Of a stretch of DNA of 60,947 bases, positions 1-60,947 are shown in pieces. A program made the position numbers and the translations under genes. The DNA comes from a virus (Duplodnaviria; Caudoviricetes), in IMG/VR virus record IMGVR_UViG_3300028908_000010, positions 1 through 60,947 of that record. One strand, 5' to 3'. The notes under the pieces are model-generated. The model worked only from the letters and a program-made list of their open reading frames with translations, was not told the DNA's origin and made no database searches. How positions within the stretch are numbered: the first letter of the stretch is position 1; every line of letters begins with the position of its first letter.

Positions 1-135
1 GTTCCTCTTCTCAAATTCAGTTTTTCACAAACTTTCTGAAGGGGAAGCAAATCTCTGTAATAAAAATCTATAATTTTGTTCCTGATTTCTGCTGTTCTCA
101 ATTTCTTCATTTTTGTTCTCATAAAAACCTCCTGT
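1..135. repeat. Terminal direct repeat, left copy (circular assembly overlap)
   Basis: 1-135 equals 60813-60947 except position 9 (T vs G). Confidence 0.95.
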
Positions 136-139
136 CATA

Positions 140-168
140 AATATAGTCATTTGAAATACAAATGTCAA
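140..168 (-). promoter_or_regulatory. sigma70-type promoter for the HTH/Zn-ribbon gene (across the circular junction)
   Basis: Minus strand TTGACA-17-TATATT, then AGGAGG and the ATG at 122 (=60934). Confidence 0.75.
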
Positions 169-169
169 G

Positions 170-815
170 ATAAAAATTGCAAAAAATTTTCGGGACGGGG
201 GCGAAACCATAACTATTATAGACTATAGGGAAGGTCTCCCTACTAATACACTAATAGTGTAATAGACTATTAGTCTTTTTATTTTTTTATTTTTTTTTAT
301 TCTTTCTCTTTACTCTTTCTCTTATTTCTTTCTTCTTTATTCTTTTTTCTTTTTCTTTTCTTTGGTTCTTTCTTTTCTTTTTCTTTTTTCTTTTTCTTCT
401 TTCTTTCTTCTCTTTCTCTTTCTCTTTCTTGTTTACTTTAAATATTTGCCTTAATATATTGATTTTATTATTAAATTTAGAAATATTTAAAATCATAGAA
501 ATTTAAAGTATTACTTTAAATATTTGTTTTAAATAATTGAATTTATTTACAAAATCAGGATAGTGCAATTTTGTCAATTTTCAAGGTATTAAAGTGTTAT
601 TTTAAATATCTGGACTAACTATTTGATTTTGTTAGAGATTTATTATATATAGACCTGCTTTTCTACTTTAACTATTTTATGTAAGTATCTGAAAACACTT
701 GAAAATTTTATGAGAAGAATATTTTTGAGAAATTAGAAGTTACTTTAAATGTTTATAATAATTATCTGATTTTATTATATAATTTGGATAGAAACAGTTT
801 GACATAAGTTTTTAC
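170..815. other. AT-rich non-coding control region (candidate origin or packaging region)
   Basis: Short inverted repeats 226-272, pyrimidine-rich tract ~274-430, degenerate TTACTTTAAATATTT repeats, flanked by divergent promoters. Confidence 0.55.
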
Positions 816-844
816 TTGACAAAAATATTACAAATGATTATATT
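816..844 (+). promoter_or_regulatory. sigma70-type promoter
   Basis: TTGACA-17-TATATT upstream of ORF 866. Confidence 0.75.
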
Positions 845-865
845 TCTTCTCGAAGGGGATGCAAA

Positions 866-1375
866 ATGAATATTAGAAATTGGATATGTAAAACTTTTTG
901 TTCTCATTTGGTTGAAGAGATAGATGCTTTGCAATTTGCCCTTGCAAAAAAGATTGCAAGGAATGTTGTAAAACCACCAGAAAAATGGGGAAGATTGTTA
1001 AGAGATGATTGCTATTTAATTTTCAGAAAGCAACTTGATGTTTCTGGAGCAAGACTAATACTGGGTGGAAAGTATTACTTTCCAATTGATAATGAGGATA
1101 TGAACAGATTTCTAAAAGCCAACCCAACTGATTTGATTCCCTATACTAAAACATATATTTGCCGAAATTTTAGTTTGAAGTTACTTGGAGATTTGCAAAT
1201 CCCAGGTTGGGATGAATTTGCTGTATTTGTTGTGTGGGCTGATGGACATGCTTTTAATTGTTTTATAGACCACAATAATACTGTATGGTATATCGAACCT
1301 CAAACAGATGAAATTTTTTTACCAAGTAGTATCAGGGAAAAGAAATATCAACATATTGGTTTAATATTTAATTAA
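866..1375 (+). CDS. Papain/transglutaminase-like cysteine protease (Agglutinin_C-like)
   Basis: YICRNF...GHAFNC...WYIEPQTD gives a Cys-His-Glu triad pattern. Confidence 0.6.
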   Translation: MNIRNWICKTFCSHLVEEIDALQFALAKKIARNVVKPPEKWGRLLRDDCYLIFRKQLDVSGARLILGGKYYFPIDNEDMNRFLKANPTDLIPYTKTYICRNFSLKLLGDLQIPGWDEFAVFVVWADGHAFNCFIDHNNTVWYIEPQTDEIFLPSSIREKKYQHIGLIFN

Positions 1376-1389
1376 TTAAGGAGGTAATT

Positions 1390-1611
1390 ATGGATATAAA
1401 AGAAATTATAGAAAAGTTAAAAAAAGTTGCAAGACAATTAGATAATGAAGAGTTAATAACTGACATAAGAAATACTATTGATGAATTGACTGCTATTGAT
1501 TCTGCTATTGAAGAAATGGCTGGATTAATAGATGTATTAAAAGAAATAAGTAATGGATTATATGAGATATTTTATGATACAGAGGAGGTAGAAGAAGATG
1601 AAATTCAATGA
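1390..1611 (+). CDS. Acidic helical hypothetical protein
   Basis: AAGGAGGT SD, 73 aa. Confidence 0.7.
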   Translation: MDIKEIIEKLKKVARQLDNEELITDIRNTIDELTAIDSAIEEMAGLIDVLKEISNGLYEIFYDTEEVEEDEIQ

Positions 1612-1958
1612 AGTTCTGGAAAAGATGAAAGCTTTGCATAAAAAGAAAGATAGAGACTATTCAGGTGATAAGGAATTTGGAAACTTCTATGAAAGTGAGA
1701 AAATTGGTGTCCCAGCTTGGAAGGGTGCATTTATTAGATTGCAGGATAAATATTCAAGAGCCTGTAATTTGATTAGAGGACAATCTCCTATGGTAAAAAA
1801 ATGAAAGTCTTGATGATACTTTATTAGATTTTGCTATATATTCAGTAATTGTATATGCTTTGTATCATAAAGAGGAGGAAACATATCCTTATAGTGGGAT
1901 AGAAGCAAAAACTTATGAGGAGAATGTCTATGTCAAGGAAAAAGAAGAATTGGATTAG
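1598..1958 (+). pseudogene. DUF1599/Nmad1-like (nucleotide-modification-associated) gene split by a frameshift in an A7 run
   Basis: KDRDYS...IRLQDKYSR in frame to 1804; family C-terminal motif NESLDDTLLDFAIYS continues in another frame from 1800 to TAG 1958. Confidence 0.7.
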
Positions 1959-2148
1959 TGGAGCTATCAAGAGAAAGGGAGCATTAAGAGAAAAAGCTAA
2001 AAGGGCTGGTGCTATAAGTAAGGATGGAACTATAAAAAAATCATGGATAAGGGAGCAAGCTAAAAAAGGAAGCAGTTTGGTTGCTCGAGAAGCCCGACTT
2101 GCTTTGACATTAGGTAAACTTAAAAAGAAAAAGAAGAAGAAAAAATGA
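1930..2148 (+). CDS. Small basic phage protein (KNWISGAIKRKGALR type)
   Basis: Lys/Arg-rich, GAGGAG SD upstream of 1930. Confidence 0.7.
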   Translation: MSRKKKNWISGAIKRKGALREKAKRAGAISKDGTIKKSWIREQAKKGSSLVAREARLALTLGKLKKKKKKKK

Positions 2149-2159
2149 AAACGTTTTCA
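2146..2159. promoter_or_regulatory. Dispersed palindrome TGAAAACGTTTTCA
   Basis: Exact copy; its TGA is the stop of the upstream ORF and it lies just before the thyA SD. Confidence 0.85.
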
Positions 2160-2175
2160 CTTGAAAGGAGGATAT

Positions 2176-2832
2176 ATGAAAATAACATTTATAGAAGCAA
2201 GAGACCTGCCTGATTCATGGTTTCAATGTCTTGGCAAAGTAATAAATGAAGGTCGGGAATATACTATCCAGAAAGGAAGTTATGAAGGACAAAAAAGAAA
2301 AGAACTCGACTTTGTAGTTATTAATATAAAATACCCTGGCACAAGACCTTTACTCCCAGAGATACCCCCAACTCTCGGTATTCCACAACCAGTAACTGAA
2401 GAGTATTTAAATAATTATCTTCCTTATTTGTTTGAAGACACAAAATCAGAATTTGAAGAATATACTTATGGAACATTTTTGAAGCCTCAAATTCAAGAAG
2501 TAATAAAAATGTATAAAAATGCCAAAGAGACCAATCAAGCATACATGACAGTCGGGAATCCAGAGACCATATATATGGAAGACCCTCCATGTTTAAGAGG
2601 AATAGATACCAGAATAAGATATGGAAAACTACACTTTTTTGTCTATTTTAGGTCATGGGACTTATGGAATGGCTATCCAGCCAATCTGGGTGCTCTTCAG
2701 ATTCTAAAAGAATACATGGCAAGTGAAATAGGTGTAGAAGATGGAGAGATGGTTTCTATGAGCAAGGGTCTCCATCTATACGATTATACTTGGAATCTTG
2801 CAAAGAGGAGGTTGGGTAAAGGTTATGCGTAA
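2176..2832 (+). CDS. thyA: Thymidylate synthase-like protein (short ThyA type)
   Basis: YTYG, DPPCL, FRSWD, PAN, HLY motifs; AGGAGG SD before ATG 2176. Confidence 0.85.
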   Translation: MKITFIEARDLPDSWFQCLGKVINEGREYTIQKGSYEGQKRKELDFVVINIKYPGTRPLLPEIPPTLGIPQPVTEEYLNNYLPYLFEDTKSEFEEYTYGTFLKPQIQEVIKMYKNAKETNQAYMTVGNPETIYMEDPPCLRGIDTRIRYGKLHFFVYFRSWDLWNGYPANLGALQILKEYMASEIGVEDGEMVSMSKGLHLYDYTWNLAKRRLGKGYA

Positions 2833-3013
2833 TTATCTAAATCTTTTTCAAGGGTATGGTCTTTTTAGTCCTTATGGATATGTTATAAGAGAACAGGCAG
2901 AGATTAAAGAATCAGTTTTCAATGAAGTTCTGGAACGATTATATAATAAAATGGAAGAGTCTCTAAAGGAGGAAGAGAAAGTAAAAACTATGAGGAGAAA
3001 AGTATGGTGGTGA
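2825..3013 (+). CDS. Hypothetical protein ending RRKVWW
   Basis: Overlaps the thyA stop and the methylase start. Confidence 0.6.
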   Translation: MRNYLNLFQGYGLFSPYGYVIREQAEIKESVFNEVLERLYNKMEESLKEEEKVKTMRRKVWW

Positions 3014-3903
3014 AAAGGAATAAGAAAAGAGATATAATAGATAGTTATAGCTGGAAAGATATATTTCCAAAAGAAAATAGGTATTTTGAGACTAATAATG
3101 GAATTCTATATTGTGGAGATTGTTTAGAAGTAATGAAAGAATTTCCAAAAGAAATCATAGATATGATAGTTACATCACCTCCTTATGATAATCTTAGGTT
3201 TTATGGGCATAAAAACATTAAGCAATTTAAATGTGTTTGGAATATGGAAAAGTTTAAGTTGGTTGCCAAAGAACTTCGCAGAATAACCAAAGTAGGTGGT
3301 GTTATTGTTTGGGTTGTAGGCAATGCTACTATAAATGGAAGTGAAACAGGAAATTCTTTTAGGCAAGCATTATATTTTAAAGATGAATGTTCATTTAATT
3401 TACATGATACTATGATTTATGAAAAAACAGGTTTTAATTTTCCTTCTATAAACAGGTATCATCAAGTTTTTGATTATATGTTTGTTTTTTCCAAAGGAAA
3501 ACCAAAAACTTTTAACCCTATAAAAGATAGAAAAAACAAATGGACTGGAGGTTCATGGGGTAACACCACAACAAGAAGAAAAGATGGTAGTCTGCAAAAT
3601 AGAGGTAAGACTATTGTTAAGGAATATGGTATGCGTTTTAACGTTTGGAAAATAAAAAATGGAAAGGGTTTTGCACACTCAGACAATTTTGCATATGAGC
3701 ACCCAGCAACTTTTCCTGAACAATTAGCCCATGATCATATAATAAGTTGGTCAAATGTAGGAGATATTGTTTTAGACCCTCTTTGTGGCAGTGGAACTAC
3801 TTTGAAGATGGCAGATAAATTAAACAGAAAATGGATTGGAATAGAAATAAACGAAAAATATTGTGAAATATCTAAACAAAGGTTAGGGGAAAATGGGAGG
3901 TAA
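3004..3903 (+). CDS. Site-specific N4/N6 DNA methyltransferase (beta class)
   Basis: GDCLE, VTSPPY, HPATFP, VLDPLCGSGTT, IGIEI motifs. Confidence 0.92.
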   Translation: MVVKRNKKRDIIDSYSWKDIFPKENRYFETNNGILYCGDCLEVMKEFPKEIIDMIVTSPPYDNLRFYGHKNIKQFKCVWNMEKFKLVAKELRRITKVGGVIVWVVGNATINGSETGNSFRQALYFKDECSFNLHDTMIYEKTGFNFPSINRYHQVFDYMFVFSKGKPKTFNPIKDRKNKWTGGSWGNTTTRRKDGSLQNRGKTIVKEYGMRFNVWKIKNGKGFAHSDNFAYEHPATFPEQLAHDHIISWSNVGDIVLDPLCGSGTTLKMADKLNRKWIGIEINEKYCEISKQRLGENGR

Positions 3904-4085
3904 TTATGGAAAATACAAAGACAAATGAAGGTAAGCAAAAAGAGAACTCTGATTATGATAAAAAAAGTTATGATGATTTAATAAAAGAAGCTCTTTCGCT
4001 TATACGAGTATTATTTTATTTGGATTGAAATGGACATAGACATACTCAGGCAAGAAGTAAAAAAATAAAACATGGAGGGAGGAGT

Positions 4086-4439
4086 ATGATACTAAATCTC
4101 AATACTCTTGATTCACTAAAGATTGCTGGGTTCAGATATAAGGTTATCATTCCTTATAAATTTAAAGAAGTAGACCATCTGATGGGACAGTCGGTCATTA
4201 CCAATTCCGAAATAAGAGTTGCAGACACTGTTGATGGCGATCCAATAAGCCCTGAAAATATGCTCGAAAGTTTAATCCACGAAATTCTACACTGCATAGG
4301 AAAGGCATACAGCATTCGACCAATATTTGAAAAAGTTGATGATTCAGATACAAGGGCGGTTGTGGTTCTTGCTCGTGCTTTGGCATCCTTCTTACTGGAA
4401 AACAATTTAATAGAGGTAAAATATGTAAGAAGGAGATAA
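4086..4439 (+). CDS. Small zincin-like metallopeptidase
   Basis: SLIHEILH (HEXXH); strong SD. Confidence 0.7.
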   Translation: MILNLNTLDSLKIAGFRYKVIIPYKFKEVDHLMGQSVITNSEIRVADTVDGDPISPENMLESLIHEILHCIGKAYSIRPIFEKVDDSDTRAVVVLARALASFLLENNLIEVKYVRRR

Positions 4440-4441
4440 CA

Positions 4442-4777
4442 ATGGACAAGAGAAAAATTGGCAAAATCTATCTTAGTAGAGAGTTAATTAACTGGAAGAA
4501 GGATTGGAAAGAAGCACAAAAAATTCTGAGTTTAATAGGATTCTTCCCAGTCAGAGTTGAATATCTTGCATGGAACGACACTCTGGAAATGATAGGATAT
4601 AGCGATAAATTTGATGAAGTTGAACCAGGATATCAACCACCGACCTATGTTTTAACAGTTATCAGGGTAGGCAAGGATATAAAAACTGTCAAAGTATTAA
4701 GACTCAATAAATCTTTGGAGGGGAATTATGTTGAAAGGGTATGCGATGTGTGTGGTGGTAACAAAAAGACTACATAG
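4442..4777 (+). CDS. Hypothetical phage protein
   Basis: SD, tightly packed. Confidence 0.7.
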   Translation: MDKRKIGKIYLSRELINWKKDWKEAQKILSLIGFFPVRVEYLAWNDTLEMIGYSDKFDEVEPGYQPPTYVLTVIRVGKDIKTVKVLRLNKSLEGNYVERVCDVCGGNKKTT

Positions 4778-4789
4778 GGAGTTCTTATT

Positions 4790-5260
4790 GTGGATCTGGA
4801 AAGACTGAGAAAAGAAGTAAGAAAAAGACTTGATGCTAAAAAGAAGGAGCAGGAAAGGCTTATAGAGCCAGACCCACTGCCACTTTATGACGAAGTATTC
4901 TGGAAAGGGTTACACGAAATAGATAATGACTTTGATGACTTGAACTTATATAGAATGCCATTTGTAAAATATATATGGAGGGAAAAAGTGATGGATAATA
5001 AATTTAAAAAATACAGAAAGAAGCCAGTTATTATTGAGGCAATACAGTGGGACGGTGAAAAAGAAACTTTTAAGATTATTCAGGATACTATTCCCAGACA
5101 AGTTAAGATGGACAAAGACGGCAATTTAATTATTTCAACTTTGGAAGGAGATCATAAAGCCCTACCTAGAGACTATATAATTATTGGGGTAAAAGGAGAG
5201 GCTTACCCTTGTAAACCCGATATATTTAGAGAAACATATGAAGAAGTTGAAGGGTTATAA
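4790..5260 (+). CDS. PGDYG-like phage protein (conserved part likely starts at 4991)
   Basis: RKKPVIIEAIQW...STLEGD...DYIIIGVKGEAYPCKPDIFRETYE; internal GGAGG SD before 4991. Confidence 0.75.
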   Translation: MDLERLRKEVRKRLDAKKKEQERLIEPDPLPLYDEVFWKGLHEIDNDFDDLNLYRMPFVKYIWREKVMDNKFKKYRKKPVIIEAIQWDGEKETFKIIQDTIPRQVKMDKDGNLIISTLEGDHKALPRDYIIIGVKGEAYPCKPDIFRETYEEVEGL

Positions 5261-5381
5261 AGTGTTGATTTTATACTTATATTAAGTGAGTTAAATCCTT
5301 ACTGGGAGTAATAGGTATTATGAAACGTCTTATAACATGGCTCAGGTTGCTTATATGTAAGTTGTTAGGGGTGAATAGCTT

Positions 5382-5633
5382 ATGATAGTGGCTAAAAAAT
5401 TTCTCGGATTTGCAACATGCTGGACAAGGCCCTGGTGGAAAATATGGATAAGAATTTATGCTATTTACATGGAGAAAGAAGATGGACGCAGGGATATGTG
5501 GGACGTTTGCGACGACTGCAAATGTCATTGTGATAACTATAAAATCTGGTTCGATTGGGAAGCAATAAGAAGATTTTTTGGTAAACCACTACCAACTTAC
5601 AAAGAATGGATACATCATGAAAAGGAGGTGTAA
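5382..5633 (+). CDS. Hypothetical Cys/Trp-rich protein
   Basis: ORF in operon, CDDCKCHC. Confidence 0.6.
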   Translation: MIVAKKFLGFATCWTRPWWKIWIRIYAIYMEKEDGRRDMWDVCDDCKCHCDNYKIWFDWEAIRRFFGKPLPTYKEWIHHEKEV

Positions 5634-5635
5634 AA

Positions 5636-6028
5636 ATGATAAAAGAATATGGAAAGATAATATGCCCTGTATGTTATACTCATATTGATATAACTGTTAC
5701 CGTTGAGAAAAAAGAAGATGAAGTAGATCATAAACTTATGAGAGCATGGAATAAATACTTAGTCTGGATGCTTTGTGGTAACCCAAAATATAGAGACAAA
5801 CAATACTGGTATGATGACTACCATGAATTTGTTATGTTTAAACCAGGGAAATACCCTGGTCATGGCATTGTTTATTTTGCTATTCAAGTTCATGATTCTC
5901 CAGAGGGAGACACATGGCTTCATGCTAAAGTTCCTCTTGAAGGTGGCTCTTTAATACTCGCTAAAAAAGTAATAAAATACAGAGATACATGGCACATAAA
6001 TTGGGGGTCTGGTCATGATAGGTCCTAG
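5636..6028 (+). CDS. Hypothetical protein with N-terminal CPVC
   Basis: AGGAGGT SD. Confidence 0.7.
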   Translation: MIKEYGKIICPVCYTHIDITVTVEKKEDEVDHKLMRAWNKYLVWMLCGNPKYRDKQYWYDDYHEFVMFKPGKYPGHGIVYFAIQVHDSPEGDTWLHAKVPLEGGSLILAKKVIKYRDTWHINWGSGHDRS

Positions 6029-6254
6029 ACTCTACATAGCTGATAAAATAGCCAAAAAGTGGGTGAAAATAGTATACCCTTGGTGGCAACCAAATGATAT
6101 TTTCTTGCCTAAGCTTGACAAGACAGCACGTAAGACAAGAGTATTTTGCTCTAACCCAATATGTTGTGGCAATCCAAGACGGTATGGCAAGCTTACAAGG
6201 CAAGAAATAAAGGCTAATTTACTATTTAAAGAAGGACTTAATGAAATAGAGTGA
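6015..6254 (+). CDS. Conserved-type small phage protein (CS..CCGNPRR..G.LT.QE)
   Basis: Motif typical of small phage ORFs of unknown function. Confidence 0.6.
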   Translation: MIGPRLYIADKIAKKWVKIVYPWWQPNDIFLPKLDKTARKTRVFCSNPICCGNPRRYGKLTRQEIKANLLFKEGLNEIE

Positions 6255-6261
6255 AATAAAT

Positions 6262-6531
6262 ATGAAATGGACAAAGAACGATAAAGCAGTTGTATTGTTT
6301 GGAATTAAAAGATGGCTATCTATGTGTAAAAATGATCAGAAGAGACGTTGCCCTTTCTTTAGTAAAGAAGATTGCAAATTAATATGTTTTCATTTATTTC
6401 CCAAAATACGCAACAGTAAAAAATTATTTTGTCATTGCCCATGTGAAATATATGGTGTAGACAAAGTAAAACTAAGGTCTGAAAGAATAAGAAACTCATT
6501 AGAAAATCAGCTCAATGGAGTGATGGTATAA
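6262..6531 (+). CDS. Hypothetical Cys-rich protein
   Basis: Last ORF of the rightward block. Confidence 0.55.
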   Translation: MKWTKNDKAVVLFGIKRWLSMCKNDQKRRCPFFSKEDCKLICFHLFPKIRNSKKLFCHCPCEIYGVDKVKLRSERIRNSLENQLNGVMV

Positions 6532-6651
6532 GAAAAGTATATGTCAAAAATGGGGTTAGGATGTTCTCAGAAATACCCCACTTTTTCTTTGGAACAATGT
6601 TTCAGCATTCAATTTGGAAAAACACGATGTTTTATATCCGTTTCAAATAAA

Positions 6652-6671
6652 AAGTGAAAACGTTTTCACTT
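6652..6671. promoter_or_regulatory. Dispersed palindrome, 20-bp extended form
   Basis: AAGTGAAAACGTTTTCACTT in convergent intergenic region. Confidence 0.85.
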
Positions 6672-6984
6672 GTGTGTGGGCAAGTAAGTCGGGGGAAAAC
6701 TAACATAAAACCTATTTCTTATAAGAAGTTAAATCCAACATTTTTGTCATAAAATTTTTTGTAATTTCTCTAAGAGGTTTATATTTTTAGATGTTATTAA
6801 TGTCAAAAAATATTTCCTGATTTCTATTGTAGGTTTATAAAAAACACCCACCCCTTAAATATAACTTCCCCCTGTGTCCGATAGGGTAGGGTCTTAATAC
6901 TTAACTGGGATTTAAGAGAATTAAGGCGGGCGGGCAAGGATTGAACCTTGCCCAAGTGAGGAAGGAAAAATAGAAAGGATTAAA

Positions 6985-7251
6985 TTAAATAAGGGAAGGT
7001 TTGGAGGAAGCTTTCTTTTGCTTCCTCTTTGGAATAAAGACGTTAACCTGAACAACCATATCCTCAATCTCTAATCTCATGTAGCAAAGCTGGAAGCTCC
7101 TGTCTTTCTCTACTTTCTCAAGTTTTACTTTCCTGTTATTGAAAGTCAGCCCTTGCTTTGAAAAAATTAACTTCCCTTCCTTTAATTCAGATGACTTGTC
7201 AGATGACTTGATAAAACACTTGTTTACATCCTTAAATGTAAGCTCTAACAT
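6985..7251 (-). CDS. Early hypothetical protein
   Basis: AAGGAGG SD before ATG 7251. Confidence 0.7.
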   Translation of the reverse strand: MLELTFKDVNKCFIKSSDKSSELKEGKLIFSKQGLTFNNRKVKLEKVEKDRSFQLCYMRLEIEDMVVQVNVFIPKRKQKKASSKPSLI

Positions 7252-7276
7252 AACAAACCTCCTTGATTTTTTCTGC

Positions 7277-7305
7277 ATCATAACAAAAACAATTTGAAGA
7301 TGCAA
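7277..7305 (-). promoter_or_regulatory. Early promoter
   Basis: TTGCAT-17-TATGAT with extended TG. Confidence 0.7.
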
Positions 7306-7460
7306 ATCAGGTATTACCACCTTTTGCCCTATTCCCTTCCCTCTTATGTGTAGAGTAATAGGGCAAAAAAATAACCCCTACTCCGTCAAGTCTTGCCCTC
7401 CTGTGTGGGGGTCATCCCCACTGTAGGGGGTTTATGTGGAGCAGGGGTTAAAGATCAGGG

Positions 7461-7709
7461 CTAAAAGTTTATTTCCATCCAGCCCTGATCCTCATTTTTC
7501 TTTACAATGATATGCACTCCTCCCTCTTCTACAGAGGGGAAATGTGCACCAACAAATGTAAAACCAACCTCAAAAGGGAAAAATATTTGTCTTATGTGGG
7601 GACAGGGGTTTACCCCCACCTTAAAACAACCTGTAATAAAATCATCGATGTCTCGTTTTTTAATCCCTCTTTCGGCCATAATACGGCCAATAGCTTTCCT
7701 GTGATTCAT
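7461..7709 (-). CDS. Early hypothetical protein
   Basis: AAGGAGG SD before ATG 7709. Confidence 0.7.
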   Translation of the reverse strand: MNHRKAIGRIMAERGIKKRDIDDFITGCFKVGVNPCPHIRQIFFPFEVGFTFVGAHFPSVEEGGVHIIVKKNEDQGWMEINF

Positions 7710-7734
7710 AGTAGCCCTCCTTAATTTTTTTGCA

Positions 7735-7764
7735 ATCATAACAAACTTTGTTGCCTCAAATCAA
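7735..7764 (-). promoter_or_regulatory. Early promoter
   Basis: TTGATT-18-TATGAT with extended TG. Confidence 0.6.
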
Positions 7765-8081
7765 ATCCCCCAATAAGGAGTCCCATCGGCATAGTAGCCA
7801 ATGGGTTTCTGCCTTACACATTTGTGGAAAGCTCCCTTGTAGAGAGCCTTCCCACAATAACAGCACTGATAGAATTCATAGGTGCTATCCCAATCCCCTT
7901 CCCCGAAGTTATGGCTTTCGGGGATAATGACAATGGCTATATACTCCCTGCCATCGTCATCTTTTTTGACATCATCCCACTTTATGGAGTAGTGGGATGC
8001 ACAACCACCCATACTATTAATGGGTGGTTTAAAAGATCCCTCAAACTGAGGGATCTTGTCTTTAAGGTAGTAAATTTTCAT
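7761..8081 (-). CDS. Early hypothetical protein with CCYCG motif
   Basis: AGGAGG SD before ATG 8081. Confidence 0.7.
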   Translation of the reverse strand: MKIYYLKDKIPQFEGSFKPPINSMGGCASHYSIKWDDVKKDDDGREYIAIVIIPESHNFGEGDWDSTYEFYQCCYCGKALYKGAFHKCVRQKPIGYYADGTPYWGI

Positions 8082-8105
8082 AGCTCCCTCCTTTGTTTTT
8101 CTGCA

Positions 8106-8135
8106 ATCATAACAGAATTGAAAATCAAAAATCAA
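8106..8135 (-). promoter_or_regulatory. Early promoter
   Basis: TTGATT-18-TATGAT with extended TG. Confidence 0.6.
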
Positions 8136-8150
8136 ATTCGCTGTTACCAG

Positions 8151-8164
8151 TGAAAACGTTTTCA
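8151..8164. promoter_or_regulatory. Dispersed palindrome TGAAAACGTTTTCA
   Basis: Exact copy about 15 bp upstream of an early -35 box. Confidence 0.85.
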
Positions 8165-8194
8165 CATAAATGACAGTAATAGTTTACATGTGCC

Positions 8195-9046
8195 CTACCA
8201 TCTTTTAGGGAAAGGAAGGTAACTATCCTTACTAACCAGAATAAACCATTTATCCTTTAGAGACTGAGCAAGAATTACTTTCCTTATTCTTCCTCTCAGC
8301 TTTGTGTGGAAAAGCAGGTAGAGGTTTTTCTTATATTTTTTTGAGTTGAGGTAATCACCTGCCTCCCAACGCATTTCCTGTGTCCTTTTAACATGGTAGA
8401 AAGAACAGCCTATTTTGTGGACAGGCCATTCCTCCCATCCCCGAACACTTACTCCTACTATTTTGTTGTTTTCGTGGAATAATTTGCCCCACGAAAACAC
8501 GTCTTTCTTTATGACTCTTGCCTTTTCCTTCATCTCTGAAGGAAAATCTAAAGTTTTTAACATAGTTTCAACAAAATTGAGATCATCTGCAATGACCTTC
8601 AACTTTGTTGAAACTACCATGTTCTTTACATAAATGCACCATAGCCATTCTTCCTCCCATAAGAAATGAAAAGAGGATTCCAGTTCCCTCCATTGCTCCT
8701 CAGAGGGATACCTTACTGATCTTCCTAATACTTCCACTGGAAAGGTGCAAGTGGATGGGAAATCTAATGTCCATCCCTTGCCATAGTTATGCAAATCAGC
8801 ATGGAGCACACTGCTCCAAAATATGTGATCAATTGGGGATCTTAATCCAAATGTCCCCACTGAAGTGGTCTTAAATGTCTCCAGTCTAAAATAGGATGTA
8901 GCATTAACAGCTAACGGTAACTGTATTTTATTCTTGAAGTGTGTCCTAACAGACGCATAGATGTTTTTGTTTTCGTCATGTTTGAGAGTTATAACTCTCT
9001 CTAAACCTTCTATACTATATAAACTTCCATCTTTTTTTATAATCAT
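8195..9046 (-). CDS. Early hypothetical protein, 283 aa
   Basis: Long ORF with AAGGAGG SD. Confidence 0.8.
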   Translation of the reverse strand: MIIKKDGSLYSIEGLERVITLKHDENKNIYASVRTHFKNKIQLPLAVNATSYFRLETFKTTSVGTFGLRSPIDHIFWSSVLHADLHNYGKGWTLDFPSTCTFPVEVLGRSVRYPSEEQWRELESSFHFLWEEEWLWCIYVKNMVVSTKLKVIADDLNFVETMLKTLDFPSEMKEKARVIKKDVFSWGKLFHENNKIVGVSVRGWEEWPVHKIGCSFYHVKRTQEMRWEAGDYLNSKKYKKNLYLLFHTKLRGRIRKVILAQSLKDKWFILVSKDSYLPFPKRW

Positions 9047-9128
9047 AGCTCCCTCCTTAAAAATTTTTTTGAAAGTAATATATCAATTTTGCTGTATAGC
9101 CCCACCCCATAGGGCAGGGCTTATGTGC

Positions 9129-9512
9129 TTAGAGAATAACCATTACCTCTTCGTCTTTGGGTTTTTTTGCTATTGCCTCTTCATTTTTCTTCTTGACCTC
9201 CTTTAGCTTCTGGAATATCTCGTTTTCAAGTTCTATAACCTTAACTCTTAGGGCATCCCAGTCCTTAGACGATGCTACCGTCTCAGTTCTGAACCTCCAT
9301 TTTTTATTGTCATTTAAAAATCCCCAGTCCCAATTTAACCGCTCCCCCAACAATCTTGTATTAAAATCTTTAACTTCTGCTTTAAGTCCTTTTTCTTTTA
9401 CATTGTCTCTGTCCTCCGTCGGCAAGTAAACAGTAACTTTGCACCTGTAAGGTGCTACATGTTCATTGTTAAACACATATTCCCTCTTAATCTTAACTCT
9501 TAATCCTTCCAT
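9129..9512 (-). CDS. Early hypothetical protein
   Basis: AAGGAGG SD. Confidence 0.75.
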   Translation of the reverse strand: MEGLRVKIKREYVFNNEHVAPYRCKVTVYLPTEDRDNVKEKGLKAEVKDFNTRLLGERLNWDWGFLNDNKKWRFRTETVASSKDWDALRVKVIELENEIFQKLKEVKKKNEEAIAKKPKDEEVMVIL

Positions 9513-9538
9513 AACAAACCTCCTTAAAGTTTTTTTAA

Positions 9539-9568
9539 ATCATAAAATTTTCTGGAAATAAAAATCAA
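9539..9568 (-). promoter_or_regulatory. Early promoter
   Basis: TTGATT-18-TATGAT. Confidence 0.55.
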
Positions 9569-9600
9569 ATTGGCTGTTCAGGTGGTAGAGGGCATAAAAT

Positions 9601-9801
9601 CTATTTTTTATATGCTAATTCTTCGTCTGTTACTTCTTTTCCACATTTGGCACAAAAATATACGGTTTCCTCTTCGAGAAATTGGATAACATCGTCATAG
9701 GTATGATCTCCTGCGTCCCAAATGTGGAGCAGAGCCTCTGACCTCTCTTTTCTTATAAAAACGTCATGTCCACAAAAAGGGCAACATAGCTGTCTGTTCA
9801 T
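9601..9801 (-). CDS. Zn-ribbon protein
   Basis: CPFC...CAKC. Confidence 0.7.
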   Translation of the reverse strand: MNRQLCCPFCGHDVFIRKERSEALLHIWDAGDHTYDDVIQFLEEETVYFCAKCGKEVTDEELAYKK

Positions 9802-9995
9802 TTCTTTCCTCCTTTTTCCTCTGCCTTGTTAGAATAGGACAAAGCTGTCTCAAGATTATTTATGGTAATTTTGACCCACTCTGGAACAGAAGGTTTAAAG
9901 ACTTTCCAGAGGAGTCTTAAAGCCATATGATCACTCAAATATACGTAAGTTCCCTTGTGGTTATAGTAAATATGAAGTTTCACTATTTCTGCCAT
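9798..9995 (-). CDS. Early hypothetical protein
   Basis: AGGAGGTG SD before ATG 9995. Confidence 0.65.
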   Translation of the reverse strand: MAEIVKLHIYYNHKGTYVYLSDHMALRLLWKVFKPSVPEWVKITINNLETALSYSNKAEEKGGKK

Positions 9996-10052
9996 AATAC
10001 ACCTCCTTTTAATCATTTTTAACTGCCCCACCCGTATAGAGCAGGGCAAAAA

Positions 10053-10066
10053 TGAAAACGTTTTCA
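10053..10066. promoter_or_regulatory. Dispersed palindrome TGAAAACGTTTTCA
   Basis: Exact copy, intergenic, next to a GC hairpin. Confidence 0.85.
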
Positions 10067-10102
10067 GATATTTTACATAAATATCCTAATAATTCCAAAT
10101 AG

Positions 10103-11074
10103 TTAGTCCACCCTGTAATTACTTGTGGCACTAACTATTTCATTGTTTCTTACTGGAGTATAAATTCCTTCAAGTTTAACGGGAGTATGCTCCCGTGCTC
10201 CATGCCTTACAAGTCCCGTGCAGTAAATTTTTCCATCTTTAATAGCAATTCTGCACTTATGAGGATTTTGTCCTCTTAATCTTGGCAGAGACTTAACTCT
10301 AAAATCTTTATCTCTTAAACCGATTTCTTTTGGACTATCTGCTACCTTGATGAAAAACCATTCACCTTGTCTCAATACTTCTTTCCCTTCTGCCATAGCC
10401 TTAACTACAGTTTTTGGTTTGAGAACCTCGAATGCTTCCTCTACCGTGTTAGTAGGCTCGGGTAAGGCACAAGCGAAGTAACTCTGATCGTCGAACCCAG
10501 CCAGAATGTGGAGTCCATGATAAGATAACAAAACCGTCTCTGCTGTGTGGGCATATACTCGCTTATCCCCATTTTTAAATGTAAAGACTCGCACTTCACT
10601 GTATTTAGTTCTGAGATATCTAACGTATCGTTCAAACTCCTCTGTAGTAAACTCCTTTGGGTTGTCGGGGTCAATTGGGGGATATTCCTTATACTGTTCA
10701 CCTATAAGTCGGTATTCTTCTCCAAGCTCTTTGGCTTTTGTTTTATCGATAACTACAAGCTCTTTCAGTCTCGATTCCGTGCCAAGATAGTCGCCGAGAG
10801 CAAACATAGCTATAATGTTAAGAACTGCACTGTAAGAAACAGTCACTGCATTTACAGCCAATCTCTGCACTAAATACCTATGTCGATTAGACGTAGGGGA
10901 ATACTGATCCCCATTTATCAAAATTGTATCCTCAATCCTTATGGCAAGGATTTCGTTATAAGTCTTCAAAATATTGCCTATTGCATGAAGACTTCCTTGC
11001 CTATTTCTTGCTTGTTCATTACCCTCCAGCCAAGCTCTTATCACATCCTCATTTGTGTTAAATACTGTCCTCAT
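10103..11074 (-). CDS. Two-domain early phage protein (YSPTS.RH N-domain; RQGEWFF...H..EH C-domain)
   Basis: Motifs typical of phage early proteins; SD before ATG 11074. Confidence 0.8.
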   Translation of the reverse strand: MRTVFNTNEDVIRAWLEGNEQARNRQGSLHAIGNILKTYNEILAIRIEDTILINGDQYSPTSNRHRYLVQRLAVNAVTVSYSAVLNIIAMFALGDYLGTESRLKELVVIDKTKAKELGEEYRLIGEQYKEYPPIDPDNPKEFTTEEFERYVRYLRTKYSEVRVFTFKNGDKRVYAHTAETVLLSYHGLHILAGFDDQSYFACALPEPTNTVEEAFEVLKPKTVVKAMAEGKEVLRQGEWFFIKVADSPKEIGLRDKDFRVKSLPRLRGQNPHKCRIAIKDGKIYCTGLVRHGAREHTPVKLEGIYTPVRNNEIVSATSNYRVD

Positions 11075-11105
11075 ATCTAAATCCTCCTTTCTTGATTTTT
11101 TGACA

Positions 11106-11134
11106 ATTCTATCATGCAAAAATTTTATTTGCAA
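11106..11134 (-). promoter_or_regulatory. Early promoter
   Basis: TTGCAA-17-TAGAAT with extended TG. Confidence 0.7.
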
Positions 11135-11328
11135 ATCAGATCTTTAACACGTAACCCTTTGGCTACCTTCTTAAATCGCTTCCAGCCAGCCTCCGAGAAT
11201 GGGTATGACATATAGAGAGTTTGCCTATCTTCTAATTGTATGGAGAATAATTTTCTAATCTTTCCTCCCACTATCTTTTTCTCCATGTCCTCCTCATGGA
11301 GATTTAAGAAATCCTCCTTTCTTAACAT
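11125..11328 (-). CDS. Hypothetical protein
   Basis: GGAGGT SD. Confidence 0.65.
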   Translation of the reverse strand: MLRKEDFLNLHEEDMEKKIVGGKIRKLFSIQLEDRQTLYMSYPFSEAGWKRFKKVAKGLRVKDLICK

Positions 11329-11503
11329 GGTTTACCTCCTCTAATAGAAGAAGTTTAAATCCACACTTAACACAAGTGTGGTCTATCATTTGAGGATACC
11401 CACATATTGGACATCCTCCAATACTTTTGTAATTCCCACATTTGGGGCACAAATACCCCTCTTTCGTCCTAATCATAGATATATTACAATCAACACAAAT
11501 CAT
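11294..11503 (-). CDS. Double Zn-ribbon protein
   Basis: Four CxxC pairs. Confidence 0.7.
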   Translation of the reverse strand: MICVDCNISMIRTKEGYLCPKCGNYKSIGGCPICGYPQMIDHTCVKCGFKLLLLEEVNHVKKGGFLKSP

Positions 11504-11514
11504 ATTCCTCCCTC

Positions 11515-11874
11515 CTATGCTATTGTAAAAAATCTAAATTTTGCTTTCTTGACCTCTTCGTCTGTAAACTCCCTTGTCTCGTCTGGCCTAAATTGTGGAA
11601 TGATTGCAAATACCCAATCTCCGTCTCCCATTTCAATCTTAACCCTATTGAAAATGTTTTCAGGCATAGCCTTAGATATGAAATCTGGCATCCTTCGTCT
11701 AATAATATTAGCCGTATTCTTATGTCCGATGGCAGGGACAATCTCATTATTTGTAGTATTAACGTTGAACATCTCCGCCCAGAACACGGCCTCATCTACC
11801 TCCTGAACTACCACCACTGAGTCCCCTCTCATCATAGATGGGGAAAATGTTGTTGTGATAAAAATTTTGGCCAT
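11515..11874 (-). CDS. acrIII-1: AcrIII-1 / DUF1874 (STIV B116-like) cA4 ring nuclease, anti-type III CRISPR
   Basis: FSPSM, AIGHxxTA, NR, GD, R and EE motifs in family order; 119 aa. Confidence 0.8.
   Translation of the reverse strand: MAKIFITTTFSPSMMRGDSVVVVQEVDEAVFWAEMFNVNTTNNEIVPAIGHKNTANIIRRRMPDFISKAMPENIFNRVKIEMGDGDWVFAIIPQFRPDETREFTDEEVKKAKFRFFTIA
11649..11662. promoter_or_regulatory. Palindrome variant TGAAAATGTTTTCA
   Basis: One mismatch, inside the acrIII-1 gene. Confidence 0.6.
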
Positions 11875-11876
11875 AA

Positions 11877-12623
11877 TTACACCTCCTTTTTTGTTCTAAA
11901 GATTTTTATGCCATTTTCCAAGCAAATTATTAGATAGTCCACCAGTAAAAGGTCAAATCTAAAATAGTCCTTGAAATGAACAGTAAGATCTGTCCATTCA
12001 AGAGCTTTTTGACCTTTTACACAGAACCCATCTTTCCAAACTGTATAGCCAGACTTTGCACCATTTACAAGGTCGCTTAGGCATAAAATAGGTTTGCAAA
12101 TTCTAATTCCATTTACTACACACCCCCACCCAGCAGGACGAAATCTAATCGTCTGTTTTCCTACATGGGTTACATGAGGATCATAGTAAAGTCTGGCTTC
12201 ATAGGCAAAGTTAGGATGGAATTGTTCACGCAGAGCTTCGAGCTTGTCATATTTATCTCCCATTACAGCTCCATCAATAAAAGAACCTAACCTATCAAAT
12301 TCGGCAGGATTAGCAGGATTACCTTTTTCAGTGCATTTTATAATACCAATGGAGGGTAAAGAGTTTATTTTTCCATCTACATCAATAAAGTCAGGTTTTG
12401 GTCTATCTGGAGGCTCAATTTCGAGCTTAGATAATGCTATATCTGTAACAAGCCAATTAAGCCAATAGGATCTCTTCAAACTGGCACTACTTCTGCCATT
12501 TGGGGGTATAACACTGTATTTCGTAACTTTATACCCTAATGACTTAGCAAGTGAGGCAAATTTTTGTGGGTCTTTATAATTTTTGGTTATTTCTTGTAAA
12601 ATCTCTATTTCTTGCATGATCAC
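11877..12623 (-). CDS. Early hypothetical protein, 248 aa
   Basis: Coupled ORF with SD. Confidence 0.75.
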   Translation of the reverse strand: MIMQEIEILQEITKNYKDPQKFASLAKSLGYKVTKYSVIPPNGRSSASLKRSYWLNWLVTDIALSKLEIEPPDRPKPDFIDVDGKINSLPSIGIIKCTEKGNPANPAEFDRLGSFIDGAVMGDKYDKLEALREQFHPNFAYEARLYYDPHVTHVGKQTIRFRPAGWGCVVNGIRICKPILCLSDLVNGAKSGYTVWKDGFCVKGQKALEWTDLTVHFKDYFRFDLLLVDYLIICLENGIKIFRTKKEV

Positions 12624-12940
12624 ACCTCCTTTGAAGATTTTTTAGTGTAATACCTACATATAGCTTTTAAAGCACACACCAACCCAGCTTGGGAGAATTG
12701 ATCCCCCCTTTTTGTAAATATGCTGATAACATATTCCCTGTTATACCAGTAAACACTTACTGCCCACATATCCCAGAAGTATAGGGGGATAGTATTAAGA
12801 TGTTTATCCCCCTTTCGCAAAGCATTTCTCACTTTCTCAATTGTTTTCTCATCTGGCTTAATTCCTATTTCTTTGGCTATTTCCAAATAATACTCATCAT
12901 GGGATACTTCACCGTTTAAATACTGTTTCCTTGTAAACAT
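12620..12940 (-). CDS. Conserved-type phage protein (TRKQYL..HDEYY...HLNTIPL..WD)
   Basis: SD, motif. Confidence 0.75.
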   Translation of the reverse strand: MFTRKQYLNGEVSHDEYYLEIAKEIGIKPDEKTIEKVRNALRKGDKHLNTIPLYFWDMWAVSVYWYNREYVISIFTKRGDQFSQAGLVCALKAICRYYTKKSSKEV

Positions 12941-12942
12941 GA

Positions 12943-13293
12943 CTACACCTCCTTGTCTAAATCTAAAACAAACTTTACTTCTTCTTTGACGTGGCTAATA
13001 TGTATCCAGTCTTCCTGCCACCATGACTTACTGCCATGACTCCAATCCTTATTCCAGAACGAGTAGATGAACCCACATTCAATAACCGTTCCATTTTTCC
13101 CCTCCAAGTAAATTCTGTTATCCTTATGGGGACGTGGGATTTTTCCATACATCTCTTTGAGAAAATCTCTTACCTCATCCAGAGAATTAAATTCCTTTGC
13201 TGTTTGGTCAAACATATACTGTTTGTCAATATCCTGTGGACGAGGACGGGCACAATGGTGAATGTGTAGCTTATAATACTCCCTTGTAAGCAT
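12943..13293 (-). CDS. Early hypothetical protein
   Basis: AGAAAGGAGG SD. Confidence 0.75.
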   Translation of the reverse strand: MLTREYYKLHIHHCARPRPQDIDKQYMFDQTAKEFNSLDEVRDFLKEMYGKIPRPHKDNRIYLEGKNGTVIECGFIYSFWNKDWSHGSKSWWQEDWIHISHVKEEVKFVLDLDKEV

Positions 13294-13326
13294 AACTAAA
13301 TCCTCCTTTCTTTTGATTTTTGCTAA

Positions 13327-13355
13327 ATTTTATTGATCTTCAAAATTTGAGTCAA
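13327..13355 (-). promoter_or_regulatory. Promoter for the early operon, inside the terS 3' end
   Basis: TTGACT-17-TAAAAT. Confidence 0.7.
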
Positions 13356-13812
13356 ATTGGGAGTTAACAGGGTAGGGTTGGTTATCTTCTTGGTTGGATA
13401 AACCTAATACGTTAAAGATAAAAGTTTGAGGAGCAGATTGTTCGTGGAGAAATCCGCCCATCTTTGCCAAAGTATTTAATGCACTTACTTTTACATTATC
13501 ACTTGTATCTTTACTTTCTACAAGTGACTTTAGTTTTAAAACAATGTAGTTTCTGTCAATTTCACCAAGCTGGGCAATTCTCTTTTGCAAATATTCAATA
13601 TATCTTTTTACAATTGGATCTCTTAGAAGGGACATTGCTTTTTGCTGAGCATATTTTTTGGGATACCCAGCTTTTACAGCACTTCTGTAAGGTCTCCTTT
13701 CTTTGGCATAGTAGTGGCAGAATTTCCTTATTCTCGTGGAGAGTTGGTCGAAACCATCCAGCTCTTCATCAGTGAACTCCTTTGGTTCTGGCAAATAATA
13801 TTCGGAATCCAT
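13330..13812 (-). CDS. terS: Terminase small subunit (Terminase_2-like)
   Basis: FCHYY...SAVKAGY...A.SLLRDP.V..YI...KVSALNTLAK. Confidence 0.85.
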   Translation of the reverse strand: MDSEYYLPEPKEFTDEELDGFDQLSTRIRKFCHYYAKERRPYRSAVKAGYPKKYAQQKAMSLLRDPIVKRYIEYLQKRIAQLGEIDRNYIVLKLKSLVESKDTSDNVKVSALNTLAKMGGFLHEQSAPQTFIFNVLGLSNQEDNQPYPVNSQFDSNFEDQ

Positions 13813-13818
13813 GTTTTC

Positions 13819-13847
13819 AATTTAGCAAAAAATGAAAATATTTTCAA
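13819..13847 (-). promoter_or_regulatory. Leaderless promoter of terS overlapped by palindrome variant TGAAAATATTTTCA (13833-13846)
   Basis: TTGAAA-17-TAAATT with extended TG, 6 nt before ATG, no SD. Confidence 0.6.
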
Positions 13848-13904
13848 ATTAAAAACTTTTATTAAATGAAATCAATATTTTAGGCAATAAATGAAAATTT
13901 TTAC

Positions 13905-13933
13905 TTGACAAAAATAGCAATAAGAATTATCTT
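13905..13933 (+). promoter_or_regulatory. sigma70-type promoter
   Basis: TTGACA-17-TATCTT. Confidence 0.75.
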
Positions 13934-13961
13934 GAGAAAAAACGAAAGGAGGATCAGAAAA

Positions 13962-14279
13962 ATGAAAAAATTAATTGATCAATTTGGAGAGCTTGACGAA
14001 CAAATCAAGGAACTTACAAAAAAGAAGAATAAAATTAAGAAAAAACTTGAAAAACTTGACCCTGGCAAGCATTTAGGGGATAAGCATTATATTATCCTCT
14101 CTGAAGAAGAAAAAGTAGAATATGATGTTATAAAAGTAGCCCATGCTCTAAAGAAGGAAACTCTCAAAGTCGTTAAGGTGATTGGAACTGAACTCAAGAA
14201 GTATATTCCTAAAACAAAGCTGGGGCAATACATTAAAAGTAGGACTACTTATAAGAAGATAAGGGTGGGGAGGATATAA
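13962..14279 (+). CDS. Basic coiled-coil phage protein
   Basis: GAAAGGAGG SD before ATG 13962. Confidence 0.75.
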   Translation: MKKLIDQFGELDEQIKELTKKKNKIKKKLEKLDPGKHLGDKHYIILSEEEKVEYDVIKVAHALKKETLKVVKVIGTELKKYIPKTKLGQYIKSRTTYKKIRVGRI

Positions 14280-14281
14280 CC

Positions 14282-14434
14282 ATGAAGTTAAACAAAGCCA
14301 AATTCTGTTACAATTGTGATGAAATTTTTACGGAAGATACCTGTCCGTCGTGTGGTAGGGATGATAACTGGATATGGCTATCAAACTGGATAACTACTTT
14401 AACAACTAATTCATCAAAAGAAAAGGAGGTATAA
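14282..14434 (+). CDS. Small Zn-ribbon protein (not in ORF track)
   Basis: MKLNKAKFCYNCDEIFTEDTCPSCG...KEV, GGAGG SD. Confidence 0.7.
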   Translation: MKLNKAKFCYNCDEIFTEDTCPSCGRDDNWIWLSNWITTLTTNSSKEKEV

Positions 14435-14436
14435 TC

Positions 14437-15042
14437 GTGGCAAAGAAGAAAAAAATAGAAACAAAGAAAACAGTCAAAATCAATGTAAGGGAGGAAATAA
14501 AACGCCTTCTCTATGAGATAGACGAAAAGAGATATGATCTCTATCTCAAAATCCACGAGGTAAAAAGAGACCAAAAGTATATAGAATGGGGATTTGATAA
14601 TTTTAAGGAATGGATAGAAAAAGACCTTAATCTTGAGTATAGAATTGGTCTGTGGTATGCCCAAATGGGGGAAACCATAGACAAATTCAATATTCCCAAG
14701 AGTGTTGTATTATCTGTCTCTTGGACTAAGTTCAAGGAAATTGCACAATTGGACAATTGGGAGCAGATAGAGCCTCTCCTAAAGAAAGCCACTGGTATGA
14801 CTTTTAAAGAAATTCAGGCAGAAGTAAAACAAATAAAAAGAAACATTGCTTCCAAGGAAGCTACTCTTACAACTCTTACTCTCAAATTAAAGGAAGACCA
14901 ATATGATATAGTAATGCAAGCTATAGAAAGAGCAAAAGAAGAGACTGGAACAGAGAGCATTGGGTCTGCTATTGAGTATATATGCCAAGAATACCTCATA
15001 GGAGGAGCAGAAAGTGACATCTTCAACTTTGAAGAAGAATAA
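14437..15042 (+). CDS. Putative DNA-binding protein (PF49/DUF3102-like helical domain plus RHH-like C-terminus)
   Basis: KYIEWGFDNFKEWIEKDL...WY pattern; C-terminal strand-helix-helix TLTLKL...IVMQAIERAK...SAIEYICQEYL. Confidence 0.55.
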   Translation: MAKKKKIETKKTVKINVREEIKRLLYEIDEKRYDLYLKIHEVKRDQKYIEWGFDNFKEWIEKDLNLEYRIGLWYAQMGETIDKFNIPKSVVLSVSWTKFKEIAQLDNWEQIEPLLKKATGMTFKEIQAEVKQIKRNIASKEATLTTLTLKLKEDQYDIVMQAIERAKEETGTESIGSAIEYICQEYLIGGAESDIFNFEEE

Positions 15043-15499
15043 TGTAGTTGTTTGTGGGGGAATATATAGCATCAGTGAGCACGAAAGCATCAGGTGGAAT
15101 CTGGGGTATAGTTCCAGATCTCCACATAGGTTAATCGAAGAGTTAAAAAATAAAGTCCCCATCCATCAAGTAGCTATCTTTTATATGCCTAAAGAGTGGT
15201 TACAGCATATTTCCTCTTCAGAGAGACATCCTTATATCAAACTCTATCTATCAAGATTTGAAGTTCCTGAATATACAACCATGGTGGTTCGCATCCTGAG
15301 ACATAAGTTTGGGAAACCTGTAAGAGGAGGGGTAATAACTTTCCAGGCAAATAAGGAAGGAGAATATATAAAAATTAAACATAAAGTCGCAACTGAGTTT
15401 GAAGTGATAAGTAAGACCGTTGGACAGGTGTTAAAGGTAGGGAAAGAAACCAGAGATGTTGAGATAATGAGACAGAAAAGGAGGAAAATATGGTGGTAG
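15014..15499 (+). CDS. Hypothetical protein ending RRKIWW
   Basis: ORF in operon; start uncertain. Confidence 0.7.
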   Translation: MTSSTLKKNNVVVCGGIYSISEHESIRWNLGYSSRSPHRLIEELKNKVPIHQVAIFYMPKEWLQHISSSERHPYIKLYLSRFEVPEYTTMVVRILRHKFGKPVRGGVITFQANKEGEYIKIKHKVATEFEVISKTVGQVLKVGKETRDVEIMRQKRRKIWW

Positions 15500-15927
15500 A
15501 GGTATGGATAGGAGAATATAAGGAAAAGAATTTTCCTATGTATTACTCATGCCAGAATACTTTGTATGCAGGAGAGTCATTTCGAGGGGAAGAATTGATA
15601 TGGGATAAGTATAATTTTATAGAATTCAAATATCTTCCAGCAAAGAAAGTTGATAAGTTTTCCAATGAATACTATAATCTCGAAAAATATGAAGTAACTG
15701 TAAAAGAATACTCCTGTATTATGATAGAATTTACATGGTATTTCCATTGGAAACGCAGTAAGAAAGAGTGGAGCAAAGAACGCTGGGTATTTCATGTAGC
15801 AGAAGAATATGATAGAAAGGAAGTAAAACATAGACTCTTAAAATCTTTCAAGATAATTGGAAATCTTGGCACTATGCTGATGGATGGAGCAGGTAAGGAA
15901 ACATTGAGGGGAAGAGTATGGTGGTAA
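15490..15927 (+). CDS. Hypothetical protein ending RGRVWW
   Basis: Coupled ORF. Confidence 0.7.
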   Translation: MVVEVWIGEYKEKNFPMYYSCQNTLYAGESFRGEELIWDKYNFIEFKYLPAKKVDKFSNEYYNLEKYEVTVKEYSCIMIEFTWYFHWKRSKKEWSKERWVFHVAEEYDRKEVKHRLLKSFKIIGNLGTMLMDGAGKETLRGRVWW

Positions 15928-16433
15928 AATCCAAACTTATAACCTCAATGAATGACTATAGCATAATAAAAGGAAAACTGGAATATTATTTTGAGGAAGT
16001 TAAATCCCGTTTTCTGCGGATAGTAGCTTTAATTGATGATTATGAACTGCCAGAAATGTTAGAGTTACCCAATTCAGTAAATGTTCTTCCGAGAGGATAC
16101 TTCTTATATAAAGGGGAAAGTTTCGGAGGGTATACACATATAATGAAAGGGGGGTTTTGTGAAATACACTATACAAATTTTGAAATGAGGTATCTCCCTT
16201 ATAGGAATTTGACTTTATCTGTATACCAATACCGTAGCTCCAAGGGCAATGAGAGGTTGTTATTACACACTCCACAAATAAGAATAGGAATACGCACTAT
16301 TCCTTCAGCAAGGACTAAAATGAAGTTGAAATATAGTAGAAGTGAACTTCAGGGGGATTTTGCAGTAGTAGATTATATAGATAGCAAAGATTTTTGCTAT
16401 TACCCTTATACAACTAAAAAAATCTGGTGGTAG
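15918..16433 (+). CDS. Hypothetical protein ending TKKIWW
   Basis: Coupled ORF. Confidence 0.7.
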   Translation: MVVKSKLITSMNDYSIIKGKLEYYFEEVKSRFLRIVALIDDYELPEMLELPNSVNVLPRGYFLYKGESFGGYTHIMKGGFCEIHYTNFEMRYLPYRNLTLSVYQYRSSKGNERLLLHTPQIRIGIRTIPSARTKMKLKYSRSELQGDFAVVDYIDSKDFCYYPYTTKKIWW

Positions 16434-16443
16434 GAGGTATGTT

Positions 16444-16704
16444 ATGAGTAGATACATTAGGTTAAAAATGCAGGTTAACAAAGAGAGGTTTTTAAATTGT
16501 GCCCAGAGATTGGGATATTCCACTATAGAAAATCGTGTGACTGGAAATGGGTTGTATAGACCTATTGAGGTGCATGATAATGGGTATTTATCTTATGATG
16601 ACATGAATGTAAAGCAGGTAGCAGAGATCATGGGAGAATACGTAGCTGACACCTATGGAGGGAGGGTAGAAAAGGTAAATGACGAAATATTTGTGTATGT
16701 ATAG
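16444..16704 (+). CDS. DUF1257 (Ycf35)-like protein
   Basis: MS.Y..L...V......C...LGY...YDD...EY...G pattern and context with DUF2997 and Ycf46. Confidence 0.6.
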   Translation: MSRYIRLKMQVNKERFLNCAQRLGYSTIENRVTGNGLYRPIEVHDNGYLSYDDMNVKQVAEIMGEYVADTYGGRVEKVNDEIFVYV

Positions 16705-16713
16705 GAGGAAATT

Positions 16714-17013
16714 ATGGAACAATTAAAATTATTTGAGGAGGTGTGGTATGCCAATAATAAAGATCAAAGTAAACAAAGACGGAACGATCGAGTTGAAGGG
16801 AGAAGGGTTTTATGGGAACGAGTGTCTTCAACCAATGGGAGATCTGGCAAAGGATCTGGGAGTGACATTGGAAGAGAAGCCTCTGGAAGGGGAGGAGATT
16901 GTCCATATATCATCATAAAAGTGGAAGGGGATATTCTCAGGGTAGTTCTTGAGGACTGTCCTGAATGCCCCTTTAAACAATGTAAAAATTGTGAAAAAGG
17001 ACATTGTGGTTAG
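16714..17013 (+). CDS. Possible overlapping ORF (N-terminal QLKLF, Cys-rich C-terminus)
   Basis: Own AGGAGG SD; spans DUF2997 in another frame. Confidence 0.35.
   Translation: MEQLKLFEEVWYANNKDQSKQRRNDRVEGRRVLWERVSSTNGRSGKGSGSDIGREASGRGGDCPYIIIKVEGDILRVVLEDCPECPFKQCKNCEKGHCG
16748..16918 (+). CDS. DUF2997-like protein
   Basis: IKIKVNKDGTIELKGEGFYGNEC...LAKDLG; GAGGAGG SD. Confidence 0.75.
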   Translation: MPIIKIKVNKDGTIELKGEGFYGNECLQPMGDLAKDLGVTLEEKPLEGEEIVHISS

Positions 17014-17027
17014 AAAGGAGGAGAAAA

Positions 17028-18548
17028 ATGTTAGAATTACTTATAAGAAGTCAATGTAATGTTATAGTATTGAATACTATTGAGACTGATCGGGCATTTA
17101 GATATGTCTCTGATCAGGTAAATATTTTAAACCAGAAATTGTCAGAGATGCAGGTAAAGCCAGAAGGGTTGGAAGATGGATATGAAGTATTAGTGTGGAA
17201 TCCTATAGATGGGATAGGAGGGGGACAATATTCTAACTACATAGATATACTCAGATCAGTATTGGATGCCCCTCGCCCGACTGTTTATTTTCTATCCAAT
17301 TACCACTTCTTTATAAGGGAGCAGTTTAATCTACCTGCTATATTACATTACATTAAAGAAATATCCAAACAAGAACGATTTGTCCATGTGGTTCTACAGG
17401 GAGAATTTAATCTTCCAGCAGAGATAGCTCAATACTGCCAAATGATTGATATTCCTCTTCCTTCTAAGGAGGAAATCTTTGAAATTCTTTCCAATATAAA
17501 TGAAGCGGAGGGATTCAATATTAAAAAATCGTCATTGCAGAGATCTGCTGAATACCTTAGTGGGCTCACCCAATCAGAAGTTGAAATGATATTCAGAACT
17601 GCAATTGCTCAGAAGAAAGGAAAGGTTGACCCAGACCTGCTTCAAAAGTTAAAGGCTGAAAAAGTAAAGAAAGAAGGGCTAATTGAATATATTGCTCCCA
17701 ATGAGACTATGAATGATCTTGGAGGATTAGGTAACTTGAGAGAATGGGCATTAATGGTTGCAAAGGTGTTTACACATAGGGAGGAAGCGATTAGGAAGAA
17801 AGTTCCTGTTCCTAAAGGAATGCTCCTTGCAGGAGTCCCAGGAACAGGTAAGACTCTCTCCTGTAAGATAATAGCTAACCTGTTCAAAGTGCCCTTGCTT
17901 AGAGTTGATATTGGAAAACTGTTTGCCAGCAGGCTTGGAGAAACAGAATCCAATACACGTAAAGTCTTAAAAGAGATAGAAGCCCAAGCTCCTGCTGTTG
18001 TCATGATAGATGAAGCTGAAAAAGCATTCAGTGGGTTGGGATCTTCTGATATGACTGATGCTGGAACTACTGCAAGAGTAATTTCTTCGTTTCTCTACTT
18101 CATGCAGGAAAATAATGCTCCATTATTCTTTGCTTTCACTGTGAATAATGTTCTTGCCCTTCCTCCAGAACTTGAGAGGAGAGGAAGAATAGATGAATTA
18201 TGGTTTGTGGATCTTCCCTCGCAACAAGAAAGAATGGAGATTATTAAGGTTCATCTAAAGAAACTGGGGCTGGATGTGAAAACATTTTCACTACAAAAGA
18301 TAATAGAAAAGACAAAATCCTTTACTGGGGCAGAAATTGAAACAATAATTAAACAGGCAAAATTAAAAGCTTTCTATGAAGACAGAAAGACAAACACTAA
18401 AGACATTTGTGAGATGGCCGAAAAGACTGTTCCTCTTGCTGTTAGCAGGAGGGAAGAAATAGAAGCTATTAGAGAGTGGGGGAAAACCAGAGCAAGATTA
18501 GCAAACAGTGTAATAAAACAGGAATTTGTAAAAAGAACAATATTTTAA
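17028..18548 (+). CDS. Ycf46/SpoVK-type AAA+ ATPase (degenerate N-terminal plus active C-terminal AAA domain)
   Basis: DLGGL, GVPGTGKT, MIDEAEK, LPPELERRGRIDE, FTGAEIE. Confidence 0.9.
   Translation: MLELLIRSQCNVIVLNTIETDRAFRYVSDQVNILNQKLSEMQVKPEGLEDGYEVLVWNPIDGIGGGQYSNYIDILRSVLDAPRPTVYFLSNYHFFIREQFNLPAILHYIKEISKQERFVHVVLQGEFNLPAEIAQYCQMIDIPLPSKEEIFEILSNINEAEGFNIKKSSLQRSAEYLSGLTQSEVEMIFRTAIAQKKGKVDPDLLQKLKAEKVKKEGLIEYIAPNETMNDLGGLGNLREWALMVAKVFTHREEAIRKKVPVPKGMLLAGVPGTGKTLSCKIIANLFKVPLLRVDIGKLFASRLGETESNTRKVLKEIEAQAPAVVMIDEAEKAFSGLGSSDMTDAGTTARVISSFLYFMQENNAPLFFAFTVNNVLALPPELERRGRIDELWFVDLPSQQERMEIIKVHLKKLGLDVKTFSLQKIIEKTKSFTGAEIETIIKQAKLKAFYEDRKTNTKDICEMAEKTVPLAVSRREEIEAIREWGKTRARLANSVIKQEFVKRTIF
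18277..18290. promoter_or_regulatory. Palindrome variant TGAAAACATTTTCA
   Basis: Inside the AAA gene, flanked G...C. Confidence 0.65.
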
Positions 18549-18549
18549 C

Positions 18550-18633
18550 TTGACTTCTTTTATAATCCTTCCTATATTTAAGTATACTCATCCTACTTAT
18601 GATCCTCCTTTCTAAGCCCCCAAATGGGGGCTT
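18550..18633 (+). ncRNA. Candidate small RNA unit: promoter, anti-SD tract, hairpin
   Basis: TTGACT-17-TATATT (18550-18578), TGATCCTCCTTTCT (18600-18613), AAGCCCCC/GGGGGCTT stem (18614-18633). Confidence 0.4.
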
Positions 18634-18634
18634 C

Positions 18635-18838
18635 CTACCTTCTTGTTCTTGCTATACCTAATCTCATTTCTTGACCCACTGGACAAGTTTTTAACTCTTC
18701 TACAGATATTCCTTTTGTAACTTTTGCTAAGCATTTTTTATAAGATTTCCTATAAAAAATACAATAGTCCTTGACAACTGGGCAGATTCCAAAAAATATA
18801 TCAAACTCTTTGCTTTTGTAGGGTTCAGTAACTGTCAT
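18635..18838 (-). CDS. Small Cys-containing protein, counter-oriented
   Basis: Fills the gap; no clear SD. Confidence 0.45.
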   Translation of the reverse strand: MTVTEPYKSKEFDIFFGICPVVKDYCIFYRKSYKKCLAKVTKGISVEELKTCPVGQEMRLGIARTRR

Positions 18839-18890
18839 ATTAATTATCTATTTGATTTTACTTGAAAAGTCAAGAATTTAAAATTTTTAC

Positions 18891-18919
18891 TTGACAAAAA
18901 TGACAAGCATGATTATTAT
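18891..18919 (+). promoter_or_regulatory. Promoter of the replication operon
   Basis: TTGACA-17-TATTAT. Confidence 0.75.
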
Positions 18920-18939
18920 TGTCAAAAAAGGAGGATAAA

Positions 18940-19278
18940 GTGAAGCTAATAAATCTTGAAAAATATACAACACAATCTCTCAAAAAGATGTATCAGGCAG
19001 GGAAATGGAAAGAAAAAGATTTAATTAAATATTGGATATTTTCCCATAAGGAAATAGGGTTACCTACCGATTTAATTCCAATGACATGGAAAGTAAGAAC
19101 AGTTCTTAGAAAGTTTCTGACTGAAGTAGCCACTTCTGACCTTCCAGATGTAATTGACTTTGCTGTAGACAATCTTGATGAACTTATAGGAAGCATAGAA
19201 TTTTTCAATGGAAGCCTTATTAGCTTTTGTTATAATTATGGAAGAATATACAGGAAATATAAGAGCCATGCAGAGTAA
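18940..19278 (+). CDS. Hypothetical protein heading the replication operon
   Basis: AAGGAGG SD, GTG start. Confidence 0.7.
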   Translation: MKLINLEKYTTQSLKKMYQAGKWKEKDLIKYWIFSHKEIGLPTDLIPMTWKVRTVLRKFLTEVATSDLPDVIDFAVDNLDELIGSIEFFNGSLISFCYNYGRIYRKYKSHAE

Positions 19279-19759
19279 ACAAGCCATATTCCTTGTAATG
19301 AAAAAACACAATGTAAAAGTTGTGTCCCCCTTTCAGTATGACTTTAAAAAAGAGACACTCCATGCAGTGTCAATATCTCCATTTGTGGTTGTATTAGGAC
19401 ATAAATCAGACAAGAAAGACAGTATAGTAAGCTATGCAGTAGCCTCGAAGTTGCTAAAGATATATCGTTATGGTAACTTAAAAATAGAATCTCTTTCTGT
19501 TTATCCTGATATGGGGGGGGCTATAGTTCTGGTGGACACAAGCATAGCCGATGTAAAAGGAAAACATGTTTTGTTTATGCTACATAGCAATAAGCAGATA
19601 ATACTTGATATAAATAGTGAATTTGAACTCAAAGAATTGTTTGGTAAAAACACCGAACATATACTAAAGAAAGGAGTGAGGATAGATGTCGGTGGGGATC
19701 AGACTGCTAAGTGCAGTCGTAAGAGACAGGTCTCTCCAACAGTTTCATTTGCTGGATAG
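19268..19759 (+). CDS. Hypothetical protein (possibly degenerate helicase-loader-like)
   Basis: Directly before DnaB; no intact Walker A. Confidence 0.55.
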   Translation: MQSKQAIFLVMKKHNVKVVSPFQYDFKKETLHAVSISPFVVVLGHKSDKKDSIVSYAVASKLLKIYRYGNLKIESLSVYPDMGGAIVLVDTSIADVKGKHVLFMLHSNKQIILDINSEFELKELFGKNTEHILKKGVRIDVGGDQTAKCSRKRQVSPTVSFAG

Positions 19760-20882
19760 AGATCTATTTATAGACTATGAAAAAGAATATTATGACATTA
19801 TAAAGAGATATGTTGAGCAATATAAATCTCTACCATCCCTCAGCACTCTTACGGATATATGGGACGAAGAAGAGATACCTGTTCCAGATGCCCCAACAGA
19901 TCTGCTGTTTCAGAGATGTGTAGAACGTAAATTAAAAGAGGATCTCTTACGCCTTTCCAATGAAATTGAGGACAGCCTCCGCAAACATGAAGTAGATGCT
20001 GTAATTTCTAAAATGGACAGACTCGTTAAGTCTTATAAATCCTTGAATAAGGGAGATGATGGAGTAAGGACGTTTAAAGACCTAACACATACAGTTCTTG
20101 ATTATATTCAAAAGAAAAGAAGTAGAATAGACACAACAATTGGCATCCCCACTGGATGGAAAACACTCGACTTCCTTACAAATGGGTATCAAGCAGAGGA
20201 TTTAAATCTAATTGTGGCTCGCCCCAAAATGGGGAAGTCTATAACAATGGCTTATTCTGCTCTAAAAATAGCTCAGGCTGGGTATCTCTGTATGTTAGTT
20301 TCAATGGAAATGAATATAAAACAACAAGCCAAGAGATTGGTAGCTCTACATTCCAGACTTAATTACAATGCTCTGCATAGAGGAGAAATAAGCTCTTTTG
20401 CAGAGAGAGAAATTGCATCCCTATTGGATGAAGAAATGCCTTTCCTGTATGTAGAAGGAAGATTTAATAAAACAATAGACGATATATCTGCTCTCGTAGA
20501 TAAATATAATCCTGACATTGTGTTTATAGATGGTGGTTATCTAATCAAGATGCAGAGACGGTATCGTAGTTTGTGGGAGAATGCTACTGTCCTTGCCAAC
20601 GATTTGAAAGACCTCGCCATGTCTTATTCCAAACCGTTTGTTGTATCCTTTCAGTTTAACAGGTCTGCATCAAGGGAAAAAGGAGGAAATCTTGAAACTA
20701 TCCAGTTAACTGACGCCTTGAGTCAATTAGTGTCTGTAGGAATATCTCTACATGGGGAAGATACTTCTCCCTACAAAATAATGACAGTCTTTGCCAATAG
20801 GGAGGGTATTACACAATCTTTTGAAATAAATTGGGATTGGGAGAGGATGAACTTTGATGAAATTGACGAAGGAACAGCATAG
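19686..20882 (+). CDS. dnaB: DnaB-like replicative helicase
   Basis: IPTGW, ARPKMGKS, SMEM, FIDG, QFNR. Confidence 0.92.
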   Translation: MSVGIRLLSAVVRDRSLQQFHLLDRDLFIDYEKEYYDIIKRYVEQYKSLPSLSTLTDIWDEEEIPVPDAPTDLLFQRCVERKLKEDLLRLSNEIEDSLRKHEVDAVISKMDRLVKSYKSLNKGDDGVRTFKDLTHTVLDYIQKKRSRIDTTIGIPTGWKTLDFLTNGYQAEDLNLIVARPKMGKSITMAYSALKIAQAGYLCMLVSMEMNIKQQAKRLVALHSRLNYNALHRGEISSFAEREIASLLDEEMPFLYVEGRFNKTIDDISALVDKYNPDIVFIDGGYLIKMQRRYRSLWENATVLANDLKDLAMSYSKPFVVSFQFNRSASREKGGNLETIQLTDALSQLVSVGISLHGEDTSPYKIMTVFANREGITQSFEINWDWERMNFDEIDEGTA

Positions 20883-21087
20883 GTATATAAGAACCTTTAT
20901 TCTGTATTTAGGAGAAGAAGCCCTAAATTGGAGTCCTTATGTCATGGAAATGATGTTAGTGATGGCTCTTGTAGGAGAGCCAGAAAAATGTATGACAGAA
21001 AAAGAACAGGAACTATATAGGAGGTATCTAAACAAATGGCATATCAGCAAGGAGGAAATTACATGGGGAAGACTTATAGAGACATAA
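20854..21087 (+). CDS. Hypothetical protein
   Basis: Overlaps both neighbours. Confidence 0.5.
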   Translation: MMKLTKEQHRYIRTFILYLGEEALNWSPYVMEMMLVMALVGEPEKCMTEKEQELYRRYLNKWHISKEEITWGRLIET

Positions 21088-21989
21088 ACCTTTACATCAA
21101 ATTGCTAAATCATTTGGGAATAAATCAGATAAGAGAAAGAGAAAATGGAAACTGGATTACTACTTCTTGCCCATTTGCAAGATGGACACATGATAAAGGA
21201 AAAGACGAACATCCTTCTTTCGGGATAAATCTTAGTAATGGAGTTTTCAATTGCTTTGCATGTGGTATAAAAGGGCATGTAAGCAGAATCTACCATATAT
21301 GGAAGAATGTTACAGGAATAGATGACCCTTCTCTCAAGGAATATGCTGACCCAGATAATTTTATTCCAAGATTGTTTAAGAATATTGCTCCCCGTTCTCC
21401 TCGATATGTTTCTTCTATTCCCTTTCCTTTTTATACTGGAAATATGTTCTCTAAATTAACAGTGAAAACGTTTTCACTGAGGTATGATCCTCGTGAAAGA
21501 AGGATAGTAATTCCTATACGTTATTACAATAACAGAGTTGTGGCTTTGAAAGGACGCTATGTAGGAAAAGATCCTAATGCTCTTAGATATAGATTCTATA
21601 AAGAGTGTGGAGGCACAATGCCTCATGGACTGGGAATATGGTTTGGGTATCATCTTCCAATAGATTCCACTTCTCCTCTCATATTGGTAGAAGGAGAGAG
21701 GAATCTATTAAAGTTATGGGATGAGGGTTTTACAAACGTATGGGCAAGTGGTGGTGCAGAAATAAGTAATGCTCAACTTAGAACCCTCAGAACCTGCGAG
21801 GCAAAGAAGATGATACTATTCATGGACAATGATAAAGGAGGTGAGACAGCAACAAAAAGAATTGTTAATAGACTACGTGGTTTTATAACCTTCTACAAGG
21901 TTAGAAATTATTATGGACTTAATGACCCTGCTGAGATAATAGAGCAGGGGATACTTAAAAAGGCACTAAGATCAGCAAAAAAAATCTAA
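21036..21989 (+). CDS. DNA primase (Zn finger plus TOPRIM)
   Basis: CPF..H...PSF...FNCFACG; LVEGE; MDNDKGG. Confidence 0.9.
   Translation: MAYQQGGNYMGKTYRDINLYIKLLNHLGINQIRERENGNWITTSCPFARWTHDKGKDEHPSFGINLSNGVFNCFACGIKGHVSRIYHIWKNVTGIDDPSLKEYADPDNFIPRLFKNIAPRSPRYVSSIPFPFYTGNMFSKLTVKTFSLRYDPRERRIVIPIRYYNNRVVALKGRYVGKDPNALRYRFYKECGGTMPHGLGIWFGYHLPIDSTSPLILVEGERNLLKLWDEGFTNVWASGGAEISNAQLRTLRTCEAKKMILFMDNDKGGETATKRIVNRLRGFITFYKVRNYYGLNDPAEIIEQGILKKALRSAKKI
21460..21479. promoter_or_regulatory. Dispersed palindrome, 20-bp extended form
   Basis: CAGTGAAAACGTTTTCACTG inside the primase gene. Confidence 0.85.
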
Positions 21990-22002
21990 AAGGAGGTTTA
22001 TC

Positions 22003-22737
22003 ATGGCAAAGAAAAAATGGTTTAAAATCGGTAAGGAAGGGTTTGAAGAAAAGAAGAAAATGGACTCTGTTGCAGAGATGAAAAGAGAGAAATATGCTCC
22101 TCGCTTCAGACTCAGACCTGAAGAGTCTGCCAAGATTGTATTCCTTGACTCTGATGGGTTTTATATAAAAGAACATAATCTTGAAATAGGAGGAAAATGG
22201 GGTAATTTTGTAACGTGTGTTTCAGACTTTCAACCATGCCCTGTTTGTCAAAGAGGTGAGCGACCTACATACACTGCATATTATACTATAATAGACACCA
22301 GAAAAATTACTACAAGTGATGGTAAGACTCTTAAAAACAGAAAAGTTTTATTACCTCTAAAGGGATCTGCAATAAATATATTTGAAGACATTAAGAAAAA
22401 ATATAAAAATCTAAGGGGAATGGTCTTTGAGGTAAAAAGATACACTGCACAAGATCCCAATTGTGGAAGTTATTTTGAACGAATCGGTAGAGCAAATCTT
22501 TCCAGGTTGGAGGATTCAGAACCATTTGACTATGAAAAGATACTTGCTCCCCCCACTAAGGAAGAATTGCAGGCAATGGGTTATGACTCTGTAATAGTAG
22601 GATCTGAAGAAGAGTTGGATAATGAACTTGAGTCTCTCTTCAGTGAAGAAGAAGGAGAAGAACAAGAACAAGAAAAAGAAGAAGAAGACCTCTTTGCAAG
22701 TGGGGAAGAAGAGGAGGATGATGATGTTCCCTTCTAA
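22003..22737 (+). CDS. Single-stranded DNA-binding protein
   Basis: Zn-binding C..CPVC core, acidic tail ending DDDVPF. Confidence 0.75.
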   Translation: MAKKKWFKIGKEGFEEKKKMDSVAEMKREKYAPRFRLRPEESAKIVFLDSDGFYIKEHNLEIGGKWGNFVTCVSDFQPCPVCQRGERPTYTAYYTIIDTRKITTSDGKTLKNRKVLLPLKGSAINIFEDIKKKYKNLRGMVFEVKRYTAQDPNCGSYFERIGRANLSRLEDSEPFDYEKILAPPTKEELQAMGYDSVIVGSEEELDNELESLFSEEEGEEQEQEKEEEDLFASGEEEEDDDVPF

Positions 22738-23989
22738 GCCAATAGTATGTCGGGAGTGGATGTATGTCCCTCCCGATATGGTAGTTACAAAAGCTCTTGA
22801 GGTTAAAGTCCCCTCTTTTTTTGGAAAAGGAAAGAAAACTCTATATCTGTATAAGAATAAAGGAGATAGGATAGGAGTTCCCAGATACTTCCTACGATTA
22901 AACTCCTATCCTCCTGTTGAAGGAACATGGAAAAGATACAACTTTACATCTAAAATACGGTTGAGAGAGCATCAAAAGGTTATTGTGAATACATACCTGC
23001 ATAAGTTGAAGCAGTATCCTTATGGAGGTATCATTCAGATGCCTACAGGAACAGGAAAAACTATCGTGGGCTTGGAATTGATTGCAAGGCTCAAGTATCC
23101 AACTCTTATTGTCGTCCACCGAGAACTCATATTTGAGCAATGGTGTAGAGCTATAAAGAAATTTCTGGGAATGAAAGCTGGGATAATAAAAGGTAGTGAA
23201 GAAACCATCCGACCTGTAACAGTGGCAATGCTACAAACTCTGATGAGAAAAAAGAAAGTTCCTTATTCTCAATTTTTTGGGCATGTTATCTATGATGAAG
23301 TTCATGTTATGGGAGCAGAAAAGTTCAACCAGACAATTCCATTATTTAACCCAAAAATAAGAACTGGACTGTCTGCTACTCCTGAAAGAAAAGATGGGTT
23401 GGAATATATATTTCAGTGGCATATAGGAGATATAATAGCCAAATGGATGAAACCTGCAATGACTCCAAAAGTTCTCAAAGTAGAGTTTAAGAATTTTGCT
23501 ATCTCTTCCAAAGGATGTTTCGTAGGTAAAAAGTTTATACGAAGCAGATACCTAAAAAGATTGAATATAGAACGTAGAAATAAGCTCGTGGCTAAATTGG
23601 TTAAAAAAGCCTATCAAACTGGATACAAAATTCTGATTCTTTCTGATAGTCTGGAATTATTAAGGGAGTATGACAGATGGATAGATATTCCAGATAAAGC
23701 ATGGCTTACAGGAAACAAAAAAACATATAGTGGTAAGGAGAGAGTAATATTGGCAACGTATGGTGCTGGTGGAACTGGGTTTGATGCTCCCGATGTTGAT
23801 TGTATAATTCTTGCTACCCCACGAGCAGATGTGAAACAGGCTATTGGAAGGGCATTGAGACCTCTCAATGGTAAACGACAACCCTGGATTATTGATATTG
23901 TAGAACAGCACATTCCAATTATGAGACGATACTATGCTCTACGCAAGAAGGATTACCCTGTAGATCAGATAAAGGTGTTAACACTATGA
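22724..23989 (+). CDS. SF2 DEAD/DEAH-like helicase
   Basis: LREHQ, PTGTGKT, DEVH, SAT, QAIGRALR. Confidence 0.92.
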   Translation: MFPSKPIVCREWMYVPPDMVVTKALEVKVPSFFGKGKKTLYLYKNKGDRIGVPRYFLRLNSYPPVEGTWKRYNFTSKIRLREHQKVIVNTYLHKLKQYPYGGIIQMPTGTGKTIVGLELIARLKYPTLIVVHRELIFEQWCRAIKKFLGMKAGIIKGSEETIRPVTVAMLQTLMRKKKVPYSQFFGHVIYDEVHVMGAEKFNQTIPLFNPKIRTGLSATPERKDGLEYIFQWHIGDIIAKWMKPAMTPKVLKVEFKNFAISSKGCFVGKKFIRSRYLKRLNIERRNKLVAKLVKKAYQTGYKILILSDSLELLREYDRWIDIPDKAWLTGNKKTYSGKERVILATYGAGGTGFDAPDVDCIILATPRADVKQAIGRALRPLNGKRQPWIIDIVEQHIPIMRRYYALRKKDYPVDQIKVLTL

Positions 23990-24327
23990 GAACAAAAGAT
24001 AAATTGAAAAACACATGGGTATATCTGATGAATGGAATAAGAGGAAAGTTTGGATACTACAAGGGACACCCAGTAATTAAGCCAATACATCCCTTTCCCA
24101 ATCCATGCAGAAAGGTTATTGCAAGTCAAGCCAAGTTTGGATGGCTATTTGATTTCTGTATGGAAGCAAGGAGGCTGTATTGGTTGGGAGTTCCCCCAAA
24201 GGTATTAGAAGAAGCATATTTTCATTTTAGAAAGAACCCACATTTTAAGCCAAAGGAGGTATGGAACTATGTCAAAAAAAGATACCAAGAACAAAACCGT
24301 CCAAATGACGGTAGTAGAAGACAATGA
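23986..24327 (+). CDS. Hypothetical protein
   Basis: ATGA-coupled. Confidence 0.65.
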   Translation: MRTKDKLKNTWVYLMNGIRGKFGYYKGHPVIKPIHPFPNPCRKVIASQAKFGWLFDFCMEARRLYWLGVPPKVLEEAYFHFRKNPHFKPKEVWNYVKKRYQEQNRPNDGSRRQ

Positions 24328-24550
24328 AGTTACTAATATTCCATCAAAAGTTCCAGCAGAGGAAGAGCCTGCATGGGTAACCTATGAACTCAAAAGAACA
24401 GTAAATATGGGAGATTATGAAAGTCTATCAGTCAAAATTGGAGTAACTGTCCCATGTAGAAGAAAGGAAATCTCAACAGTCTATAAACAAGCTGGGAAGT
24501 TTGTGGAAAAGAAAATGGATCAAAAACTTGCCAAGTGGGGGTTTAAATGA
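24269..24550 (+). CDS. Conserved-type phage protein (TVNMGDYES)
   Basis: Motif typical of phage replication modules; SD. Confidence 0.7.
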   Translation: MSKKDTKNKTVQMTVVEDNEVTNIPSKVPAEEEPAWVTYELKRTVNMGDYESLSVKIGVTVPCRRKEISTVYKQAGKFVEKKMDQKLAKWGFK

Positions 24551-25524
24551 TACCAGACAAATTAATTAAAAAGTATGGAAATACTATCAAAACGGCTACA
24601 GATAGTAAAGAAATTGCAAAGATTCCTACTGGTGTGTTTTCTTTAGATCTGCTTACAAAAGGAGGTATTCCTCTCAACAAGTTTACAGTATTGTGGGGAA
24701 ACAAAAGCTCAGGAAAGACTACCCTTTCTTTCAAGATAATGAACAGTTTTATTGAGGCCTATGACAATGTGTATGTAGTATATGTAGACTTTGAACATGC
24801 TCTAAATAAGGAATGGATGTCCAGATTTATAAAGGATCTAAAAAGAGTAGTAATAGTTAGCCCAGACTACGGAGAGCAGGGAGTGGATATTATCCATGAA
24901 TTAAGCCAAGAAAAAGATATAGGACTTATTATAGTTGATAGTCTTGGTTCTATCATTTCTATTACTGAAATAGAAGAGAGCAGTGAAGATAGCCAAGTAG
25001 CATCTTCATCAAGGTTAATAAGAAGACTACTGAATAAACTGTTGGTTTCTATGTCTATTGCAGAAAAAGAAAATAGACCTCTGACAACTTTGTTGATTAA
25101 CCAGGCTCGATCTAACATAGGAGCAAGAAAATTTGAGTCTAAAATGAAAATGCCAGGAGGATATATTGTCAATCATTTATCTTATCTAACACTGCATCTA
25201 TATTTAAAAAGCTATACATCAAATGATGGAGTCCCTTGTGAAGCTATACATAATTTTGCCATAGAGAAAAACAGATGTGGTCTTCCTAAATTGAGTGGGG
25301 AGTTTGTTATTGATCTGATACAGGGGAAGATTAAAGATGATAATGTAATTATGAACTATGCCAAGAAATATGAATTATTGATAAAAGAAAAGAAGGGGTT
25401 TTCCTTATGTGGAAGGAAAAGTCCTACATTAAAAAAACTAAAAGAAGACTTGGAAGACCCACAATTCAGGCAGAAAGTTTGTGAAGAAATAATGGAGAGG
25501 TGGTGGAATGGTAAAGCACTGTAA
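24547..25524 (+). CDS. recA: RecA/UvsX-like recombinase
   Basis: IPTG..SLD..GGIP, GNKSSGKTT, DFEH, IVDS, INQ, PGG. Confidence 0.9.
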   Translation: MIPDKLIKKYGNTIKTATDSKEIAKIPTGVFSLDLLTKGGIPLNKFTVLWGNKSSGKTTLSFKIMNSFIEAYDNVYVVYVDFEHALNKEWMSRFIKDLKRVVIVSPDYGEQGVDIIHELSQEKDIGLIIVDSLGSIISITEIEESSEDSQVASSSRLIRRLLNKLLVSMSIAEKENRPLTTLLINQARSNIGARKFESKMKMPGGYIVNHLSYLTLHLYLKSYTSNDGVPCEAIHNFAIEKNRCGLPKLSGEFVIDLIQGKIKDDNVIMNYAKKYELLIKEKKGFSLCGRKSPTLKKLKEDLEDPQFRQKVCEEIMERWWNGKAL

Positions 25525-25915
25525 AGTATGTGGTAAGAGACTTATTCTCATTGCAACTGGCAAGGAAGATATTTTCTGTAGTCAGGAATGTTTAATTACA
25601 TTTCTCAAAAATCCAGTTCCTCTAATGACTGGCTTTCCATTGGACGCCCATTTTAGCTATAGAAGTAAATGGGAAGAAGCCTTTTCTGAGTTTTGTAACA
25701 AACACCAATTTAGATGGAGATATGAGCCTTATGCCTTCAGGTTGAGCAACAAGAAATGGTATATCCCAGACTTCCTTGTGAATGGTCACTACATAGAAAT
25801 AAAGGGAGTATGGGAAGCAGGTGCTCAAAAGAAAGTAAATTTGTTCAGAGAAGAGTATGGTAATTTGATTGTGTTAGGAAAGAAGATACTTAAACACATA
25901 GGAGTAGTTAAATGA
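25508..25915 (+). CDS. Zn finger plus PD-(D/E)XK endonuclease
   Basis: CKVC...FCS..C; YRSKWE...YEP...YIPDF...IEIKG. Confidence 0.8.
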   Translation: MVKHCKVCGKRLILIATGKEDIFCSQECLITFLKNPVPLMTGFPLDAHFSYRSKWEEAFSEFCNKHQFRWRYEPYAFRLSNKKWYIPDFLVNGHYIEIKGVWEAGAQKKVNLFREEYGNLIVLGKKILKHIGVVK

Positions 25916-26169
25916 AAGGATTAATAGAAGATTTAATACATATATGGGAAAATCCAGATGCTTGGACAAGGGAGAACTTCAAGAAGGCTAAAAAACTCTA
26001 TTTGAAGGCTCTTAAATTCCAAATATATACTCTCGTAGATGTAGTAAAGAAAACAAAAATGACCCCTGCTAAATTGAGCAGGTGCATTGAATCCCTTATT
26101 GCTTTACAAAAAACAAAAGAAGTCCTGTTGGAAATTCAAGGAGGAGGATATGATTCAGATAGTAAATAA
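25912..26169 (+). CDS. Hypothetical protein
   Basis: Coupled ORF. Confidence 0.65.
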   Translation: MKGLIEDLIHIWENPDAWTRENFKKAKKLYLKALKFQIYTLVDVVKKTKMTPAKLSRCIESLIALQKTKEVLLEIQGGGYDSDSK

Positions 26170-26947
26170 CTTCTATGAAAATCTGCAAAAAGAATTTACC
26201 AACAAAAGAAGGGAGAGCAAACATTTTCATGTTTCAGACCTTCCTACAATATGTCCAAGAGCAGTGGGTTACGCACGCAAATATAACGTCTCTTTCAGAC
26301 AGAAGAAAAAACTTGTAAGACCAATGGTTCTTGCTTTTGCTTATGGTATAGCAATTCAGAAACTGTTTTCCAGATATAGTTCTTATCTCATAAGCAAATA
26401 CAGATGCCCAAAATGTGGAACAACATATTATCTGAGCTATGAAAACTGGAAGGATATAAAATGCAAGCCTGAGTATTTATACCTTGATGAATATGCGATT
26501 AAACTTGAATCAGATAATTTTAAACTGGTAGGACATATTGACTCTCTCTATAGAGAATATAATAAAGTATATATTGCAGAGATTAAATCAATTTCTGCTA
26601 AACAATTTGAGGAATTGAAAGAACCTCTGTTTGACCATGTCATGCAAGTAGTTACATACTTGTGGATGTTCAATAGAAAAAAAGTAAAAGTAGATAAAGG
26701 ATTGAAAAGATATGACATTCAAAGAGATAAAGCTTTTGTATTGTATTTTAAAAAAGATTTCCAGAATTTTGATGTGAAAAAGTTTTCAGTGGGAAAGAAT
26801 GAATATAATCTAGAAAATAGGATTAAAGAATTGTTGACTCAACTATTGAATGCCAATGAGGAATCACCAAAGGTATGTTCCTCTAAGTTGTCACCTAATG
26901 CAAGGCATTGTCAGTTTAGAGAAATATGTTTTAGAAAGGAGGAATGA
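26150..26947 (+). CDS. Cas4-like PD-(D/E)XK exonuclease
   Basis: S....CPR, GHID, EIKS, Q...Y, C-terminal C...C.F...C. Confidence 0.8.
   Translation: MIQIVNNFYENLQKEFTNKRRESKHFHVSDLPTICPRAVGYARKYNVSFRQKKKLVRPMVLAFAYGIAIQKLFSRYSSYLISKYRCPKCGTTYYLSYENWKDIKCKPEYLYLDEYAIKLESDNFKLVGHIDSLYREYNKVYIAEIKSISAKQFEELKEPLFDHVMQVVTYLWMFNRKKVKVDKGLKRYDIQRDKAFVLYFKKDFQNFDVKKFSVGKNEYNLENRIKELLTQLLNANEESPKVCSSKLSPNARHCQFREICFRKEE
26775..26788. promoter_or_regulatory. Palindrome variant TGAAAAAGTTTTCA
   Basis: One mismatch, inside the nuclease gene. Confidence 0.45.
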
Positions 26948-27453
26948 ATATGTTTAATTTTTATCCATTTAATGATGAAGATGTGGTTAAAGTAAAAGGT
27001 AATAAAGCTATTATAAGAATGATAAAGCCCCCAATTACATTTCTTTTTTCTGATGTCCTACTCAACCAAATGGATCTTGCCAATAAGCCAACTCATTTAA
27101 GTGGGTATGTTGCTTTACCAAAGGTCAAAGTCCCACGTGAGTGGTGGGGTAACTATAAGGCCGATGGGTTACAATCTCTAAACGTGCATGGAGGAATTAC
27201 ATATTGCAGAGTTATAAGTGATTACGTTGTTTTTGGGTTTGATTGCACACACAAAGGAGATGACAAACGCCCAGAGTTAGACAACCCAGACTACGTTATG
27301 GAGCTTGTAGAAGATATGGAACGTCAATTGCTTGCTTATGCTGAAGTGGTGGAGGATTGGAGAAAAGCAGATGTAAAAGAAAGGACTAAGATAATAGAAC
27401 AAATCAAATCATTAGCTAAACATTCAGAAGGACAGAAGGAAGAAGAAAAATGA
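26944..27453 (+). CDS. Conserved-type phage protein (GYV...VHGGITY...GFDC.H.GD)
   Basis: Motif typical of phage proteins of unknown function. Confidence 0.75.
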   Translation: MNMFNFYPFNDEDVVKVKGNKAIIRMIKPPITFLFSDVLLNQMDLANKPTHLSGYVALPKVKVPREWWGNYKADGLQSLNVHGGITYCRVISDYVVFGFDCTHKGDDKRPELDNPDYVMELVEDMERQLLAYAEVVEDWRKADVKERTKIIEQIKSLAKHSEGQKEEEK

Positions 27454-27812
27454 ATCCAAAAATAAATAGACGTAGAGGAAAGGATACACAAAAAGCCCTT
27501 GCCAAGCTTCTAAGGTGCAAGGATGTGGGAACACTGGGAAAATATGACTTAATTAATCAACTGTTTTGCGTTGAGGCAAAAGAAAGAAAGCAATTCGTAG
27601 CAGAAAAATGGTGGTATCAGGTAACAGACCACATGAAAAAAGACCCATTTGTTAAGAATCAGATTCCCATTGTTGGGGTGCATATTCTGGGAAAACGCCA
27701 TGACAATGATTTCATTATCATTCAAGTAAAAGATTTTCTAAGAATACTTGAAGTGACAGGAGGGGAAGAATGGGATGTAAAGATTGCCCGTTTGCTGGAA
27801 GAAAAAAAGTAA
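27450..27812 (+). CDS. Holliday-junction-resolvase-like PD-(D/E)XK nuclease
   Basis: RRRGK...DL...VEAK...W.Q. Confidence 0.65.
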   Translation: MNPKINRRRGKDTQKALAKLLRCKDVGTLGKYDLINQLFCVEAKERKQFVAEKWWYQVTDHMKKDPFVKNQIPIVGVHILGKRHDNDFIIIQVKDFLRILEVTGGEEWDVKIARLLEEKK

Positions 27813-30142
27813 AATATGAAAGAAATAATCCTGAATTTGTAGTTATAGGAGAGTGCCCAGGACGGGAAGAGTGCACAGTTGGCAAACCGTTTGTAGGTTC
27901 AAGTGGTAGATTACTAATGAAAACGTTTTCACTTTTTGGGATGAAAAGAAAAGATATAAGTATTTTGAATGCAATGATGTGTCCCAAGTATCCAAGTGAT
28001 TCAAGGACAGATATAGAAAAAGCCACCAAACAATGTAAGCCTAATGTAATGAAAGCACTGTCCATATTGAAACCCAAAGTCGTAGTATTACTTGGAGAGC
28101 TTGCCTTATATTCTCTGTTTAATAAAAAGAAGATTTCAAAATTTAGGGGGATAACAATTGATAGTGGATATAAGGTTATTCCCACGTTTCATCCAGCCTA
28201 TGTTACCCGAAACTGCAAAAAAGGGTATCCAGAAATTCCTGTAGAAACCATGAATGAAATTGAAAAATTATTCTATTCAGATATAAAACACGCTGTAGCT
28301 ATTCTGAAAGGAAAGGACACTCTTAATGTAAATTATTCTACCATCAATATTCCAGATAATGGAATCGTTGCTTTTGATATAGAAACAGAAAATTTGCTTG
28401 TTGCACATACAAAGGGAAAGGTATTGTCTATCGCCCTGGCAGGAGAGGATGGTGTATTTGCTTCTATCGTAAAAAAGAACAGACTAAAAAAAAAGATTAA
28501 GGAAATACTTGAAAATCCAAAAGTCAAGAAGATAGTGCATAACCGCCCATTTGATGAGTTAGTTTGTCTTAACAATCTAAAATGTAAAGTCAAAGGACAA
28601 ATCTTTGATACAATGACAATGGCTCACATTGTAGATGAAAATATGATTTCTTACAAATTAGAACACCTTGCCAATGTATATACTTCAAGACACAATATAA
28701 AGGATATAGTTAGTGGAGATAGATCTTCCCTATCTTCCCTCCCAGAAGATCAGTTATTAAGTTATGTATCCCTCGATGCAGAAGTAACTTTTGAAATATT
28801 TAATGTCCTCAAGAAAAAGATAGCAGGGGATAAACAGCTATTAAGATATTATACTTATTATTTTCTTCCCGTAGAAAATACTTTTGCTGATGTGAGCAGA
28901 AATGGATGGAAAATAGACCTCGAACGCCTTGATAGAAATGAAGACAAATTATTGGAACAACAGGAAGCACTATTGAAAGAGCTTTTAGAACCCCTGCCCA
29001 AATCGCTAAAATCAGACACGTTAACGCCAGAAGTAATATCAAAGTATATGTTTTCTAAAAAAGGGCTAAATCTGAAGCCATTAGAACGCACTGAAAAAAC
29101 TAATGAACCATCAACAAATAAGTATCATTTAAAAAGATTTAGGCATATTGAGTGGGTATCCAAACTCCTCCAATATAAACAAATTTCAAAAATATTAAAT
29201 ACATACATTAAAGCAATCAGAAAGAATATATATCCTGATGGATACATTTACCCAAAAATATTCCTGACTGGAACTGTAACGGGGAGGACTGTAATATTAG
29301 ATCCAGCAATGCAACAGTTTCCCACACATGGGGACTATGCCAAAATTATACTTGAAAATATAGTAGCAGAGGATGGATGGCTTATTTGTTCTCATGATTT
29401 ATCCCAAAGTGAAATGCGAATAGCTGGATGGTTGGCAGGAGATGAAAATATCCTAAATGCCCTACAACAGGGAATAGACCTTCATATAAGAACTGCATCT
29501 CTTATTAGTGGAGTTCCCTTTAAAAAAGTTACCAAAGAAATGAGACAGAATGCAAAAGCAGTTAACTTTGGGTTGTTATATGGAATGCAAGCTCCTTCTC
29601 TTGTAGATTATGCCTTTAAAGAATATGACATTGAAATAAGCCTCAAAGAAGCTCAGACATATAGGCAGAAGTTCTTTTCCAAACCAGATGGATATTGGAA
29701 ATTGCCTTTATACCATAGAAGAATGGTTAGAATAGCTCAATTTCATAAACAGGTAAGATGTGTTCTCGGAAGAATAAGGCATCTTCCACATATAGATTCC
29801 AGAGATTCATATTTAAGAAGCAAAGCAGAAAGACAAGCCATAAATACTCCTGTCCAGAATTTTAGTTCTGAATTAGCCTGCCTTGGAATTATGCTATTCA
29901 GAAAAGAAATAAATTCCAATCCAAAACTAAAGAGTAAAGTTAAGTTGACCAATCTGTTTATACATGATGCTTACTACTACAGAGCAAAAGAGGACGTAGC
30001 TGAAAAAACACAAGAGATATTGAAGGATTGTTTTGAAAACAGGACTAAGGAATATATATGGAAATATTGGAAGATAGAGATAGGTTACCCTATTGAAACA
30101 GAAGGAAAGATAGGGAAAGACTTGAGCTTTAGTAACCCCTGA
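27770..30142 (+). CDS. polA: Family A DNA polymerase with N-terminal family-4 uracil-DNA-glycosylase-like domain (SPO1-type fusion)
   Basis: CKDC, IGECPG, PFVG.SG, FHPAY; exonuclease FDIET; DLSQSEMR, KAVNFGLLYG, IHDA. Confidence 0.92.
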   Translation: MGCKDCPFAGRKKVKYERNNPEFVVIGECPGREECTVGKPFVGSSGRLLMKTFSLFGMKRKDISILNAMMCPKYPSDSRTDIEKATKQCKPNVMKALSILKPKVVVLLGELALYSLFNKKKISKFRGITIDSGYKVIPTFHPAYVTRNCKKGYPEIPVETMNEIEKLFYSDIKHAVAILKGKDTLNVNYSTINIPDNGIVAFDIETENLLVAHTKGKVLSIALAGEDGVFASIVKKNRLKKKIKEILENPKVKKIVHNRPFDELVCLNNLKCKVKGQIFDTMTMAHIVDENMISYKLEHLANVYTSRHNIKDIVSGDRSSLSSLPEDQLLSYVSLDAEVTFEIFNVLKKKIAGDKQLLRYYTYYFLPVENTFADVSRNGWKIDLERLDRNEDKLLEQQEALLKELLEPLPKSLKSDTLTPEVISKYMFSKKGLNLKPLERTEKTNEPSTNKYHLKRFRHIEWVSKLLQYKQISKILNTYIKAIRKNIYPDGYIYPKIFLTGTVTGRTVILDPAMQQFPTHGDYAKIILENIVAEDGWLICSHDLSQSEMRIAGWLAGDENILNALQQGIDLHIRTASLISGVPFKKVTKEMRQNAKAVNFGLLYGMQAPSLVDYAFKEYDIEISLKEAQTYRQKFFSKPDGYWKLPLYHRRMVRIAQFHKQVRCVLGRIRHLPHIDSRDSYLRSKAERQAINTPVQNFSSELACLGIMLFRKEINSNPKLKSKVKLTNLFIHDAYYYRAKEDVAEKTQEILKDCFENRTKEYIWKYWKIEIGYPIETEGKIGKDLSFSNP
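27918..27931. promoter_or_regulatory. Dispersed palindrome TGAAAACGTTTTCA
   Basis: Exact copy inside the UDG domain of the polymerase. Confidence 0.85.
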
Positions 30143-33100
30143 GTCTTAATTCTTCAGCCAGTTTAGACCTAAGTGGTTTCATCGCAGACTTGAGAGATCT
30201 AAGTGTTATCCTTGGAATAGAAGTATATTTAGAAGCTTCTTTATTATATTCCATAATCATTTTAAGAACCTTATATCTTTGTGCAGATGTTTTAGCAGTT
30301 CTGTATGCAACATAAATATCCTGTCTCTTCTTATTAAAATAGGATTCCACATTTCTTGCCACACTTTTGTAGAGATAAGTTTTTCCTAATTTAGCAGGTC
30401 TTAAACCCATAGCCAAAAGCAATGACTCTTGTAAATCAGTTTTTAAAGGTTTCCCATTTTCATCATAAACTGGTTTTCCATAAGGATTCTTTATACCCCT
30501 GTATGCCTGAATTGCTCTTAGAGGACTGGCTATGACTTGAGGCAATATTCTGTAAATAGAATTAATAGTATTATATCCTTCCATAGCAACAAGACTGTCC
30601 ACAACACTCTTGGTCAAACCACCATATACACCAAATATAAAGTCAAACAACTCTGAAGGACTCTTAGGTATCCCTATTTTAAGAGACCCACTAAGGTCTA
30701 ACCCCAATAATAAAGCAGGTAATCCTCTTTCTACAGATATAGCTATAGGAGAGTCTGCTCCTCCCAGCTTTCGTAAAAACATTTTCCTCAATGGCTTTCC
30801 AGTTAATCGTTCAAAGATTTGAATTAAATCATCAAGGAAGGGAATTGAAAGTAATCCCCCAAATAGACTAAAAGCAAGAAAGCTGTAACCTACAAACTCT
30901 AAACCTTTTTTATTCAATCCCCAAATCTTACCACCTCTTCCATAATGCCTGAGCATATAATTATAGGAAGCCAGAAGATTGGTAGTAAATGAAGTAAATG
31001 TAAGTGCCAGTCTTGCAAGTCCCGAAGCAACACCCTGACCAGTGGCAAAGATAGGAAGATTTATTTTTCCCATAAGATAATGGGTCATATTAATTAAATT
31101 GGTTGCCTCAGTAATGGCTTCTTTGCTTCTAAAGCTGATACCAGGATTCTCTTCTTTCAAATAGCGATACACTGCAAGAGCAGTAGCAAGTCTATTAGAC
31201 TCCTCCATGTAAGCAAAGGGAGTAGTCAATGCCTTGCTTAATTCTATAAAGGTTTCTCCCTTACCTGCAACTTCATCCCTCATCTGATTAATAAACTGGG
31301 CAGTTGTTACACCATTATTATATGTTATTTGTAGAAATTCTTTTTCATCCTTAGTTAGATAAGGATTAGTTATAATATCCTTATGTCTTAATATTTGGTA
31401 ATAGGCTTTATTCAATAAGCTAAGAGCTTTTTTCATAGGAATGTCATAGATAATGTGCATCATAGGAGCAGTAGATATATACATTTGTGTAGATTGCACT
31501 ATGGCAGGTCTCAACACTCCCCCCATAAACCATAGAAACATATAGGATTTAAGTTTATTAATATATCTATCAAACTTGGCTTGAGGTTTTAATTGATTAA
31601 AAAACCATTGATGTGCATAGTCTCTAAGCCTTCTTTGTTGATAGGGGTCTATCAAATTCAACTTAGGCAGTCCTTCAACAAGAGCCTGCAATCTTGCCAT
31701 ATAATTTGTTGCACCGTTTACATAATTAAAAGTGTTTTCCTTGATATTGTCAGTATCATACCCAAGGACCAGATAAGGACTCCTTCTCATAATCCTCTGC
31801 TCAGCTTTACTACGAGCCATAAGTTCTTCTCTAATATTTCCTACAATTTCATCGAGTATTTTGGCTAAGGAGTCTTCATCTACTGATCTTGTCTTGGTTT
31901 TCTCAGCCAATGAAGACAGAAATGCTCCTATATCTCCTTCTGTTATATTCCCATAAACACTTTCAGCAAGTTTATAGTTTGGAAGAGTATAAATAGCAAA
32001 ATAGTCTTTATCCCTAAAAATTTTCTGTATTTTCTCTAAATCAGGAGCATAGTTAGGATCAATTCTTTTATAATGTTTTCTTAGATAGACACCATTTTCT
32101 CTGGCAACTTCATTATAAGCCAGTTGGAGGGCTTTTGCTTTTACATTGTTAGTCTGTCGTAACGCCGTCCTGAATGCTTTTTCAAATTTTGTCTTATCAA
32201 CAACAACAATCATTTTAGAAGCATCTTGATCTCTATATCTGGGAGTATAAAAAGATACCTTTTCCAAAATAGTTTTCATCTTATTATATTTTTCATATAA
32301 AGGATGATCTTGAACGTCACTTACTAATTGTTGTAATGCTTTCCTGGCTTCTTTACTATATTTGTTTAATAAAGCTGGATTTTGTAATACAGCAGTTACA
32401 GCATTAGAAAGACCTACTAATAATCTATCAGTTACTTGTTGCCCTCTCCTTTTGAGATCTTGTTTAATAATAGTCTTAGATACCATATCCAAAAACACAT
32501 CAGCAACATGATTAAGAGTAGAAGTTGTCACATCATTATAATTATAATAGGCATCTTTTGCAGTTTCTTCTACAATAGGAAGAAATGTAATATTAAAGTT
32601 ATCACAATAATCAAAAAAATGTTTCATTCTAATAACGTGTTGAGGCTGAGAGTAGTCTATAGGAAGATTCAGTCCTGTTTCTTTATTAAGTTGTTGTAAC
32701 AAAGCCTGCCGTTGTTTTGCTTTTTGTCTTCCAGCTTTAGGCTCTGTTTTATATATTAAATACATCATATTAAAAGTTGCTCTTAACTTCTTTACAATAG
32801 ATGGAAGGTTTGAAAGATGTTTTTTTGATAATTTAATATTCAGTGCATCACTCAGTATAATAGCAGAGTCAATAGCTTTCCTTTGAGTATCAGTGACTTG
32901 GGCAAAGTATAGATTCCCTTTTTGTAACAAACTCTGTAATGTAAAATTTTTATTCTCCATAACTCCAACAAGATGGTCAAATAGAGGTCTAAAAGTAGAA
33001 TTTTCACGAGCCACCCAATAAGCCATACCAATAAGCCTTTTTATTATAGAAATATCCTTTAACTGAGGAGGAGCATTTTTTACTTGATTTATAAAAGTAG

Positions 33101-36100
33101 AAATATAATGTTTCATCTTTGAAAGAGTATAAGGTTTATATTCTTCAATAATATTATTCTTTGCTTGGCTTTGAGCATCAAAAGCAGGACGTAGTAATTC
33201 TGGGGGAATAGTAAGATTATAGGCTTTTCTGAATGAGACCACGTGTTTAATATCTGCATCCTCAACAATATCCAGCAATGTATTGAAAGTCTTGAAAAAT
33301 AATCTCTCATCACTTGTAGGAAGCCTCAAAAGGTTTCTAATATAATCAACAATTTTTTGCCATAAACTCTTCTTTTTAGTCTCTAATAGAAAAGACCTTA
33401 CAATAGGATGGCTCATACTTGTAGCCAAAAATTCTTCTGGGCTATATAAAGATTGCAAAAATTCTATCCAAGTATCTCGCCCATATTTTCTTATATGCTC
33501 CGCTAAAACACTATCTTTTTTTATTGCATTATTTATTATATCATTTCGGGATAGCATACTACCTTGTTTAGCCTTTTTGTAGAGATCCTGTCCTAATTTA
33601 ACCTCTTCTTTAGTAAGGAGAGATTTTACTTCCTCAGATATATTTGCTATTTGAGCTTTAAATTTATCTGAATTTTCTGAAAAATTTAAGGCATAGTATG
33701 TAGAAGCATGTATAGCTTCATGTAAAGCAGTAATTTCTAACTCATTAGGTAGAGTATCAGGAGCTATTGTAATTTTTCCAAATATGTCCCCTCCAGGGTC
33801 AAATTGCCCATGTGCTTTTAATAAAGATAAATCTGGATTAAACTCAACAGGAACATGGTATAAAGCAGTTTGGACATAAGGAAGATTTAATAATTCTTGA
33901 GCTATTGACCTTGTCATCCCAGAATTAGACCATTTTGAAATAAACAAAAGAGTTTCATAAGCAGAAGGTTTTGTAGCTATAAAATCTTTTATTGCTTCTG
34001 GAGAGTGCCCATATCGGTTAGTAGTGTCATCTGAAGGACGATATAATTTCATTGTTGAAAGAAATTCATGTCCTGCCACAGCTTTAGCCAAAATTTTATG
34101 GTTACCTTCCAAATATTTATTGATAATAATATTCCATCTACGAGCAAGAAGATGTTGCGTGTTTTCAATATTTATTTCCCCTGCTACATATTTGTTGATA
34201 GCATCCTCAAGTCGTTTAGAAAGTTCTTGAAATAAAATTACATGTTTTACATCAGTGCTTACACGTCTAATAACAGTTCCTATATTAATAAACTTTTTTA
34301 TAGCAGGAAGGATATTCTTTTTTAATTCTTGTTTTAACCACTTCCCTGTTTTAGAATCCTCAAAATATACATCAGACTTTAATAGATCCCAGACCCACTT
34401 AAAAAGCCCAGCCATAGTTCCCAGAGGAGTGTCCACCCTGTATAATCCCATATTTCCCATTATCCAGTTATCCCATATATCATTAAGAGCGTCTAAATAA
34501 GCTTTATAATGGGGAGACCTCTCAACTAATTGACGAGCTTGTTTTTCACTCAACCCAGCATCTATTATTTCTCTCATTAAAGGAGAATTAACATCCCCTT
34601 CTAAAGCCGAGATATAAACTCCTAAAGCATACTTTAATAGTCTATCATACACATCTTTGAGACTATAAAATTCCAGCTTTGTATCGTTTTCTATAGCCCT
34701 GTTAATAACAGCATAAGCAAGACCATAGGACACTCTTGTAATCACACCAGATTCAGTTCTTGTTGTAGGAGAAAAAAGAATCTCAGAAGGAAATAAAGGC
34801 TTCTCAGAAAAAAGAGTGTCATGTATAAGAGAAGCTATATGGGGGCTATCTAAGGGATCATCGTTATATAAATTCTTCAGTGCCAAAGCCGTAAAAATAT
34901 CTTTCCACCCAGTAGAAAGTTCCGTCTCAAATTTCAAGACTTTTTCTGGGAACTTTTCAAAAAATTGGATTCGAGACTCTGCCTCTTTTTTAGTTATTAA
35001 ACCCTTAGATATATAATCCTTAAAATTAGTTCCATTAATATATTCCTTTGCAGAGATAATAAAATCATATTCTGAACGTTCTTCATCTTTAATATAGCCT
35101 TCTTTAAAAGCTTTTTTAACAAACTCTGTATTACCCATATTTAGAATATGATATTTTCCACCAACAGATGTAGCCTTTGTCCAATAGGGTTCAAAACGAG
35201 AATAGACCAGTTTTAATTTATCTTCGTCAGAATATACTCCTTTTACCCCAGATTTAAACATAGCCCAACGCTTAGTAGGGGTGTCTTTAGCCTTAGAAAT
35301 ATCTTTAAGAGAGGTTTTTTCTTTTTCCCCAGGAATAAGGGAAGGTCTCTTAAATTTATCATAACGAGGTTTCTGCATACCTTTTAACTTCTTTAAGGCA
35401 TCATCAATATTACTAACTTTATTAGCATATTTATCAACTTCATTTTCCTCTTTTTGCTTCTCTAATTCAGACTTTGGGATACGTTCCCCTTTTTTTGTGT
35501 AAACAGGTTTATTAAAGTCAAATAAAGGAACTGTTCCTTCTTTAAGGAGATCAGAAATAAAATTTTTTACCTCATCTATAGTTTTGAATCTACCAAGTTC
35601 CTGATATGCCTCTACTTCTTTTCCAGAGGCTAATTCCAAAGGCTCTTCAATATATACTGCCCATTGCCCTTTACTAACTTTACGGATTTTATAGGGCAAA
35701 GTTCCAAATTGTGGGTTAAATGTCTCCCCTGCATTCCTGTTTTTGTCTGTATAATTGATTATTACAAGAGGGGTTTTTTCTTTACTTTTAAGTTTAATAC
35801 CTGCCTCAGTTATACTATCAATATCATCAGGATACCAATTATTATGAATAATCTTCATTGCATGTTCGATAGGCAGATTTTTAACTTCTTCACGTGAGAA
35901 CCCTCTATCTTCTAAAGTATCTACTATCTCTTCTGGAAGGGTTTGTTGTCTTTCAAAAACTTTTATTTCTCCACTAGGTAATACACTTATTTCCTCTGGA
36001 GTATATTTATTTTCTATTATTTCCCTTGCTGATGTTGGAGTAAGTTTCTCTATCTGAAAATCAGAAAATCCCTTCTTTTTTAATGTAGCAATGGTGTCCT

Positions 36101-39017
36101 CAGACAATTCTTCTTCAGTCCTGAGATATTTTGGAGAAGTAACTGGCTTCATTGCATTTTTAGTCAAAGCCACATATTCAGTAAACTCAGGATTTTTCTT
36201 ATCAACACCATAAATAGCATCATACCCATGCTCCCTTGCCAAGACAGCACCATATGCTTCTAATAACTCATGAGCATCATGGTATTGCTTCCAATTAATA
36301 TTAGAGTATTTCTTAGAAAGAAACTCTATAAGCTCTTTTTTAGACATAGAAACAAGATGATCATATTCTTTTTCACCAACAAAATGTATAAGTGCCCCTA
36401 TGCCCGCAGGTTGTCCAACTACACCCTCTCTATTACGGGGACTTTTTACAAATTTAGTTGTATCAACTTCTAAAACCTTTGCTCTTGGATTACGAAGCCA
36501 ATAATAAGTTTTTCCGCCCAGATATTCATGGGGGGATTTATATTTCATAGGAGTTGTGTATATACCATGAGGTTTATCAAAAGATGCTCTCCCCACACCT
36601 GGTTCTTCTATTCTCTGGACAGCCAATCTTTCAAAATCTTCTTTTGGTATTTTATCTGGCTCAGTATTGTATAAAGCCCAATCTTTGTCCTTCTCTTTAA
36701 GGGAAAGCACTTCCGCAGGCTTCTTCTCCCCCAGTTTCTTTAATTCAGTCTCAAGATGAATTTTAAACATTTTTTTAATAATGGGATCGTCAAAAGCAGA
36801 ATCTTTATCTATGATTGTAAGCAGAGTTTTTATCTGAGCTTTTGTTAATGGTCGTTTTTCACTTAGAGCACGCAATAGTTCTTGTATTTTCTTGGATTTT
36901 ATCTTAGGCATAATATCTTTAGCAAGGGTATAGACAGAAAGTTTGGATAGATCCCGTTTAGTATTATCAACTAATTTTACTACCATTACTCTTTCTGCTG
37001 GCTCTCGAAAAGTAGCTTGAGGGTCATCTTTTAAATGATTGGGATGAATCTCAAATAGTTCCCCACCATTTAAAACTCTCACAATCTTTCCCTTGACAGG
37101 GGATGCTCCCTTTTTTTGTGATGCTTCTGGTGGTTGGACTATAACCTCAGTGCCATAATATCTTGTTTCATCTTCGGCTGGAATATTCTTAAAAACCTCT
37201 GTAGCAGGTTTTAATTCTTCAGACTTTTGTTGTGTTTCCCCAACTAATCCATAGCCTTTCTCCTTTGTTTTCTTCCCCTTCAACTCCTTTATTTTTACAA
37301 CAGGATAAATTATTTGCCCTGTCTTATTATCTTCAATGAGAGACTCTCCCCCTTTCCCTTTCTTTTTCCGTATTGTAATATTCCCCCTTTCAATTCCTTC
37401 ACCAGCAAGGAATACTTTGGCTTTCGGAGAAAGTTTAGATATATCTTGTGTCCTATATCCAAGCTCTCTTAATTGCTCATCCAAGGACTTTTCTTCAGTA
37501 ACTTTTGCATCTGGTTTAGACTGTTCAGGAATTAGAGGTTCTTCTTCTTTCGTCTCAATAGGAGACCCTTCTACTAAAGGCTTTTTGATATTAGTTATAG
37601 TTAGCTTTTTCCCGTCCCATCTGGCTTCTTTATCCGAAAGATGGGCAACTACATCCCCTTTTTTTGTAAAGGTAACTTTTTCCCTGGGGATTCCCTCTTC
37701 AAGGACTAAAACAGCTAATGGAGTGCCCTTGATTTTTTCTATATCTTGGAGACGTTTAAACCCCAGTTCTTTGAGTCTTTCTTCTATGGGCTTCTTCTCA
37801 GTAGAAGACTCTTCCTCTTGTGGTGCACGCCCCTCTTTGATTCTTTCAAGTTGCTGTTCAGCATAATTTTTTAGAAATGGCTTTAACTCAAAGGGAATCA
37901 AACTCCCATCCCCAGAAGCTGAAGCTTCATAACTCAAAATCCTTGCTTCCATATCATTGAGAGGAATATCATTTCTCACTTTATCAAGGACTTTCCTCAA
38001 ACGTAATATACGGTCATATCTTAACTGATCTTCAGCTTTTAACTTTTCTCGTCTAAGACTGTTCTTTGTCCATTCAAGCACATTGACCAGATCATTAATA
38101 CCTGCCTTTGTTACTTGCTCAACATCTGGAATTGCTCCTTGTATTTTGGGTTTGCCCTTTTTTAACCCCTCTAATACAGATGGTTTACGTAATAGAGCCT
38201 GCCCCCCAAATCCAAGACCACCTGTCAATAAGGTCTGCCCGAGCGTGACCAATGTAGTTTCTACAGCATCATCTATAAAATCTTGAAGGGTCTTATGCTG
38301 TTTTAGAGTTAGCATATCTGCAATATCTTCAACAAGAGTATTAATATTTTCACCTATTAGCTCCCCACCCATGAATTTAAGTAAACGCCTTATTAAAGGC
38401 CTTTTAATATCTTCAAACATAGCATGGTAAGGAATTACCTCTGTAACTGCTTCAGAGATTCCAGTTGGAATAGCACTTCTTAACGCTTGCTTATGCCCAA
38501 AACCTGCTTGTCTTGTTTGAGTATATTTCTCACCACCACTTGTAACCCCAAACATAGGAAGCAAAGGAACTCCTGTAAACTCTGATAATGCCGCTTGAGA
38601 CAGACTATTCAGAGTAGATTGAATTATACCATATGCCAAACGTTTAGCTTTGCTCTTCCCTACCTTAGGAGTATAAAAATTTTGGATTTCTTGTGCCCAA
38701 TCCCTTAATTCTTTACTCTTTATACCAAGGCTTTCTGTTAAGGCAGAAATAGCTCCAACAGCTCCTGTTACAGGAGATGATAAACCACTACCAACTGCTT
38801 TCAAGAGAATATTCTTCCAACTTTCTTCCGTTTGAGGATTGATAGCTAATCGTGGAGCTTGTGGAACAGACATCCCAGTCGAAAGAGTAGGAAGTGCTTT
38901 TTTGGGTTTAGATAATGACAAATCTTTTTCACTTGGTAAATTAAGCTCCCCTTTCTCAGGGAGACCAAGCATACGCCTTGTTAATATATCCGCCAAGTAT
39001 TCATCTTTAATTACCAT
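30129..39017 (-). CDS. Giant polyvalent internal virion/ejection protein (ART-like, zincin and PLxRFG-like regions)
   Basis: 2962 aa, last gene of the morphogenesis operon; GIYTT...GYDAI...EYVAL; LHEAIH...EEFLA; FLWFMGG...E..NR...THY C-terminal pattern. Confidence 0.75.
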   Translation of the reverse strand: MVIKDEYLADILTRRMLGLPEKGELNLPSEKDLSLSKPKKALPTLSTGMSVPQAPRLAINPQTEESWKNILLKAVGSGLSSPVTGAVGAISALTESLGIKSKELRDWAQEIQNFYTPKVGKSKAKRLAYGIIQSTLNSLSQAALSEFTGVPLLPMFGVTSGGEKYTQTRQAGFGHKQALRSAIPTGISEAVTEVIPYHAMFEDIKRPLIRRLLKFMGGELIGENINTLVEDIADMLTLKQHKTLQDFIDDAVETTLVTLGQTLLTGGLGFGGQALLRKPSVLEGLKKGKPKIQGAIPDVEQVTKAGINDLVNVLEWTKNSLRREKLKAEDQLRYDRILRLRKVLDKVRNDIPLNDMEARILSYEASASGDGSLIPFELKPFLKNYAEQQLERIKEGRAPQEEESSTEKKPIEERLKELGFKRLQDIEKIKGTPLAVLVLEEGIPREKVTFTKKGDVVAHLSDKEARWDGKKLTITNIKKPLVEGSPIETKEEEPLIPEQSKPDAKVTEEKSLDEQLRELGYRTQDISKLSPKAKVFLAGEGIERGNITIRKKKGKGGESLIEDNKTGQIIYPVVKIKELKGKKTKEKGYGLVGETQQKSEELKPATEVFKNIPAEDETRYYGTEVIVQPPEASQKKGASPVKGKIVRVLNGGELFEIHPNHLKDDPQATFREPAERVMVVKLVDNTKRDLSKLSVYTLAKDIMPKIKSKKIQELLRALSEKRPLTKAQIKTLLTIIDKDSAFDDPIIKKMFKIHLETELKKLGEKKPAEVLSLKEKDKDWALYNTEPDKIPKEDFERLAVQRIEEPGVGRASFDKPHGIYTTPMKYKSPHEYLGGKTYYWLRNPRAKVLEVDTTKFVKSPRNREGVVGQPAGIGALIHFVGEKEYDHLVSMSKKELIEFLSKKYSNINWKQYHDAHELLEAYGAVLAREHGYDAIYGVDKKNPEFTEYVALTKNAMKPVTSPKYLRTEEELSEDTIATLKKKGFSDFQIEKLTPTSAREIIENKYTPEEISVLPSGEIKVFERQQTLPEEIVDTLEDRGFSREEVKNLPIEHAMKIIHNNWYPDDIDSITEAGIKLKSKEKTPLVIINYTDKNRNAGETFNPQFGTLPYKIRKVSKGQWAVYIEEPLELASGKEVEAYQELGRFKTIDEVKNFISDLLKEGTVPLFDFNKPVYTKKGERIPKSELEKQKEENEVDKYANKVSNIDDALKKLKGMQKPRYDKFKRPSLIPGEKEKTSLKDISKAKDTPTKRWAMFKSGVKGVYSDEDKLKLVYSRFEPYWTKATSVGGKYHILNMGNTEFVKKAFKEGYIKDEERSEYDFIISAKEYINGTNFKDYISKGLITKKEAESRIQFFEKFPEKVLKFETELSTGWKDIFTALALKNLYNDDPLDSPHIASLIHDTLFSEKPLFPSEILFSPTTRTESGVITRVSYGLAYAVINRAIENDTKLEFYSLKDVYDRLLKYALGVYISALEGDVNSPLMREIIDAGLSEKQARQLVERSPHYKAYLDALNDIWDNWIMGNMGLYRVDTPLGTMAGLFKWVWDLLKSDVYFEDSKTGKWLKQELKKNILPAIKKFINIGTVIRRVSTDVKHVILFQELSKRLEDAINKYVAGEINIENTQHLLARRWNIIINKYLEGNHKILAKAVAGHEFLSTMKLYRPSDDTTNRYGHSPEAIKDFIATKPSAYETLLFISKWSNSGMTRSIAQELLNLPYVQTALYHVPVEFNPDLSLLKAHGQFDPGGDIFGKITIAPDTLPNELEITALHEAIHASTYYALNFSENSDKFKAQIANISEEVKSLLTKEEVKLGQDLYKKAKQGSMLSRNDIINNAIKKDSVLAEHIRKYGRDTWIEFLQSLYSPEEFLATSMSHPIVRSFLLETKKKSLWQKIVDYIRNLLRLPTSDERLFFKTFNTLLDIVEDADIKHVVSFRKAYNLTIPPELLRPAFDAQSQAKNNIIEEYKPYTLSKMKHYISTFINQVKNAPPQLKDISIIKRLIGMAYWVARENSTFRPLFDHLVGVMENKNFTLQSLLQKGNLYFAQVTDTQRKAIDSAIILSDALNIKLSKKHLSNLPSIVKKLRATFNMMYLIYKTEPKAGRQKAKQRQALLQQLNKETGLNLPIDYSQPQHVIRMKHFFDYCDNFNITFLPIVEETAKDAYYNYNDVTTSTLNHVADVFLDMVSKTIIKQDLKRRGQQVTDRLLVGLSNAVTAVLQNPALLNKYSKEARKALQQLVSDVQDHPLYEKYNKMKTILEKVSFYTPRYRDQDASKMIVVVDKTKFEKAFRTALRQTNNVKAKALQLAYNEVARENGVYLRKHYKRIDPNYAPDLEKIQKIFRDKDYFAIYTLPNYKLAESVYGNITEGDIGAFLSSLAEKTKTRSVDEDSLAKILDEIVGNIREELMARSKAEQRIMRRSPYLVLGYDTDNIKENTFNYVNGATNYMARLQALVEGLPKLNLIDPYQQRRLRDYAHQWFFNQLKPQAKFDRYINKLKSYMFLWFMGGVLRPAIVQSTQMYISTAPMMHIIYDIPMKKALSLLNKAYYQILRHKDIITNPYLTKDEKEFLQITYNNGVTTAQFINQMRDEVAGKGETFIELSKALTTPFAYMEESNRLATALAVYRYLKEENPGISFRSKEAITEATNLINMTHYLMGKINLPIFATGQGVASGLARLALTFTSFTTNLLASYNYMLRHYGRGGKIWGLNKKGLEFVGYSFLAFSLFGGLLSIPFLDDLIQIFERLTGKPLRKMFLRKLGGADSPIAISVERGLPALLLGLDLSGSLKIGIPKSPSELFDFIFGVYGGLTKSVVDSLVAMEGYNTINSIYRILPQVIASPLRAIQAYRGIKNPYGKPVYDENGKPLKTDLQESLLLAMGLRPAKLGKTYLYKSVARNVESYFNKKRQDIYVAYRTAKTSAQRYKVLKMIMEYNKEASKYTSIPRITLRSLKSAMKPLRSKLAEELRLRGY

Positions 39018-39907
39018 CCTAATGCCCCCATAACAGGAGATAAACGTCTAACTAAAAGCTGACTAATTGCAGGATCAGTTTGCCCCAGTTCCCCCAATAT
39101 TTTTAAAGCTGTAGTATTAAGTGACTGCCTTTGTTTCATTAATGATTGAAAAAGGTTTGTTTGCCTTTTATATGCTTCTGTCTCAGCAGAGCTCAACGCT
39201 TGTCCTACACCCAGAAGAGCCTTCTGCTTTAAATTGTAGATTTCTGGAAGAGCAGTAAGCATAGTTTTTATAGGAGCTGTCTCCAATGCTGTCGCAGAGG
39301 TAAGCAGACTGGGCACAACTGGTGAAGGAGTAACTGTCTCACGTGTAGAATACACTAAATTAGAGTAAGCTGGTAAAATAGATTGTAATGCTCTTCGAGC
39401 ATACTTGGCTCGCAAAACAGATTTCCATGATAAATCAGTTGGAAGTGCCTGATGAACTAAATCAGTTATACTATTCTCTAAAGCAGAAACTACTGGCTGA
39501 TTCCAATATCCTACACCAGTTCTTGAAACCAAAGGAAGGGCAGACATTAAATTATATAACTTTTGAGCTTGGGCTTGGTTGGTTTTTTTGTATTCTTTTG
39601 ATAGAGAACCCAACGCTGAACTTAATTGAGTAGAAATCCCAAGAGCTTCTGTTAAATAGGGATTTAATGCTCCTGTTGTCTCTCCTCCAACAGTAGACCT
39701 TAACATAGTTAAAATTTGAGATTTTACCTGATTGTATTTCTCCTTAGTAACAGGAGTCTTTACCAAAGGAACAGATTTGTCTGGTGGTGGGTTATCATTT
39801 CCTGAAAGAGCAGAATAGAGAAGAGTTCCTGCCATAGGAATCCAACCATACCTTTTTGTTAAACCCCAAAGTGTCCTAAGAATATCAATAACTCCTAAAC
39901 CTCCCAT
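39011..39907 (-). CDS. Putative internal virion protein
   Basis: Helical, hydrophobic N-terminus, precedes the giant gene. Confidence 0.55.
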   Translation of the reverse strand: MGGLGVIDILRTLWGLTKRYGWIPMAGTLLYSALSGNDNPPPDKSVPLVKTPVTKEKYNQVKSQILTMLRSTVGGETTGALNPYLTEALGISTQLSSALGSLSKEYKKTNQAQAQKLYNLMSALPLVSRTGVGYWNQPVVSALENSITDLVHQALPTDLSWKSVLRAKYARRALQSILPAYSNLVYSTRETVTPSPVVPSLLTSATALETAPIKTMLTALPEIYNLKQKALLGVGQALSSAETEAYKRQTNLFQSLMKQRQSLNTTALKILGELGQTDPAISQLLVRRLSPVMGALGW

Positions 39908-39916
39908 TAATGCCTC

Positions 39917-41755
39917 CTAAGCATTCGTTATTAACTCATACAGTCCATTAGAAACTGCATCTATTGATGTATGTAAGCCATTTGAGAGAGATGCCAATGG
40001 ACTAAATGCCAACATGGACACTCTTTCAGAAAAATTATCTATCATATTCTGGCTTGCCCGTATATAGGAAGTATGTCGCAATGCTTTCTGTATAAAAGTA
40101 TTGTATGCGTTTAGTAATAATCGAGACCTTTCTGTATTCAGCCTGACTGCAAGTCGGTATTTTGCAAGCTCCTGATCCAGCCATTTATTGAATTCATATC
40201 TGAATCGCATAATATCTGTTTCAAGTAAAGAAGTATGCAGATCTTGGACATCTTTTAACAATGATGCTTTTTCTGTTGTGTATCCCTGCTTTAGTCTTTC
40301 TACGTCCATATCCAGCCTACCCTCTTCTATTATAGAAGATAATTTCTCTCTACGCAAATTATAAAGCTGTTTAGCATTATTAACTGCCCTTGAAAATAAT
40401 TCTATTTTAGCTTGATTCAGAGAAAGTCTATTTTTGGATATAGACACTTGTGATTCTGCATTAGCTACACGAGCCTCAAAAGACCTGACATCCTCAGAAT
40501 ACTTAGAAACTATAGATTTAAGAATATTCATTTGTTCAAGATACATCTGCCAACGACTATCATTTTTAGAAAGAACAGTATCAATATATTGGAGATTTGT
40601 GTTCGCCTTCTGCAAGATTAATTTATAGTAATTAGACATGGTATCTTTATATAGAGTATTATAAGTAACAACCATAGTAGAGAGAGTTTCCCACAATCCT
40701 GCCAGCAAAATCTCTTTTTCGTATAACCTTGATAACTCCATAAACATCTTTCCAAGATAGAGCATTACATAATTCTGAGAAACATCCCACAAGGATAGCA
40801 CTGTAGAAACAAGAGTTTCCTCAAATTTATCAAGCTCCGATTCAAGATCTATTATTAATTTCTTCAATTGGTCTTCTTTATCTCTATCAGTGAAAACATT
40901 TTCACTAAAGAAATCTTCAGATACCTGACCATCAAGGAGGTTTTTAGCCTGATTATACAATTTGCTGAGTTTACTCTTTAGAGATTGGGGAGCACCTTCC
41001 AAAAACCTAAGATACACAGGATCAACATGGGTTTTAACCTTTTCATTTAAAATGAAATTCATTTTATCTTGAGCCTGACGGGATCGCTCATAAGGAGATT
41101 GAGTCTTCAACAAATTGATCAAAGTCAAATATAAAGTAACAATTTCGTCTATCCTTGATCTATGACCAATAATCAATTTCTGAAGGTAGAACTGATAATT
41201 CAAATTATTGTTTAAGATATTTTCGATTTCATCGAATAAAGGTTTAGCTTCCAACTCAGAAATCCCCACAAGATCTTTCATTTGAAAAGGAATAGAAAAC
41301 ATAGCAGGAGCATCCACATTATCAAATTCGGGAATGGTTACGTTATCAGGTATATTCAATGAAGGAGTATCTATATTTTGTAGAGATTCTGGAATCCCAG
41401 GAATAGGAATATCTTGTAAAGTCTGAGAAACCGAATCCAAACTGGGAGGATCAATAACAATATCTTGGATAAGAGAATCTATTTCTTCTATATATTTAGT
41501 AATATCAAAATTCTTGATTTCTCTCTCTGGGAGAGTTTCTTCTGGGATTTCATCTATCCCTGAAACAGAATGCTCTTTTGGGAGATCAGGAACAGGAAGA
41601 GGCTGGTTTGCAAAATCTGGGGGAGAAGATGCAGTAATAATAAGATCTCCTCGATTTCTCACTTCTTCCACAAATCGAGCAATACTGTTAGTCGTATTTT
41701 GGGATTCTGCAAGAATTGTGTCTATTCTTTTGCTTATCATATCAGTTACATCCAT
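39917..41755 (-). CDS. Putative virion protein (Pro/acidic N-region, coiled-coil)
   Basis: 612 aa, architecture like the neighbouring 650-aa protein. Confidence 0.55.
   Translation of the reverse strand: MDVTDMISKRIDTILAESQNTTNSIARFVEEVRNRGDLIITASSPPDFANQPLPVPDLPKEHSVSGIDEIPEETLPEREIKNFDITKYIEEIDSLIQDIVIDPPSLDSVSQTLQDIPIPGIPESLQNIDTPSLNIPDNVTIPEFDNVDAPAMFSIPFQMKDLVGISELEAKPLFDEIENILNNNLNYQFYLQKLIIGHRSRIDEIVTLYLTLINLLKTQSPYERSRQAQDKMNFILNEKVKTHVDPVYLRFLEGAPQSLKSKLSKLYNQAKNLLDGQVSEDFFSENVFTDRDKEDQLKKLIIDLESELDKFEETLVSTVLSLWDVSQNYVMLYLGKMFMELSRLYEKEILLAGLWETLSTMVVTYNTLYKDTMSNYYKLILQKANTNLQYIDTVLSKNDSRWQMYLEQMNILKSIVSKYSEDVRSFEARVANAESQVSISKNRLSLNQAKIELFSRAVNNAKQLYNLRREKLSSIIEEGRLDMDVERLKQGYTTEKASLLKDVQDLHTSLLETDIMRFRYEFNKWLDQELAKYRLAVRLNTERSRLLLNAYNTFIQKALRHTSYIRASQNMIDNFSERVSMLAFSPLASLSNGLHTSIDAVSNGLYELITNA
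40891..40904. promoter_or_regulatory. Palindrome variant TGAAAACATTTTCA
   Basis: Flanked AG...CT, intragenic. Confidence 0.65.
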
Positions 41756-43707
41756 TACTGCTCCTCCATAATTCTATTAGTAATGGATACTATTGTGTGG
41801 GCAGAAGACAGAACCCCTCGAATCTGCTTCTCATAATAATCTCCCAGAGTATTGTATTTGGTAGATTCTTTACTTAAACGATTATGCAAGTGCATTAGAG
41901 CAAGATCAAATGCTCTTTCTGTATCATAAAGAATTTTTCTCATCATAAGCCTATAATCATAACTTTCTGATTCTATTCTATTTCCCAGTAGAGAGAGCCA
42001 TGTCCCTCTGATCCGTTGCTCTCCTTCAGCTTCAACAGCAAATTTTGATAGTTGAGCCTTCAAATTAGAAATTTGAGTCAACAGATCAGAATATGGTTGG
42101 CTAAATTTATATTTTCGTAATATGCTCTCAAGATAATTAACATAGAGTTGTAAAATCTGAAGTTTAGCACGTTGGGAGTTATTTATAAATCCAAGTTTTG
42201 ATTCCAGCAAATTCATACCAATAAAATCCTGCATAGAGGCAAGGACATCATTCTTGCTTTCTAACAAGACTTGATCATTCTTTATGGATTCAAACCTTGC
42301 CTGTTGTTGTAACACTGCCCCTTTCAATTGGTAAAGACGAACATTTAACAAATCCTGATTTAGTTTTCCCGATAGTCTTCTAATATCCTGAACAAATAAT
42401 CTCATCTTTTCTTGTATATGTTTCAATTCAAGAATGAAAGTTTCTTTGTCCAGAATTTGCTTCTCAAGAGAGAATGCTTGGTTACTAATCCACTGCTGTA
42501 TATATGCTTTACAAGCAGTTAATTCAGTCTTAGCCAATCCAATTGCAGTTCGCAATTTCTCAAGATTAAGTCTAATAGTCTTATCAACTGCATTTAATCT
42601 TTCGCCAATTTGTTTAATCTGAAAATTATATAGACGTGTAGTCATATCCACAAGAGAATAGTAGGATACAAGAATGTAAGAAGAGAGAGCCTTATATAAC
42701 TCTGTTTTATTTTCCACCATCTTCCAAACCCGCTCTCCATAAGTCCTTAAAATCTTTGTCTTTTGTTGGGCAAGTTCAGCTTCATTCTGGATTCTATGAA
42801 CAGTAATATCATAGAAAGTCCTGCCATCCATTACATCATCAGAAAACCCACGATTCCAGCTATCCCCCATAATAGCATCAAGTTCCCTTTCCATCTTGAG
42901 AGTCTTCAAATAAGAAATGGGAGCAACCCGAACTATTTGGTCAGAAAAATCAGCAAGAGCCTTAACAAATTCTTCAGAAAAAACATAGGAATCAAGAGAT
43001 TCTCCTCTGAAAACGTTTTCAATTTGAGAAAGATTAATCTCCTTTAAAAAAGGGGTTAATATGCCTTTCGTTTCTTCCCAGCGACTCAAATCCTTCATAA
43101 AGGGAATAGAAGAAAAGTTGAAGTCAAAATCAGTAGAAACTTCTATACTTTGAGACATATCATTAAGATAGCCCTGCACCACCTCGAACATAGATGTTAT
43201 GTATTGTAATAATTCCTGGATACTGTATCTTTCTTTAGAAACTTGTTTTTCTTCAAAAGAAGAAATGATAGGAACTGCTATTTCTAGAATAGAAGGTAAT
43301 GAAGGAATATTCAACAAAGAAACATCTGGGTAAGAAGGAGAATTTATATCTGTATCTATATTATAAGATCCACTGGATTCAATTGAAGGAATATCTGGGA
43401 GTTGACTGGAAATGGAATCAAATAGAGTATCTATAGCCTGCCTCAAAGAAGTTATCATGGATTTATAATCTTCAGTTTGTGTCTTGAAATCTGGCAAATC
43501 CTGATCCATCCAAGGCAGATTCTTGAGTTCATTTAAAGTGTCAGAAAAATGCTCATACCATGAAATTTGATCGTCCTCTTCTGGAAAGGTAAAATTGTCT
43601 ATGAGAGTCTGATTTACTCCTTCAGCAAAGGACATCACATCCTGGCTGAGGGTAGATATATTGTTAGTTATAGTATTATAGTAAGCCACTAACTCTTCTA
43701 CTGTCAT
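41755..43707 (-). CDS. Putative virion protein (Pro/acidic N-region, coiled-coil)
   Basis: 650 aa, structural operon. Confidence 0.55.
   Translation of the reverse strand: MTVEELVAYYNTITNNISTLSQDVMSFAEGVNQTLIDNFTFPEEDDQISWYEHFSDTLNELKNLPWMDQDLPDFKTQTEDYKSMITSLRQAIDTLFDSISSQLPDIPSIESSGSYNIDTDINSPSYPDVSLLNIPSLPSILEIAVPIISSFEEKQVSKERYSIQELLQYITSMFEVVQGYLNDMSQSIEVSTDFDFNFSSIPFMKDLSRWEETKGILTPFLKEINLSQIENVFRGESLDSYVFSEEFVKALADFSDQIVRVAPISYLKTLKMERELDAIMGDSWNRGFSDDVMDGRTFYDITVHRIQNEAELAQQKTKILRTYGERVWKMVENKTELYKALSSYILVSYYSLVDMTTRLYNFQIKQIGERLNAVDKTIRLNLEKLRTAIGLAKTELTACKAYIQQWISNQAFSLEKQILDKETFILELKHIQEKMRLFVQDIRRLSGKLNQDLLNVRLYQLKGAVLQQQARFESIKNDQVLLESKNDVLASMQDFIGMNLLESKLGFINNSQRAKLQILQLYVNYLESILRKYKFSQPYSDLLTQISNLKAQLSKFAVEAEGEQRIRGTWLSLLGNRIESESYDYRLMMRKILYDTERAFDLALMHLHNRLSKESTKYNTLGDYYEKQIRGVLSSAHTIVSITNRIMEEQ
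43008..43021. promoter_or_regulatory. Dispersed palindrome TGAAAACGTTTTCA
   Basis: Exact copy, intragenic. Confidence 0.85.
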
Positions 43708-45980
43708 CTACGCCTCCTCGTAGGAGTAGCAAATATTGTTATGCTCTTTAGTTCAAAGTTATTCTTCAGTTTCAATTTAATATTTAAATATCTGTTATCC
43801 ACATTCTGGGCAGTTCTACGGGTAATCCCTTTGCCAATGACTACCCGCCATTCTTCCCCAGTTATCCAAGGTTCTATTTCGTAGGTATAATTACCAGCAA
43901 TCAATTCGCCAATTGATTGGTCTGGTTGGTCTGTATACCCAGTTATAAACACTTCAAGATAATGGTTTACAACTTTCTTATGGAGGTCAATATTTCCAAG
44001 ATCAATTATAAAATATTCTGTATTTGCAATTCTTGAAACTGCTTTAGTTGCTGTATTTATAATAACTCCTTGAAATTCAACACCTTCCACTTGAGGATAT
44101 GTTCCAGAAGCAAGTATCAATGACCCGTTCTGGTAAATATCATTAATAGAAGCTATATCTTTCAATTCTACTGCCTCTAATAGCAAGGAAGGTAAAGCAA
44201 TCTTACAAGATATGGTAGGTAATACAATTAAAGAAGAACTCAGTTCCATTATAGGTAATAGTATACTCATTTCTCCTGAATCGCTACCACAATAGGCAAT
44301 CCCATTGGTATCAATAGATGGAAGATCTATATCCACAGTCGATGCCCCAGGTTGGTAGGCTAACCCAGAAGTGGTCAATGATTCTGTCTCTAATACACCT
44401 ATTAGAGAAAAGGGAATTTCCAGTTGTCCATTTGCATCCAGACTTAATCGTAAATCACAGGTAGCCACAACAGGAAGTAATAAAGTAGAATCTATAACTG
44501 GTAAAGATAATTTCAGAATAGCTTTTCCAGCTTCCAAAATGTGTGCTTCCAACGAATTTAAATATAGTCCCATATCTGCCTGTCTATCTGTAAGAGCCTC
44601 ACAGGAGGTCTGTATTAGCTCTAATTCCACTTTCACAGAGGCAGATAAAGGAGTGCTGGCAACCATTTCGAATGTTAATTCGTTCTCAGCCTCAGAAAAC
44701 TCATTTGCAAAGGTATTGGTTTCAATGTCAAAATCAAGAACAGACATCATATAATTATGTTCAGCAAGGATAGAAAACTGAAGTTCTTTTCTAAGGTCAT
44801 TCTGCCCAGCAAACATATTGAAGGATAAAGAAGCAATACAGGCATAGATGTCATGTTTTGCTTGCATTGAAAAGCCAAGAAAACCATTTATACGATTATT
44901 CTGTATATAACCTTCTCCTATGAAAGATAACAGAAGGTCCTTCCACATACCCTGTTGTCCTGCTCTTATATCAAAACTGATTGGATTATTAACACCAAGA
45001 CTTAGGCCATAACAATCAAAACCAGCATCAGCATACATATGATTCTCTATTGCAGTATGAACTAAAATAGAGTGTTGAGGGTATATATCCCCCCCATAAG
45101 GAAAAGGCCACTCATGAGCTGTTGCTACCACCTGATTATTTGTTACTACTATACCTCTACCACCCTGTCTTGCCGTGTTTGAATCCACTTCAAAATAATT
45201 TCCAGAAAAAGTTAAAGATAAATTAGAATTAATCTTATATTCTCTAACTTTTCTATCTTTACAAATGATATAAACCTGCCCTAACTGTTTACACACTCCT
45301 ATACCACGAGGCTCTTCATCTTCCGATAGTCCTGAAATACCAGCACTATTTAAAGGAACAATATCAAACGGATTAACAGAATTAAGCTTCCATACGCTTA
45401 CCCTTCTGTTTCCCTCTTCAGCTACAAAGAGATAACTATCATAAAAAACACATTGAACAGGATGGTAAAACTGCCCTGTCAGGCTTCCATAAGTTCCAAA
45501 ATGTCCTTTATAATTTCCATCAAGATCAGTAACGAGAATTCTATTCGCTCCTGTATCACAATGAAAAAGATATTGATTTTGATAGACAGTAACAGACCAC
45601 CATTGAAAAGAATCAATACCTTGCAGGTCATCAACATTCGTTCCTTTAGTCAGAATTGGAGTAAAAGTAGGATAATCAGAAGGAGGGTCACCAGTAAAAG
45701 CAAACCATCCTACCTTGTTTTCCCCAAAATTATAGAAATAGATGCGATTATTACATATTAGTCCTGTTCCTAAACAGGAATGATCATCATCCCCAGAAAA
45801 AATTTTCCGTTCCCACAACAAAGCACCACTATAATTATATGCCCTTAAAAAAGCATCACTAACTAATGCCCTCCACATAAACCAATAATTATCATCTCCA
45901 AATACACCATAATCACGAGAAAGATACCCCCAAATACGATTTCTATCAGAGTTAAGATGTATTTCGTTTAGTAAAGCCAT
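43704..45980 (-). CDS. Tail/fibre protein with NHL-repeat beta-propeller
   Basis: DTGANRI...FGTYGSLTGQFYHP...LFVAEEGNRRV. Confidence 0.65.
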   Translation of the reverse strand: MALLNEIHLNSDRNRIWGYLSRDYGVFGDDNYWFMWRALVSDAFLRAYNYSGALLWERKIFSGDDDHSCLGTGLICNNRIYFYNFGENKVGWFAFTGDPPSDYPTFTPILTKGTNVDDLQGIDSFQWWSVTVYQNQYLFHCDTGANRILVTDLDGNYKGHFGTYGSLTGQFYHPVQCVFYDSYLFVAEEGNRRVSVWKLNSVNPFDIVPLNSAGISGLSEDEEPRGIGVCKQLGQVYIICKDRKVREYKINSNLSLTFSGNYFEVDSNTARQGGRGIVVTNNQVVATAHEWPFPYGGDIYPQHSILVHTAIENHMYADAGFDCYGLSLGVNNPISFDIRAGQQGMWKDLLLSFIGEGYIQNNRINGFLGFSMQAKHDIYACIASLSFNMFAGQNDLRKELQFSILAEHNYMMSVLDFDIETNTFANEFSEAENELTFEMVASTPLSASVKVELELIQTSCEALTDRQADMGLYLNSLEAHILEAGKAILKLSLPVIDSTLLLPVVATCDLRLSLDANGQLEIPFSLIGVLETESLTTSGLAYQPGASTVDIDLPSIDTNGIAYCGSDSGEMSILLPIMELSSSLIVLPTISCKIALPSLLLEAVELKDIASINDIYQNGSLILASGTYPQVEGVEFQGVIINTATKAVSRIANTEYFIIDLGNIDLHKKVVNHYLEVFITGYTDQPDQSIGELIAGNYTYEIEPWITGEEWRVVIGKGITRRTAQNVDNRYLNIKLKLKNNFELKSITIFATPTRRRR

Positions 45981-45983
45981 ATC

Positions 45984-46841
45984 TTATAGTGTCTCTGGTA
46001 TACTTATTCTAAATACTGATATAGTTTGTATTGAACCACTGGAAATGTCTGTATCTGCCATAATCAATTCTGCATTTGCAGTCCCTACAGCACCATCTAT
46101 CCTACAGTCATTTTCACTGTAAACCTCTGAGTCTCCATTGGTTATAAGTCTAAACCACCCAGCAGTTCCAGTTGCTACAGCCCATCCACTCCAATTGTCA
46201 GTAGGTTTCTTATCTATAGAAGCATTGCTTGCCTCATCAAATTCAAGGTCAAATTCACCAGAAGCGTTTGTAGTAATTTCAACTAATTTTGTTCCGATGG
46301 GAGCTTCATCAGGTGAAGTTGGCTGAGCACCCGTATAGATTATGAGTTTTGAGTTTTTAAAGATTTCCTTGAGAGAAGAAGATTCCCATTTACACTTTAC
46401 TTCATCAAACAAAGAAGTATCATTAGCTACAACAGAATTTACCTGAAGAGTAATATAAATAGTATTTACAGTATCTGGAACGTCTATAAGAAATAAATGT
46501 TTTGTCCAATCAGAATCATCCAGAGCCTCATCAACGTAAGACCCATCATTCGCACTTGTTCCAATCTTTATACGCCCAGTAGTTGTCCCATTCTTATGGT
46601 AAATTTCTATCATATATCTATGTCCCTTCTTCACAATCTGAGCTTGATAAGCATACCCATTTGCAGAGGTTGTATTAGTTACTTGGAGGCAATTACCATC
46701 CTGCCCCCCAGAAACAGATGCAAGAGTAGCATCTATAGCACTCCATCCTGACGTATCCGCAGTAAAAGACCCATTCTCAACTGTATCCACAGTCTTTCCA
46801 AGCAATTTATTCCTTAATCCTGTTGAAAACCTAAAAGCCAT
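45984..46841 (-). CDS. Tail-associated protein with inserted CBM-like domain
   Basis: NGSFTADTSGW insert within an STGL...IYTG..P...GTAGWFR...RIDG.VG scaffold. Confidence 0.65.
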   Translation of the reverse strand: MAFRFSTGLRNKLLGKTVDTVENGSFTADTSGWSAIDATLASVSGGQDGNCLQVTNTTSANGYAYQAQIVKKGHRYMIEIYHKNGTTTGRIKIGTSANDGSYVDEALDDSDWTKHLFLIDVPDTVNTIYITLQVNSVVANDTSLFDEVKCKWESSSLKEIFKNSKLIIYTGAQPTSPDEAPIGTKLVEITTNASGEFDLEFDEASNASIDKKPTDNWSGWAVATGTAGWFRLITNGDSEVYSENDCRIDGAVGTANAELIMADTDISSGSIQTISVFRISIPETL

Positions 46842-46847
46842 AATTAT

Positions 46848-48653
46848 TTACCTCCCTAATAATCTTTCTTTATCAATACATTTTAAATTCTCACCATTGA
46901 TATACCATTTTTTACCTTTGGATTGAAGTAAAACCATATCCTGAAAGACTCTACTCCCAGCAAGAGCATAATTAATACTTGGAGGAATTCCCTCTGGAGC
47001 AATAAAGAACCCTGCATAGGGAACATGAGGAATCATGATAATATCAGAATAATTATGATTGGGCAAAGAATTAAAACCCTTTTTCCTCTGATATTTAGGA
47101 AAATTTAAGTCCCTCCATTGAGTAAATGGAATAAGATAAGGTCCTCCATGAGTCATAGGGTTTGACCATCCCAACCCTCCATACCCAAAGTCTGCATCGT
47201 CTACTACCTGCACCCCAAACCAATTCCAATTTTGTAATAAAGGATTCCTGAAGGCAAGAATAAAATCTTCTCTTTGGTCATATCCAGATTCTGTCTCTAT
47301 AATACTTGCTCTGAATTTAGATTCAGATTCAAATGCTCCCCACATATAAGAAAAAGAACGAATAAATCTGATTTCAGAACAAAAAGTAATTTTATTTTTT
47401 CTTAATAAAGAAATAGACGGACAAATTGCCCACTGACCATTATAACCACAAAAAATAAGAGAGTCAGAAGCATAAGCATCTCCATTATAACAATTCTTGG
47501 ATGTAGTATACTCAATATGAGTTCTACCTATATTGCCATAATTAACAATTGTAGCAGTAAGATTCTCTGCATCTTCTCCTGGAAAAGAGACAAAGTAAAT
47601 ATCATTTTTATTCAGAACTTTAACTCCATAAATGTTGTATTTTACTTCCCTATCTTTCTGTCGCTGGATGTCATAATCAACATAAACTCCTGTATCATAA
47701 CGTCTTAAACACCAAATCCTATTGGTATCCTCAAGAATAAGGGAATAATCTCCATACTTTAAGCAGGAATAAACCCTATCCCTTATTCTGGGATTGGGTT
47801 TATAACCAGGATCAAGATTCTCTTCGGAAGGTGGACATTCACCGTAAGTAATCCCCACTGGATTAAAAGAGTCTTCCCAAATATCATTCCATACTTGAGT
47901 CTTATCCATCTGAACATAGGCTTCCTTGATAAAATCGTCTACATAAATATCCTGGATAAGAATCACTCTTTTAGAAAAATTCTTTTTAATATGAGCCAGC
48001 TCCTGCCAGAAATAGTATCCGTATAAAGAGTGTCCTGGGTCTTCTGGATTTCTATTTCTGCACCAGGGGTTTTCATCATAACTCCAAGTCTCATTATGAT
48101 AATAATATGATCCCAGTTTTGTTACATCTGCAAGCATCCTATCAAAGTCAAGAGAAAGTTTGTATCTACTTACTTCACCATAAGTTATGCCAGCCTTATG
48201 ACATAATAACTTTTCAAGATTAGGATGGTTATAGTAATAGTAGTCCTCAACAAGGGTTTTGGACACCAGCTCGGAATGTTTCAAATAAACTATATACTCA
48301 AGAGGATTGGAAAGATTAAATCTCCCACAAATAATATCACTAAAAGAAATAGATGCAGAAATGTTTGTATGAGGAACAAAAATAATATCTATACACCCAG
48401 CAGAAAGGACTCGCCAAAACTCAAGCTCAAAATCATTGACATCGTTCCATTTATATACAGCAATAAGAAGAATGCTTGTCAGTTCTGGTTTATCCGCCCT
48501 GATACGGATATAGTTTTGATCCCCCTTGCATATTTCAATATAAGCATCCCCAATTCTATAAACTTTCTTCCCAGAAGACAGTTGTTTCCATAGATGTCTT
48601 GCTAATCCAACATAATTATGAGCATCATTCCCATATAATATCTTTTTAACCAT
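46848..48653 (-). CDS. Hypothetical structural protein, 601 aa
   Basis: Aromatic-rich, in the tail region. Confidence 0.6.
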   Translation of the reverse strand: MVKKILYGNDAHNYVGLARHLWKQLSSGKKVYRIGDAYIEICKGDQNYIRIRADKPELTSILLIAVYKWNDVNDFELEFWRVLSAGCIDIIFVPHTNISASISFSDIICGRFNLSNPLEYIVYLKHSELVSKTLVEDYYYYNHPNLEKLLCHKAGITYGEVSRYKLSLDFDRMLADVTKLGSYYYHNETWSYDENPWCRNRNPEDPGHSLYGYYFWQELAHIKKNFSKRVILIQDIYVDDFIKEAYVQMDKTQVWNDIWEDSFNPVGITYGECPPSEENLDPGYKPNPRIRDRVYSCLKYGDYSLILEDTNRIWCLRRYDTGVYVDYDIQRQKDREVKYNIYGVKVLNKNDIYFVSFPGEDAENLTATIVNYGNIGRTHIEYTTSKNCYNGDAYASDSLIFCGYNGQWAICPSISLLRKNKITFCSEIRFIRSFSYMWGAFESESKFRASIIETESGYDQREDFILAFRNPLLQNWNWFGVQVVDDADFGYGGLGWSNPMTHGGPYLIPFTQWRDLNFPKYQRKKGFNSLPNHNYSDIIMIPHVPYAGFFIAPEGIPPSINYALAGSRVFQDMVLLQSKGKKWYINGENLKCIDKERLLGR

Positions 48654-49443
48654 TTGTCATAGGCACTCTTATAGAAAACGCCCCAATTGTTACAACAGTG
48701 TTTGCAGACAAAGTAGAAGACCCAGATAACTGTAATGGAGAATCTGCGAGTGTCCCAACAGTTCCCTGCACACGAAGTTTTGTTGAGTCTGAGCCACCAG
48801 TATCATCATTTGCCTTTATTCTAAAATAAGAAGCTGTCCCACTTGCAACTACAGTTCCCTTCCAGGTATCTCCTGCCTTCTCCAAAATTCCATTAGAAAT
48901 TCCTTGAGGACTTTCAAAATGGAGACCTTTACCTCTTATATTAGCTACCAATTCTGTTACATTACTTACAGTAATGTCACCACTGGCAACGGCTGATACA
49001 GAGAAAGAGTCTCCTTTAAACTTCGAGCTTATTACAACTGTCCCAGTCCCGCAAGCCACTGCTCTTACAAGTTCAGATTGATTGTTTATAATATTAGCAA
49101 CAGCCTGAGCCATTTTGAGGAGAGTATCCTCAGAAGAAGATTTTGTATATTGTATTACTTCATTGTTCCCCGAAGGATTTATAGGAGTAATTGTCACAGT
49201 AATTGTATCCCCATTACTCCCCAGAGCAGTTATATCAAAAGAATTTACCTGAGCTACAGATGCAGACCATGAATCTCCATCTGTAGTAATGGTTACAAGT
49301 TTTGTTCCACTCTCTGCATCATCGGCACTGGATGGAACAGCCCCAGAAAAAATTTCTAAAACAAAATCAGTAAGAAGCTCCTTCAAAGACCCTTTGCTTG
49401 CAAGTGCCTTTGATAACCCTGTTGAAATAACTATATTTCCCAT
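48646..49443 (-). CDS. Tail-associated protein, paralogue of 45984-46841
   Basis: STGL...IFSG..P...GTKLV...GTASYFR...RVQG.VG. Confidence 0.65.
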   Translation of the reverse strand: MGNIVISTGLSKALASKGSLKELLTDFVLEIFSGAVPSSADDAESGTKLVTITTDGDSWSASVAQVNSFDITALGSNGDTITVTITPINPSGNNEVIQYTKSSSEDTLLKMAQAVANIINNQSELVRAVACGTGTVVISSKFKGDSFSVSAVASGDITVSNVTELVANIRGKGLHFESPQGISNGILEKAGDTWKGTVVASGTASYFRIKANDDTGGSDSTKLRVQGTVGTLADSPLQLSGSSTLSANTVVTIGAFSIRVPMTNG

Positions 49444-49454
49444 AAATTACCTCC

Positions 49455-49474
49455 AAATGAAAACGTTTTCATTT
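49455..49474. promoter_or_regulatory. Dispersed palindrome, 20-bp extended form
   Basis: AAATGAAAACGTTTTCATTT; supplies a stop codon and abuts the next SD. Confidence 0.85.
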
Positions 49475-50170
49475 TTTTGGTGCACATAAAAACAAAAAAT
49501 ATTGACCATATTTATCTACTTTTGTTGCTACATGAACATAATCAAATTCTTGTAATATATTTGAATGTTGAGGAGTAAGCTCCCTAATATTATTCTCAGA
49601 TGCAATATAAATTCCTCGATGGGTAGGGATAACCACTACTTGTGTTCCAGCAGGAATCTCTCCCATTGGCTTTTCAAGAACTGTAACTCCAATACCACCA
49701 CACGCAGGAGAAGAAATAATCTTCTTTACTACAGGAGCATCAGAACTGAAAGTTAACAAATATACATTTTTGACAGTAGAAATATATAATGCCCAACGAG
49801 GAGTCTCCCCATCTGGATTTATACTCAATGCTTTGACCATCGAATCAAATATAATGGGTCTTAGAGATTCATCTTCAAAATGGTAGCCCCCAGAAGCAAT
49901 AGAACCAAAAAGTTTACTATAATAAAGAAGGTTTCCATCTACCAACCATTCTCTACCCAATCCTCTGAATGTAAAATCTCTAAAAGGAGGAACATGAGCT
50001 TCCCCAATAAAAGTTAAATCAGAAACAGGCTGTTGCTTCAAAGATAAAACATCAGTAGGAAACGCATTAATCAGAAGAGGAGAAAAAGGTGTTTCTTCAG
50101 AGAATGTATATGTAGGAGGTAATTCTGCTTCCCCAGAAAATTTATATGTTCTCAATAAAACCTGTTTCAT
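49469..50170 (-). CDS. Putative tail/nozzle-related protein
   Basis: Follows the adaptor gene; beta-rich. Confidence 0.45.
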   Translation of the reverse strand: MKQVLLRTYKFSGEAELPPTYTFSEETPFSPLLINAFPTDVLSLKQQPVSDLTFIGEAHVPPFRDFTFRGLGREWLVDGNLLYYSKLFGSIASGGYHFEDESLRPIIFDSMVKALSINPDGETPRWALYISTVKNVYLLTFSSDAPVVKKIISSPACGGIGVTVLEKPMGEIPAGTQVVVIPTHRGIYIASENNIRELTPQHSNILQEFDYVHVATKVDKYGQYFLFLCAPKK

Positions 50171-50787
50171 AGTAACCCTGGATGTTTTAAAGTAACATTA
50201 ATATGACTATACCTTAGTCTATCAAGGTCTTTCTTGACTCTGCTTTTCTTTAATTCCCATTTTTTCTCGTATTTCAGAGCCAATTGAGAAACAACTTCAG
50301 ATTCAGTTTTATCAAATGCCATTGTAATAACCCCATATATCAAATAATGTGAATACTTAGTAGGAATAGCATCATCAATGTCTGTATCTTCTGGAATAGC
50401 ACTACCTCTAACAGTTATATTGTTATTTCCATCTTGAGTGGGGGTGCAATGTAATAAAAATTTACCAATAACATAGTCAAGACAATAATATTTTACTGTT
50501 CCAGTCTGTCCTTTCATAGAACCAACAAAAGAAAATGGAACTTTTGTAAGGTCGCTCCCATCAACAGAAATTCCCTGAACGTTTATTAAAGAACCTGGAA
50601 CAGTATATAAATACTGATTAGCTACAGTAGACATTGGAACAGACTTTATAAAAATACCTGTATCTTCACAGAAATCCTTAACTGCCATATCATAGTAGAA
50701 ATCCATTTCCTCAGATTTCCACAAATACGGCAATTCCTCATCAGCCAATAATCTTCTAACTTGTTCAAGAACTTCTGCTCTTGTCAT
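50167..50787 (-). CDS. Head-tail adaptor protein
   Basis: VRRLLAD...W...E...Y...A N-terminus, IP...H.YL; position after capsid genes. Confidence 0.7.
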   Translation of the reverse strand: MTRAEVLEQVRRLLADEELPYLWKSEEMDFYYDMAVKDFCEDTGIFIKSVPMSTVANQYLYTVPGSLINVQGISVDGSDLTKVPFSFVGSMKGQTGTVKYYCLDYVIGKFLLHCTPTQDGNNNITVRGSAIPEDTDIDDAIPTKYSHYLIYGVITMAFDKTESEVVSQLALKYEKKWELKKSRVKKDLDRLRYSHINVTLKHPGLL

Positions 50788-50960
50788 TATTTCTCACCAG
50801 GTTTCTTCCAGTAAGGAATCATATCACCCCTTTCAGCAGTAATATGATGATAGGGATAAATCCTTCCAGTAGGCACATGCTTTAAGTATGGAGGATTTTC
50901 CTTTTTAGGTTTGGATTCAGTTATTAAAGTCTTATTTTCGGATTTCTTTTTCACAGTCAT
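50787..50960 (-). CDS. Small 57-aa protein (not in ORF track)
   Basis: MTVKKKSENK...GRIYPY...RGDMIPY; AGGAGG SD. Confidence 0.65.
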   Translation of the reverse strand: MTVKKKSENKTLITESKPKKENPPYLKHVPTGRIYPYHHITAERGDMIPYWKKPGEK

Positions 50961-50972
50961 AAACCACCTCCT

Positions 50973-51003
50973 AAAAAATAAAAAAGGGGCATAAAGCCCC
51001 CTT
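50973..51003 (-). terminator. Rho-independent terminator after the capsid genes
   Basis: GGGGC-TTTAT-GCCCC followed by a T-run on the minus strand. Confidence 0.8.
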
Positions 51004-51007
51004 GAGA

Positions 51008-51463
51008 TTATATCATCTTTATACAGAAAGCTCTTATCTTTACTTTACCCTTTACAGTAGTAGCATCCACCCAAGTGGGCACTACATCTATAGTATCATC
51101 CGTAGTATAACGTTTACCAGATATAGAATAAGCATCAGCAGAACCAGTGCAAACTATTGTTCCAGCACTTGCTTTAAGGTTCACATCACCATCATAACCA
51201 TCTACATCATCCCCATCTCCAACAGTTAGTGTTGCAGATGTAGCAGAATCAGCAGATGTTACAATTTCAGTCTCCACAAAAAGAACCCTAACACCAGCTT
51301 CTATAGGAATAGCTTGAATAGTATCTCCACTATTTACAGTAACAGAGTTTCCACTACTATCAGTAAGATTGTCAAAGTCTATCTCACGTTCGGCTACAAA
51401 GGTCTTCCCAGCAGACTTAAAGGGAATACCAGTCGAAACTTTTATTATATTTATGGTTGCCAT
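51008..51463 (-). CDS. Putative capsid decoration/cement protein
   Basis: Directly after MCP, before the terminator; T.TVGD.DD.DG beta-sandwich pattern. Confidence 0.6.
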   Translation of the reverse strand: MATINIIKVSTGIPFKSAGKTFVAEREIDFDNLTDSSGNSVTVNSGDTIQAIPIEAGVRVLFVETEIVTSADSATSATLTVGDGDDVDGYDGDVNLKASAGTIVCTGSADAYSISGKRYTTDDTIDVVPTWVDATTVKGKVKIRAFCIKMI

Positions 51464-51480
51464 AGTTTACACCTCCTCAA

Positions 51481-52401
51481 TTATACTTCACAATAAAGAA
51501 CTCCAAGACTTCCAGGCTGTATAACTTTAAAGTCATAAACAGTAAGTCCTTTCATTGCTTCTGCAAAAGTATCTTGTGGACTATAGGTTTCCTCTTTCAC
51601 AAGCTGTATCACATACACAAGAGCAGATTTATGACCAAAATAGATATAAGTGCAGTTTGTCCCACCATCATCCACAATAGGAAGTAAATTGGAAATATAT
51701 ATATTGAAGTTATCTATGCTTCCTATCAGTCCGCTCCTAAGAGGAGAAACTCTATCTCCAGTAATAGAAGCATCTCTCAAATCAGACTTTTTTATCATTC
51801 CAGCAATATGAGGAGGAAGAATCAAGAACCTATCTGTTCTTGGACGATTCTGTTCATCAAGAACAACACCCATATCCACGATATAGTCAAGAATATTTGT
51901 CTTAGATAGAGCTACAGGAGCACCAGTAGTCCCAAGATTGAACCTACCAGTTTTAGCACCAGCATTTGTTCCTTGATTAGCTGGGTCTGCATCTACATAT
52001 ATAGATGCAAATACTTCGCTATCTTGCTCTATCTTCAATTGTTCACTGGCATCATCAGCATATTTACTCATCATATTCAAATCAAACTGCTTGAGGTCAA
52101 TGTCATCGAGAGCAAAGTTGTAGTATTTAGCACGGTTTATTGTAAATTCTATATAAGGGCTTTCTGGATACTCAAGTTCCAGCTTTTGACCCTTTTTGTA
52201 TGGACGTATGGTAATTGAAGGAACAGTCCTAATATAGACTGTATCCCCCATATTTTTTACATCTCCTACATAATCGGTAGTAGCTATATTAGCTACTGTA
52301 GATGTATCATAAAATTTTTCGAGAGTCTTCCCCGCAAAAATTACAGGTATGTTTTTAGTAGCATTATAGTCTGGATAACCAGTTACTCTTGGCACTGGCA
52401 T
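51481..52401 (-). CDS. Major capsid protein (HK97 fold)
   Basis: IP.IF.GK....FY...TDY.GD....GDTV.I...G.I.NF.IY.SN.LP; after the scaffold gene. Confidence 0.85.
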   Translation of the reverse strand: MPVPRVTGYPDYNATKNIPVIFAGKTLEKFYDTSTVANIATTDYVGDVKNMGDTVYIRTVPSITIRPYKKGQKLELEYPESPYIEFTINRAKYYNFALDDIDLKQFDLNMMSKYADDASEQLKIEQDSEVFASIYVDADPANQGTNAGAKTGRFNLGTTGAPVALSKTNILDYIVDMGVVLDEQNRPRTDRFLILPPHIAGMIKKSDLRDASITGDRVSPLRSGLIGSIDNFNIYISNLLPIVDDGGTNCTYIYFGHKSALVYVIQLVKEETYSPQDTFAEAMKGLTVYDFKVIQPGSLGVLYCEV

Positions 52402-52424
52402 AGCATACACCTCCCTATAAAATA

Positions 52425-53222
52425 TTAATCAACTACTCTGCCCTCCAAGATAGCTTGCTTAATTTCGGCTTCTTTTCGGGCTTTTTGCTCTGGGGTATAA
52501 CGCCCAAGAGCACAATCACGGTAAAACTTAGTTATTTCCTCCCGCCTGATGACAGGTTTGGAAGGTGTATTTGGAGTTGATACCTGTCTCCCCACAGGTG
52601 CTACATTTTGTGAGGGCTTAGGTGCTTTTTGTTTTTTATAATCTATAAAAAACTGGGCAACAGTTTTAGCGTCCCCAGCTTCATATGCTTCAAGCATAAG
52701 CTCATGTAAAGTCTTAGTGGAATAACGAGCCTTTTGCTGTAACCATGCAAGAAAATCTGGGTCATCATTAAGTGAGAGCCAATCAGGAACAAAAGCAGAT
52801 AGTTGAGATTCCACAGTAGAAGCTATAAACGGTTTTATCTCTTTTGAAAGTTCTTGCTTGAGATTTTTTATCTCATTACGAGTAACATAATTAGATGTTG
52901 CCTGCTTCAAAGCATCATATAACTCAGGTAAAGTATCTTTAATGCTTTCGAGAGGATCTTGTTGAGGTTCAATTTTTTTCTGCACCATTTCTTTGAGAGT
53001 ATTTAACTCAGTTTTCAATGCCTCATTTTCGGCTTGAAGATTCCGCAATGACACCTGTAGTCTCCCTATTTCAGTATTATATTTCCCTTGTAATGTTTTG
53101 TATTTATGCTCCCACATGTCAGTGGAAGCAGGTTTATCATCGTCATTCTGAGATGGTAAATTCTGAGGATCATCTACAGTTTTGGTTTTATCAATGTTTT
53201 CTTTCTTTATAGCTCCTTGCAT
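52425..53222 (-). CDS. Capsid scaffolding protein
   Basis: WEHKYKTLQGKYN coiled-coil, PDW...F..WL, ends A..EGRV. Confidence 0.75.
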   Translation of the reverse strand: MQGAIKKENIDKTKTVDDPQNLPSQNDDDKPASTDMWEHKYKTLQGKYNTEIGRLQVSLRNLQAENEALKTELNTLKEMVQKKIEPQQDPLESIKDTLPELYDALKQATSNYVTRNEIKNLKQELSKEIKPFIASTVESQLSAFVPDWLSLNDDPDFLAWLQQKARYSTKTLHELMLEAYEAGDAKTVAQFFIDYKKQKAPKPSQNVAPVGRQVSTPNTPSKPVIRREEITKFYRDCALGRYTPEQKARKEAEIKQAILEGRVVD

Positions 53223-53267
53223 AACTAAAACCCCCTTAATTGTATTTTATCGAAAACATTATAAAAG

Positions 53268-53603
53268 TCAACCCTTAAACAGCTTTTCAAAGGATCTAAA
53301 AGGAAAATAAAAAGCTATAATTAACACATAAATCAACCCAATAGTTATATCTATACCCTTAAATGTAAAAATTTTATCTTGGGGAAAATGCCCAGTTAAC
53401 AATTTATTTGCCCAAAAAAATATATGAAATGTCCAAGCAATTCCCTGACGGGTGCAGAGAGGATCGTTTTTAGTTACTGCAAGCATTCTCAAAGTAAGTT
53501 CATGTTTCAACTGATTTGCCTTATCTTTATCCTCGACAAATTGATCTACAATATCGAGACCTTTCTTAACAACCCCACCAAAGATTGAACCAAATATACT
53601 CAT
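53268..53603 (-). CDS. Holin (3TM-type-like)
   Basis: GLDIVDQFVEDKDKA N-terminus, hydrophobic segments, ends RSFEK. Confidence 0.65.
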   Translation of the reverse strand: MSIFGSIFGGVVKKGLDIVDQFVEDKDKANQLKHELTLRMLAVTKNDPLCTRQGIAWTFHIFFWANKLLTGHFPQDKIFTFKGIDITIGLIYVLIIAFYFPFRSFEKLFKG

Positions 53604-53607
53604 ATTA

Positions 53608-53955
53608 TTACCCCCAAGTATTCTTAAACTTTATTTTCTCCGCTATTTTCTCACCATAAACAGGCTCTCCATTCTCGTCCACTCCAATCTGCATCTTTAC
53701 CTTACACCCATCTACAAGCCACTTTTCAACTTCCTCAAGTGTTTTAATTTCAGCAGGCATTTCTGGATATTCCCTTCTTCTGATAAGGAATAAAATCCAT
53801 TCTTTGTTTTGTTCTAACCACTCTTGTGAATCAGTCCCAGATGGTATATTTGCATGCCACTTGTAGATATTTCCAACGTCATCTGTTAGTTGAAAATTAA
53901 CAACCTGTATGCCATTTTCCAATTTTCGTCTTGTGTTGACAAATTTAATTTGCAT
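53608..53955 (-). CDS. Hypothetical protein (possible fibre assembly factor)
   Basis: Follows the fibre-like gene. Confidence 0.5.
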   Translation of the reverse strand: MQIKFVNTRRKLENGIQVVNFQLTDDVGNIYKWHANIPSGTDSQEWLEQNKEWILFLIRRREYPEMPAEIKTLEEVEKWLVDGCKVKMQIGVDENGEPVYGEKIAEKIKFKNTWG

Positions 53956-53958
53956 ATC

Positions 53959-55254
53959 TTATACCTCCACTGCGTAAGGTTGTAAATAGCATACAGCAGT
54001 GCTAACACCAGACGCATTAATATCAAAAATAAATTTATTATCCATTAAAATAATCTCCAATTGCTGAGCATATTTCCTATTATTAATTGAAGGAACTAAC
54101 CTGCCAATTACAGCAGTTGATGTATAATCCTTTATACTAATATCCGCATATGTATTAGATGCGTCGCTGTCTTGGAAGAAACATACAGCCTTTATAGCTT
54201 TCGTTCCAGATCCTATTTTCCCTTGAGAATCAGAAACAACATTTAAACTTCTATATGTATCAGAAAAAGATTGTCCTGCAAGACTATCAAGGGAGAAAAT
54301 ATTCCTTAAAAAAATTAACCCATGCCCAGGGACATAGTTGCCTTCGCCTATGTAAGAGCCATAGGTGAGCATAACTTCCTCATGTTTTACATCCCCTGAT
54401 GCTCTATTGTAGAAAAAGCCGAACTTCACCATGGTAGCATTTAATGGAATGGTTACTGTAACTTCCAGCCATTCAGCATTACCACTTCCACTATGGTAAG
54501 GACTCTGAGCCAAAATCCCCTCCTCAGTCCAAACAGCAATGCAAGCATGATTAGAAACATTAGAAGTTAACTTCGCTCCAACTGTAACTGTTCTGCCTCT
54601 GAACTGATCCACCCACCACTCCTCGTCCCCCCAACTTGGGAATCTCCACTGAAGGCCACCTGTTACATCTGGAACGGCTTTTACTTTCCCACTCTCTAAT
54701 ACATACAATTTAAGATATGAAGACATATACTTCTCCCATCCATCAGGAGCATAGTTATTAGCTCCCACATAAGCTGGTATCACTTCACTTGCAGTTCCAG
54801 TCGCACACCCTGTCCTGTCCACTTCAAAAGTGTTTGCATCAGTAACATTAACTACTACAAACACATTTCCAGCACTATCTTTAAGTAGATGACCAGCTTG
54901 CATAGGATGGTTTGTAGCTGTTACTGTAGTGTCCACAACAGAGCTGATAGTAAATGAAGAAAATCCCGTATTTGGATCAGTAGAATCTGCTAACGTTGCC
55001 CGTGAATTGACTATAAACCTATCATAACCACGAAATAGATTTACAGGAAATCTCCAATCAGCCACCTGTTCCCGTAGAAGTTTATCTCGATAGTATAATT
55101 CTCTTGTTGATTCTTTTACAGCCACTATTTGATTGCCTTCGTGGTCATCTATACGCAAAAGGCTTCCTTCTGGGAGACGTCCACGAGTGCTTTTTCTGAA
55201 TAAATCAGTTAAATTAAGTAATTTGAATACACGTTGAAATACATTTCCAGCCAT
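53959..55254 (-). CDS. Putative head/tail fibre with CBM-like domain
   Basis: Beta-rich; H.GSG..EWLEVT.TIP..AT carbohydrate-binding-module-like segment. Confidence 0.55.
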   Translation of the reverse strand: MAGNVFQRVFKLLNLTDLFRKSTRGRLPEGSLLRIDDHEGNQIVAVKESTRELYYRDKLLREQVADWRFPVNLFRGYDRFIVNSRATLADSTDPNTGFSSFTISSVVDTTVTATNHPMQAGHLLKDSAGNVFVVVNVTDANTFEVDRTGCATGTASEVIPAYVGANNYAPDGWEKYMSSYLKLYVLESGKVKAVPDVTGGLQWRFPSWGDEEWWVDQFRGRTVTVGAKLTSNVSNHACIAVWTEEGILAQSPYHSGSGNAEWLEVTVTIPLNATMVKFGFFYNRASGDVKHEEVMLTYGSYIGEGNYVPGHGLIFLRNIFSLDSLAGQSFSDTYRSLNVVSDSQGKIGSGTKAIKAVCFFQDSDASNTYADISIKDYTSTAVIGRLVPSINNRKYAQQLEIILMDNKFIFDINASGVSTAVCYLQPYAVEV

Positions 55255-55266
55255 CGCCTCACCTCC

Positions 55267-55548
55267 TTATTCCTGAGCTAATCTGCCAACTATAATTCCG
55301 CTGTTGTAGGTCGTAACACCGAATCGGTAGTAAACACCTTCTTCTGGTTCGTAACCAACATACTCACCATTTTCGTAAAATTCTTCAACACCATGCCATG
55401 TAATACCCTTATCAAAAGAACGTTGAACCACAACAGTTGCATCCCATGTCCCAGATATAGAAAAGTTAAAATCTCCCCTCTCAAGTCTGAGAGGAGAAGA
55501 AAAAGTATTTGCCGAATTTATAGTTGCTTCTATTTTGCGTGTAGCCAT
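55267..55548 (-). CDS. Small beta-sandwich virion protein
   Basis: SISGTW.ATV.VQRS.D.G.TW...YR. Confidence 0.6.
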   Translation of the reverse strand: MATRKIEATINSANTFSSPLRLERGDFNFSISGTWDATVVVQRSFDKGITWHGVEEFYENGEYVGYEPEEGVYYRFGVTTYNSGIIVGRLAQE

Positions 55549-55565
55549 CGACTACCTCCACAAGT

Positions 55566-55994
55566 TTAGTATTTTGCCTTTAATCTACCTTGTATACGAC
55601 GTGCACGTGATAGCATTTTAGATTTATAGGAAAGCATATTAGCACTTTTCTTATTAGCCATACGTCTTGCCCGTGGTGAAGAAGGTCTAACATTTTTCAA
55701 CCTTTTAATAATACGTTTTACATTGGATATATTTCGTTTAACATGACGCAATTGTCTCTTTAAATATTTTCTACTATTAGAAATAGACATAGCCCTACGT
55801 ATACGTTGACGTCTCTTCAACCGCTCCCTCATTCTTGCTCGTGGACTTCCCCATCCTTCCAGACTAACATGCTTACTTTTTCTTTTAGATCTAACTGTAT
55901 TATTTTTTATATGCCTTTTAACAGTAACAAGTCTTCCACGCCGTCTTGTAGCACCCAAAATACGTTTATATGATAGTGTCCTTCGTCTAACCAT
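55566..55994 (-). CDS. Extremely Arg/Lys-rich protamine-like protein
   Basis: By my count 34 Arg, 19 Lys, 2 Glu, 0 Asp in 142 aa; GGAGGT SD. Confidence 0.75.
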   Translation of the reverse strand: MVRRRTLSYKRILGATRRRGRLVTVKRHIKNNTVRSKRKSKHVSLEGWGSPRARMRERLKRRQRIRRAMSISNSRKYLKRQLRHVKRNISNVKRIIKRLKNVRPSSPRARRMANKKSANMLSYKSKMLSRARRIQGRLKAKY

Positions 55995-56007
55995 TTTAGT
56001 CTACCTC

Positions 56008-56355
56008 CTAAACTTTATTCTTACCATGCTCTAATAAGAACTGTTCTACCCTCCCCATAAAATTACTAATCTTACTAAACTCTTTAGCATTTGCTATAGC
56101 TTGTTTTCTTAATTCTTCCCCAAGTTGTGAAACAGCAACTTTTACTTCATTAATATCATCTGTAATAGCTTTATATACTTGTGTATGCTCTCTATTAGTA
56201 ACATAAACAGGAGTGCCATTTTTTGCTGTCATTCTCTTTTCCATAGCTTGTATCTCCCTACTCAAAACATTAATTTTCTCAGTAAATTTACCCCACAATA
56301 CAGCAAACCCTATGATGGTAGTTAAAATAGGAATAAGTGCAGTTATCTCAATCAT
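56008..56355 (-). CDS. Single-TM coiled-coil protein (holin/antiholin-like)
   Basis: N-terminal TM segment, next to the endolysin. Confidence 0.55.
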   Translation of the reverse strand: MIEITALIPILTTIIGFAVLWGKFTEKINVLSREIQAMEKRMTAKNGTPVYVTNREHTQVYKAITDDINEVKVAVSQLGEELRKQAIANAKEFSKISNFMGRVEQFLLEHGKNKV

Positions 56356-56785
56356 ACATGCCTCCCAAATCAGGGTCTTTACCAGTTTTCAAAATATTAG
56401 CTAAAGTTTCACAACGAGAACCAACTTGTTTATGGTATCTACTATTCAAAAGCTCAGCACCAGCCGTTTCAAAATCACCATTCTGCAAGGCAGATAGCAT
56501 TTTTTTAAAGGACAAAAGAGATGATAAACCCATATTAAAAATAAGTTCTATTATGACTCCCTTTTGAGCATTGTTGAGATGCTGTTTGTATTTATCTGGA
56601 AGCCTAAAAATAAAATCTTCATATGCTTCTTTGAGATCCAATTGGAACAAAACTTCAAGCAGTTCTTTAGGCAGTCCTTTAGTAAGGTTGTGTCCATAGC
56701 CTATAGTAGGAATACCCAGACTGTCTCTATAGTATCTTAAAATAAGCCCTTCATGTTTCTTTATACGTGTTTCAAGAGACCACAT
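56348..56785 (-). CDS. Endolysin, T4-type (GH24) lysozyme
   Basis: HEG....Y.D.LG.PTIGYGHNL with Glu/Asp/Thr spacing as in T4 lysozyme; FNMG. Confidence 0.9.
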   Translation of the reverse strand: MWSLETRIKKHEGLILRYYRDSLGIPTIGYGHNLTKGLPKELLEVLFQLDLKEAYEDFIFRLPDKYKQHLNNAQKGVIIELIFNMGLSSLLSFKKMLSALQNGDFETAGAELLNSRYHKQVGSRCETLANILKTGKDPDLGGMYD

Positions 56786-57012
56786 TATACTTTAACCTCC
56801 GTTGATTTATGTAAGGGTTCTTCAAAAAAATCATGTAGAAAAATCATATAAGAATGGGAAATGCCTCTCAAAAAATGTAACCTCGACGAATCCTCACAAG
56901 AAATCATTTTAACAAGAGATAAATATAATTTATCTTCAATATATTTTTTCATTCCTTCATACAATCTTGGATTAGCCTTCAATGCTTGTTTCAATGCTCT
57001 AATATCTGTCAT
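56785..57012 (-). CDS. Small protein downstream of portal
   Basis: Coupled to the portal gene. Confidence 0.6.
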   Translation of the reverse strand: MTDIRALKQALKANPRLYEGMKKYIEDKLYLSLVKMISCEDSSRLHFLRGISHSYMIFLHDFFEEPLHKSTEVKV

Positions 57013-59018
57013 CGTCCATTCTCCCTCAAAAATCTTGAAACATCTATACCTTTCTGAACTGCCTCATTTTGGACACTATTTAAAGGACTTTTTGTTTGGG
57101 TAGGTTGCCCTATCTGCATCTGTTCAAGAATTGGTTTAATCAATTCCTGTATCTCATCAGAATAGCCAAAAATCCTATCTGGGTCTATACCTATGGATTT
57201 AGCAATAGTGCCTAATAAATATTTCCTTCCCTCCACACCAACCAATTGTTGGTCAATCGGATTGGAGACTATTCTCAATAATTCGAGTGCTCTTGTAGCT
57301 TCCATCTCCCTTTCAGCAAGGGATAATGTTCCTTTAGTTCTTATCTTCAAATCTGGAATCTCAGAAAGTTTAGATTTGGGAACTAATGTATAATACATTC
57401 TGGAAACAACTGGATTTATAATACCTGAATCAATATTACGTAAAACTGCCTTGATACCTCGTGTAGCATTGGTAGTAAGCATTGACAGCCCACTTGCGGT
57501 CCTACCTGCACCACCAACAGTGATGTCACCATGAGCATAGGCTGGTATTCCAGAAGTTTCATCAGCCATCTTCATGTAGTAAGTCATAACAATAGCTAAC
57601 CTATCTGCAACCAATTGTATATTATTAAATCTATAAGCAGGAGCTTCACTCATCGCTGATTCATGAGTATCATACATATGCCAAGGAATTATAGCTTTGG
57701 GTTCATTGTCAGAAATTCTATCAATATTACGTTCTATTAACGGACCAGAAGCTAAAACAGAATTTACCACAATGGCACGAGCCATTGCATTTACTGAATC
57801 CTGAATAGAACTTATCACTTCTGGTAGAGCTATTCCCCAGAAGGAGTAGGGTAAAGATATAAATGACGCCTTTGCATATGGTTTTAATCCAAGTGGGTCT
57901 TCATTTAATACAGCTTTCAAAACCATATTTTCTATCATCCAAATAGTAGTCTCATAATACTTATTTGGGTCATTAACTGACAAACCATAATCTTGAAGAA
58001 GTTTTCCTTTTACTGACCCCCAAAATTCAAGAACATCAATATAAGGATAGTCTGCCTCCGATGCACCTTCATTTTCCTCAAGGGAATCAACTGTCGCAGT
58101 ATAAGAAAGATGATGGAATCTATATCCCTGGTCATATCTATCTAAAACATCATCAATTACATCAGAGTTATAACCAGGTAGACCTTTGAGTTTATATAAA
58201 TCTTGAGGTAGAAGATTCAAAACCTCAATAACGTAGTCCTCAAACCCAGTTGCATAAGGAGAAGGATATATATTAAAAGGAGACACAACTTTAAATTTAT
58301 ATACTTCCTTATCCTTAGGTTCAAGACCTAAATTAGTTCTTACATATCCTTTTTCTTTTGAAAGAATACCTCCTTTAATTATAGCTGTAGGAAATATAGA
58401 AATATCTACACATAGAGAAGAAAGTGCCTCATGAAACCCACCTTCGATTAATACATCATCAAGTTTCTTTTTAAAGCCCTCTGCTAATTTTTTTGAGTAT
58501 TTTTCTATTTCTATTTTAAGTTCCTTTTCTGCTAAATCTTTAGCATCAATAACAAATGACTGTAAATCTTCAAAAGGCAAATATTTGGATATAGGAGCTA
58601 TAGCATCAAATACCTTGTGTGCAAGTATTTGTTGTATTTCCAATGGAAGGTCTGGAACAGGAGTAGTAGCTATATCATAAGGCAATGTTTCATCATGAAA
58701 TAGAACATCAACAAGCCATGCAGTCAATGCCCTGCATTTTATTGAAGTAAGAGGGATATATATCTCAGGAGCATCTATTTGTTTTAATTCATGTAATTTT
58801 TCATCTGAATATTGTGATTTAAATCTTTGCATACAATCTATTAAACGTTCTTCTATAGGTTGCTTTGCCCGTTTAGCTTCATCAAATTTTGACAATACAT
58901 ACTGGGATAAATTTGCCATTGTCAAGTTAGTCATTGGTCTTAATTCTTCTGGAACTTCACCAGGCTCTGGACTTGGAAGTGCTGTAGGCATATTATCTAC
59001 TGGAATAAACTCTATCAA
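57009..59018 (-). CDS. Portal protein
   Basis: 669 aa after TerL; VLEFWG, FWG..LP, ADETSGIPAY.HG, TASGLSML. Confidence 0.88.
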   Translation of the reverse strand: MIEFIPVDNMPTALPSPEPGEVPEELRPMTNLTMANLSQYVLSKFDEAKRAKQPIEERLIDCMQRFKSQYSDEKLHELKQIDAPEIYIPLTSIKCRALTAWLVDVLFHDETLPYDIATTPVPDLPLEIQQILAHKVFDAIAPISKYLPFEDLQSFVIDAKDLAEKELKIEIEKYSKKLAEGFKKKLDDVLIEGGFHEALSSLCVDISIFPTAIIKGGILSKEKGYVRTNLGLEPKDKEVYKFKVVSPFNIYPSPYATGFEDYVIEVLNLLPQDLYKLKGLPGYNSDVIDDVLDRYDQGYRFHHLSYTATVDSLEENEGASEADYPYIDVLEFWGSVKGKLLQDYGLSVNDPNKYYETTIWMIENMVLKAVLNEDPLGLKPYAKASFISLPYSFWGIALPEVISSIQDSVNAMARAIVVNSVLASGPLIERNIDRISDNEPKAIIPWHMYDTHESAMSEAPAYRFNNIQLVADRLAIVMTYYMKMADETSGIPAYAHGDITVGGAGRTASGLSMLTTNATRGIKAVLRNIDSGIINPVVSRMYYTLVPKSKLSEIPDLKIRTKGTLSLAEREMEATRALELLRIVSNPIDQQLVGVEGRKYLLGTIAKSIGIDPDRIFGYSDEIQELIKPILEQMQIGQPTQTKSPLNSVQNEAVQKGIDVSRFLRENGR

Positions 59019-60463
59019 AACCCACCTCCTAACATAGTTATAGCATTTTGTCCTGATGAAGAAAAATCACTTTCTGATATATCATAAGTAGGTTTTCTAT
59101 ATCCCAATGCTCCATATTGAAGTGCATCTGCAACATGTGACCATTTATTCTTTTCTGGAACATTTGAATACATATCAGTCCCTACACTTATTCTTTTCAT
59201 TCTATACTTTCCCTTCATAGCCTGTCTAAGAACTTTACAAGTAGGGGATAATTGAAATGCTGGAGCTACTTCACTCCTACTTATATCCATTCCTAAAAGA
59301 TACTTGTTTACAGCATTTAATCTAATCTGAATTGAATTGGAATAAGCAGGATAAGCCTTCAAGCCAAGTTGAGATATAGCTTGAAAAACAGACCTACCAT
59401 CAATTTGTGACCGTGCCTTCCCAGCAGGGTCACCAATAATAACAAAACTTTTGAATTTATAAGCTTCATTCTCCTCTATAAATGGCAGGACAAAATATTT
59501 AATAAATTCAATTACGTCTATTGGCTCTTCAGCAACAAGTTCATCAAGAACAAGTAATCTTCTTGGAGGCTTTTGGATAAAAACACATGCAGGAGTGAGA
59601 CCAAAATCCATACCTAATATTAAGGAAAGTCCAGGTAGTGGAGCTAATGGAGTTTTAGAACAGTGAATTTTATCATCATACATTGAAAATACAGGTTTTC
59701 CAGATTTTACAGACCCATACAGTCCATGAACATAAACATCTATCCACTCAGGGTCTTTACCAACACATAGGTCTTCATAATAATTTTCAGGAAGATTAGA
59801 GACATTCTCAGCATAGGGAGATAATCCAGAAGGTTGATGAAAAATCTCAGCCTTTTCAGGTCTATTTTCCTCAAAATACTTATAAAACCAATGATCATCG
59901 TCTGGAGGGTTTGTATCCAGAAGAATTCCTATCCATGTTGGTCCATAAATTATATTTCCATTTTCATCTCTTATAGTTGGTGGATACCTAAGTCGTCCTT
60001 CAATTGTATCAAATATTTCTTTGTGGATTTCTTTTGCTTCGTTTAACCAGACAGCAGTTACTTCTAATGAATATAAATTAGCAACATGCTCTGGTCTGTC
60101 CAAAGCCCTTAACAACCATTCTGATTCAACTACTGTTCCATCTTTTAATCTCATTCTTAGGATATATTTACTTTCAGATTCTTTCCATTCTGCAAAGGGA
60201 AGCCAATAGTCAATAGTTTTCTTCGTTGTATCTTTCAACATTCTATAAGTATTTCTTACTATAGCAAAACGGGTTCTTCTAATTCCATGTGGGTCAGGTT
60301 GTTGTTCACATGCTATTTTTAGGAGGGTAATCACACAACCAGAAGATTTACCAGAACCAAAAGGACCAACAATTGCACGAATTTTCTTTTTTGAAAGATA
60401 GAATTTCTTTATTGTAGGAACATCATTGAAATTAAAAGGTTGTTTTAATGAAAACGTTTTCAC
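59015..60463 (-). CDS. terL: Terminase large subunit
   Basis: GPFGSGKS, NEA, DTNPP, GMDFGLTPA, GDPAG, SHVADALQY. Confidence 0.95.
   Translation of the reverse strand: MKTFSLKQPFNFNDVPTIKKFYLSKKKIRAIVGPFGSGKSSGCVITLLKIACEQQPDPHGIRRTRFAIVRNTYRMLKDTTKKTIDYWLPFAEWKESESKYILRMRLKDGTVVESEWLLRALDRPEHVANLYSLEVTAVWLNEAKEIHKEIFDTIEGRLRYPPTIRDENGNIIYGPTWIGILLDTNPPDDDHWFYKYFEENRPEKAEIFHQPSGLSPYAENVSNLPENYYEDLCVGKDPEWIDVYVHGLYGSVKSGKPVFSMYDDKIHCSKTPLAPLPGLSLILGMDFGLTPACVFIQKPPRRLLVLDELVAEEPIDVIEFIKYFVLPFIEENEAYKFKSFVIIGDPAGKARSQIDGRSVFQAISQLGLKAYPAYSNSIQIRLNAVNKYLLGMDISRSEVAPAFQLSPTCKVLRQAMKGKYRMKRISVGTDMYSNVPEKNKWSHVADALQYGALGYRKPTYDISESDFSSSGQNAITMLGGGF
60449..60462. promoter_or_regulatory. Dispersed palindrome TGAAAACGTTTTCA over the terL start
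   Basis: Exact copy; GTG AAA ACG TTT TCA are the first terL codons. Confidence 0.85.
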
Positions 60464-60528
60464 AATTCAAAATCTGAATAAAAGAGTTTTAATATCTTCA
60501 GTTTTAACCATAACAAAAATCTTTTCAT
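60460..60528 (-). CDS. 22-aa ORF coupled to terL (GTGA overlap)
   Basis: MKRFLLWLKLKILKLFYSDFEL; terL has no SD of its own. Confidence 0.35.
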   Translation of the reverse strand: MKRFLLWLKLKILKLFYSDFEL

Positions 60529-60565
60529 AATTCAATCCCTAATAAAATTCCAAACAAACTTAATA

Positions 60566-60934
60566 TTATTCATTAGCAGATATAGATGCTACTTTATCAT
60601 CTATAGTTCCTCTTTCACCAATTATTTGTTCTTTTGTTATAATAATTCTACCACATTTTGGACACCATCTTTCTCTGATAATATCAGAACCACTATATCT
60701 GATTCTGATAATTTTTGTATTTTTGTTTTTGCATTTGCACTCTGGGGATGTTTGAACTTTTCTGACTCCTTCTCGCATAGGAAGACCAAATTCTTGCATT
60801 ATGTTGTATAATGTTCCTCTGCTCAAATTCAGTTTTTCACAAACTTTCTGAAGGGGAAGCAAATCTCTGTAATAAAAATCTATAATTTTGTTCCTGATTT
60901 CTGCTGTTCTCAATTTCTTCATTTTTGTTCTCAT
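60566..60934 (-). CDS. HTH plus NrdR-like Zn-ribbon regulator
   Basis: LQKVCEKLNLSRGTLYNIM HTH; CKC...T.II..R......RERWCPKCG....TKE. Confidence 0.7.
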   Translation of the reverse strand: MRTKMKKLRTAEIRNKIIDFYYRDLLPLQKVCEKLNLSRGTLYNIMQEFGLPMREGVRKVQTSPECKCKNKNTKIIRIRYSGSDIIRERWCPKCGRIIITKEQIIGERGTIDDKVASISANE

Positions 60935-60947
60935 AAAAACCTCCTGT
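60813..60947. repeat. Terminal direct repeat, right copy
   Basis: Matches 1-135 with one mismatch. Confidence 0.95.

What the first reader, a model, noticed from the sequence alone, without database searches (positions are those of the whole stretch)
2146..60462. Genome-wide 14-bp palindrome TGAAAACGTTTTCA, many copies inside coding sequence
Seen: exact copies at 2146, 6655, 8151, 10053, 21463, 27918, 43008, 49458 and 60449, and centre variants at 11649, 13833, 18277, 26775 and 40891. Three extend to 20-bp palindromes. A rough estimate at ~35% GC gives about 0.001 chance copies per genome. It forces KTFSL or ENVF peptides into unrelated proteins (AAA, primase, polymerase, TerL, virion proteins), so selection acts on the DNA. 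None was seen in the 9-kb giant gene. Established: it fits the LacI-family/CcpA cre consensus, but I see no LacI-type gene here. Inference: a dispersed-site system, either roadblock operators analogous to stoperators, host metabolic-regulator sites that gate the phage, or centromere/genome-organising sites for a phage protein.
Basis: partly seen in the sequence, partly recalled or inferred. Interest (0 to 1): 0.88.

Follow-up and report, generated by a model that had tools for sequence, protein, structure and literature searches.

The report
Dispersed phage operator palindrome, likely self-encoded binder
A 14-base palindrome is scattered through this phage genome far beyond chance and recurs, in changed form, in related phages, so it looks like the binding site of a phage-made DNA-binding protein and not a borrowed host sugar-regulator site.

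Summary
There are 9 exact TGAAAACGTTTTCA copies and 5 centre variants at the stated coordinates, against 0 expected, and the excess survives a codon-preserving shuffle.

Of the 9 exact copies, 5 are intergenic, 1 covers the TerL start codon and 3 lie inside genes.

The same palindrome is multi-copy (5-25 exact copies) in five related virus genomes. Across 105 sites the outer 12 bases are invariant. Only the central dinucleotide varies (CG, then TG/CA, then TA).

A relative with 55% GC instead carries TCCAAACGTTTGGA 12 times.

All these phages encode a conserved 201-aa protein (window 14437-15042). Its model resembles the ParB/Noc/KorB DNA-binding domain and has a ribbon-helix-helix-like tail. 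More distant phages with homologues carry their own 6-N2-6 palindromes (TGCAAT..ATTGCA, TTAAAT..ATTTAA), often just upstream of -35 boxes.

I found no LacI-type gene in five of the motif-bearing phages, nor in the one candidate host MAG. That MAG has no copy of the site outside the phage contig.

Best reading: dispersed operators of a phage-encoded dimeric binder that acts as a global regulator or roadblock, comparable to KorB-OB or the Cluster O repeats. Binding itself is not shown, and the identity of the binder is only moderately supported.

The parts
2146..2159 (.). Exact site, intergenic. Its TGA is the stop codon of gene 1915-2148. It lies 16 nt before the AGGAGG-ATG of the thymidylate-synthase-like gene (2176-2832).
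6655..6668 (.). Exact site (20-bp palindrome) in the 454-bp convergent gap between the + early block and the - block.
8151..8164 (.). Exact site, intergenic in the - block, 15 nt upstream of a TTGATT-N18-TATGAT promoter-like box (8135-8106, - strand).
10053..10066 (.). Exact site, intergenic between two - strand genes.
11649..11662 (.). Centre variant TGAAAATGTTTTCA inside ORF 11515-11874 (-), which carries a STIV_B116-like domain.
13833..13846 (.). Centre variant TGAAAATATTTTCA in the divergent control region. On the - strand it lies 12 nt after a TTGCCT-N17-TAATAA box and 21 nt before the start of the TerS-like gene. Exact sites occupy the same place in G004, G005, G008/G011 and G009.
18277..18290 (.). 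Centre variant (CA) inside the AAA+ ATPase gene 17004-18548.
21463..21476 (.). Exact site (20-bp palindrome) inside the primase gene, encoding VKTFSL between the Zn-finger and TOPRIM parts. G009 has a site at the same position.
26775..26788 (.). Centre variant (AG) inside the Cas4-like exonuclease gene 26087-26947.
27918..27931 (.). Exact site inside the PolA gene (MKTFSL). G000, G004, G005 and G009 all have it at the same codons, with no synonymous change, while flanking codons vary.
40891..40904 (.). Centre variant (CA) inside the 612-aa virion-block gene 39917-41755 (-).
43008..43021 (.). Exact site inside the 650-aa virion-block gene 41755-43707 (-), in the ENVF frame.
49458..49471 (.). 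Exact site (20-bp palindrome), intergenic. Its TGA is the stop codon of gene 49469-50170 (-). It lies 14 nt before the GGAGG-ATG of gene 48646-49443 (-). The junction site is conserved in G004, G005 and G009.
60449..60462 (.). Exact site covering the GTG start codon and codons 2-5 of TerL (59015-60463, -). A 22-codon upstream ORF ends in the site's TGA (GTGA overlap).
14437..15042 (+). Candidate binder, 201 aa. Residues ~14-137 model as a ParB/Noc/KorB-type DNA-binding-domain-like fold, and the C-terminus is ribbon-helix-helix-like. It matches no Pfam family.
13330..13812 (-). TerS-like HTH gene (Terminase_2). It is the first gene of the - block, and its promoter-proximal region carries the conserved site. 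It is both a regulated target and a rival binder candidate.

Best explanation
The palindromes are dispersed operators for a dimeric, sequence-specific DNA-binding protein that the phage itself encodes.

The best candidate is the 201-aa product of 14437-15042, which sits in the early/replication operon. It has a ParB/KorB/Noc-like helix-turn-helix domain and a ribbon-helix-helix-like tail that probably mediates dimerisation.

I infer the following mechanism. Each monomer reads one RTGAAAA arm, and the central pyrimidine-purine step tolerates CG, TG/CA or TA. Once made, the protein occupies sites at three kinds of place: just downstream of a promoter (the TerS-like operon), just upstream of promoters (8151, and the five-site hub in G005), and in the short gaps between cistrons or inside long genes. 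In this way it tunes or blocks host-RNA-polymerase transcription across the whole genome. This would be a KorB-OB-like or stoperator-like global switch without strand orientation.

Shown here: the statistical excess, DNA-level conservation, invariant arms, independent half-site flanks, the positions of the sites, co-occurrence with the protein family, and lineage-specific variants of the motif.

Inferred, not shown: that this protein binds the site, that it is a dimer, and the direction of any effect on transcription.
For: (1) Excess and DNA-level selection. In PolA the five motif codons are identical in 4 genomes although flanking synonymous positions differ.

(2) Recurrence in relatives. G004 has 14 exact sites, G005 13, G006 25, G008 5 and G009-C1 16. 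The reversed control pattern gives 0 at this stringency.

(3) Site spectrum. 105 sites have perfect outer 12 bases and only 5 have one outer mismatch. The centres are CG 82, TG/CA 14, TA 7 and other 2.

(4) Flanks prefer A at -2 and T at +2, and R at -1 and Y at +1, but show no pairing covariation: 27 Watson-Crick pairs seen against 26.4 expected, out of 82. That is how independent half-sites behave, not how a stem behaves.

(5) G010 (MCP 56% identical, GC 55%) has TCCAAACGTTTGGA 12 times plus one TG-centre variant, again often directly 5' of an SD.

(6) The 201-aa family is found in 8 of 8 motif-bearing records at least 79% complete. It is absent from 3 of 3 complete motif-less relatives (G001, G013, G014).

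(7) Of 15 further loci with homologues scanned, 11 have a 6-N2-6 dyad in 3 or more copies. These are TGCAAT-N2-ATTGCA (up to 27 in 20 kb), TTAAAT-N2-ATTTAA and GGAAAT-N2-ATTTCC. L243 has a near-palindrome. L251, L252 and the cultured Vibrio phage VHS1 have the half-site TAATTGCA enriched: 10 seen against 0.8 expected, 6 against 0.2, and 23 against 2.8. The 3 genomes without the protein have no such dyad.

(8) Promoter geometry in relatives. In L249, 15 of 27 sites are followed 5-9 nt later by a [CA]TTG -35-like box, against a random rate of 0.03. In VHS1 the figure is 5 of 23, each with a full TT[GT]ACN-N16-18-TANNNT. G005 has 5 sites within 136 bp just upstream of TTGACT-N16-TATATT.

(9) The site sits between the promoter and the start of the TerS-like gene in G000 (variant), G004, G005, G008/G011 and G009.

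(10) Fold. The model has pLDDT 79. The 12 best rows of the second look are all ParB/Spo0J/Noc DNA-binding domains, several solved on parS or NBS DNA, with Z 8.6-10.4, rmsd 2.3-4.9 and 96-118 residues aligned. KorB scores Z 6.9. In the independent wide search ParB-parS is rank 1 (Z 9.2) and KorB scores 6.6. RHH_1 matches 1 of 7 members at E = 5e-4.
Against: No binding test was possible.

The fold match is only moderate. Foldseek gave no row with E <= 0.001. The tool warns that Z below about 13 for helical proteins can reflect a common arrangement only. Raf1 scores Z 7.8, close to the ParB rows.

There is no sequence-level match to ParB, KorB or any other Pfam family, nor to PDB sequences.

The TGAAAA-class proteins are only 21-58% identical to the window's protein. 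No alignment column is shared by all six of them and absent from the other classes. On the protein tree the TGAAAA class falls in two places. This pattern would also fit a motif set by the host.

The whole replication module co-occurs with the motif, so phylogeny confounds the association. The AAA+ ATPase and the TerS-like HTH protein are alternative binders.

In the TGAAAA class, sites are not enriched near sigma-70-like boxes overall. 19 of 109 sites have a box just upstream against a random rate of 0.11 per position, and 7 of 109 have one just downstream against a random rate of 0.056.

33 of 82 sites sit directly 5' of an SD and start codon. An RNA-level role would also predict this.

Rhizobium phage RHph_TM16 has a homologue but no repeated motif in the 40 of 101 kb I examined.
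Confidence: 0.5

Rival explanations
1. Host LacI/GalR-family regulator sites (CcpA cre or similar). The phage would carry perfect-consensus operators so that a host metabolic regulator gates its genes, or is titrated by them.
For: The 14-mer is the core of the RegPrecise S. thermophilus cre consensus ATGAAAACGTTTTCAA (passage in PMC6090898).

All the motif classes found fit T-N-N-A-A-N-YR-N-T-T-N-N-A, which is the generic LacI-type operator layout (recalled).

The identical 14-mer occurs in phages whose candidate binder proteins share no class-specific residue and lie in two places on the tree. That is what a host-set motif would predict.
Against: No PF00356 match above cut-off in G000, G004, G005, G006 or G008.

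No PF00356 match in the Cloacimonadota-labelled MAG that holds the G009 phage contig. That MAG has 0 exact and 0 one-mismatch sites in its other ~1.94 Mb. Its 12 two-mismatch sites compare with 41 for the reversed control pattern over the whole MAG.

The absence of near-cognate sites (5 with one outer mismatch against 105 perfect) is unlike the degenerate cre regulon (recalled).

The TA-centred class (TGCAATTAATTGCA) lacks the CG step typical of LacI-family operators (recalled).

The host assignment rests on binning only, and the MAG may be incomplete.
Confidence: 0.12
2. An RNA-level element: a short hairpin or protein-recognised RNA motif next to ribosome-binding sites. It would work as a translational operator, a processing site or a 5' stabiliser.
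For: 33 of 82 exact sites are followed within about 30 nt by an SD plus start codon in the local direction of transcription. On the antisense side the figure is 1 of 82, and at random positions 5.9%.

Several sites overlap start codons (TerL in G000, the TerS-like gene in G004/G005) or supply the upstream stop codon.

Variation is confined to what would be the loop.

The 20-bp versions fold at -7.0 to -8.7 kcal/mol. For the two folded as 34-nt segments (6655 and 21463) z is -2.7 and -3.1. For 49458, folded in a 47-nt context at -7.4 kcal/mol, z is -1.5.
Against: The minimal 14-mer hairpin is weak, at -2.6 to -3.2 kcal/mol. It does not stand out from shuffles at 2146 or 60449, and it is not the minimum-energy fold at 2146.

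The flanking positions do not covary as a stem would.

In related systems the homologous motif lies upstream of -35 boxes, which is untranscribed DNA.

In VHS1 one arm is perfect and the other degenerate. That suits a protein binding DNA, not a hairpin.

Intergenic gaps here are so short that any intergenic element must abut the SD.
Confidence: 0.12
3. Operators of a different phage protein, for example the TerS-like HTH protein (13330-13812) whose own start region carries the site, or the N-terminal domain of the AAA+ ATPase (17004-18548).
For: The site lies at or just before the TerS-like gene start in G000 (variant), G004, G005, G008/G011 and G009. This is a classic auto-regulation layout.

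Terminase_2 has an N-terminal HTH (the domain's nature is recalled).

The AAA+ ATPase occurs in all 7 core motif genomes and in L243, L246, L247, L248 and VHS1.
Against: I found no TerS-like homologue in G006, which has 25 sites (tblastn at E <= 10 returned only chance-level hits). Its presumed recognition region differs among TGAAAA-class genomes.

The ATPase has only 2 class-specific columns, both in the C-terminal lid. It is a classical AAA protein by Pfam with no recognised DNA-binding domain.
Confidence: 0.15
4. A non-regulatory DNA feature, such as a target of a modification, nicking or recombination enzyme, or a spreading selfish repeat.
For: The all-or-none exactness resembles enzyme recognition.

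The centre decays as CG to TG/CA to TA, as methyl-cytosine deamination would give (the mechanism is recalled).

The genomes show strong restriction-site avoidance. In G009, ACGT is almost confined to the motif: 18 copies in total, 16 of them in the motif, against 201 expected.
Against: The N6_N4 methylase (3004-3903) has no homologue in the other motif genomes.

The sites are 14 bp only, with unrelated flanks, so there is no mobile unit.

Positions are conserved at orthologous junctions and codons.

Sites cluster before promoters in relatives.
Confidence: 0.06

Closest known systems
KorB and its 12 OB operators on plasmid RK2 (ParB-family global repressor). The biology is recalled. The KorB DNA-binding-domain structures appear.
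   Same: A short palindrome in about a dozen dispersed copies. Some copies sit next to promoters, some lie far from any promoter or inside genes. A ParB-type HTH protein encoded by the same replicon binds them and sets a global transcription programme.
   Different: KorB has an N-terminal CTPase/ParB domain and works with KorA/IncC. The 201-aa protein starts at the DNA-binding domain and has a ribbon-helix-helix-like tail, and I found no ParA-like partner. There is no sequence similarity. The fold match to KorB is only Z 6.2-6.9.
ParB-parS and Noc-NBS (chromosomal 14-16-bp palindromes, many inside genes). The biology is recalled. The structures appear.
   Same: Exact palindromes of 14-16 bp with a central CG step, scattered and often intragenic. 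They are read by a helical HTH domain, which is the best structural match of the candidate protein (Z 8.6-10.4).
   Different: Those proteins segregate or position chromosomes using CTP-dependent spreading. Here there is no CTPase domain and no ParA. The element is an apparently lytic phage: no integrase or repressor turned up among the roughly 68 of 81 ORFs scanned.
17-bp dyad repeats of Cluster O mycobacteriophages such as Corndog (PMC4351075; I read the passages from the abstract, results and discussion shown).
   Same: More than 30 copies spread throughout the genome. The inverted arms are invariant and the centre varies. About one third lie inside coding regions. Most are not tied to predicted promoters. 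[quoted passage not shown] The authors predict a dimeric DNA-binding protein and state that the function is unknown.
   Different: A different sequence and geometry (7-N3-7, TGTTCGG..CCGAACA) in a different phage lineage. No binder was proposed, and no variation of the motif between lineages was described there.
Stoperators of Cluster A mycobacteriophages (PMC9283540 and PMC6550527; I saw only the search listing and the start of the abstracts).
   Same: Many repressor-binding sites distributed across the phage genome, mostly in short intergenic gaps, which stop transcription elongation.
   Different: According to the passage in PMC4351075, stoperators are asymmetric and oriented with transcription. 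According to the PMC9283540 abstract, a monomeric immunity repressor of temperate phages binds them. The sites here are perfect palindromes.
CcpA cre / LacI-family operators (the consensus is quoted in PMC6090898).
   Same: The 14-mer is identical to the core of a published cre consensus, with the same T-G-N-A-A-N-C-G-N-T-T-N-C-A layout.
   Different: I found no LacI-type protein in the phages or the candidate host MAG. There is no host regulon of sites, no degeneracy, and relatives use other arms or a TA centre.

Membership tests
LacI/GalR-family operator (CcpA cre) | A 14-bp palindrome matching the TGNAANCGNTTNCA / cre consensus | tested here: met
   The sequence itself. The RegPrecise S. 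thermophilus consensus ATGAAAACGTTTTCAA is quoted in PMC6090898.
LacI/GalR-family operator (CcpA cre) | A LacI-family HTH regulator (PF00356) present in the phage or its host | tested here: not met
   0 of 5 phage records give a match above cut-off. 0 matches in MAG G009. Caveat: the host is assigned by binning only and the MAG may be incomplete.
LacI/GalR-family operator (CcpA cre) | A regulon of similar, degenerate sites in the host chromosome | tested here: not met
   G009 has 0 exact and 0 one-mismatch sites outside the phage contig. Its 12 two-mismatch sites compare with 41 for the reversed control pattern over the whole MAG. The phage sites show almost no degeneracy in the arms.
ParB/KorB/Noc site systems | Multi-copy dispersed palindromes of 13-16 bp, some of them intragenic | tested here: met
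ParB/KorB/Noc site systems | A cognate protein with a ParB-type HTH DNA-binding domain | tested here: inconclusive
   The fold match is Z 8.6-10.4 to ParB/Spo0J/Noc and 6.2-6.9 to KorB. Foldseek E-values are 0.29 or worse. There is no Pfam or PDB sequence match. The tool warns that such Z values can arise for helical proteins by chance.
ParB/KorB/Noc site systems | An N-terminal ParB/Srx CTPase domain | tested here: not met
   The model aligns only to the DNA-binding domain of ParB chains (chain residues ~110-230, model residues ~8-137). The protein is 201 aa, with a disordered 14-residue N-terminus. No ParBc domain was found by Pfam.
ParB/KorB/Noc site systems | A partner ParA-type ATPase or KorA-like co-repressor | tested here: not met
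   No ParA-like hit among about 68 of the 81 crude ORFs scanned with Pfam or PHROGs. The remaining small ORFs were not scanned.
Cluster A stoperators | An asymmetric site oriented with transcription | tested here: not met
   The site is a perfect palindrome.
Cluster A stoperators | Bound by the immunity repressor of a temperate phage | not testable with these tools
   No integrase or repressor family was found in the scans listed above. Binding cannot be tested here.
Cluster O-type dispersed dyad repeats | Invariant inverted arms, a variable centre, about one third in CDS, and mostly not at promoters | tested here: met
   compared with the passages of PMC4351075. The sequence and arm length differ, so this is an analogue and not the same repeat.

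The most novel reading that the evidence does not exclude
A widespread and so far unnamed family of phage proteins may give each phage lineage its own 14-bp 'self-mark' palindrome (6-N2-6 with a central YR step). The proteins combine a ParB-like DNA-binding domain with a ribbon-helix-helix-like tail, and longer members carry histone-H1-like tails. The palindrome would be written dozens of times across the genome, even through coding sequence.

The protein would use these marks to tell phage DNA from host DNA and to organise or gate the whole genome's expression.

The system ranges from uncultured phages (one of them binned with a Cloacimonadota MAG) to cultured Vibrio phages such as VHS1. It could also explain orphan dyad repeats such as those of the Cluster O mycobacteriophages.
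Probability: 0.3. Interest if true: 0.8.

Novelty: new variant of a known kind. Interest (0 to 1): 0.66.

Why it matters
Dispersed, exact dyad repeats have been seen in a few phage groups and left unexplained. The Cluster O authors state that their function is unknown (PMC4351075).

This case does three things:
- It links such repeats to a concrete, conserved candidate binder.
- It shows that the repeat changes its sequence but keeps its geometry between lineages.
- It finds the same system in cultured Vibrio phages, where it can be tested at the bench.

If the pairing holds, it defines a new family of phage global regulators or genome organisers. It also gives a set of naturally orthogonal protein-operator pairs.

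It is a caution as well. A perfect match to a host regulator consensus (cre) can be coincidental.

Tried and rejected
- Megablast of 8 kb of the window against cultured phages found nothing.
- The TerL-based relative G001 (GC 62%) has no motif and was of little use as a contrast, because it shares only 3 proteins with the window by BLAST.
- No tRNA genes.
- Homodimer prediction for the 201-aa protein gave 'no answer': score 0.39 against a mark of 0.42. I do not count this for or against.
- Foldseek against the PDB gave no row with E <= 0.001.
- A profile of 20 family members against PDB sequences gave only chance-level rows.
- Pfam on 20 members gave no shared family.
- The ESM Atlas gave only unnamed viral clusters. 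'ParB HTH' and 'DUF3102' appeared as sub-threshold leads at 0.83-0.84.
- A search for specificity-determining residues found none, either in the 201-aa family (0 class-specific columns) or in the AAA+ ATPase (2, both in the lid).
- A crude sigma-70 scan found no overall promoter association for the TGAAAA class.
- A first, too strict regex for promoters after class-5 sites found few. I replaced it after reading the sequences.
- Literature searches: the exact 14-mer gave 1 paper, on the cre consensus. The other motifs gave 3 irrelevant papers. 'Bacteriophage genome / palindrome / ParB-like / dispersed' gave 3 irrelevant papers. For VHS1 I saw the listing only and opened no paper.
- I considered and rejected the following. 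N4-type hairpin promoters: a 6-bp stem with a 2-nt loop is not feasible, and the sites are genome-wide. Intrinsic terminators: AU-rich and weak. LexA, ArgR, CRP/FNR, Rex and CodY boxes: spacing or arm mismatches, judged from recalled consensus sequences only.

Full report
**What the window is.** The window is a complete virus record (G000, 60,947 bp). Bases 10-135 repeat at 60822-60947. It has four strand blocks:
- A + early block (1-6531) with a thymidylate-synthase-like gene and an N6/N4 DNA methylase.
- A - block of mostly unknown genes (6985-13812) that begins with a Terminase_2/TerS-like HTH gene.
- A + replication block (13905-30142) with an AAA+ ATPase, DnaB, primase, helicase, UvsX-like recombinase, Cas4-like exonuclease and PolA.
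- A - virion block (30129-60934) with a 2962-aa ORF, portal and TerL.

I found no integrase, repressor, ParA or LacI-type protein among about 68 of 81 crude ORFs scanned. No tRNA genes were found.

- TGAAAACGTTTTCA occurs 9 times exactly, at the stated coordinates. None of 100 shuffles gave any copy.
- Five more copies differ only in the central dinucleotide.
- The i.i.d. expectation is 0.0007.
- Three copies are 20-bp palindromes.
- None lies in the giant gene.
In 300 codon-preserving shuffles the in-CDS count averages 0.03 (maximum 1), against 3 observed. With a YR centre it averages 0.16 against 6 observed.

One correction is needed. Reading the frames, 5 of the 9 exact copies are intergenic, 1 covers the TerL GTG start, and 3 are interior to genes. 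With about 4-10% non-coding DNA, 5 or more intergenic copies out of 9 has P of about 9e-4 at p = 0.10.

**The motif is a lineage trait.** A scan of IMG/VR for the 14-mer found several records with many copies. Exact counts are G004 14, G005 13, G006 25, G007 6 and G008 5, and the reversed control pattern gave 0.
- G004 (its 80-137 kb part) and G005/G007 share 30-80% identical proteins with the window.
- G006 and G008 are more distant (capsid 46-55% identical).
- A 60-kb contig in a MAG titled Candidatus Cloacimonadota (capsid 77% identical) has 16 exact copies.
- Among 20 further capsid relatives, 5 carry the motif and 15 do not. Many of those records are fragments.

Some positions are orthologous. 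One is the same codons of PolA in four genomes, where the five motif codons never vary while flanking synonymous positions do. Another is the junction before the 265-aa virion gene.

**Anatomy of the site.** I pooled six genomes and found the following.
- 105 sites have perfect outer 12 bases, and only 5 have a single outer mismatch.
- The centres are CG 82, TG/CA 14, TA 7, AG 1 and TT 1.
- Flanks favour A at -2 and T at +2 (about 70%), and R at -1 and Y at +1.
- The -1/+1 pair shows no Watson-Crick covariation: 27 pairs seen against 26.4 expected, out of 82.
- As RNA, the bare 14-mer hairpin is weak (-2.6 to -3.2 kcal/mol). Only the 20-bp versions reach -7.0 to -8.7 kcal/mol.

Independent half-site preferences, invariant arms and heterogeneous stability together point to a symmetric protein on duplex DNA, not to a structural hairpin.

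**Where the sites sit.**
- 33 of 82 exact sites are followed within about 30 nt by an SD and a start codon in the direction of transcription. The antisense side has 1 of 82, and random positions 5.9%.
- The site's TGA often serves as the upstream stop codon.
- A site lies between a good promoter and the start of the TerS-like gene in G000 (TA variant, 13833), G004, G005, G008/G011 and G009.
- At 8151 the site is 15 nt upstream of one of three TTGATT-N18-TATGAT boxes.
- G005 has five sites within 136 bp just before TTGACT-N16-TATATT.
- Overall, however, the TGAAAA-class sites are not enriched next to sigma-70-like boxes. The same was reported for the Cluster O repeats.

**The cre reading.** The 14-mer is the core of a published cre consensus. 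Four results count against a host LacI-type binder:
- PF00356 is not found above cut-off in five motif-bearing phages.
- It is not found in the candidate host MAG.
- The MAG's remaining ~1.94 Mb holds no exact or one-mismatch copy. Its 12 two-mismatch copies compare with 41 for the reversed control pattern over the whole MAG.
- The host label rests on binning alone, so this argues against, but does not exclude, a host factor.

**The motif changes with the lineage.** G010 (53 kb, GC 55%, capsid 56% identical) lacks TGAAAA..TTTTCA. Instead it carries TCCAAACGTTTGGA 12 times plus one TG-centre variant. The geometry is the same, the AAACGTTT core is the same, and the site is again often directly 5' of an SD, including before its giant gene. 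Complete relatives G001, G013 and G014 have no such dyad.

**A candidate binder.** Clustering the proteins of the motif genomes leaves few unknowns that are always present. The clearest is 14437-15042 (201 aa).
- A profile of it is found in 8 of 8 motif-bearing records that are at least 79% complete, and in none of the 3 complete motif-less relatives. Fragments G012 and G025 lack it, as expected for partial records.
- Its AlphaFold model (pLDDT 79) has a helical domain (residues ~14-137). In the second look, the 12 best matches are all ParB/Spo0J/Noc DNA-binding domains, several solved on parS or NBS DNA (Z 8.6-10.4). KorB scores 6.9, and SopB, P1 ParB and VirB score lower.
- In the independent wide search ParB-parS is again first (Z 9.2, rmsd 6.7). 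Raf1 follows at 7.8, Spo0J at 7.7 and KorB at 6.6.
- Foldseek E-values are 0.29 or worse, and the tool warns about helical proteins in this Z range. I therefore treat the fold as a moderate lead.
- The C-terminus reads as strand-helix-helix, and RHH_1 matches one of seven members (E = 5e-4).
- No Pfam family and no PDB sequence matches the family. Cultured-phage homologues are annotated as 'hypothetical' or 'putative ribonuclease E/G family protein'.

**Wider co-occurrence.** Searching IMG/VR with the family profile gave 23 loci. In the roughly 20 kb held for each new locus:
- TGCAAT-N2-ATTGCA occurs 4-27 times in L245, L248, L249, L250, L258, L259 and L261.
- TTAAAT-N2-ATTTAA occurs 3-4 times in L246 and L247.
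- GGAAAT-N2-ATTTCC occurs 3 times in L244.
- A near-palindrome TGAAAACGCTTTCA occurs 6-7 times in L243.
- L251 and L252 have the half-site TAATTGCA enriched: 10 copies against 0.8 expected, and 6 against 0.2.
- L256/L257 show nothing clear.
- The cultured Vibrio phage VHS1 has 23 TAATTGCA copies against 2.8 expected, each with a degenerate partner arm.
- Rhizobium phage RHph_TM16 shows none in 40 of its 101 kb.

In L249, 15 of 27 sites are followed 5-9 nt later by a -35-like box (random rate 0.03). This forms a repeated cassette of terminator, site, -35, -10, SD and gene. VHS1 shows the same layout at 5 of 23 sites. So in the sister systems the motif is plainly a promoter-proximal DNA element.

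**What weakens the pairing.** On the protein tree the TGAAAA class lies in two places. G000/G004/G005/G009/G006 form one group. G011 and L243 sit with G010 and L246/L247. No alignment column is shared by all six TGAAAA-class proteins and absent elsewhere. The AAA+ ATPase gives no signal either. Either specificity is read by residues that the alignment does not resolve, or another protein or a host factor sets the motif. The whole replication module co-occurs, so the association is confounded by descent.

**Verdict.** The finding is real and not ordinary. Its closest analogues are the following:
- KorB-OB. The biology is recalled.
- ParB-parS and Noc-NBS. The biology is recalled.
- Cluster A stoperators, of which I saw only the listing and abstracts.
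- Above all, the unexplained 17-bp dyad repeats of Cluster O mycobacteriophages (passages read).

I rate it a new variant of a known kind. The new elements are a concrete candidate protein family, lineage-specific versions of the motif, and cultured relatives in which it can be tested. My literature searches for the motifs found nothing relevant beyond the cre consensus.

Noticed in passing
window, whole genome; also G009 contig 1: Extreme avoidance of short palindromes in the window. GTAC occurs 0 times against 124 expected, CTAG 5 against 139, and CCGG, GCGC and CGCG 0 each. The CpG observed/expected ratio is 0.33. In G009, ACGT occurs 18 times against 201 expected, and 16 of those 18 lie inside the motif. 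This suggests heavy restriction pressure, and pressure on the motif centre in particular.
   Followed up: partly
window 809-826, 13898-13915, 18884-18901 (+): Three identical 18-bp boxes TTTTTACTTGACAAAAAT. Each supplies a TTGACA -35 followed 17 nt later by a -10-like hexamer, at the heads of + strand operons. They are probably strong early host-type promoters.
   Followed up: partly
window 9568, 8135, 7764 (- strand): Three near-identical ATTTGATT-N18-TATGATT promoter-like boxes, each about 20 nt before an AGGAGG-ATG in the - block.
   Followed up: no
window 10-135 and 60822-60947: A 126-bp identical terminal overlap. It is either a terminal repeat or an assembly wrap-around. A TTGACA-N17-TATATT box at 168-140 (-) would then drive the TerS-TerL operon across the junction.
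   Followed up: no
window 13330-13812 (-) and 60566-60934 (-): Two small-terminase-like candidates. One is a Terminase_2 protein at the head of the - block, far from TerL. The other is a 122-aa ORF with weak HTH hits directly upstream of TerL.
   Followed up: partly
window 27770-30142 (+): The PolA N-terminus reads GECPGREE...GKPFVGSSGRLL. From memory this looks like a family-4 uracil-DNA-glycosylase motif fused to the polymerase. I did not test this against a profile.
   Followed up: no
window 30129-39017 (-): The 2962-aa ORF has no Pfam family. Relatives carry homologues of 2309-2590 aa (G010: 2319 aa), and G006 has a 3980-aa ORF in the same block with no BLAST match to it. I did not test whether it is a virion RNA polymerase.
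   Followed up: no
window 11515-11874 (-): A small protein with a STIV_B116-like domain (E = 1.4e-8), a family known from archaeal viruses. It has no homologue in the related phages.
   Followed up: no
G004 (137 kb record): Only the 80-137 kb part is related to the window, and all 14 sites lie there. The record may be two genomes joined.
   Followed up: no
window 60463-60530 (-): A 22-codon ORF (MKRFLLWLKLKILKLFYSDFEL) ends in the site's TGA and overlaps the TerL GTG as GTGA. TerL has no SD, so translational coupling is possible.
   Followed up: no
G013; L244: Other repeated words in relatives. ACCCACTATACCGT occurs 5 times in G013. TTGACAAACGAA-type boxes occur 9 times in L244. These are probably lineage-specific promoters.
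   Followed up: no
L245, L249, L250, L252, L258, L261 homologues: The longer family members (370-430 aa) carry acidic and KKPAAKK-type low-complexity N-terminal extensions. One matches the histone-H1-like family HC2 (E = 5.7e-6; alignment).
   Followed up: no

Follow-up and report, generated by a model that had tools for sequence, protein, structure and literature searches.

The adaptors and cofactors of the AAA+ ATPases Cdc48/p97 and Vps4 carry short motifs (SHP, VIM and MIM) that dock on the N-terminal domain, and the C-terminal tip of SSB, an acidic ...DDDIPF sequence, serves as a shared docking tail. Short C-terminal tags are also read by AAA+ unfoldases, established examples in the quoted passages of PMC5143411 and PMC8138137 being the ...LAA end of ssrA and the RRKKAI end of the MuA transposase, via ClpX.

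We analysed a phage sequence (the window, i.e. the whole stretch of 60,947 nucleotides) in which four otherwise unrelated small proteins, called S, A, B and C below, have in common a basic-hydrophobic-Trp-Trp C-terminus; theirs are the four plus-strand genes of the window whose products end in [IV]WW (Table 1). The ClpX-type tags quoted in those passages resemble this tail in comprising three to six C-terminal residues and in being portable between unrelated proteins. The MuA tag, moreover, is carried by a phage protein and passes from basic to hydrophobic residues; the ends to be compared with it here are RRKIWW, RRKVWW, RGRVWW and TKKIWW, with an AAA+ gene adjoining. S, A and B show such a pattern (RRK or RGR, then [IV]WW), C and the relatives less clearly so. 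By contrast, the ClpX tags end in Ala-Ile or Ala-Ala, and Trp-Trp does not figure among those in the quoted passages. The WW end is, more generally, unlike known ClpX tags. The adjacent phage ATPase is Cdc48-like, and no protease partner of it was seen.

As for the Cdc48/p97 and Vps4 motifs, they too are short linear motifs that bring several unrelated proteins to one classic-clade AAA+ ring, as the tail might do here, but the WW tail bears no sequence likeness to SHP, VIM or MIM. The SSB tip shares with the WW tail a conserved, flexible C-terminus of a few residues with a hydrophobic or aromatic end; it is, however, acidic and confined to one protein family, whereas the WW tail is basic and occurs on four unrelated proteins. 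The window also has an SSB-tip-like example of its own, the gene at 22003-22737, whose product ends in EEDDDVPF.

Table 1. Genes and tail sites discussed in the text (positions in the window)
Feature	Position	Strand	Remarks
S, 62 aa	2825..3013	+	ORF open from TTG 2798, probable ATG 2825; ends RRKVWW
S tail, codons AGG AGA AAA GTA TGG TGG TGA	2993..3013	+	SD GAGGAG plus start of gene 3004
N6/N4 DNA methyltransferase	3004..3903	+	PF01555 E 1.7e-41; phrog_67; MVV start within S tail
A, 161 aa	15014..15499	+	conserved small family, all members ending [IL]WW; own end RRKIWW
A tail, codons AGG AGG AAA ATA TGG TGG TAG	15479..15499	+	SD AAGGAGG plus B start
B, 145 aa	15490..15927	+	MVV start within A tail; ends RGRVWW
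B tail, codons AGG GGA AGA GTA TGG TGG TAA	15907..15927	+	SD GAGGGG plus C start
C, 171 aa	15918..16433	+	MVV start within B tail; ends TKKIWW
C tail, codons ACT AAA AAA ATC TGG TGG TAG	16413..16433	+	no ATG, no overlapping start
Conserved 86-aa protein	16444..16704	+	orthologues 31-37% identical; always after the A gene in relatives
DUF2997 protein	16733..16918	+	PF11211 E 1.3e-6, 28.6 bits vs cut-off 24.1; probable start ATG 16748
Classic-clade AAA+ ATPase	17028..18548	+	PF00004 E 7e-23, 82 bits; phrog_8638 E 6e-106

Occurrence and conservation of the tail

The first-pass annotation had pointed to four dissimilar proteins with a basic-[IV]WW tail, and its open reading frames, protein ends and differing stop codons (TGA, TAG, TAA and TAG after S, A, B and C, respectively) all proved correct. 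Given a Trp frequency of 0.0148, about 0.017 WW ends are expected in the 79 genes called in the window, a crude set that probably includes some spurious genes, compared to the four that are seen. The corresponding naive Poisson probability of at least four such ends (P = 3.6e-9) presumes independent events, an assumption that may fail if the tails have a common origin. Six-frame counts of reading frames of at least 50 aa provide a background: 4 out of 210 end in WW in the window, compared to 1 out of 179 in the relative G001 (60,000 of its 60,244 bases), 1 out of 224 in the relative G004 and 0 out of 1700 in 30 more distant AAA+ loci. The number of tails is therefore far above chance. By the same counts, the tail does not generally accompany the AAA+ module: each of the two whole relatives has a single tailed protein, and the distant loci have none. 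The multiplied tail is seen in the window genome only, where B, C and S, all three lineage-specific, bear it in addition to A.

Apart from the tail, the four proteins have little in common. When B, C and S were compared by hhalign with the profile of family A, either the tail alone or nothing was aligned (probabilities of 0.4, 2.6 and 11.9%), the likeness of S to A being restricted to the last 14 residues. In 11 of 12 comparisons, the DNA flanking the four junctions showed no similarity past the tail, and the twelfth comparison gave an A-rich match at differing offsets. Recent DNA copying is thus not the source of the common tail. No homologues were found for B, nor for C, for which a search of 1.84 billion representatives returned C itself only (its Atlas model has a pLDDT of 0.29). 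S, which occupies the gap between a thymidylate-synthase-like gene and the methyltransferase gene, matched no Pfam or PHROG family, had no phage tblastn match and was not found in G001 or G004.

A, on the other hand, belongs to a family, albeit a small one: a profile search of 5.8 billion proteins yielded six members (P0001-P0006; E 3e-64 to 2e-33), from about five phage lineages. All six end in [IL]WW despite 20-24% identity to the window protein, and W160 and W161 are among the 11 invariant columns of the alignment; homologues of A thus do not lack the tail. In four related phage loci (L002-L005), whose A proteins match that of the window with blastp values of 1e-8 to 1e-11, the A gene lies directly 5' of the module encoding the 86-aa protein, the DUF2997 protein and the Cdc48-like AAA+ ATPase, an arrangement that is constant in this phage lineage. 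A phage whose AAA+ protein is 39% identical has no A homologue, and the gene in the position of A ends in NILY. None of the tails in the four related loci overlaps a gene start: the Ile/Leu codon before WW varies (CTT, ATA, ATT), as does the stop codon (TAA, TAG), and the next start lies 9-18 nt beyond the A gene. L002 has a separate AGGAGG for its downstream gene, 18 nt further on, and the ATG latent in the tails of L003 and L005 opens a frame of just 5 codons.

In the AlphaFold2 model of A (mean pLDDT 69.9), the tail stands at the end of residues 144-161, which follow a beta-rich core and have pLDDT values below 50; the underlying alignment contains only 6 sequences, so that these low values are weak evidence for disorder. 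In A, the features of short linear motifs, i.e. a disordered and accessible segment, a retained tail and diverged flanks, were found together. The retention of WW throughout the A family, the existence of non-overlapped tails and the low-confidence position of the tail indicate that it behaves as a peptide-level motif, as first proposed from the C tail; indeed, C and the A orthologues of the four related loci keep it without an overlapping start. Judging from the sequences, the [I/L/V]-W-W C-terminus following one to three basic residues looks like a genuine short linear peptide motif. It would be ancestral to family A, where it closes a C-terminal extension with little order. As tryptophan has a single codon, silent variation of TGGTGG is impossible, and a role at the DNA or RNA level remains compatible with the sequence.

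The tail DNA as the start of the next gene

The last 10 bases of S, A and B, ATGGTGGTRA, are at the same time the start of the next gene (3004, 15490 and 15918, respectively), and the methyltransferase, B and C accordingly all begin with MVV. We thus confirmed that three tails supply the next ATG GTG GT and that the fourth does not; the gene following C starts at 16444, behind its own AGGAGG. Each of the three ATGs is preceded at 5-7 nt by a Shine-Dalgarno (SD) sequence located within the last codons of the upstream gene, which is the sequence arrangement of a translational-coupling overlap. Stop-start overlaps of the ATGA type likewise place the downstream SD and ATG within the last upstream codons, but the ATGGTGGTRA overlap, unlike them, is set by the upstream peptide end and imposes MVV downstream. 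Window genes display eight overlaps of 4 bases and exactly three of 10 bases. Starts of the form ATG GTG GT[AG] are themselves in excess, with three seen compared to 0.023 expected among the called genes, and GTGGT follows the ATG at no other gene start of the window.

The three overlapped tails all contain at least two AGR arginine codons, which form the SD, whereas none of the five distinct non-overlapped tails (TKKIWW, NKKLWW, KQTIWW, found twice, and KQTLWW) has an arginine in its last six residues. RRK, RRK and RGR are the SD of the downstream gene read in a different frame. The earlier view that the basic residues belong to the signal is not supported for these tails, and the non-overlapped ones have lysine or fewer basic residues. 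That the tail DNA doubles as SD plus start accounts for the RRK/RGR versions of the tail, the 10-base overlaps and the three MVV N-termini. C and the relatives have the tail but no MVV gene behind it, whereas all three MVV starts of the window come with a tail and G001 and G004 have none; the tail is therefore primary and the MVV start secondary. NTA TGG TGG TRA includes an ATG and the preceding AGG/AGA codons form an SD, so that the tail DNA has been co-opted as the translation start of whichever gene follows. The four junctions have no common RNA structure; the B tail DNA lies within a predicted hairpin that pairs its SD.

The exact coincidence of three of the four window tails with a start region raises the question of whether the peptide has any function, i.e. 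whether the tail is merely a ribosome-binding site plus ATG GTG GT read in the upstream frame, or a TGGTGGT nucleic-acid signal of the SD-like or Chi-like type. GGTGG-type sequences may mimic an SD, and in the gene at 24547-25524 AGGTGGTGGA, directly before the next ATG, reads RWW. We nevertheless regard this explanation as very improbable, as it is already contradicted by C and the A orthologues of L002-L005, which keep the tail with no gene start inside; nor does it sit well with the confinement of GTGGT to three gene starts or with the lack of a common junction structure. As for Chi, the octamer of E. coli begins with GC, which is missing at all seven sites.

The AAA+ module and the possible roles of the tail

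The module that follows A, B and C had been labelled DUF1257-DUF2997-AAA. The DUF2997 and AAA assignments stood (PF11211 and PF00004), but the DUF1257 label did not: the gene at 16444-16704 and two orthologues gave no Pfam match at E values up to 10, and PF06868 had no match in the six frames of the whole window. The literature on DUF1257 and DUF2997 was found to consist of gene-neighbourhood mentions in cyanobacteria only. The ATPase also carries AAA_lid_3 (28.9 bits), and among solved structures it comes closest to the D2 rings of Cdc48, p97 and VAT (E 7e-49). It has its own N-terminal region, specific to its family and about 220 residues long, which matched no known family. The KRTIF end that had been likened to the tails is present in the window protein but not conserved, its orthologues ending in LLN, VLT and LLT.

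The explanation that we prefer, although we consider it an even call, is that the WW tail is a genuine motif, ancestral to A, encoded by dual-use DNA and recognised as a tag by a partner protein. Most likely, this partner would be an AAA+ unfoldase, either the Cdc48-like ATPase of the phage or a host enzyme of the Clp type, given that the adjoining ATPase is nearest to Cdc48/p97/VAT and that C-terminal tags of unfoldases are established in the papers quoted above. In the manner of RRKKAI of MuA with ClpX, the tag would single out these early proteins to be remodelled, recruited or removed at a set time. A more specific version, in which the tail serves as a portable address that directs proteins to the Cdc48-like unfoldase of the phage itself, appears unlikely: A would be its conserved tagged adaptor or substrate, and B, C and S, as fast-evolving, lineage-specific tagged proteins, would bring it varied host targets, the tag itself driving gene capture at the locus. 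Indeed, the tail DNA being a ready ribosome-binding site plus ATG, a gene arriving behind it would be expressed at once, which would favour capture.

It is possible, though doubtful, that the tail functions in A only and that B, C and S inherited theirs passively and retain them only for the start signal that they provide to the following gene, B and C being either tandem duplicates of A that diverged past recognition or new genes spliced at the TATGGTGGTAR junction, which was copied in the process. This would fit with the absence of B, C, S and the methyltransferase gene from G001 and G004, which have a single gene in place of A, B and C, and with the comparable sizes of the latter three. Without MVV and tails, A-B and B-C are weakly similar (shuffle p ~0.013 and ~0.03, uncorrected, in six tests), the A-B match being colinear and located in the C-terminal third of B, directly before the tail. 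GAGG and then ATGAG (at 16444) come after the end of C, much as at the junction 3' of the A gene in the relatives, and the tail DNA of S, A and B is required as a start signal whatever the role of the peptide. However, the C tail is intact although it carries no start signal, and an SD plus ATG suffice for a start, GTG GT and the in-frame stop being unneeded. Passive inheritance is also at odds with the dissimilar flanking DNA and with S, whose gene is 12 kb distant and whose likeness to A is limited to the final 14 residues. Should A, B and C be old duplicates that have lost their other similarity (hhalign probability at most 2.6%), survival of nothing but the tail would argue for selection on it.

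Tryptophan favours the membrane interface, and bacterial membrane-targeting sequences are C-terminal. The tail could hence be a peripheral membrane anchor, rather than a tag for protein docking, that takes early proteins to the cell membrane, Lys/Arg contacting anionic lipids and Ile-Trp-Trp inserting into the interface. The composition is suitable: the end is free and probably flexible, and its basic residues precede three that strongly seek the interface. We nonetheless find this improbable: three hydrophobic residues are short compared to known amphipathic targeting helices, the AlphaFold2 model of A shows no helix in the tail, the non-overlapped tails of the family carry one or two basic residues only, and the neighbourhood is devoid of membrane-related genes. 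A search of the full-text literature (main texts) listed nothing relevant on tryptophan-bearing C-terminal membrane-targeting sequences in bacteriophages.

The reach of these observations is narrow, with six known family members and multiplication of the tail in one genome. Full-text searches of the literature (main texts) brought up no account of phage proteins tagged with a C-terminal Trp-Trp. The use of about 20 bases as peptide tag, SD and start codon is a clear case of overlapping constraints shaping phage gene ends. Should the tail prove to be a recognition tag, phage early proteins would have a new and very short C-terminal signal (three to six residues), and the tagged proteins would be the first candidate clients of the unstudied 86-aa/DUF2997/AAA+ module.

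Trp-Trp ends in the phage genome

The first-pass annotation had listed four window ORFs that end in Trp-Trp, and reading of the ORFs bore this out, with the coordinates and stops tabulated below. All four (S, A, B and C) lie on the + strand and share a C-terminal [IV]WW, hereafter the tail. A, B and C stand in tandem and are followed by the 86-aa gene, the DUF2997 gene and the AAA+ ATPase gene, and then by a replication operon (DnaB-like helicase, Toprim primase, ResIII helicase, RecA-like protein, PD-(D/E)XK nuclease and family A polymerase). The 60,947-base record is a complete-looking single contig (CheckV completeness 100). Another genetic code was ruled out, since the stops differ among the tailed ORFs and table 11 leaves long ORFs unbroken. 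No DUF1257, as which the 86-aa protein had been annotated, was detectable, and the KRTIF end of the ATPase, which had been likened to the tail, is not conserved.

Tailed ORFs of the window and the adjoining AAA+ module
Feature	Coordinates	Strand	Last residues	Stop
S	2825-3013 (open from 2798)	+	RRKVWW	TGA
A	15014-15499	+	RRKIWW	TAG
B	15490-15927	+	RGRVWW	TAA
C	15918-16433	+	TKKIWW	TAG
86-aa gene, conserved	16444-16704
DUF2997 gene	16733-16918
AAA+ ATPase	17028-18548

With a crude gene call on the window (79 genes, a few surely spurious; Trp frequency 0.0148), 0.017 WW ends were expected against the four observed, i.e. a naive Poisson P of 3.6e-9 for at least four, independence being assumed. 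As a background, WW ends were counted in all six frames among ORFs of 50 aa or more: 4/210 in the window, 1/179 in the related genome G001 (60,000 of its 60,244 bases scanned), 1/224 in the related genome G004 and 0/1700 in 30 remoter AAA+ loci (L038-L067). Contrary to the wider idea, then, the tail does not generally accompany this ATPase in phages: each of the two relatives has a single WW end and the remoter loci have none. In two further relatives, G002 and G003, the A orthologue is the one ORF above 53 aa with a WW end.

Tail DNA as a start signal

The tail DNA of S (AGG AGA AAA GTA TGG TGG TGA), A (AGG AGG AAA ATA TGG TGG TAG) and B (AGG GGA AGA GTA TGG TGG TAA), when read two bases later, supplies a Shine-Dalgarno (SD) sequence (GAGGAG, AAGGAGG or GAGGGG) followed, after a spacer of 5-6 nt, by ATG GTG GT. 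The genes that start inside these tails, namely a methyltransferase gene (3004; PF01555, E 1.7e-41), B and C, all begin MVV. The window genome contains these three 10-base overlaps and no others, and no further ATG GTG GT[AG] start (0.023 expected). Since the SD of the next gene lies in the tail codons, the Arg residues of RRK or RGR are that ribosome-binding site. Each of the three overlapped tails has at least two AGR Arg codons; all five distinct non-overlapped tails contain Lys, and Arg is absent from their last six residues. The C tail (ACT AAA AAA ATC TGG TGG TAG) comprises neither an SD nor an ATG, and the gene after C has its own AGGAGG past the C stop. As Trp has one codon, silent variation cannot tell a peptide from a DNA constraint on TGGTGG.

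The sequence also led us to reject a fusion of the A, B and C products by frameshifting: B is in frame -1 from A, and if a Trp tRNA slipped back on G-TGG it would meet GTG. Chi begins with GC, and a Chi-like site was rejected because this leading GC is missing at all seven sites. The overlap junction is not a widespread element either, the pattern AGGRGRARARTATGGTGGTRR having three matches in IMG/VR and none between long ORFs. We also rejected an RNA structure common to the junctions, since the B/C junction alone folds well: the 80-nt stretch 15878-15957 reaches -18.3 kcal/mol (z -2.7, equalled by 1/200 shuffles), and the hairpin at 15902-15950 (+) has an outer 8-bp stem in which CAUUGAGG pairs with CCUCAAUG. 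Pairing of the SD of C within this predicted hairpin suggests that C is translated only once ribosomes finish B.

Elsewhere in the window, the C-terminus of the RecA-like protein (24547-25524, +) is ERWWNGKAL. Here RWW comes from AGGTGGTGGA, which directly precedes the ATG of the next gene (25508), so that the two Trp are the translation of an SD-like GGTGG stretch.

Family A and its relatives

Four related phage loci (L002-L005), found via their AAA+ proteins (61-70% identical to that of the window), have a single 147-151-aa gene between a phrog_17202-like gene and the 86-aa gene. Its homology is to A and to neither B nor C, with about 21-23% identity and blastp values of 1e-8 to 1e-11; the proteins of L003 and L005 are identical to each other. 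The gene ends KKLWW (CTT TGG TGG TAA) or QTIWW (ATA or ATT TGG TGG, then TAG or TAA) without another gene beginning within it: 9-18 nt separate it from the next ATG, and the latent ATG in the L003 and L005 tails opens a frame of just five codons. Among 5.8 billion proteins searched with a profile, family A proved small, with six members including A itself, all of which end [IL]WW; their alignment (20-24% identity to A) has 11 invariant columns, W160 and W161 among them.

Family A keeps the tail throughout (6/6), and the earlier proposal of a peptide-level signal, not just a by-product of overlaps, was upheld: C and the A genes of L002-L005 have WW without an overlapping start. The tail occurs without an MVV gene, and the MVV start never without a tail (3/3 in the window, none in G001 or G004). 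The peptide end is therefore primary, and it is the overlapping starts that exploit it.

Beyond these loci, none of L068-L073, found with the AAA+ alignment, contains an A homologue; the phage whose ATPase is 39% identical has none, and its gene at the A position ends NILY. A genome scan met the L002 contig again, binned with a Cloacimonadota MAG, which may be just a binning accident. In L069, the AAA+ locus at 39% identity, a gene of 138 aa (3492-3908, +) between an MSV... gene and a DUF2997-like ORF ends KRWWEIWKR, which is Trp-rich and basic, with a WW that is not terminal.

Other features of the window were recorded alongside. A 99-aa ORF (16714-17013, +) with the Cys-rich end CPECPFKQCKNCEKGHCG lies partly over the DUF2997 ORF, in a different frame, and runs up to the AAA+ start. 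The layout recurs in L002-L005, with 67-69-aa ORFs ending CKNCKKGWCG or similar, and L069 has a 47-aa ORF ending CENCEFLIPCG. The window ORF may represent a gene that overlaps its neighbour or the product of a frameshift. The protein encoded at 22003-22737 (+), which has no Pfam match, ends EEDDDVPF, an SSB-like acidic tip; its orthologues end DDDDDEVPF in L002 and ELFS in L003, L004 and L005. The family A DNA polymerase (27770-30142, +) carries an N-terminal uracil-DNA-glycosylase-superfamily domain (PF03167, E 1e-19) before its 3'-5' exonuclease domain. A single 2947-aa ORF (30129-38972, -) is conserved in G001 and G004 only over its C-terminal ~1,750 residues (41-46% identity).

Origin of the tailed proteins and role of the tail

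Outside the tail, B, C and S are unrelated to A by profile comparison. None of the four had a tblastn match among 50,697 phage records, and B, C and S are absent from G001 and G004. A word-index search for B and C homologues returned only B and C themselves, a full HMMER search returned C alone for C, and an IMG/VR scan gave no match to B; locus L001, proposed by such a scan as a C homologue, was a false match due to a common word inside a 598-aa structural-looking ORF. An ESM Atlas search with C (model pLDDT 0.29) gave matches that were unnamed or under the bar. S sits in a block (2176-3903, +) missing in G001 and G004, between a thymidylate-synthase-like gene (PF00303, E 5e-12) and the N6/N4 DNA methyltransferase gene; this accessory block may be a DNA-modification cassette.

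After removal of MVV and tails, weak similarities remained for A-B (shuffle p about 0.013; colinear, in the C-terminal third, closing with a common GKET just before the tail) and for B-C (shuffle p about 0.03, BLASTP E 0.012), neither of which holds after six-test correction. Recent duplication of the junctions was rejected, the DNA flanks of the four being dissimilar. Either B and C arose long ago as tandem copies of A and diverged fast, or genes of foreign or new origin were joined at the tail. If they are old copies, that the tail alone has survived speaks for selection acting on it; if they are foreign or new, the S and B tails could persist merely as start signals, an explanation not available for the C tail. 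Passive inheritance of the tails of B, C and S is a reading that we consider rather unlikely. Its basic residues and tryptophans could also make the tail a membrane anchor, which seems to us improbable, and that it has no peptide role whatever is very hard to believe.

The reading we rank ahead of these, in the order just given, is that the tail would be a recognition tag read by an AAA+ unfoldase. That AAA+ unfoldases recognise short tags at the C-terminus is well established (passages of PMC5143411 and PMC8138137): ClpX recognises the final three residues of the ssrA tag, and RRKKAI on phage Mu transposase, to which RRKIWW (A) and RRKVWW (S) are similar in layout. The tail bears the signature of a recognition tag: three to six residues at a free, probably flexible C-terminus, common to unrelated proteins and conserved in a family whose gene order links it to an AAA+ gene. 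The AlphaFold2 model of A, built on a shallow six-sequence alignment, has a beta-rich core (mean pLDDT 69.9, pTM 0.67; no PDB relative by Foldseek at E <= 0.001) and pLDDT below 50 over residues 144-161, which fits a flexible C-terminal extension bearing the terminal motif. The window ATPase is a classic-clade AAA+ protein, nearest to the D2 rings of the unfoldases Cdc48, p97 and VAT (E 7e-49); its N-terminal region, some 220 residues long, is specific to the family. Complex prediction of A with the AAA+, 86-aa and DUF2997 proteins scored 0.00 from shallow alignments and bears neither way. We give about an even chance to the tail being a genuine peptide tag whose DNA was recruited as a start signal, the least secure part being the unfoldase partner, which may be that of the phage or of its host.
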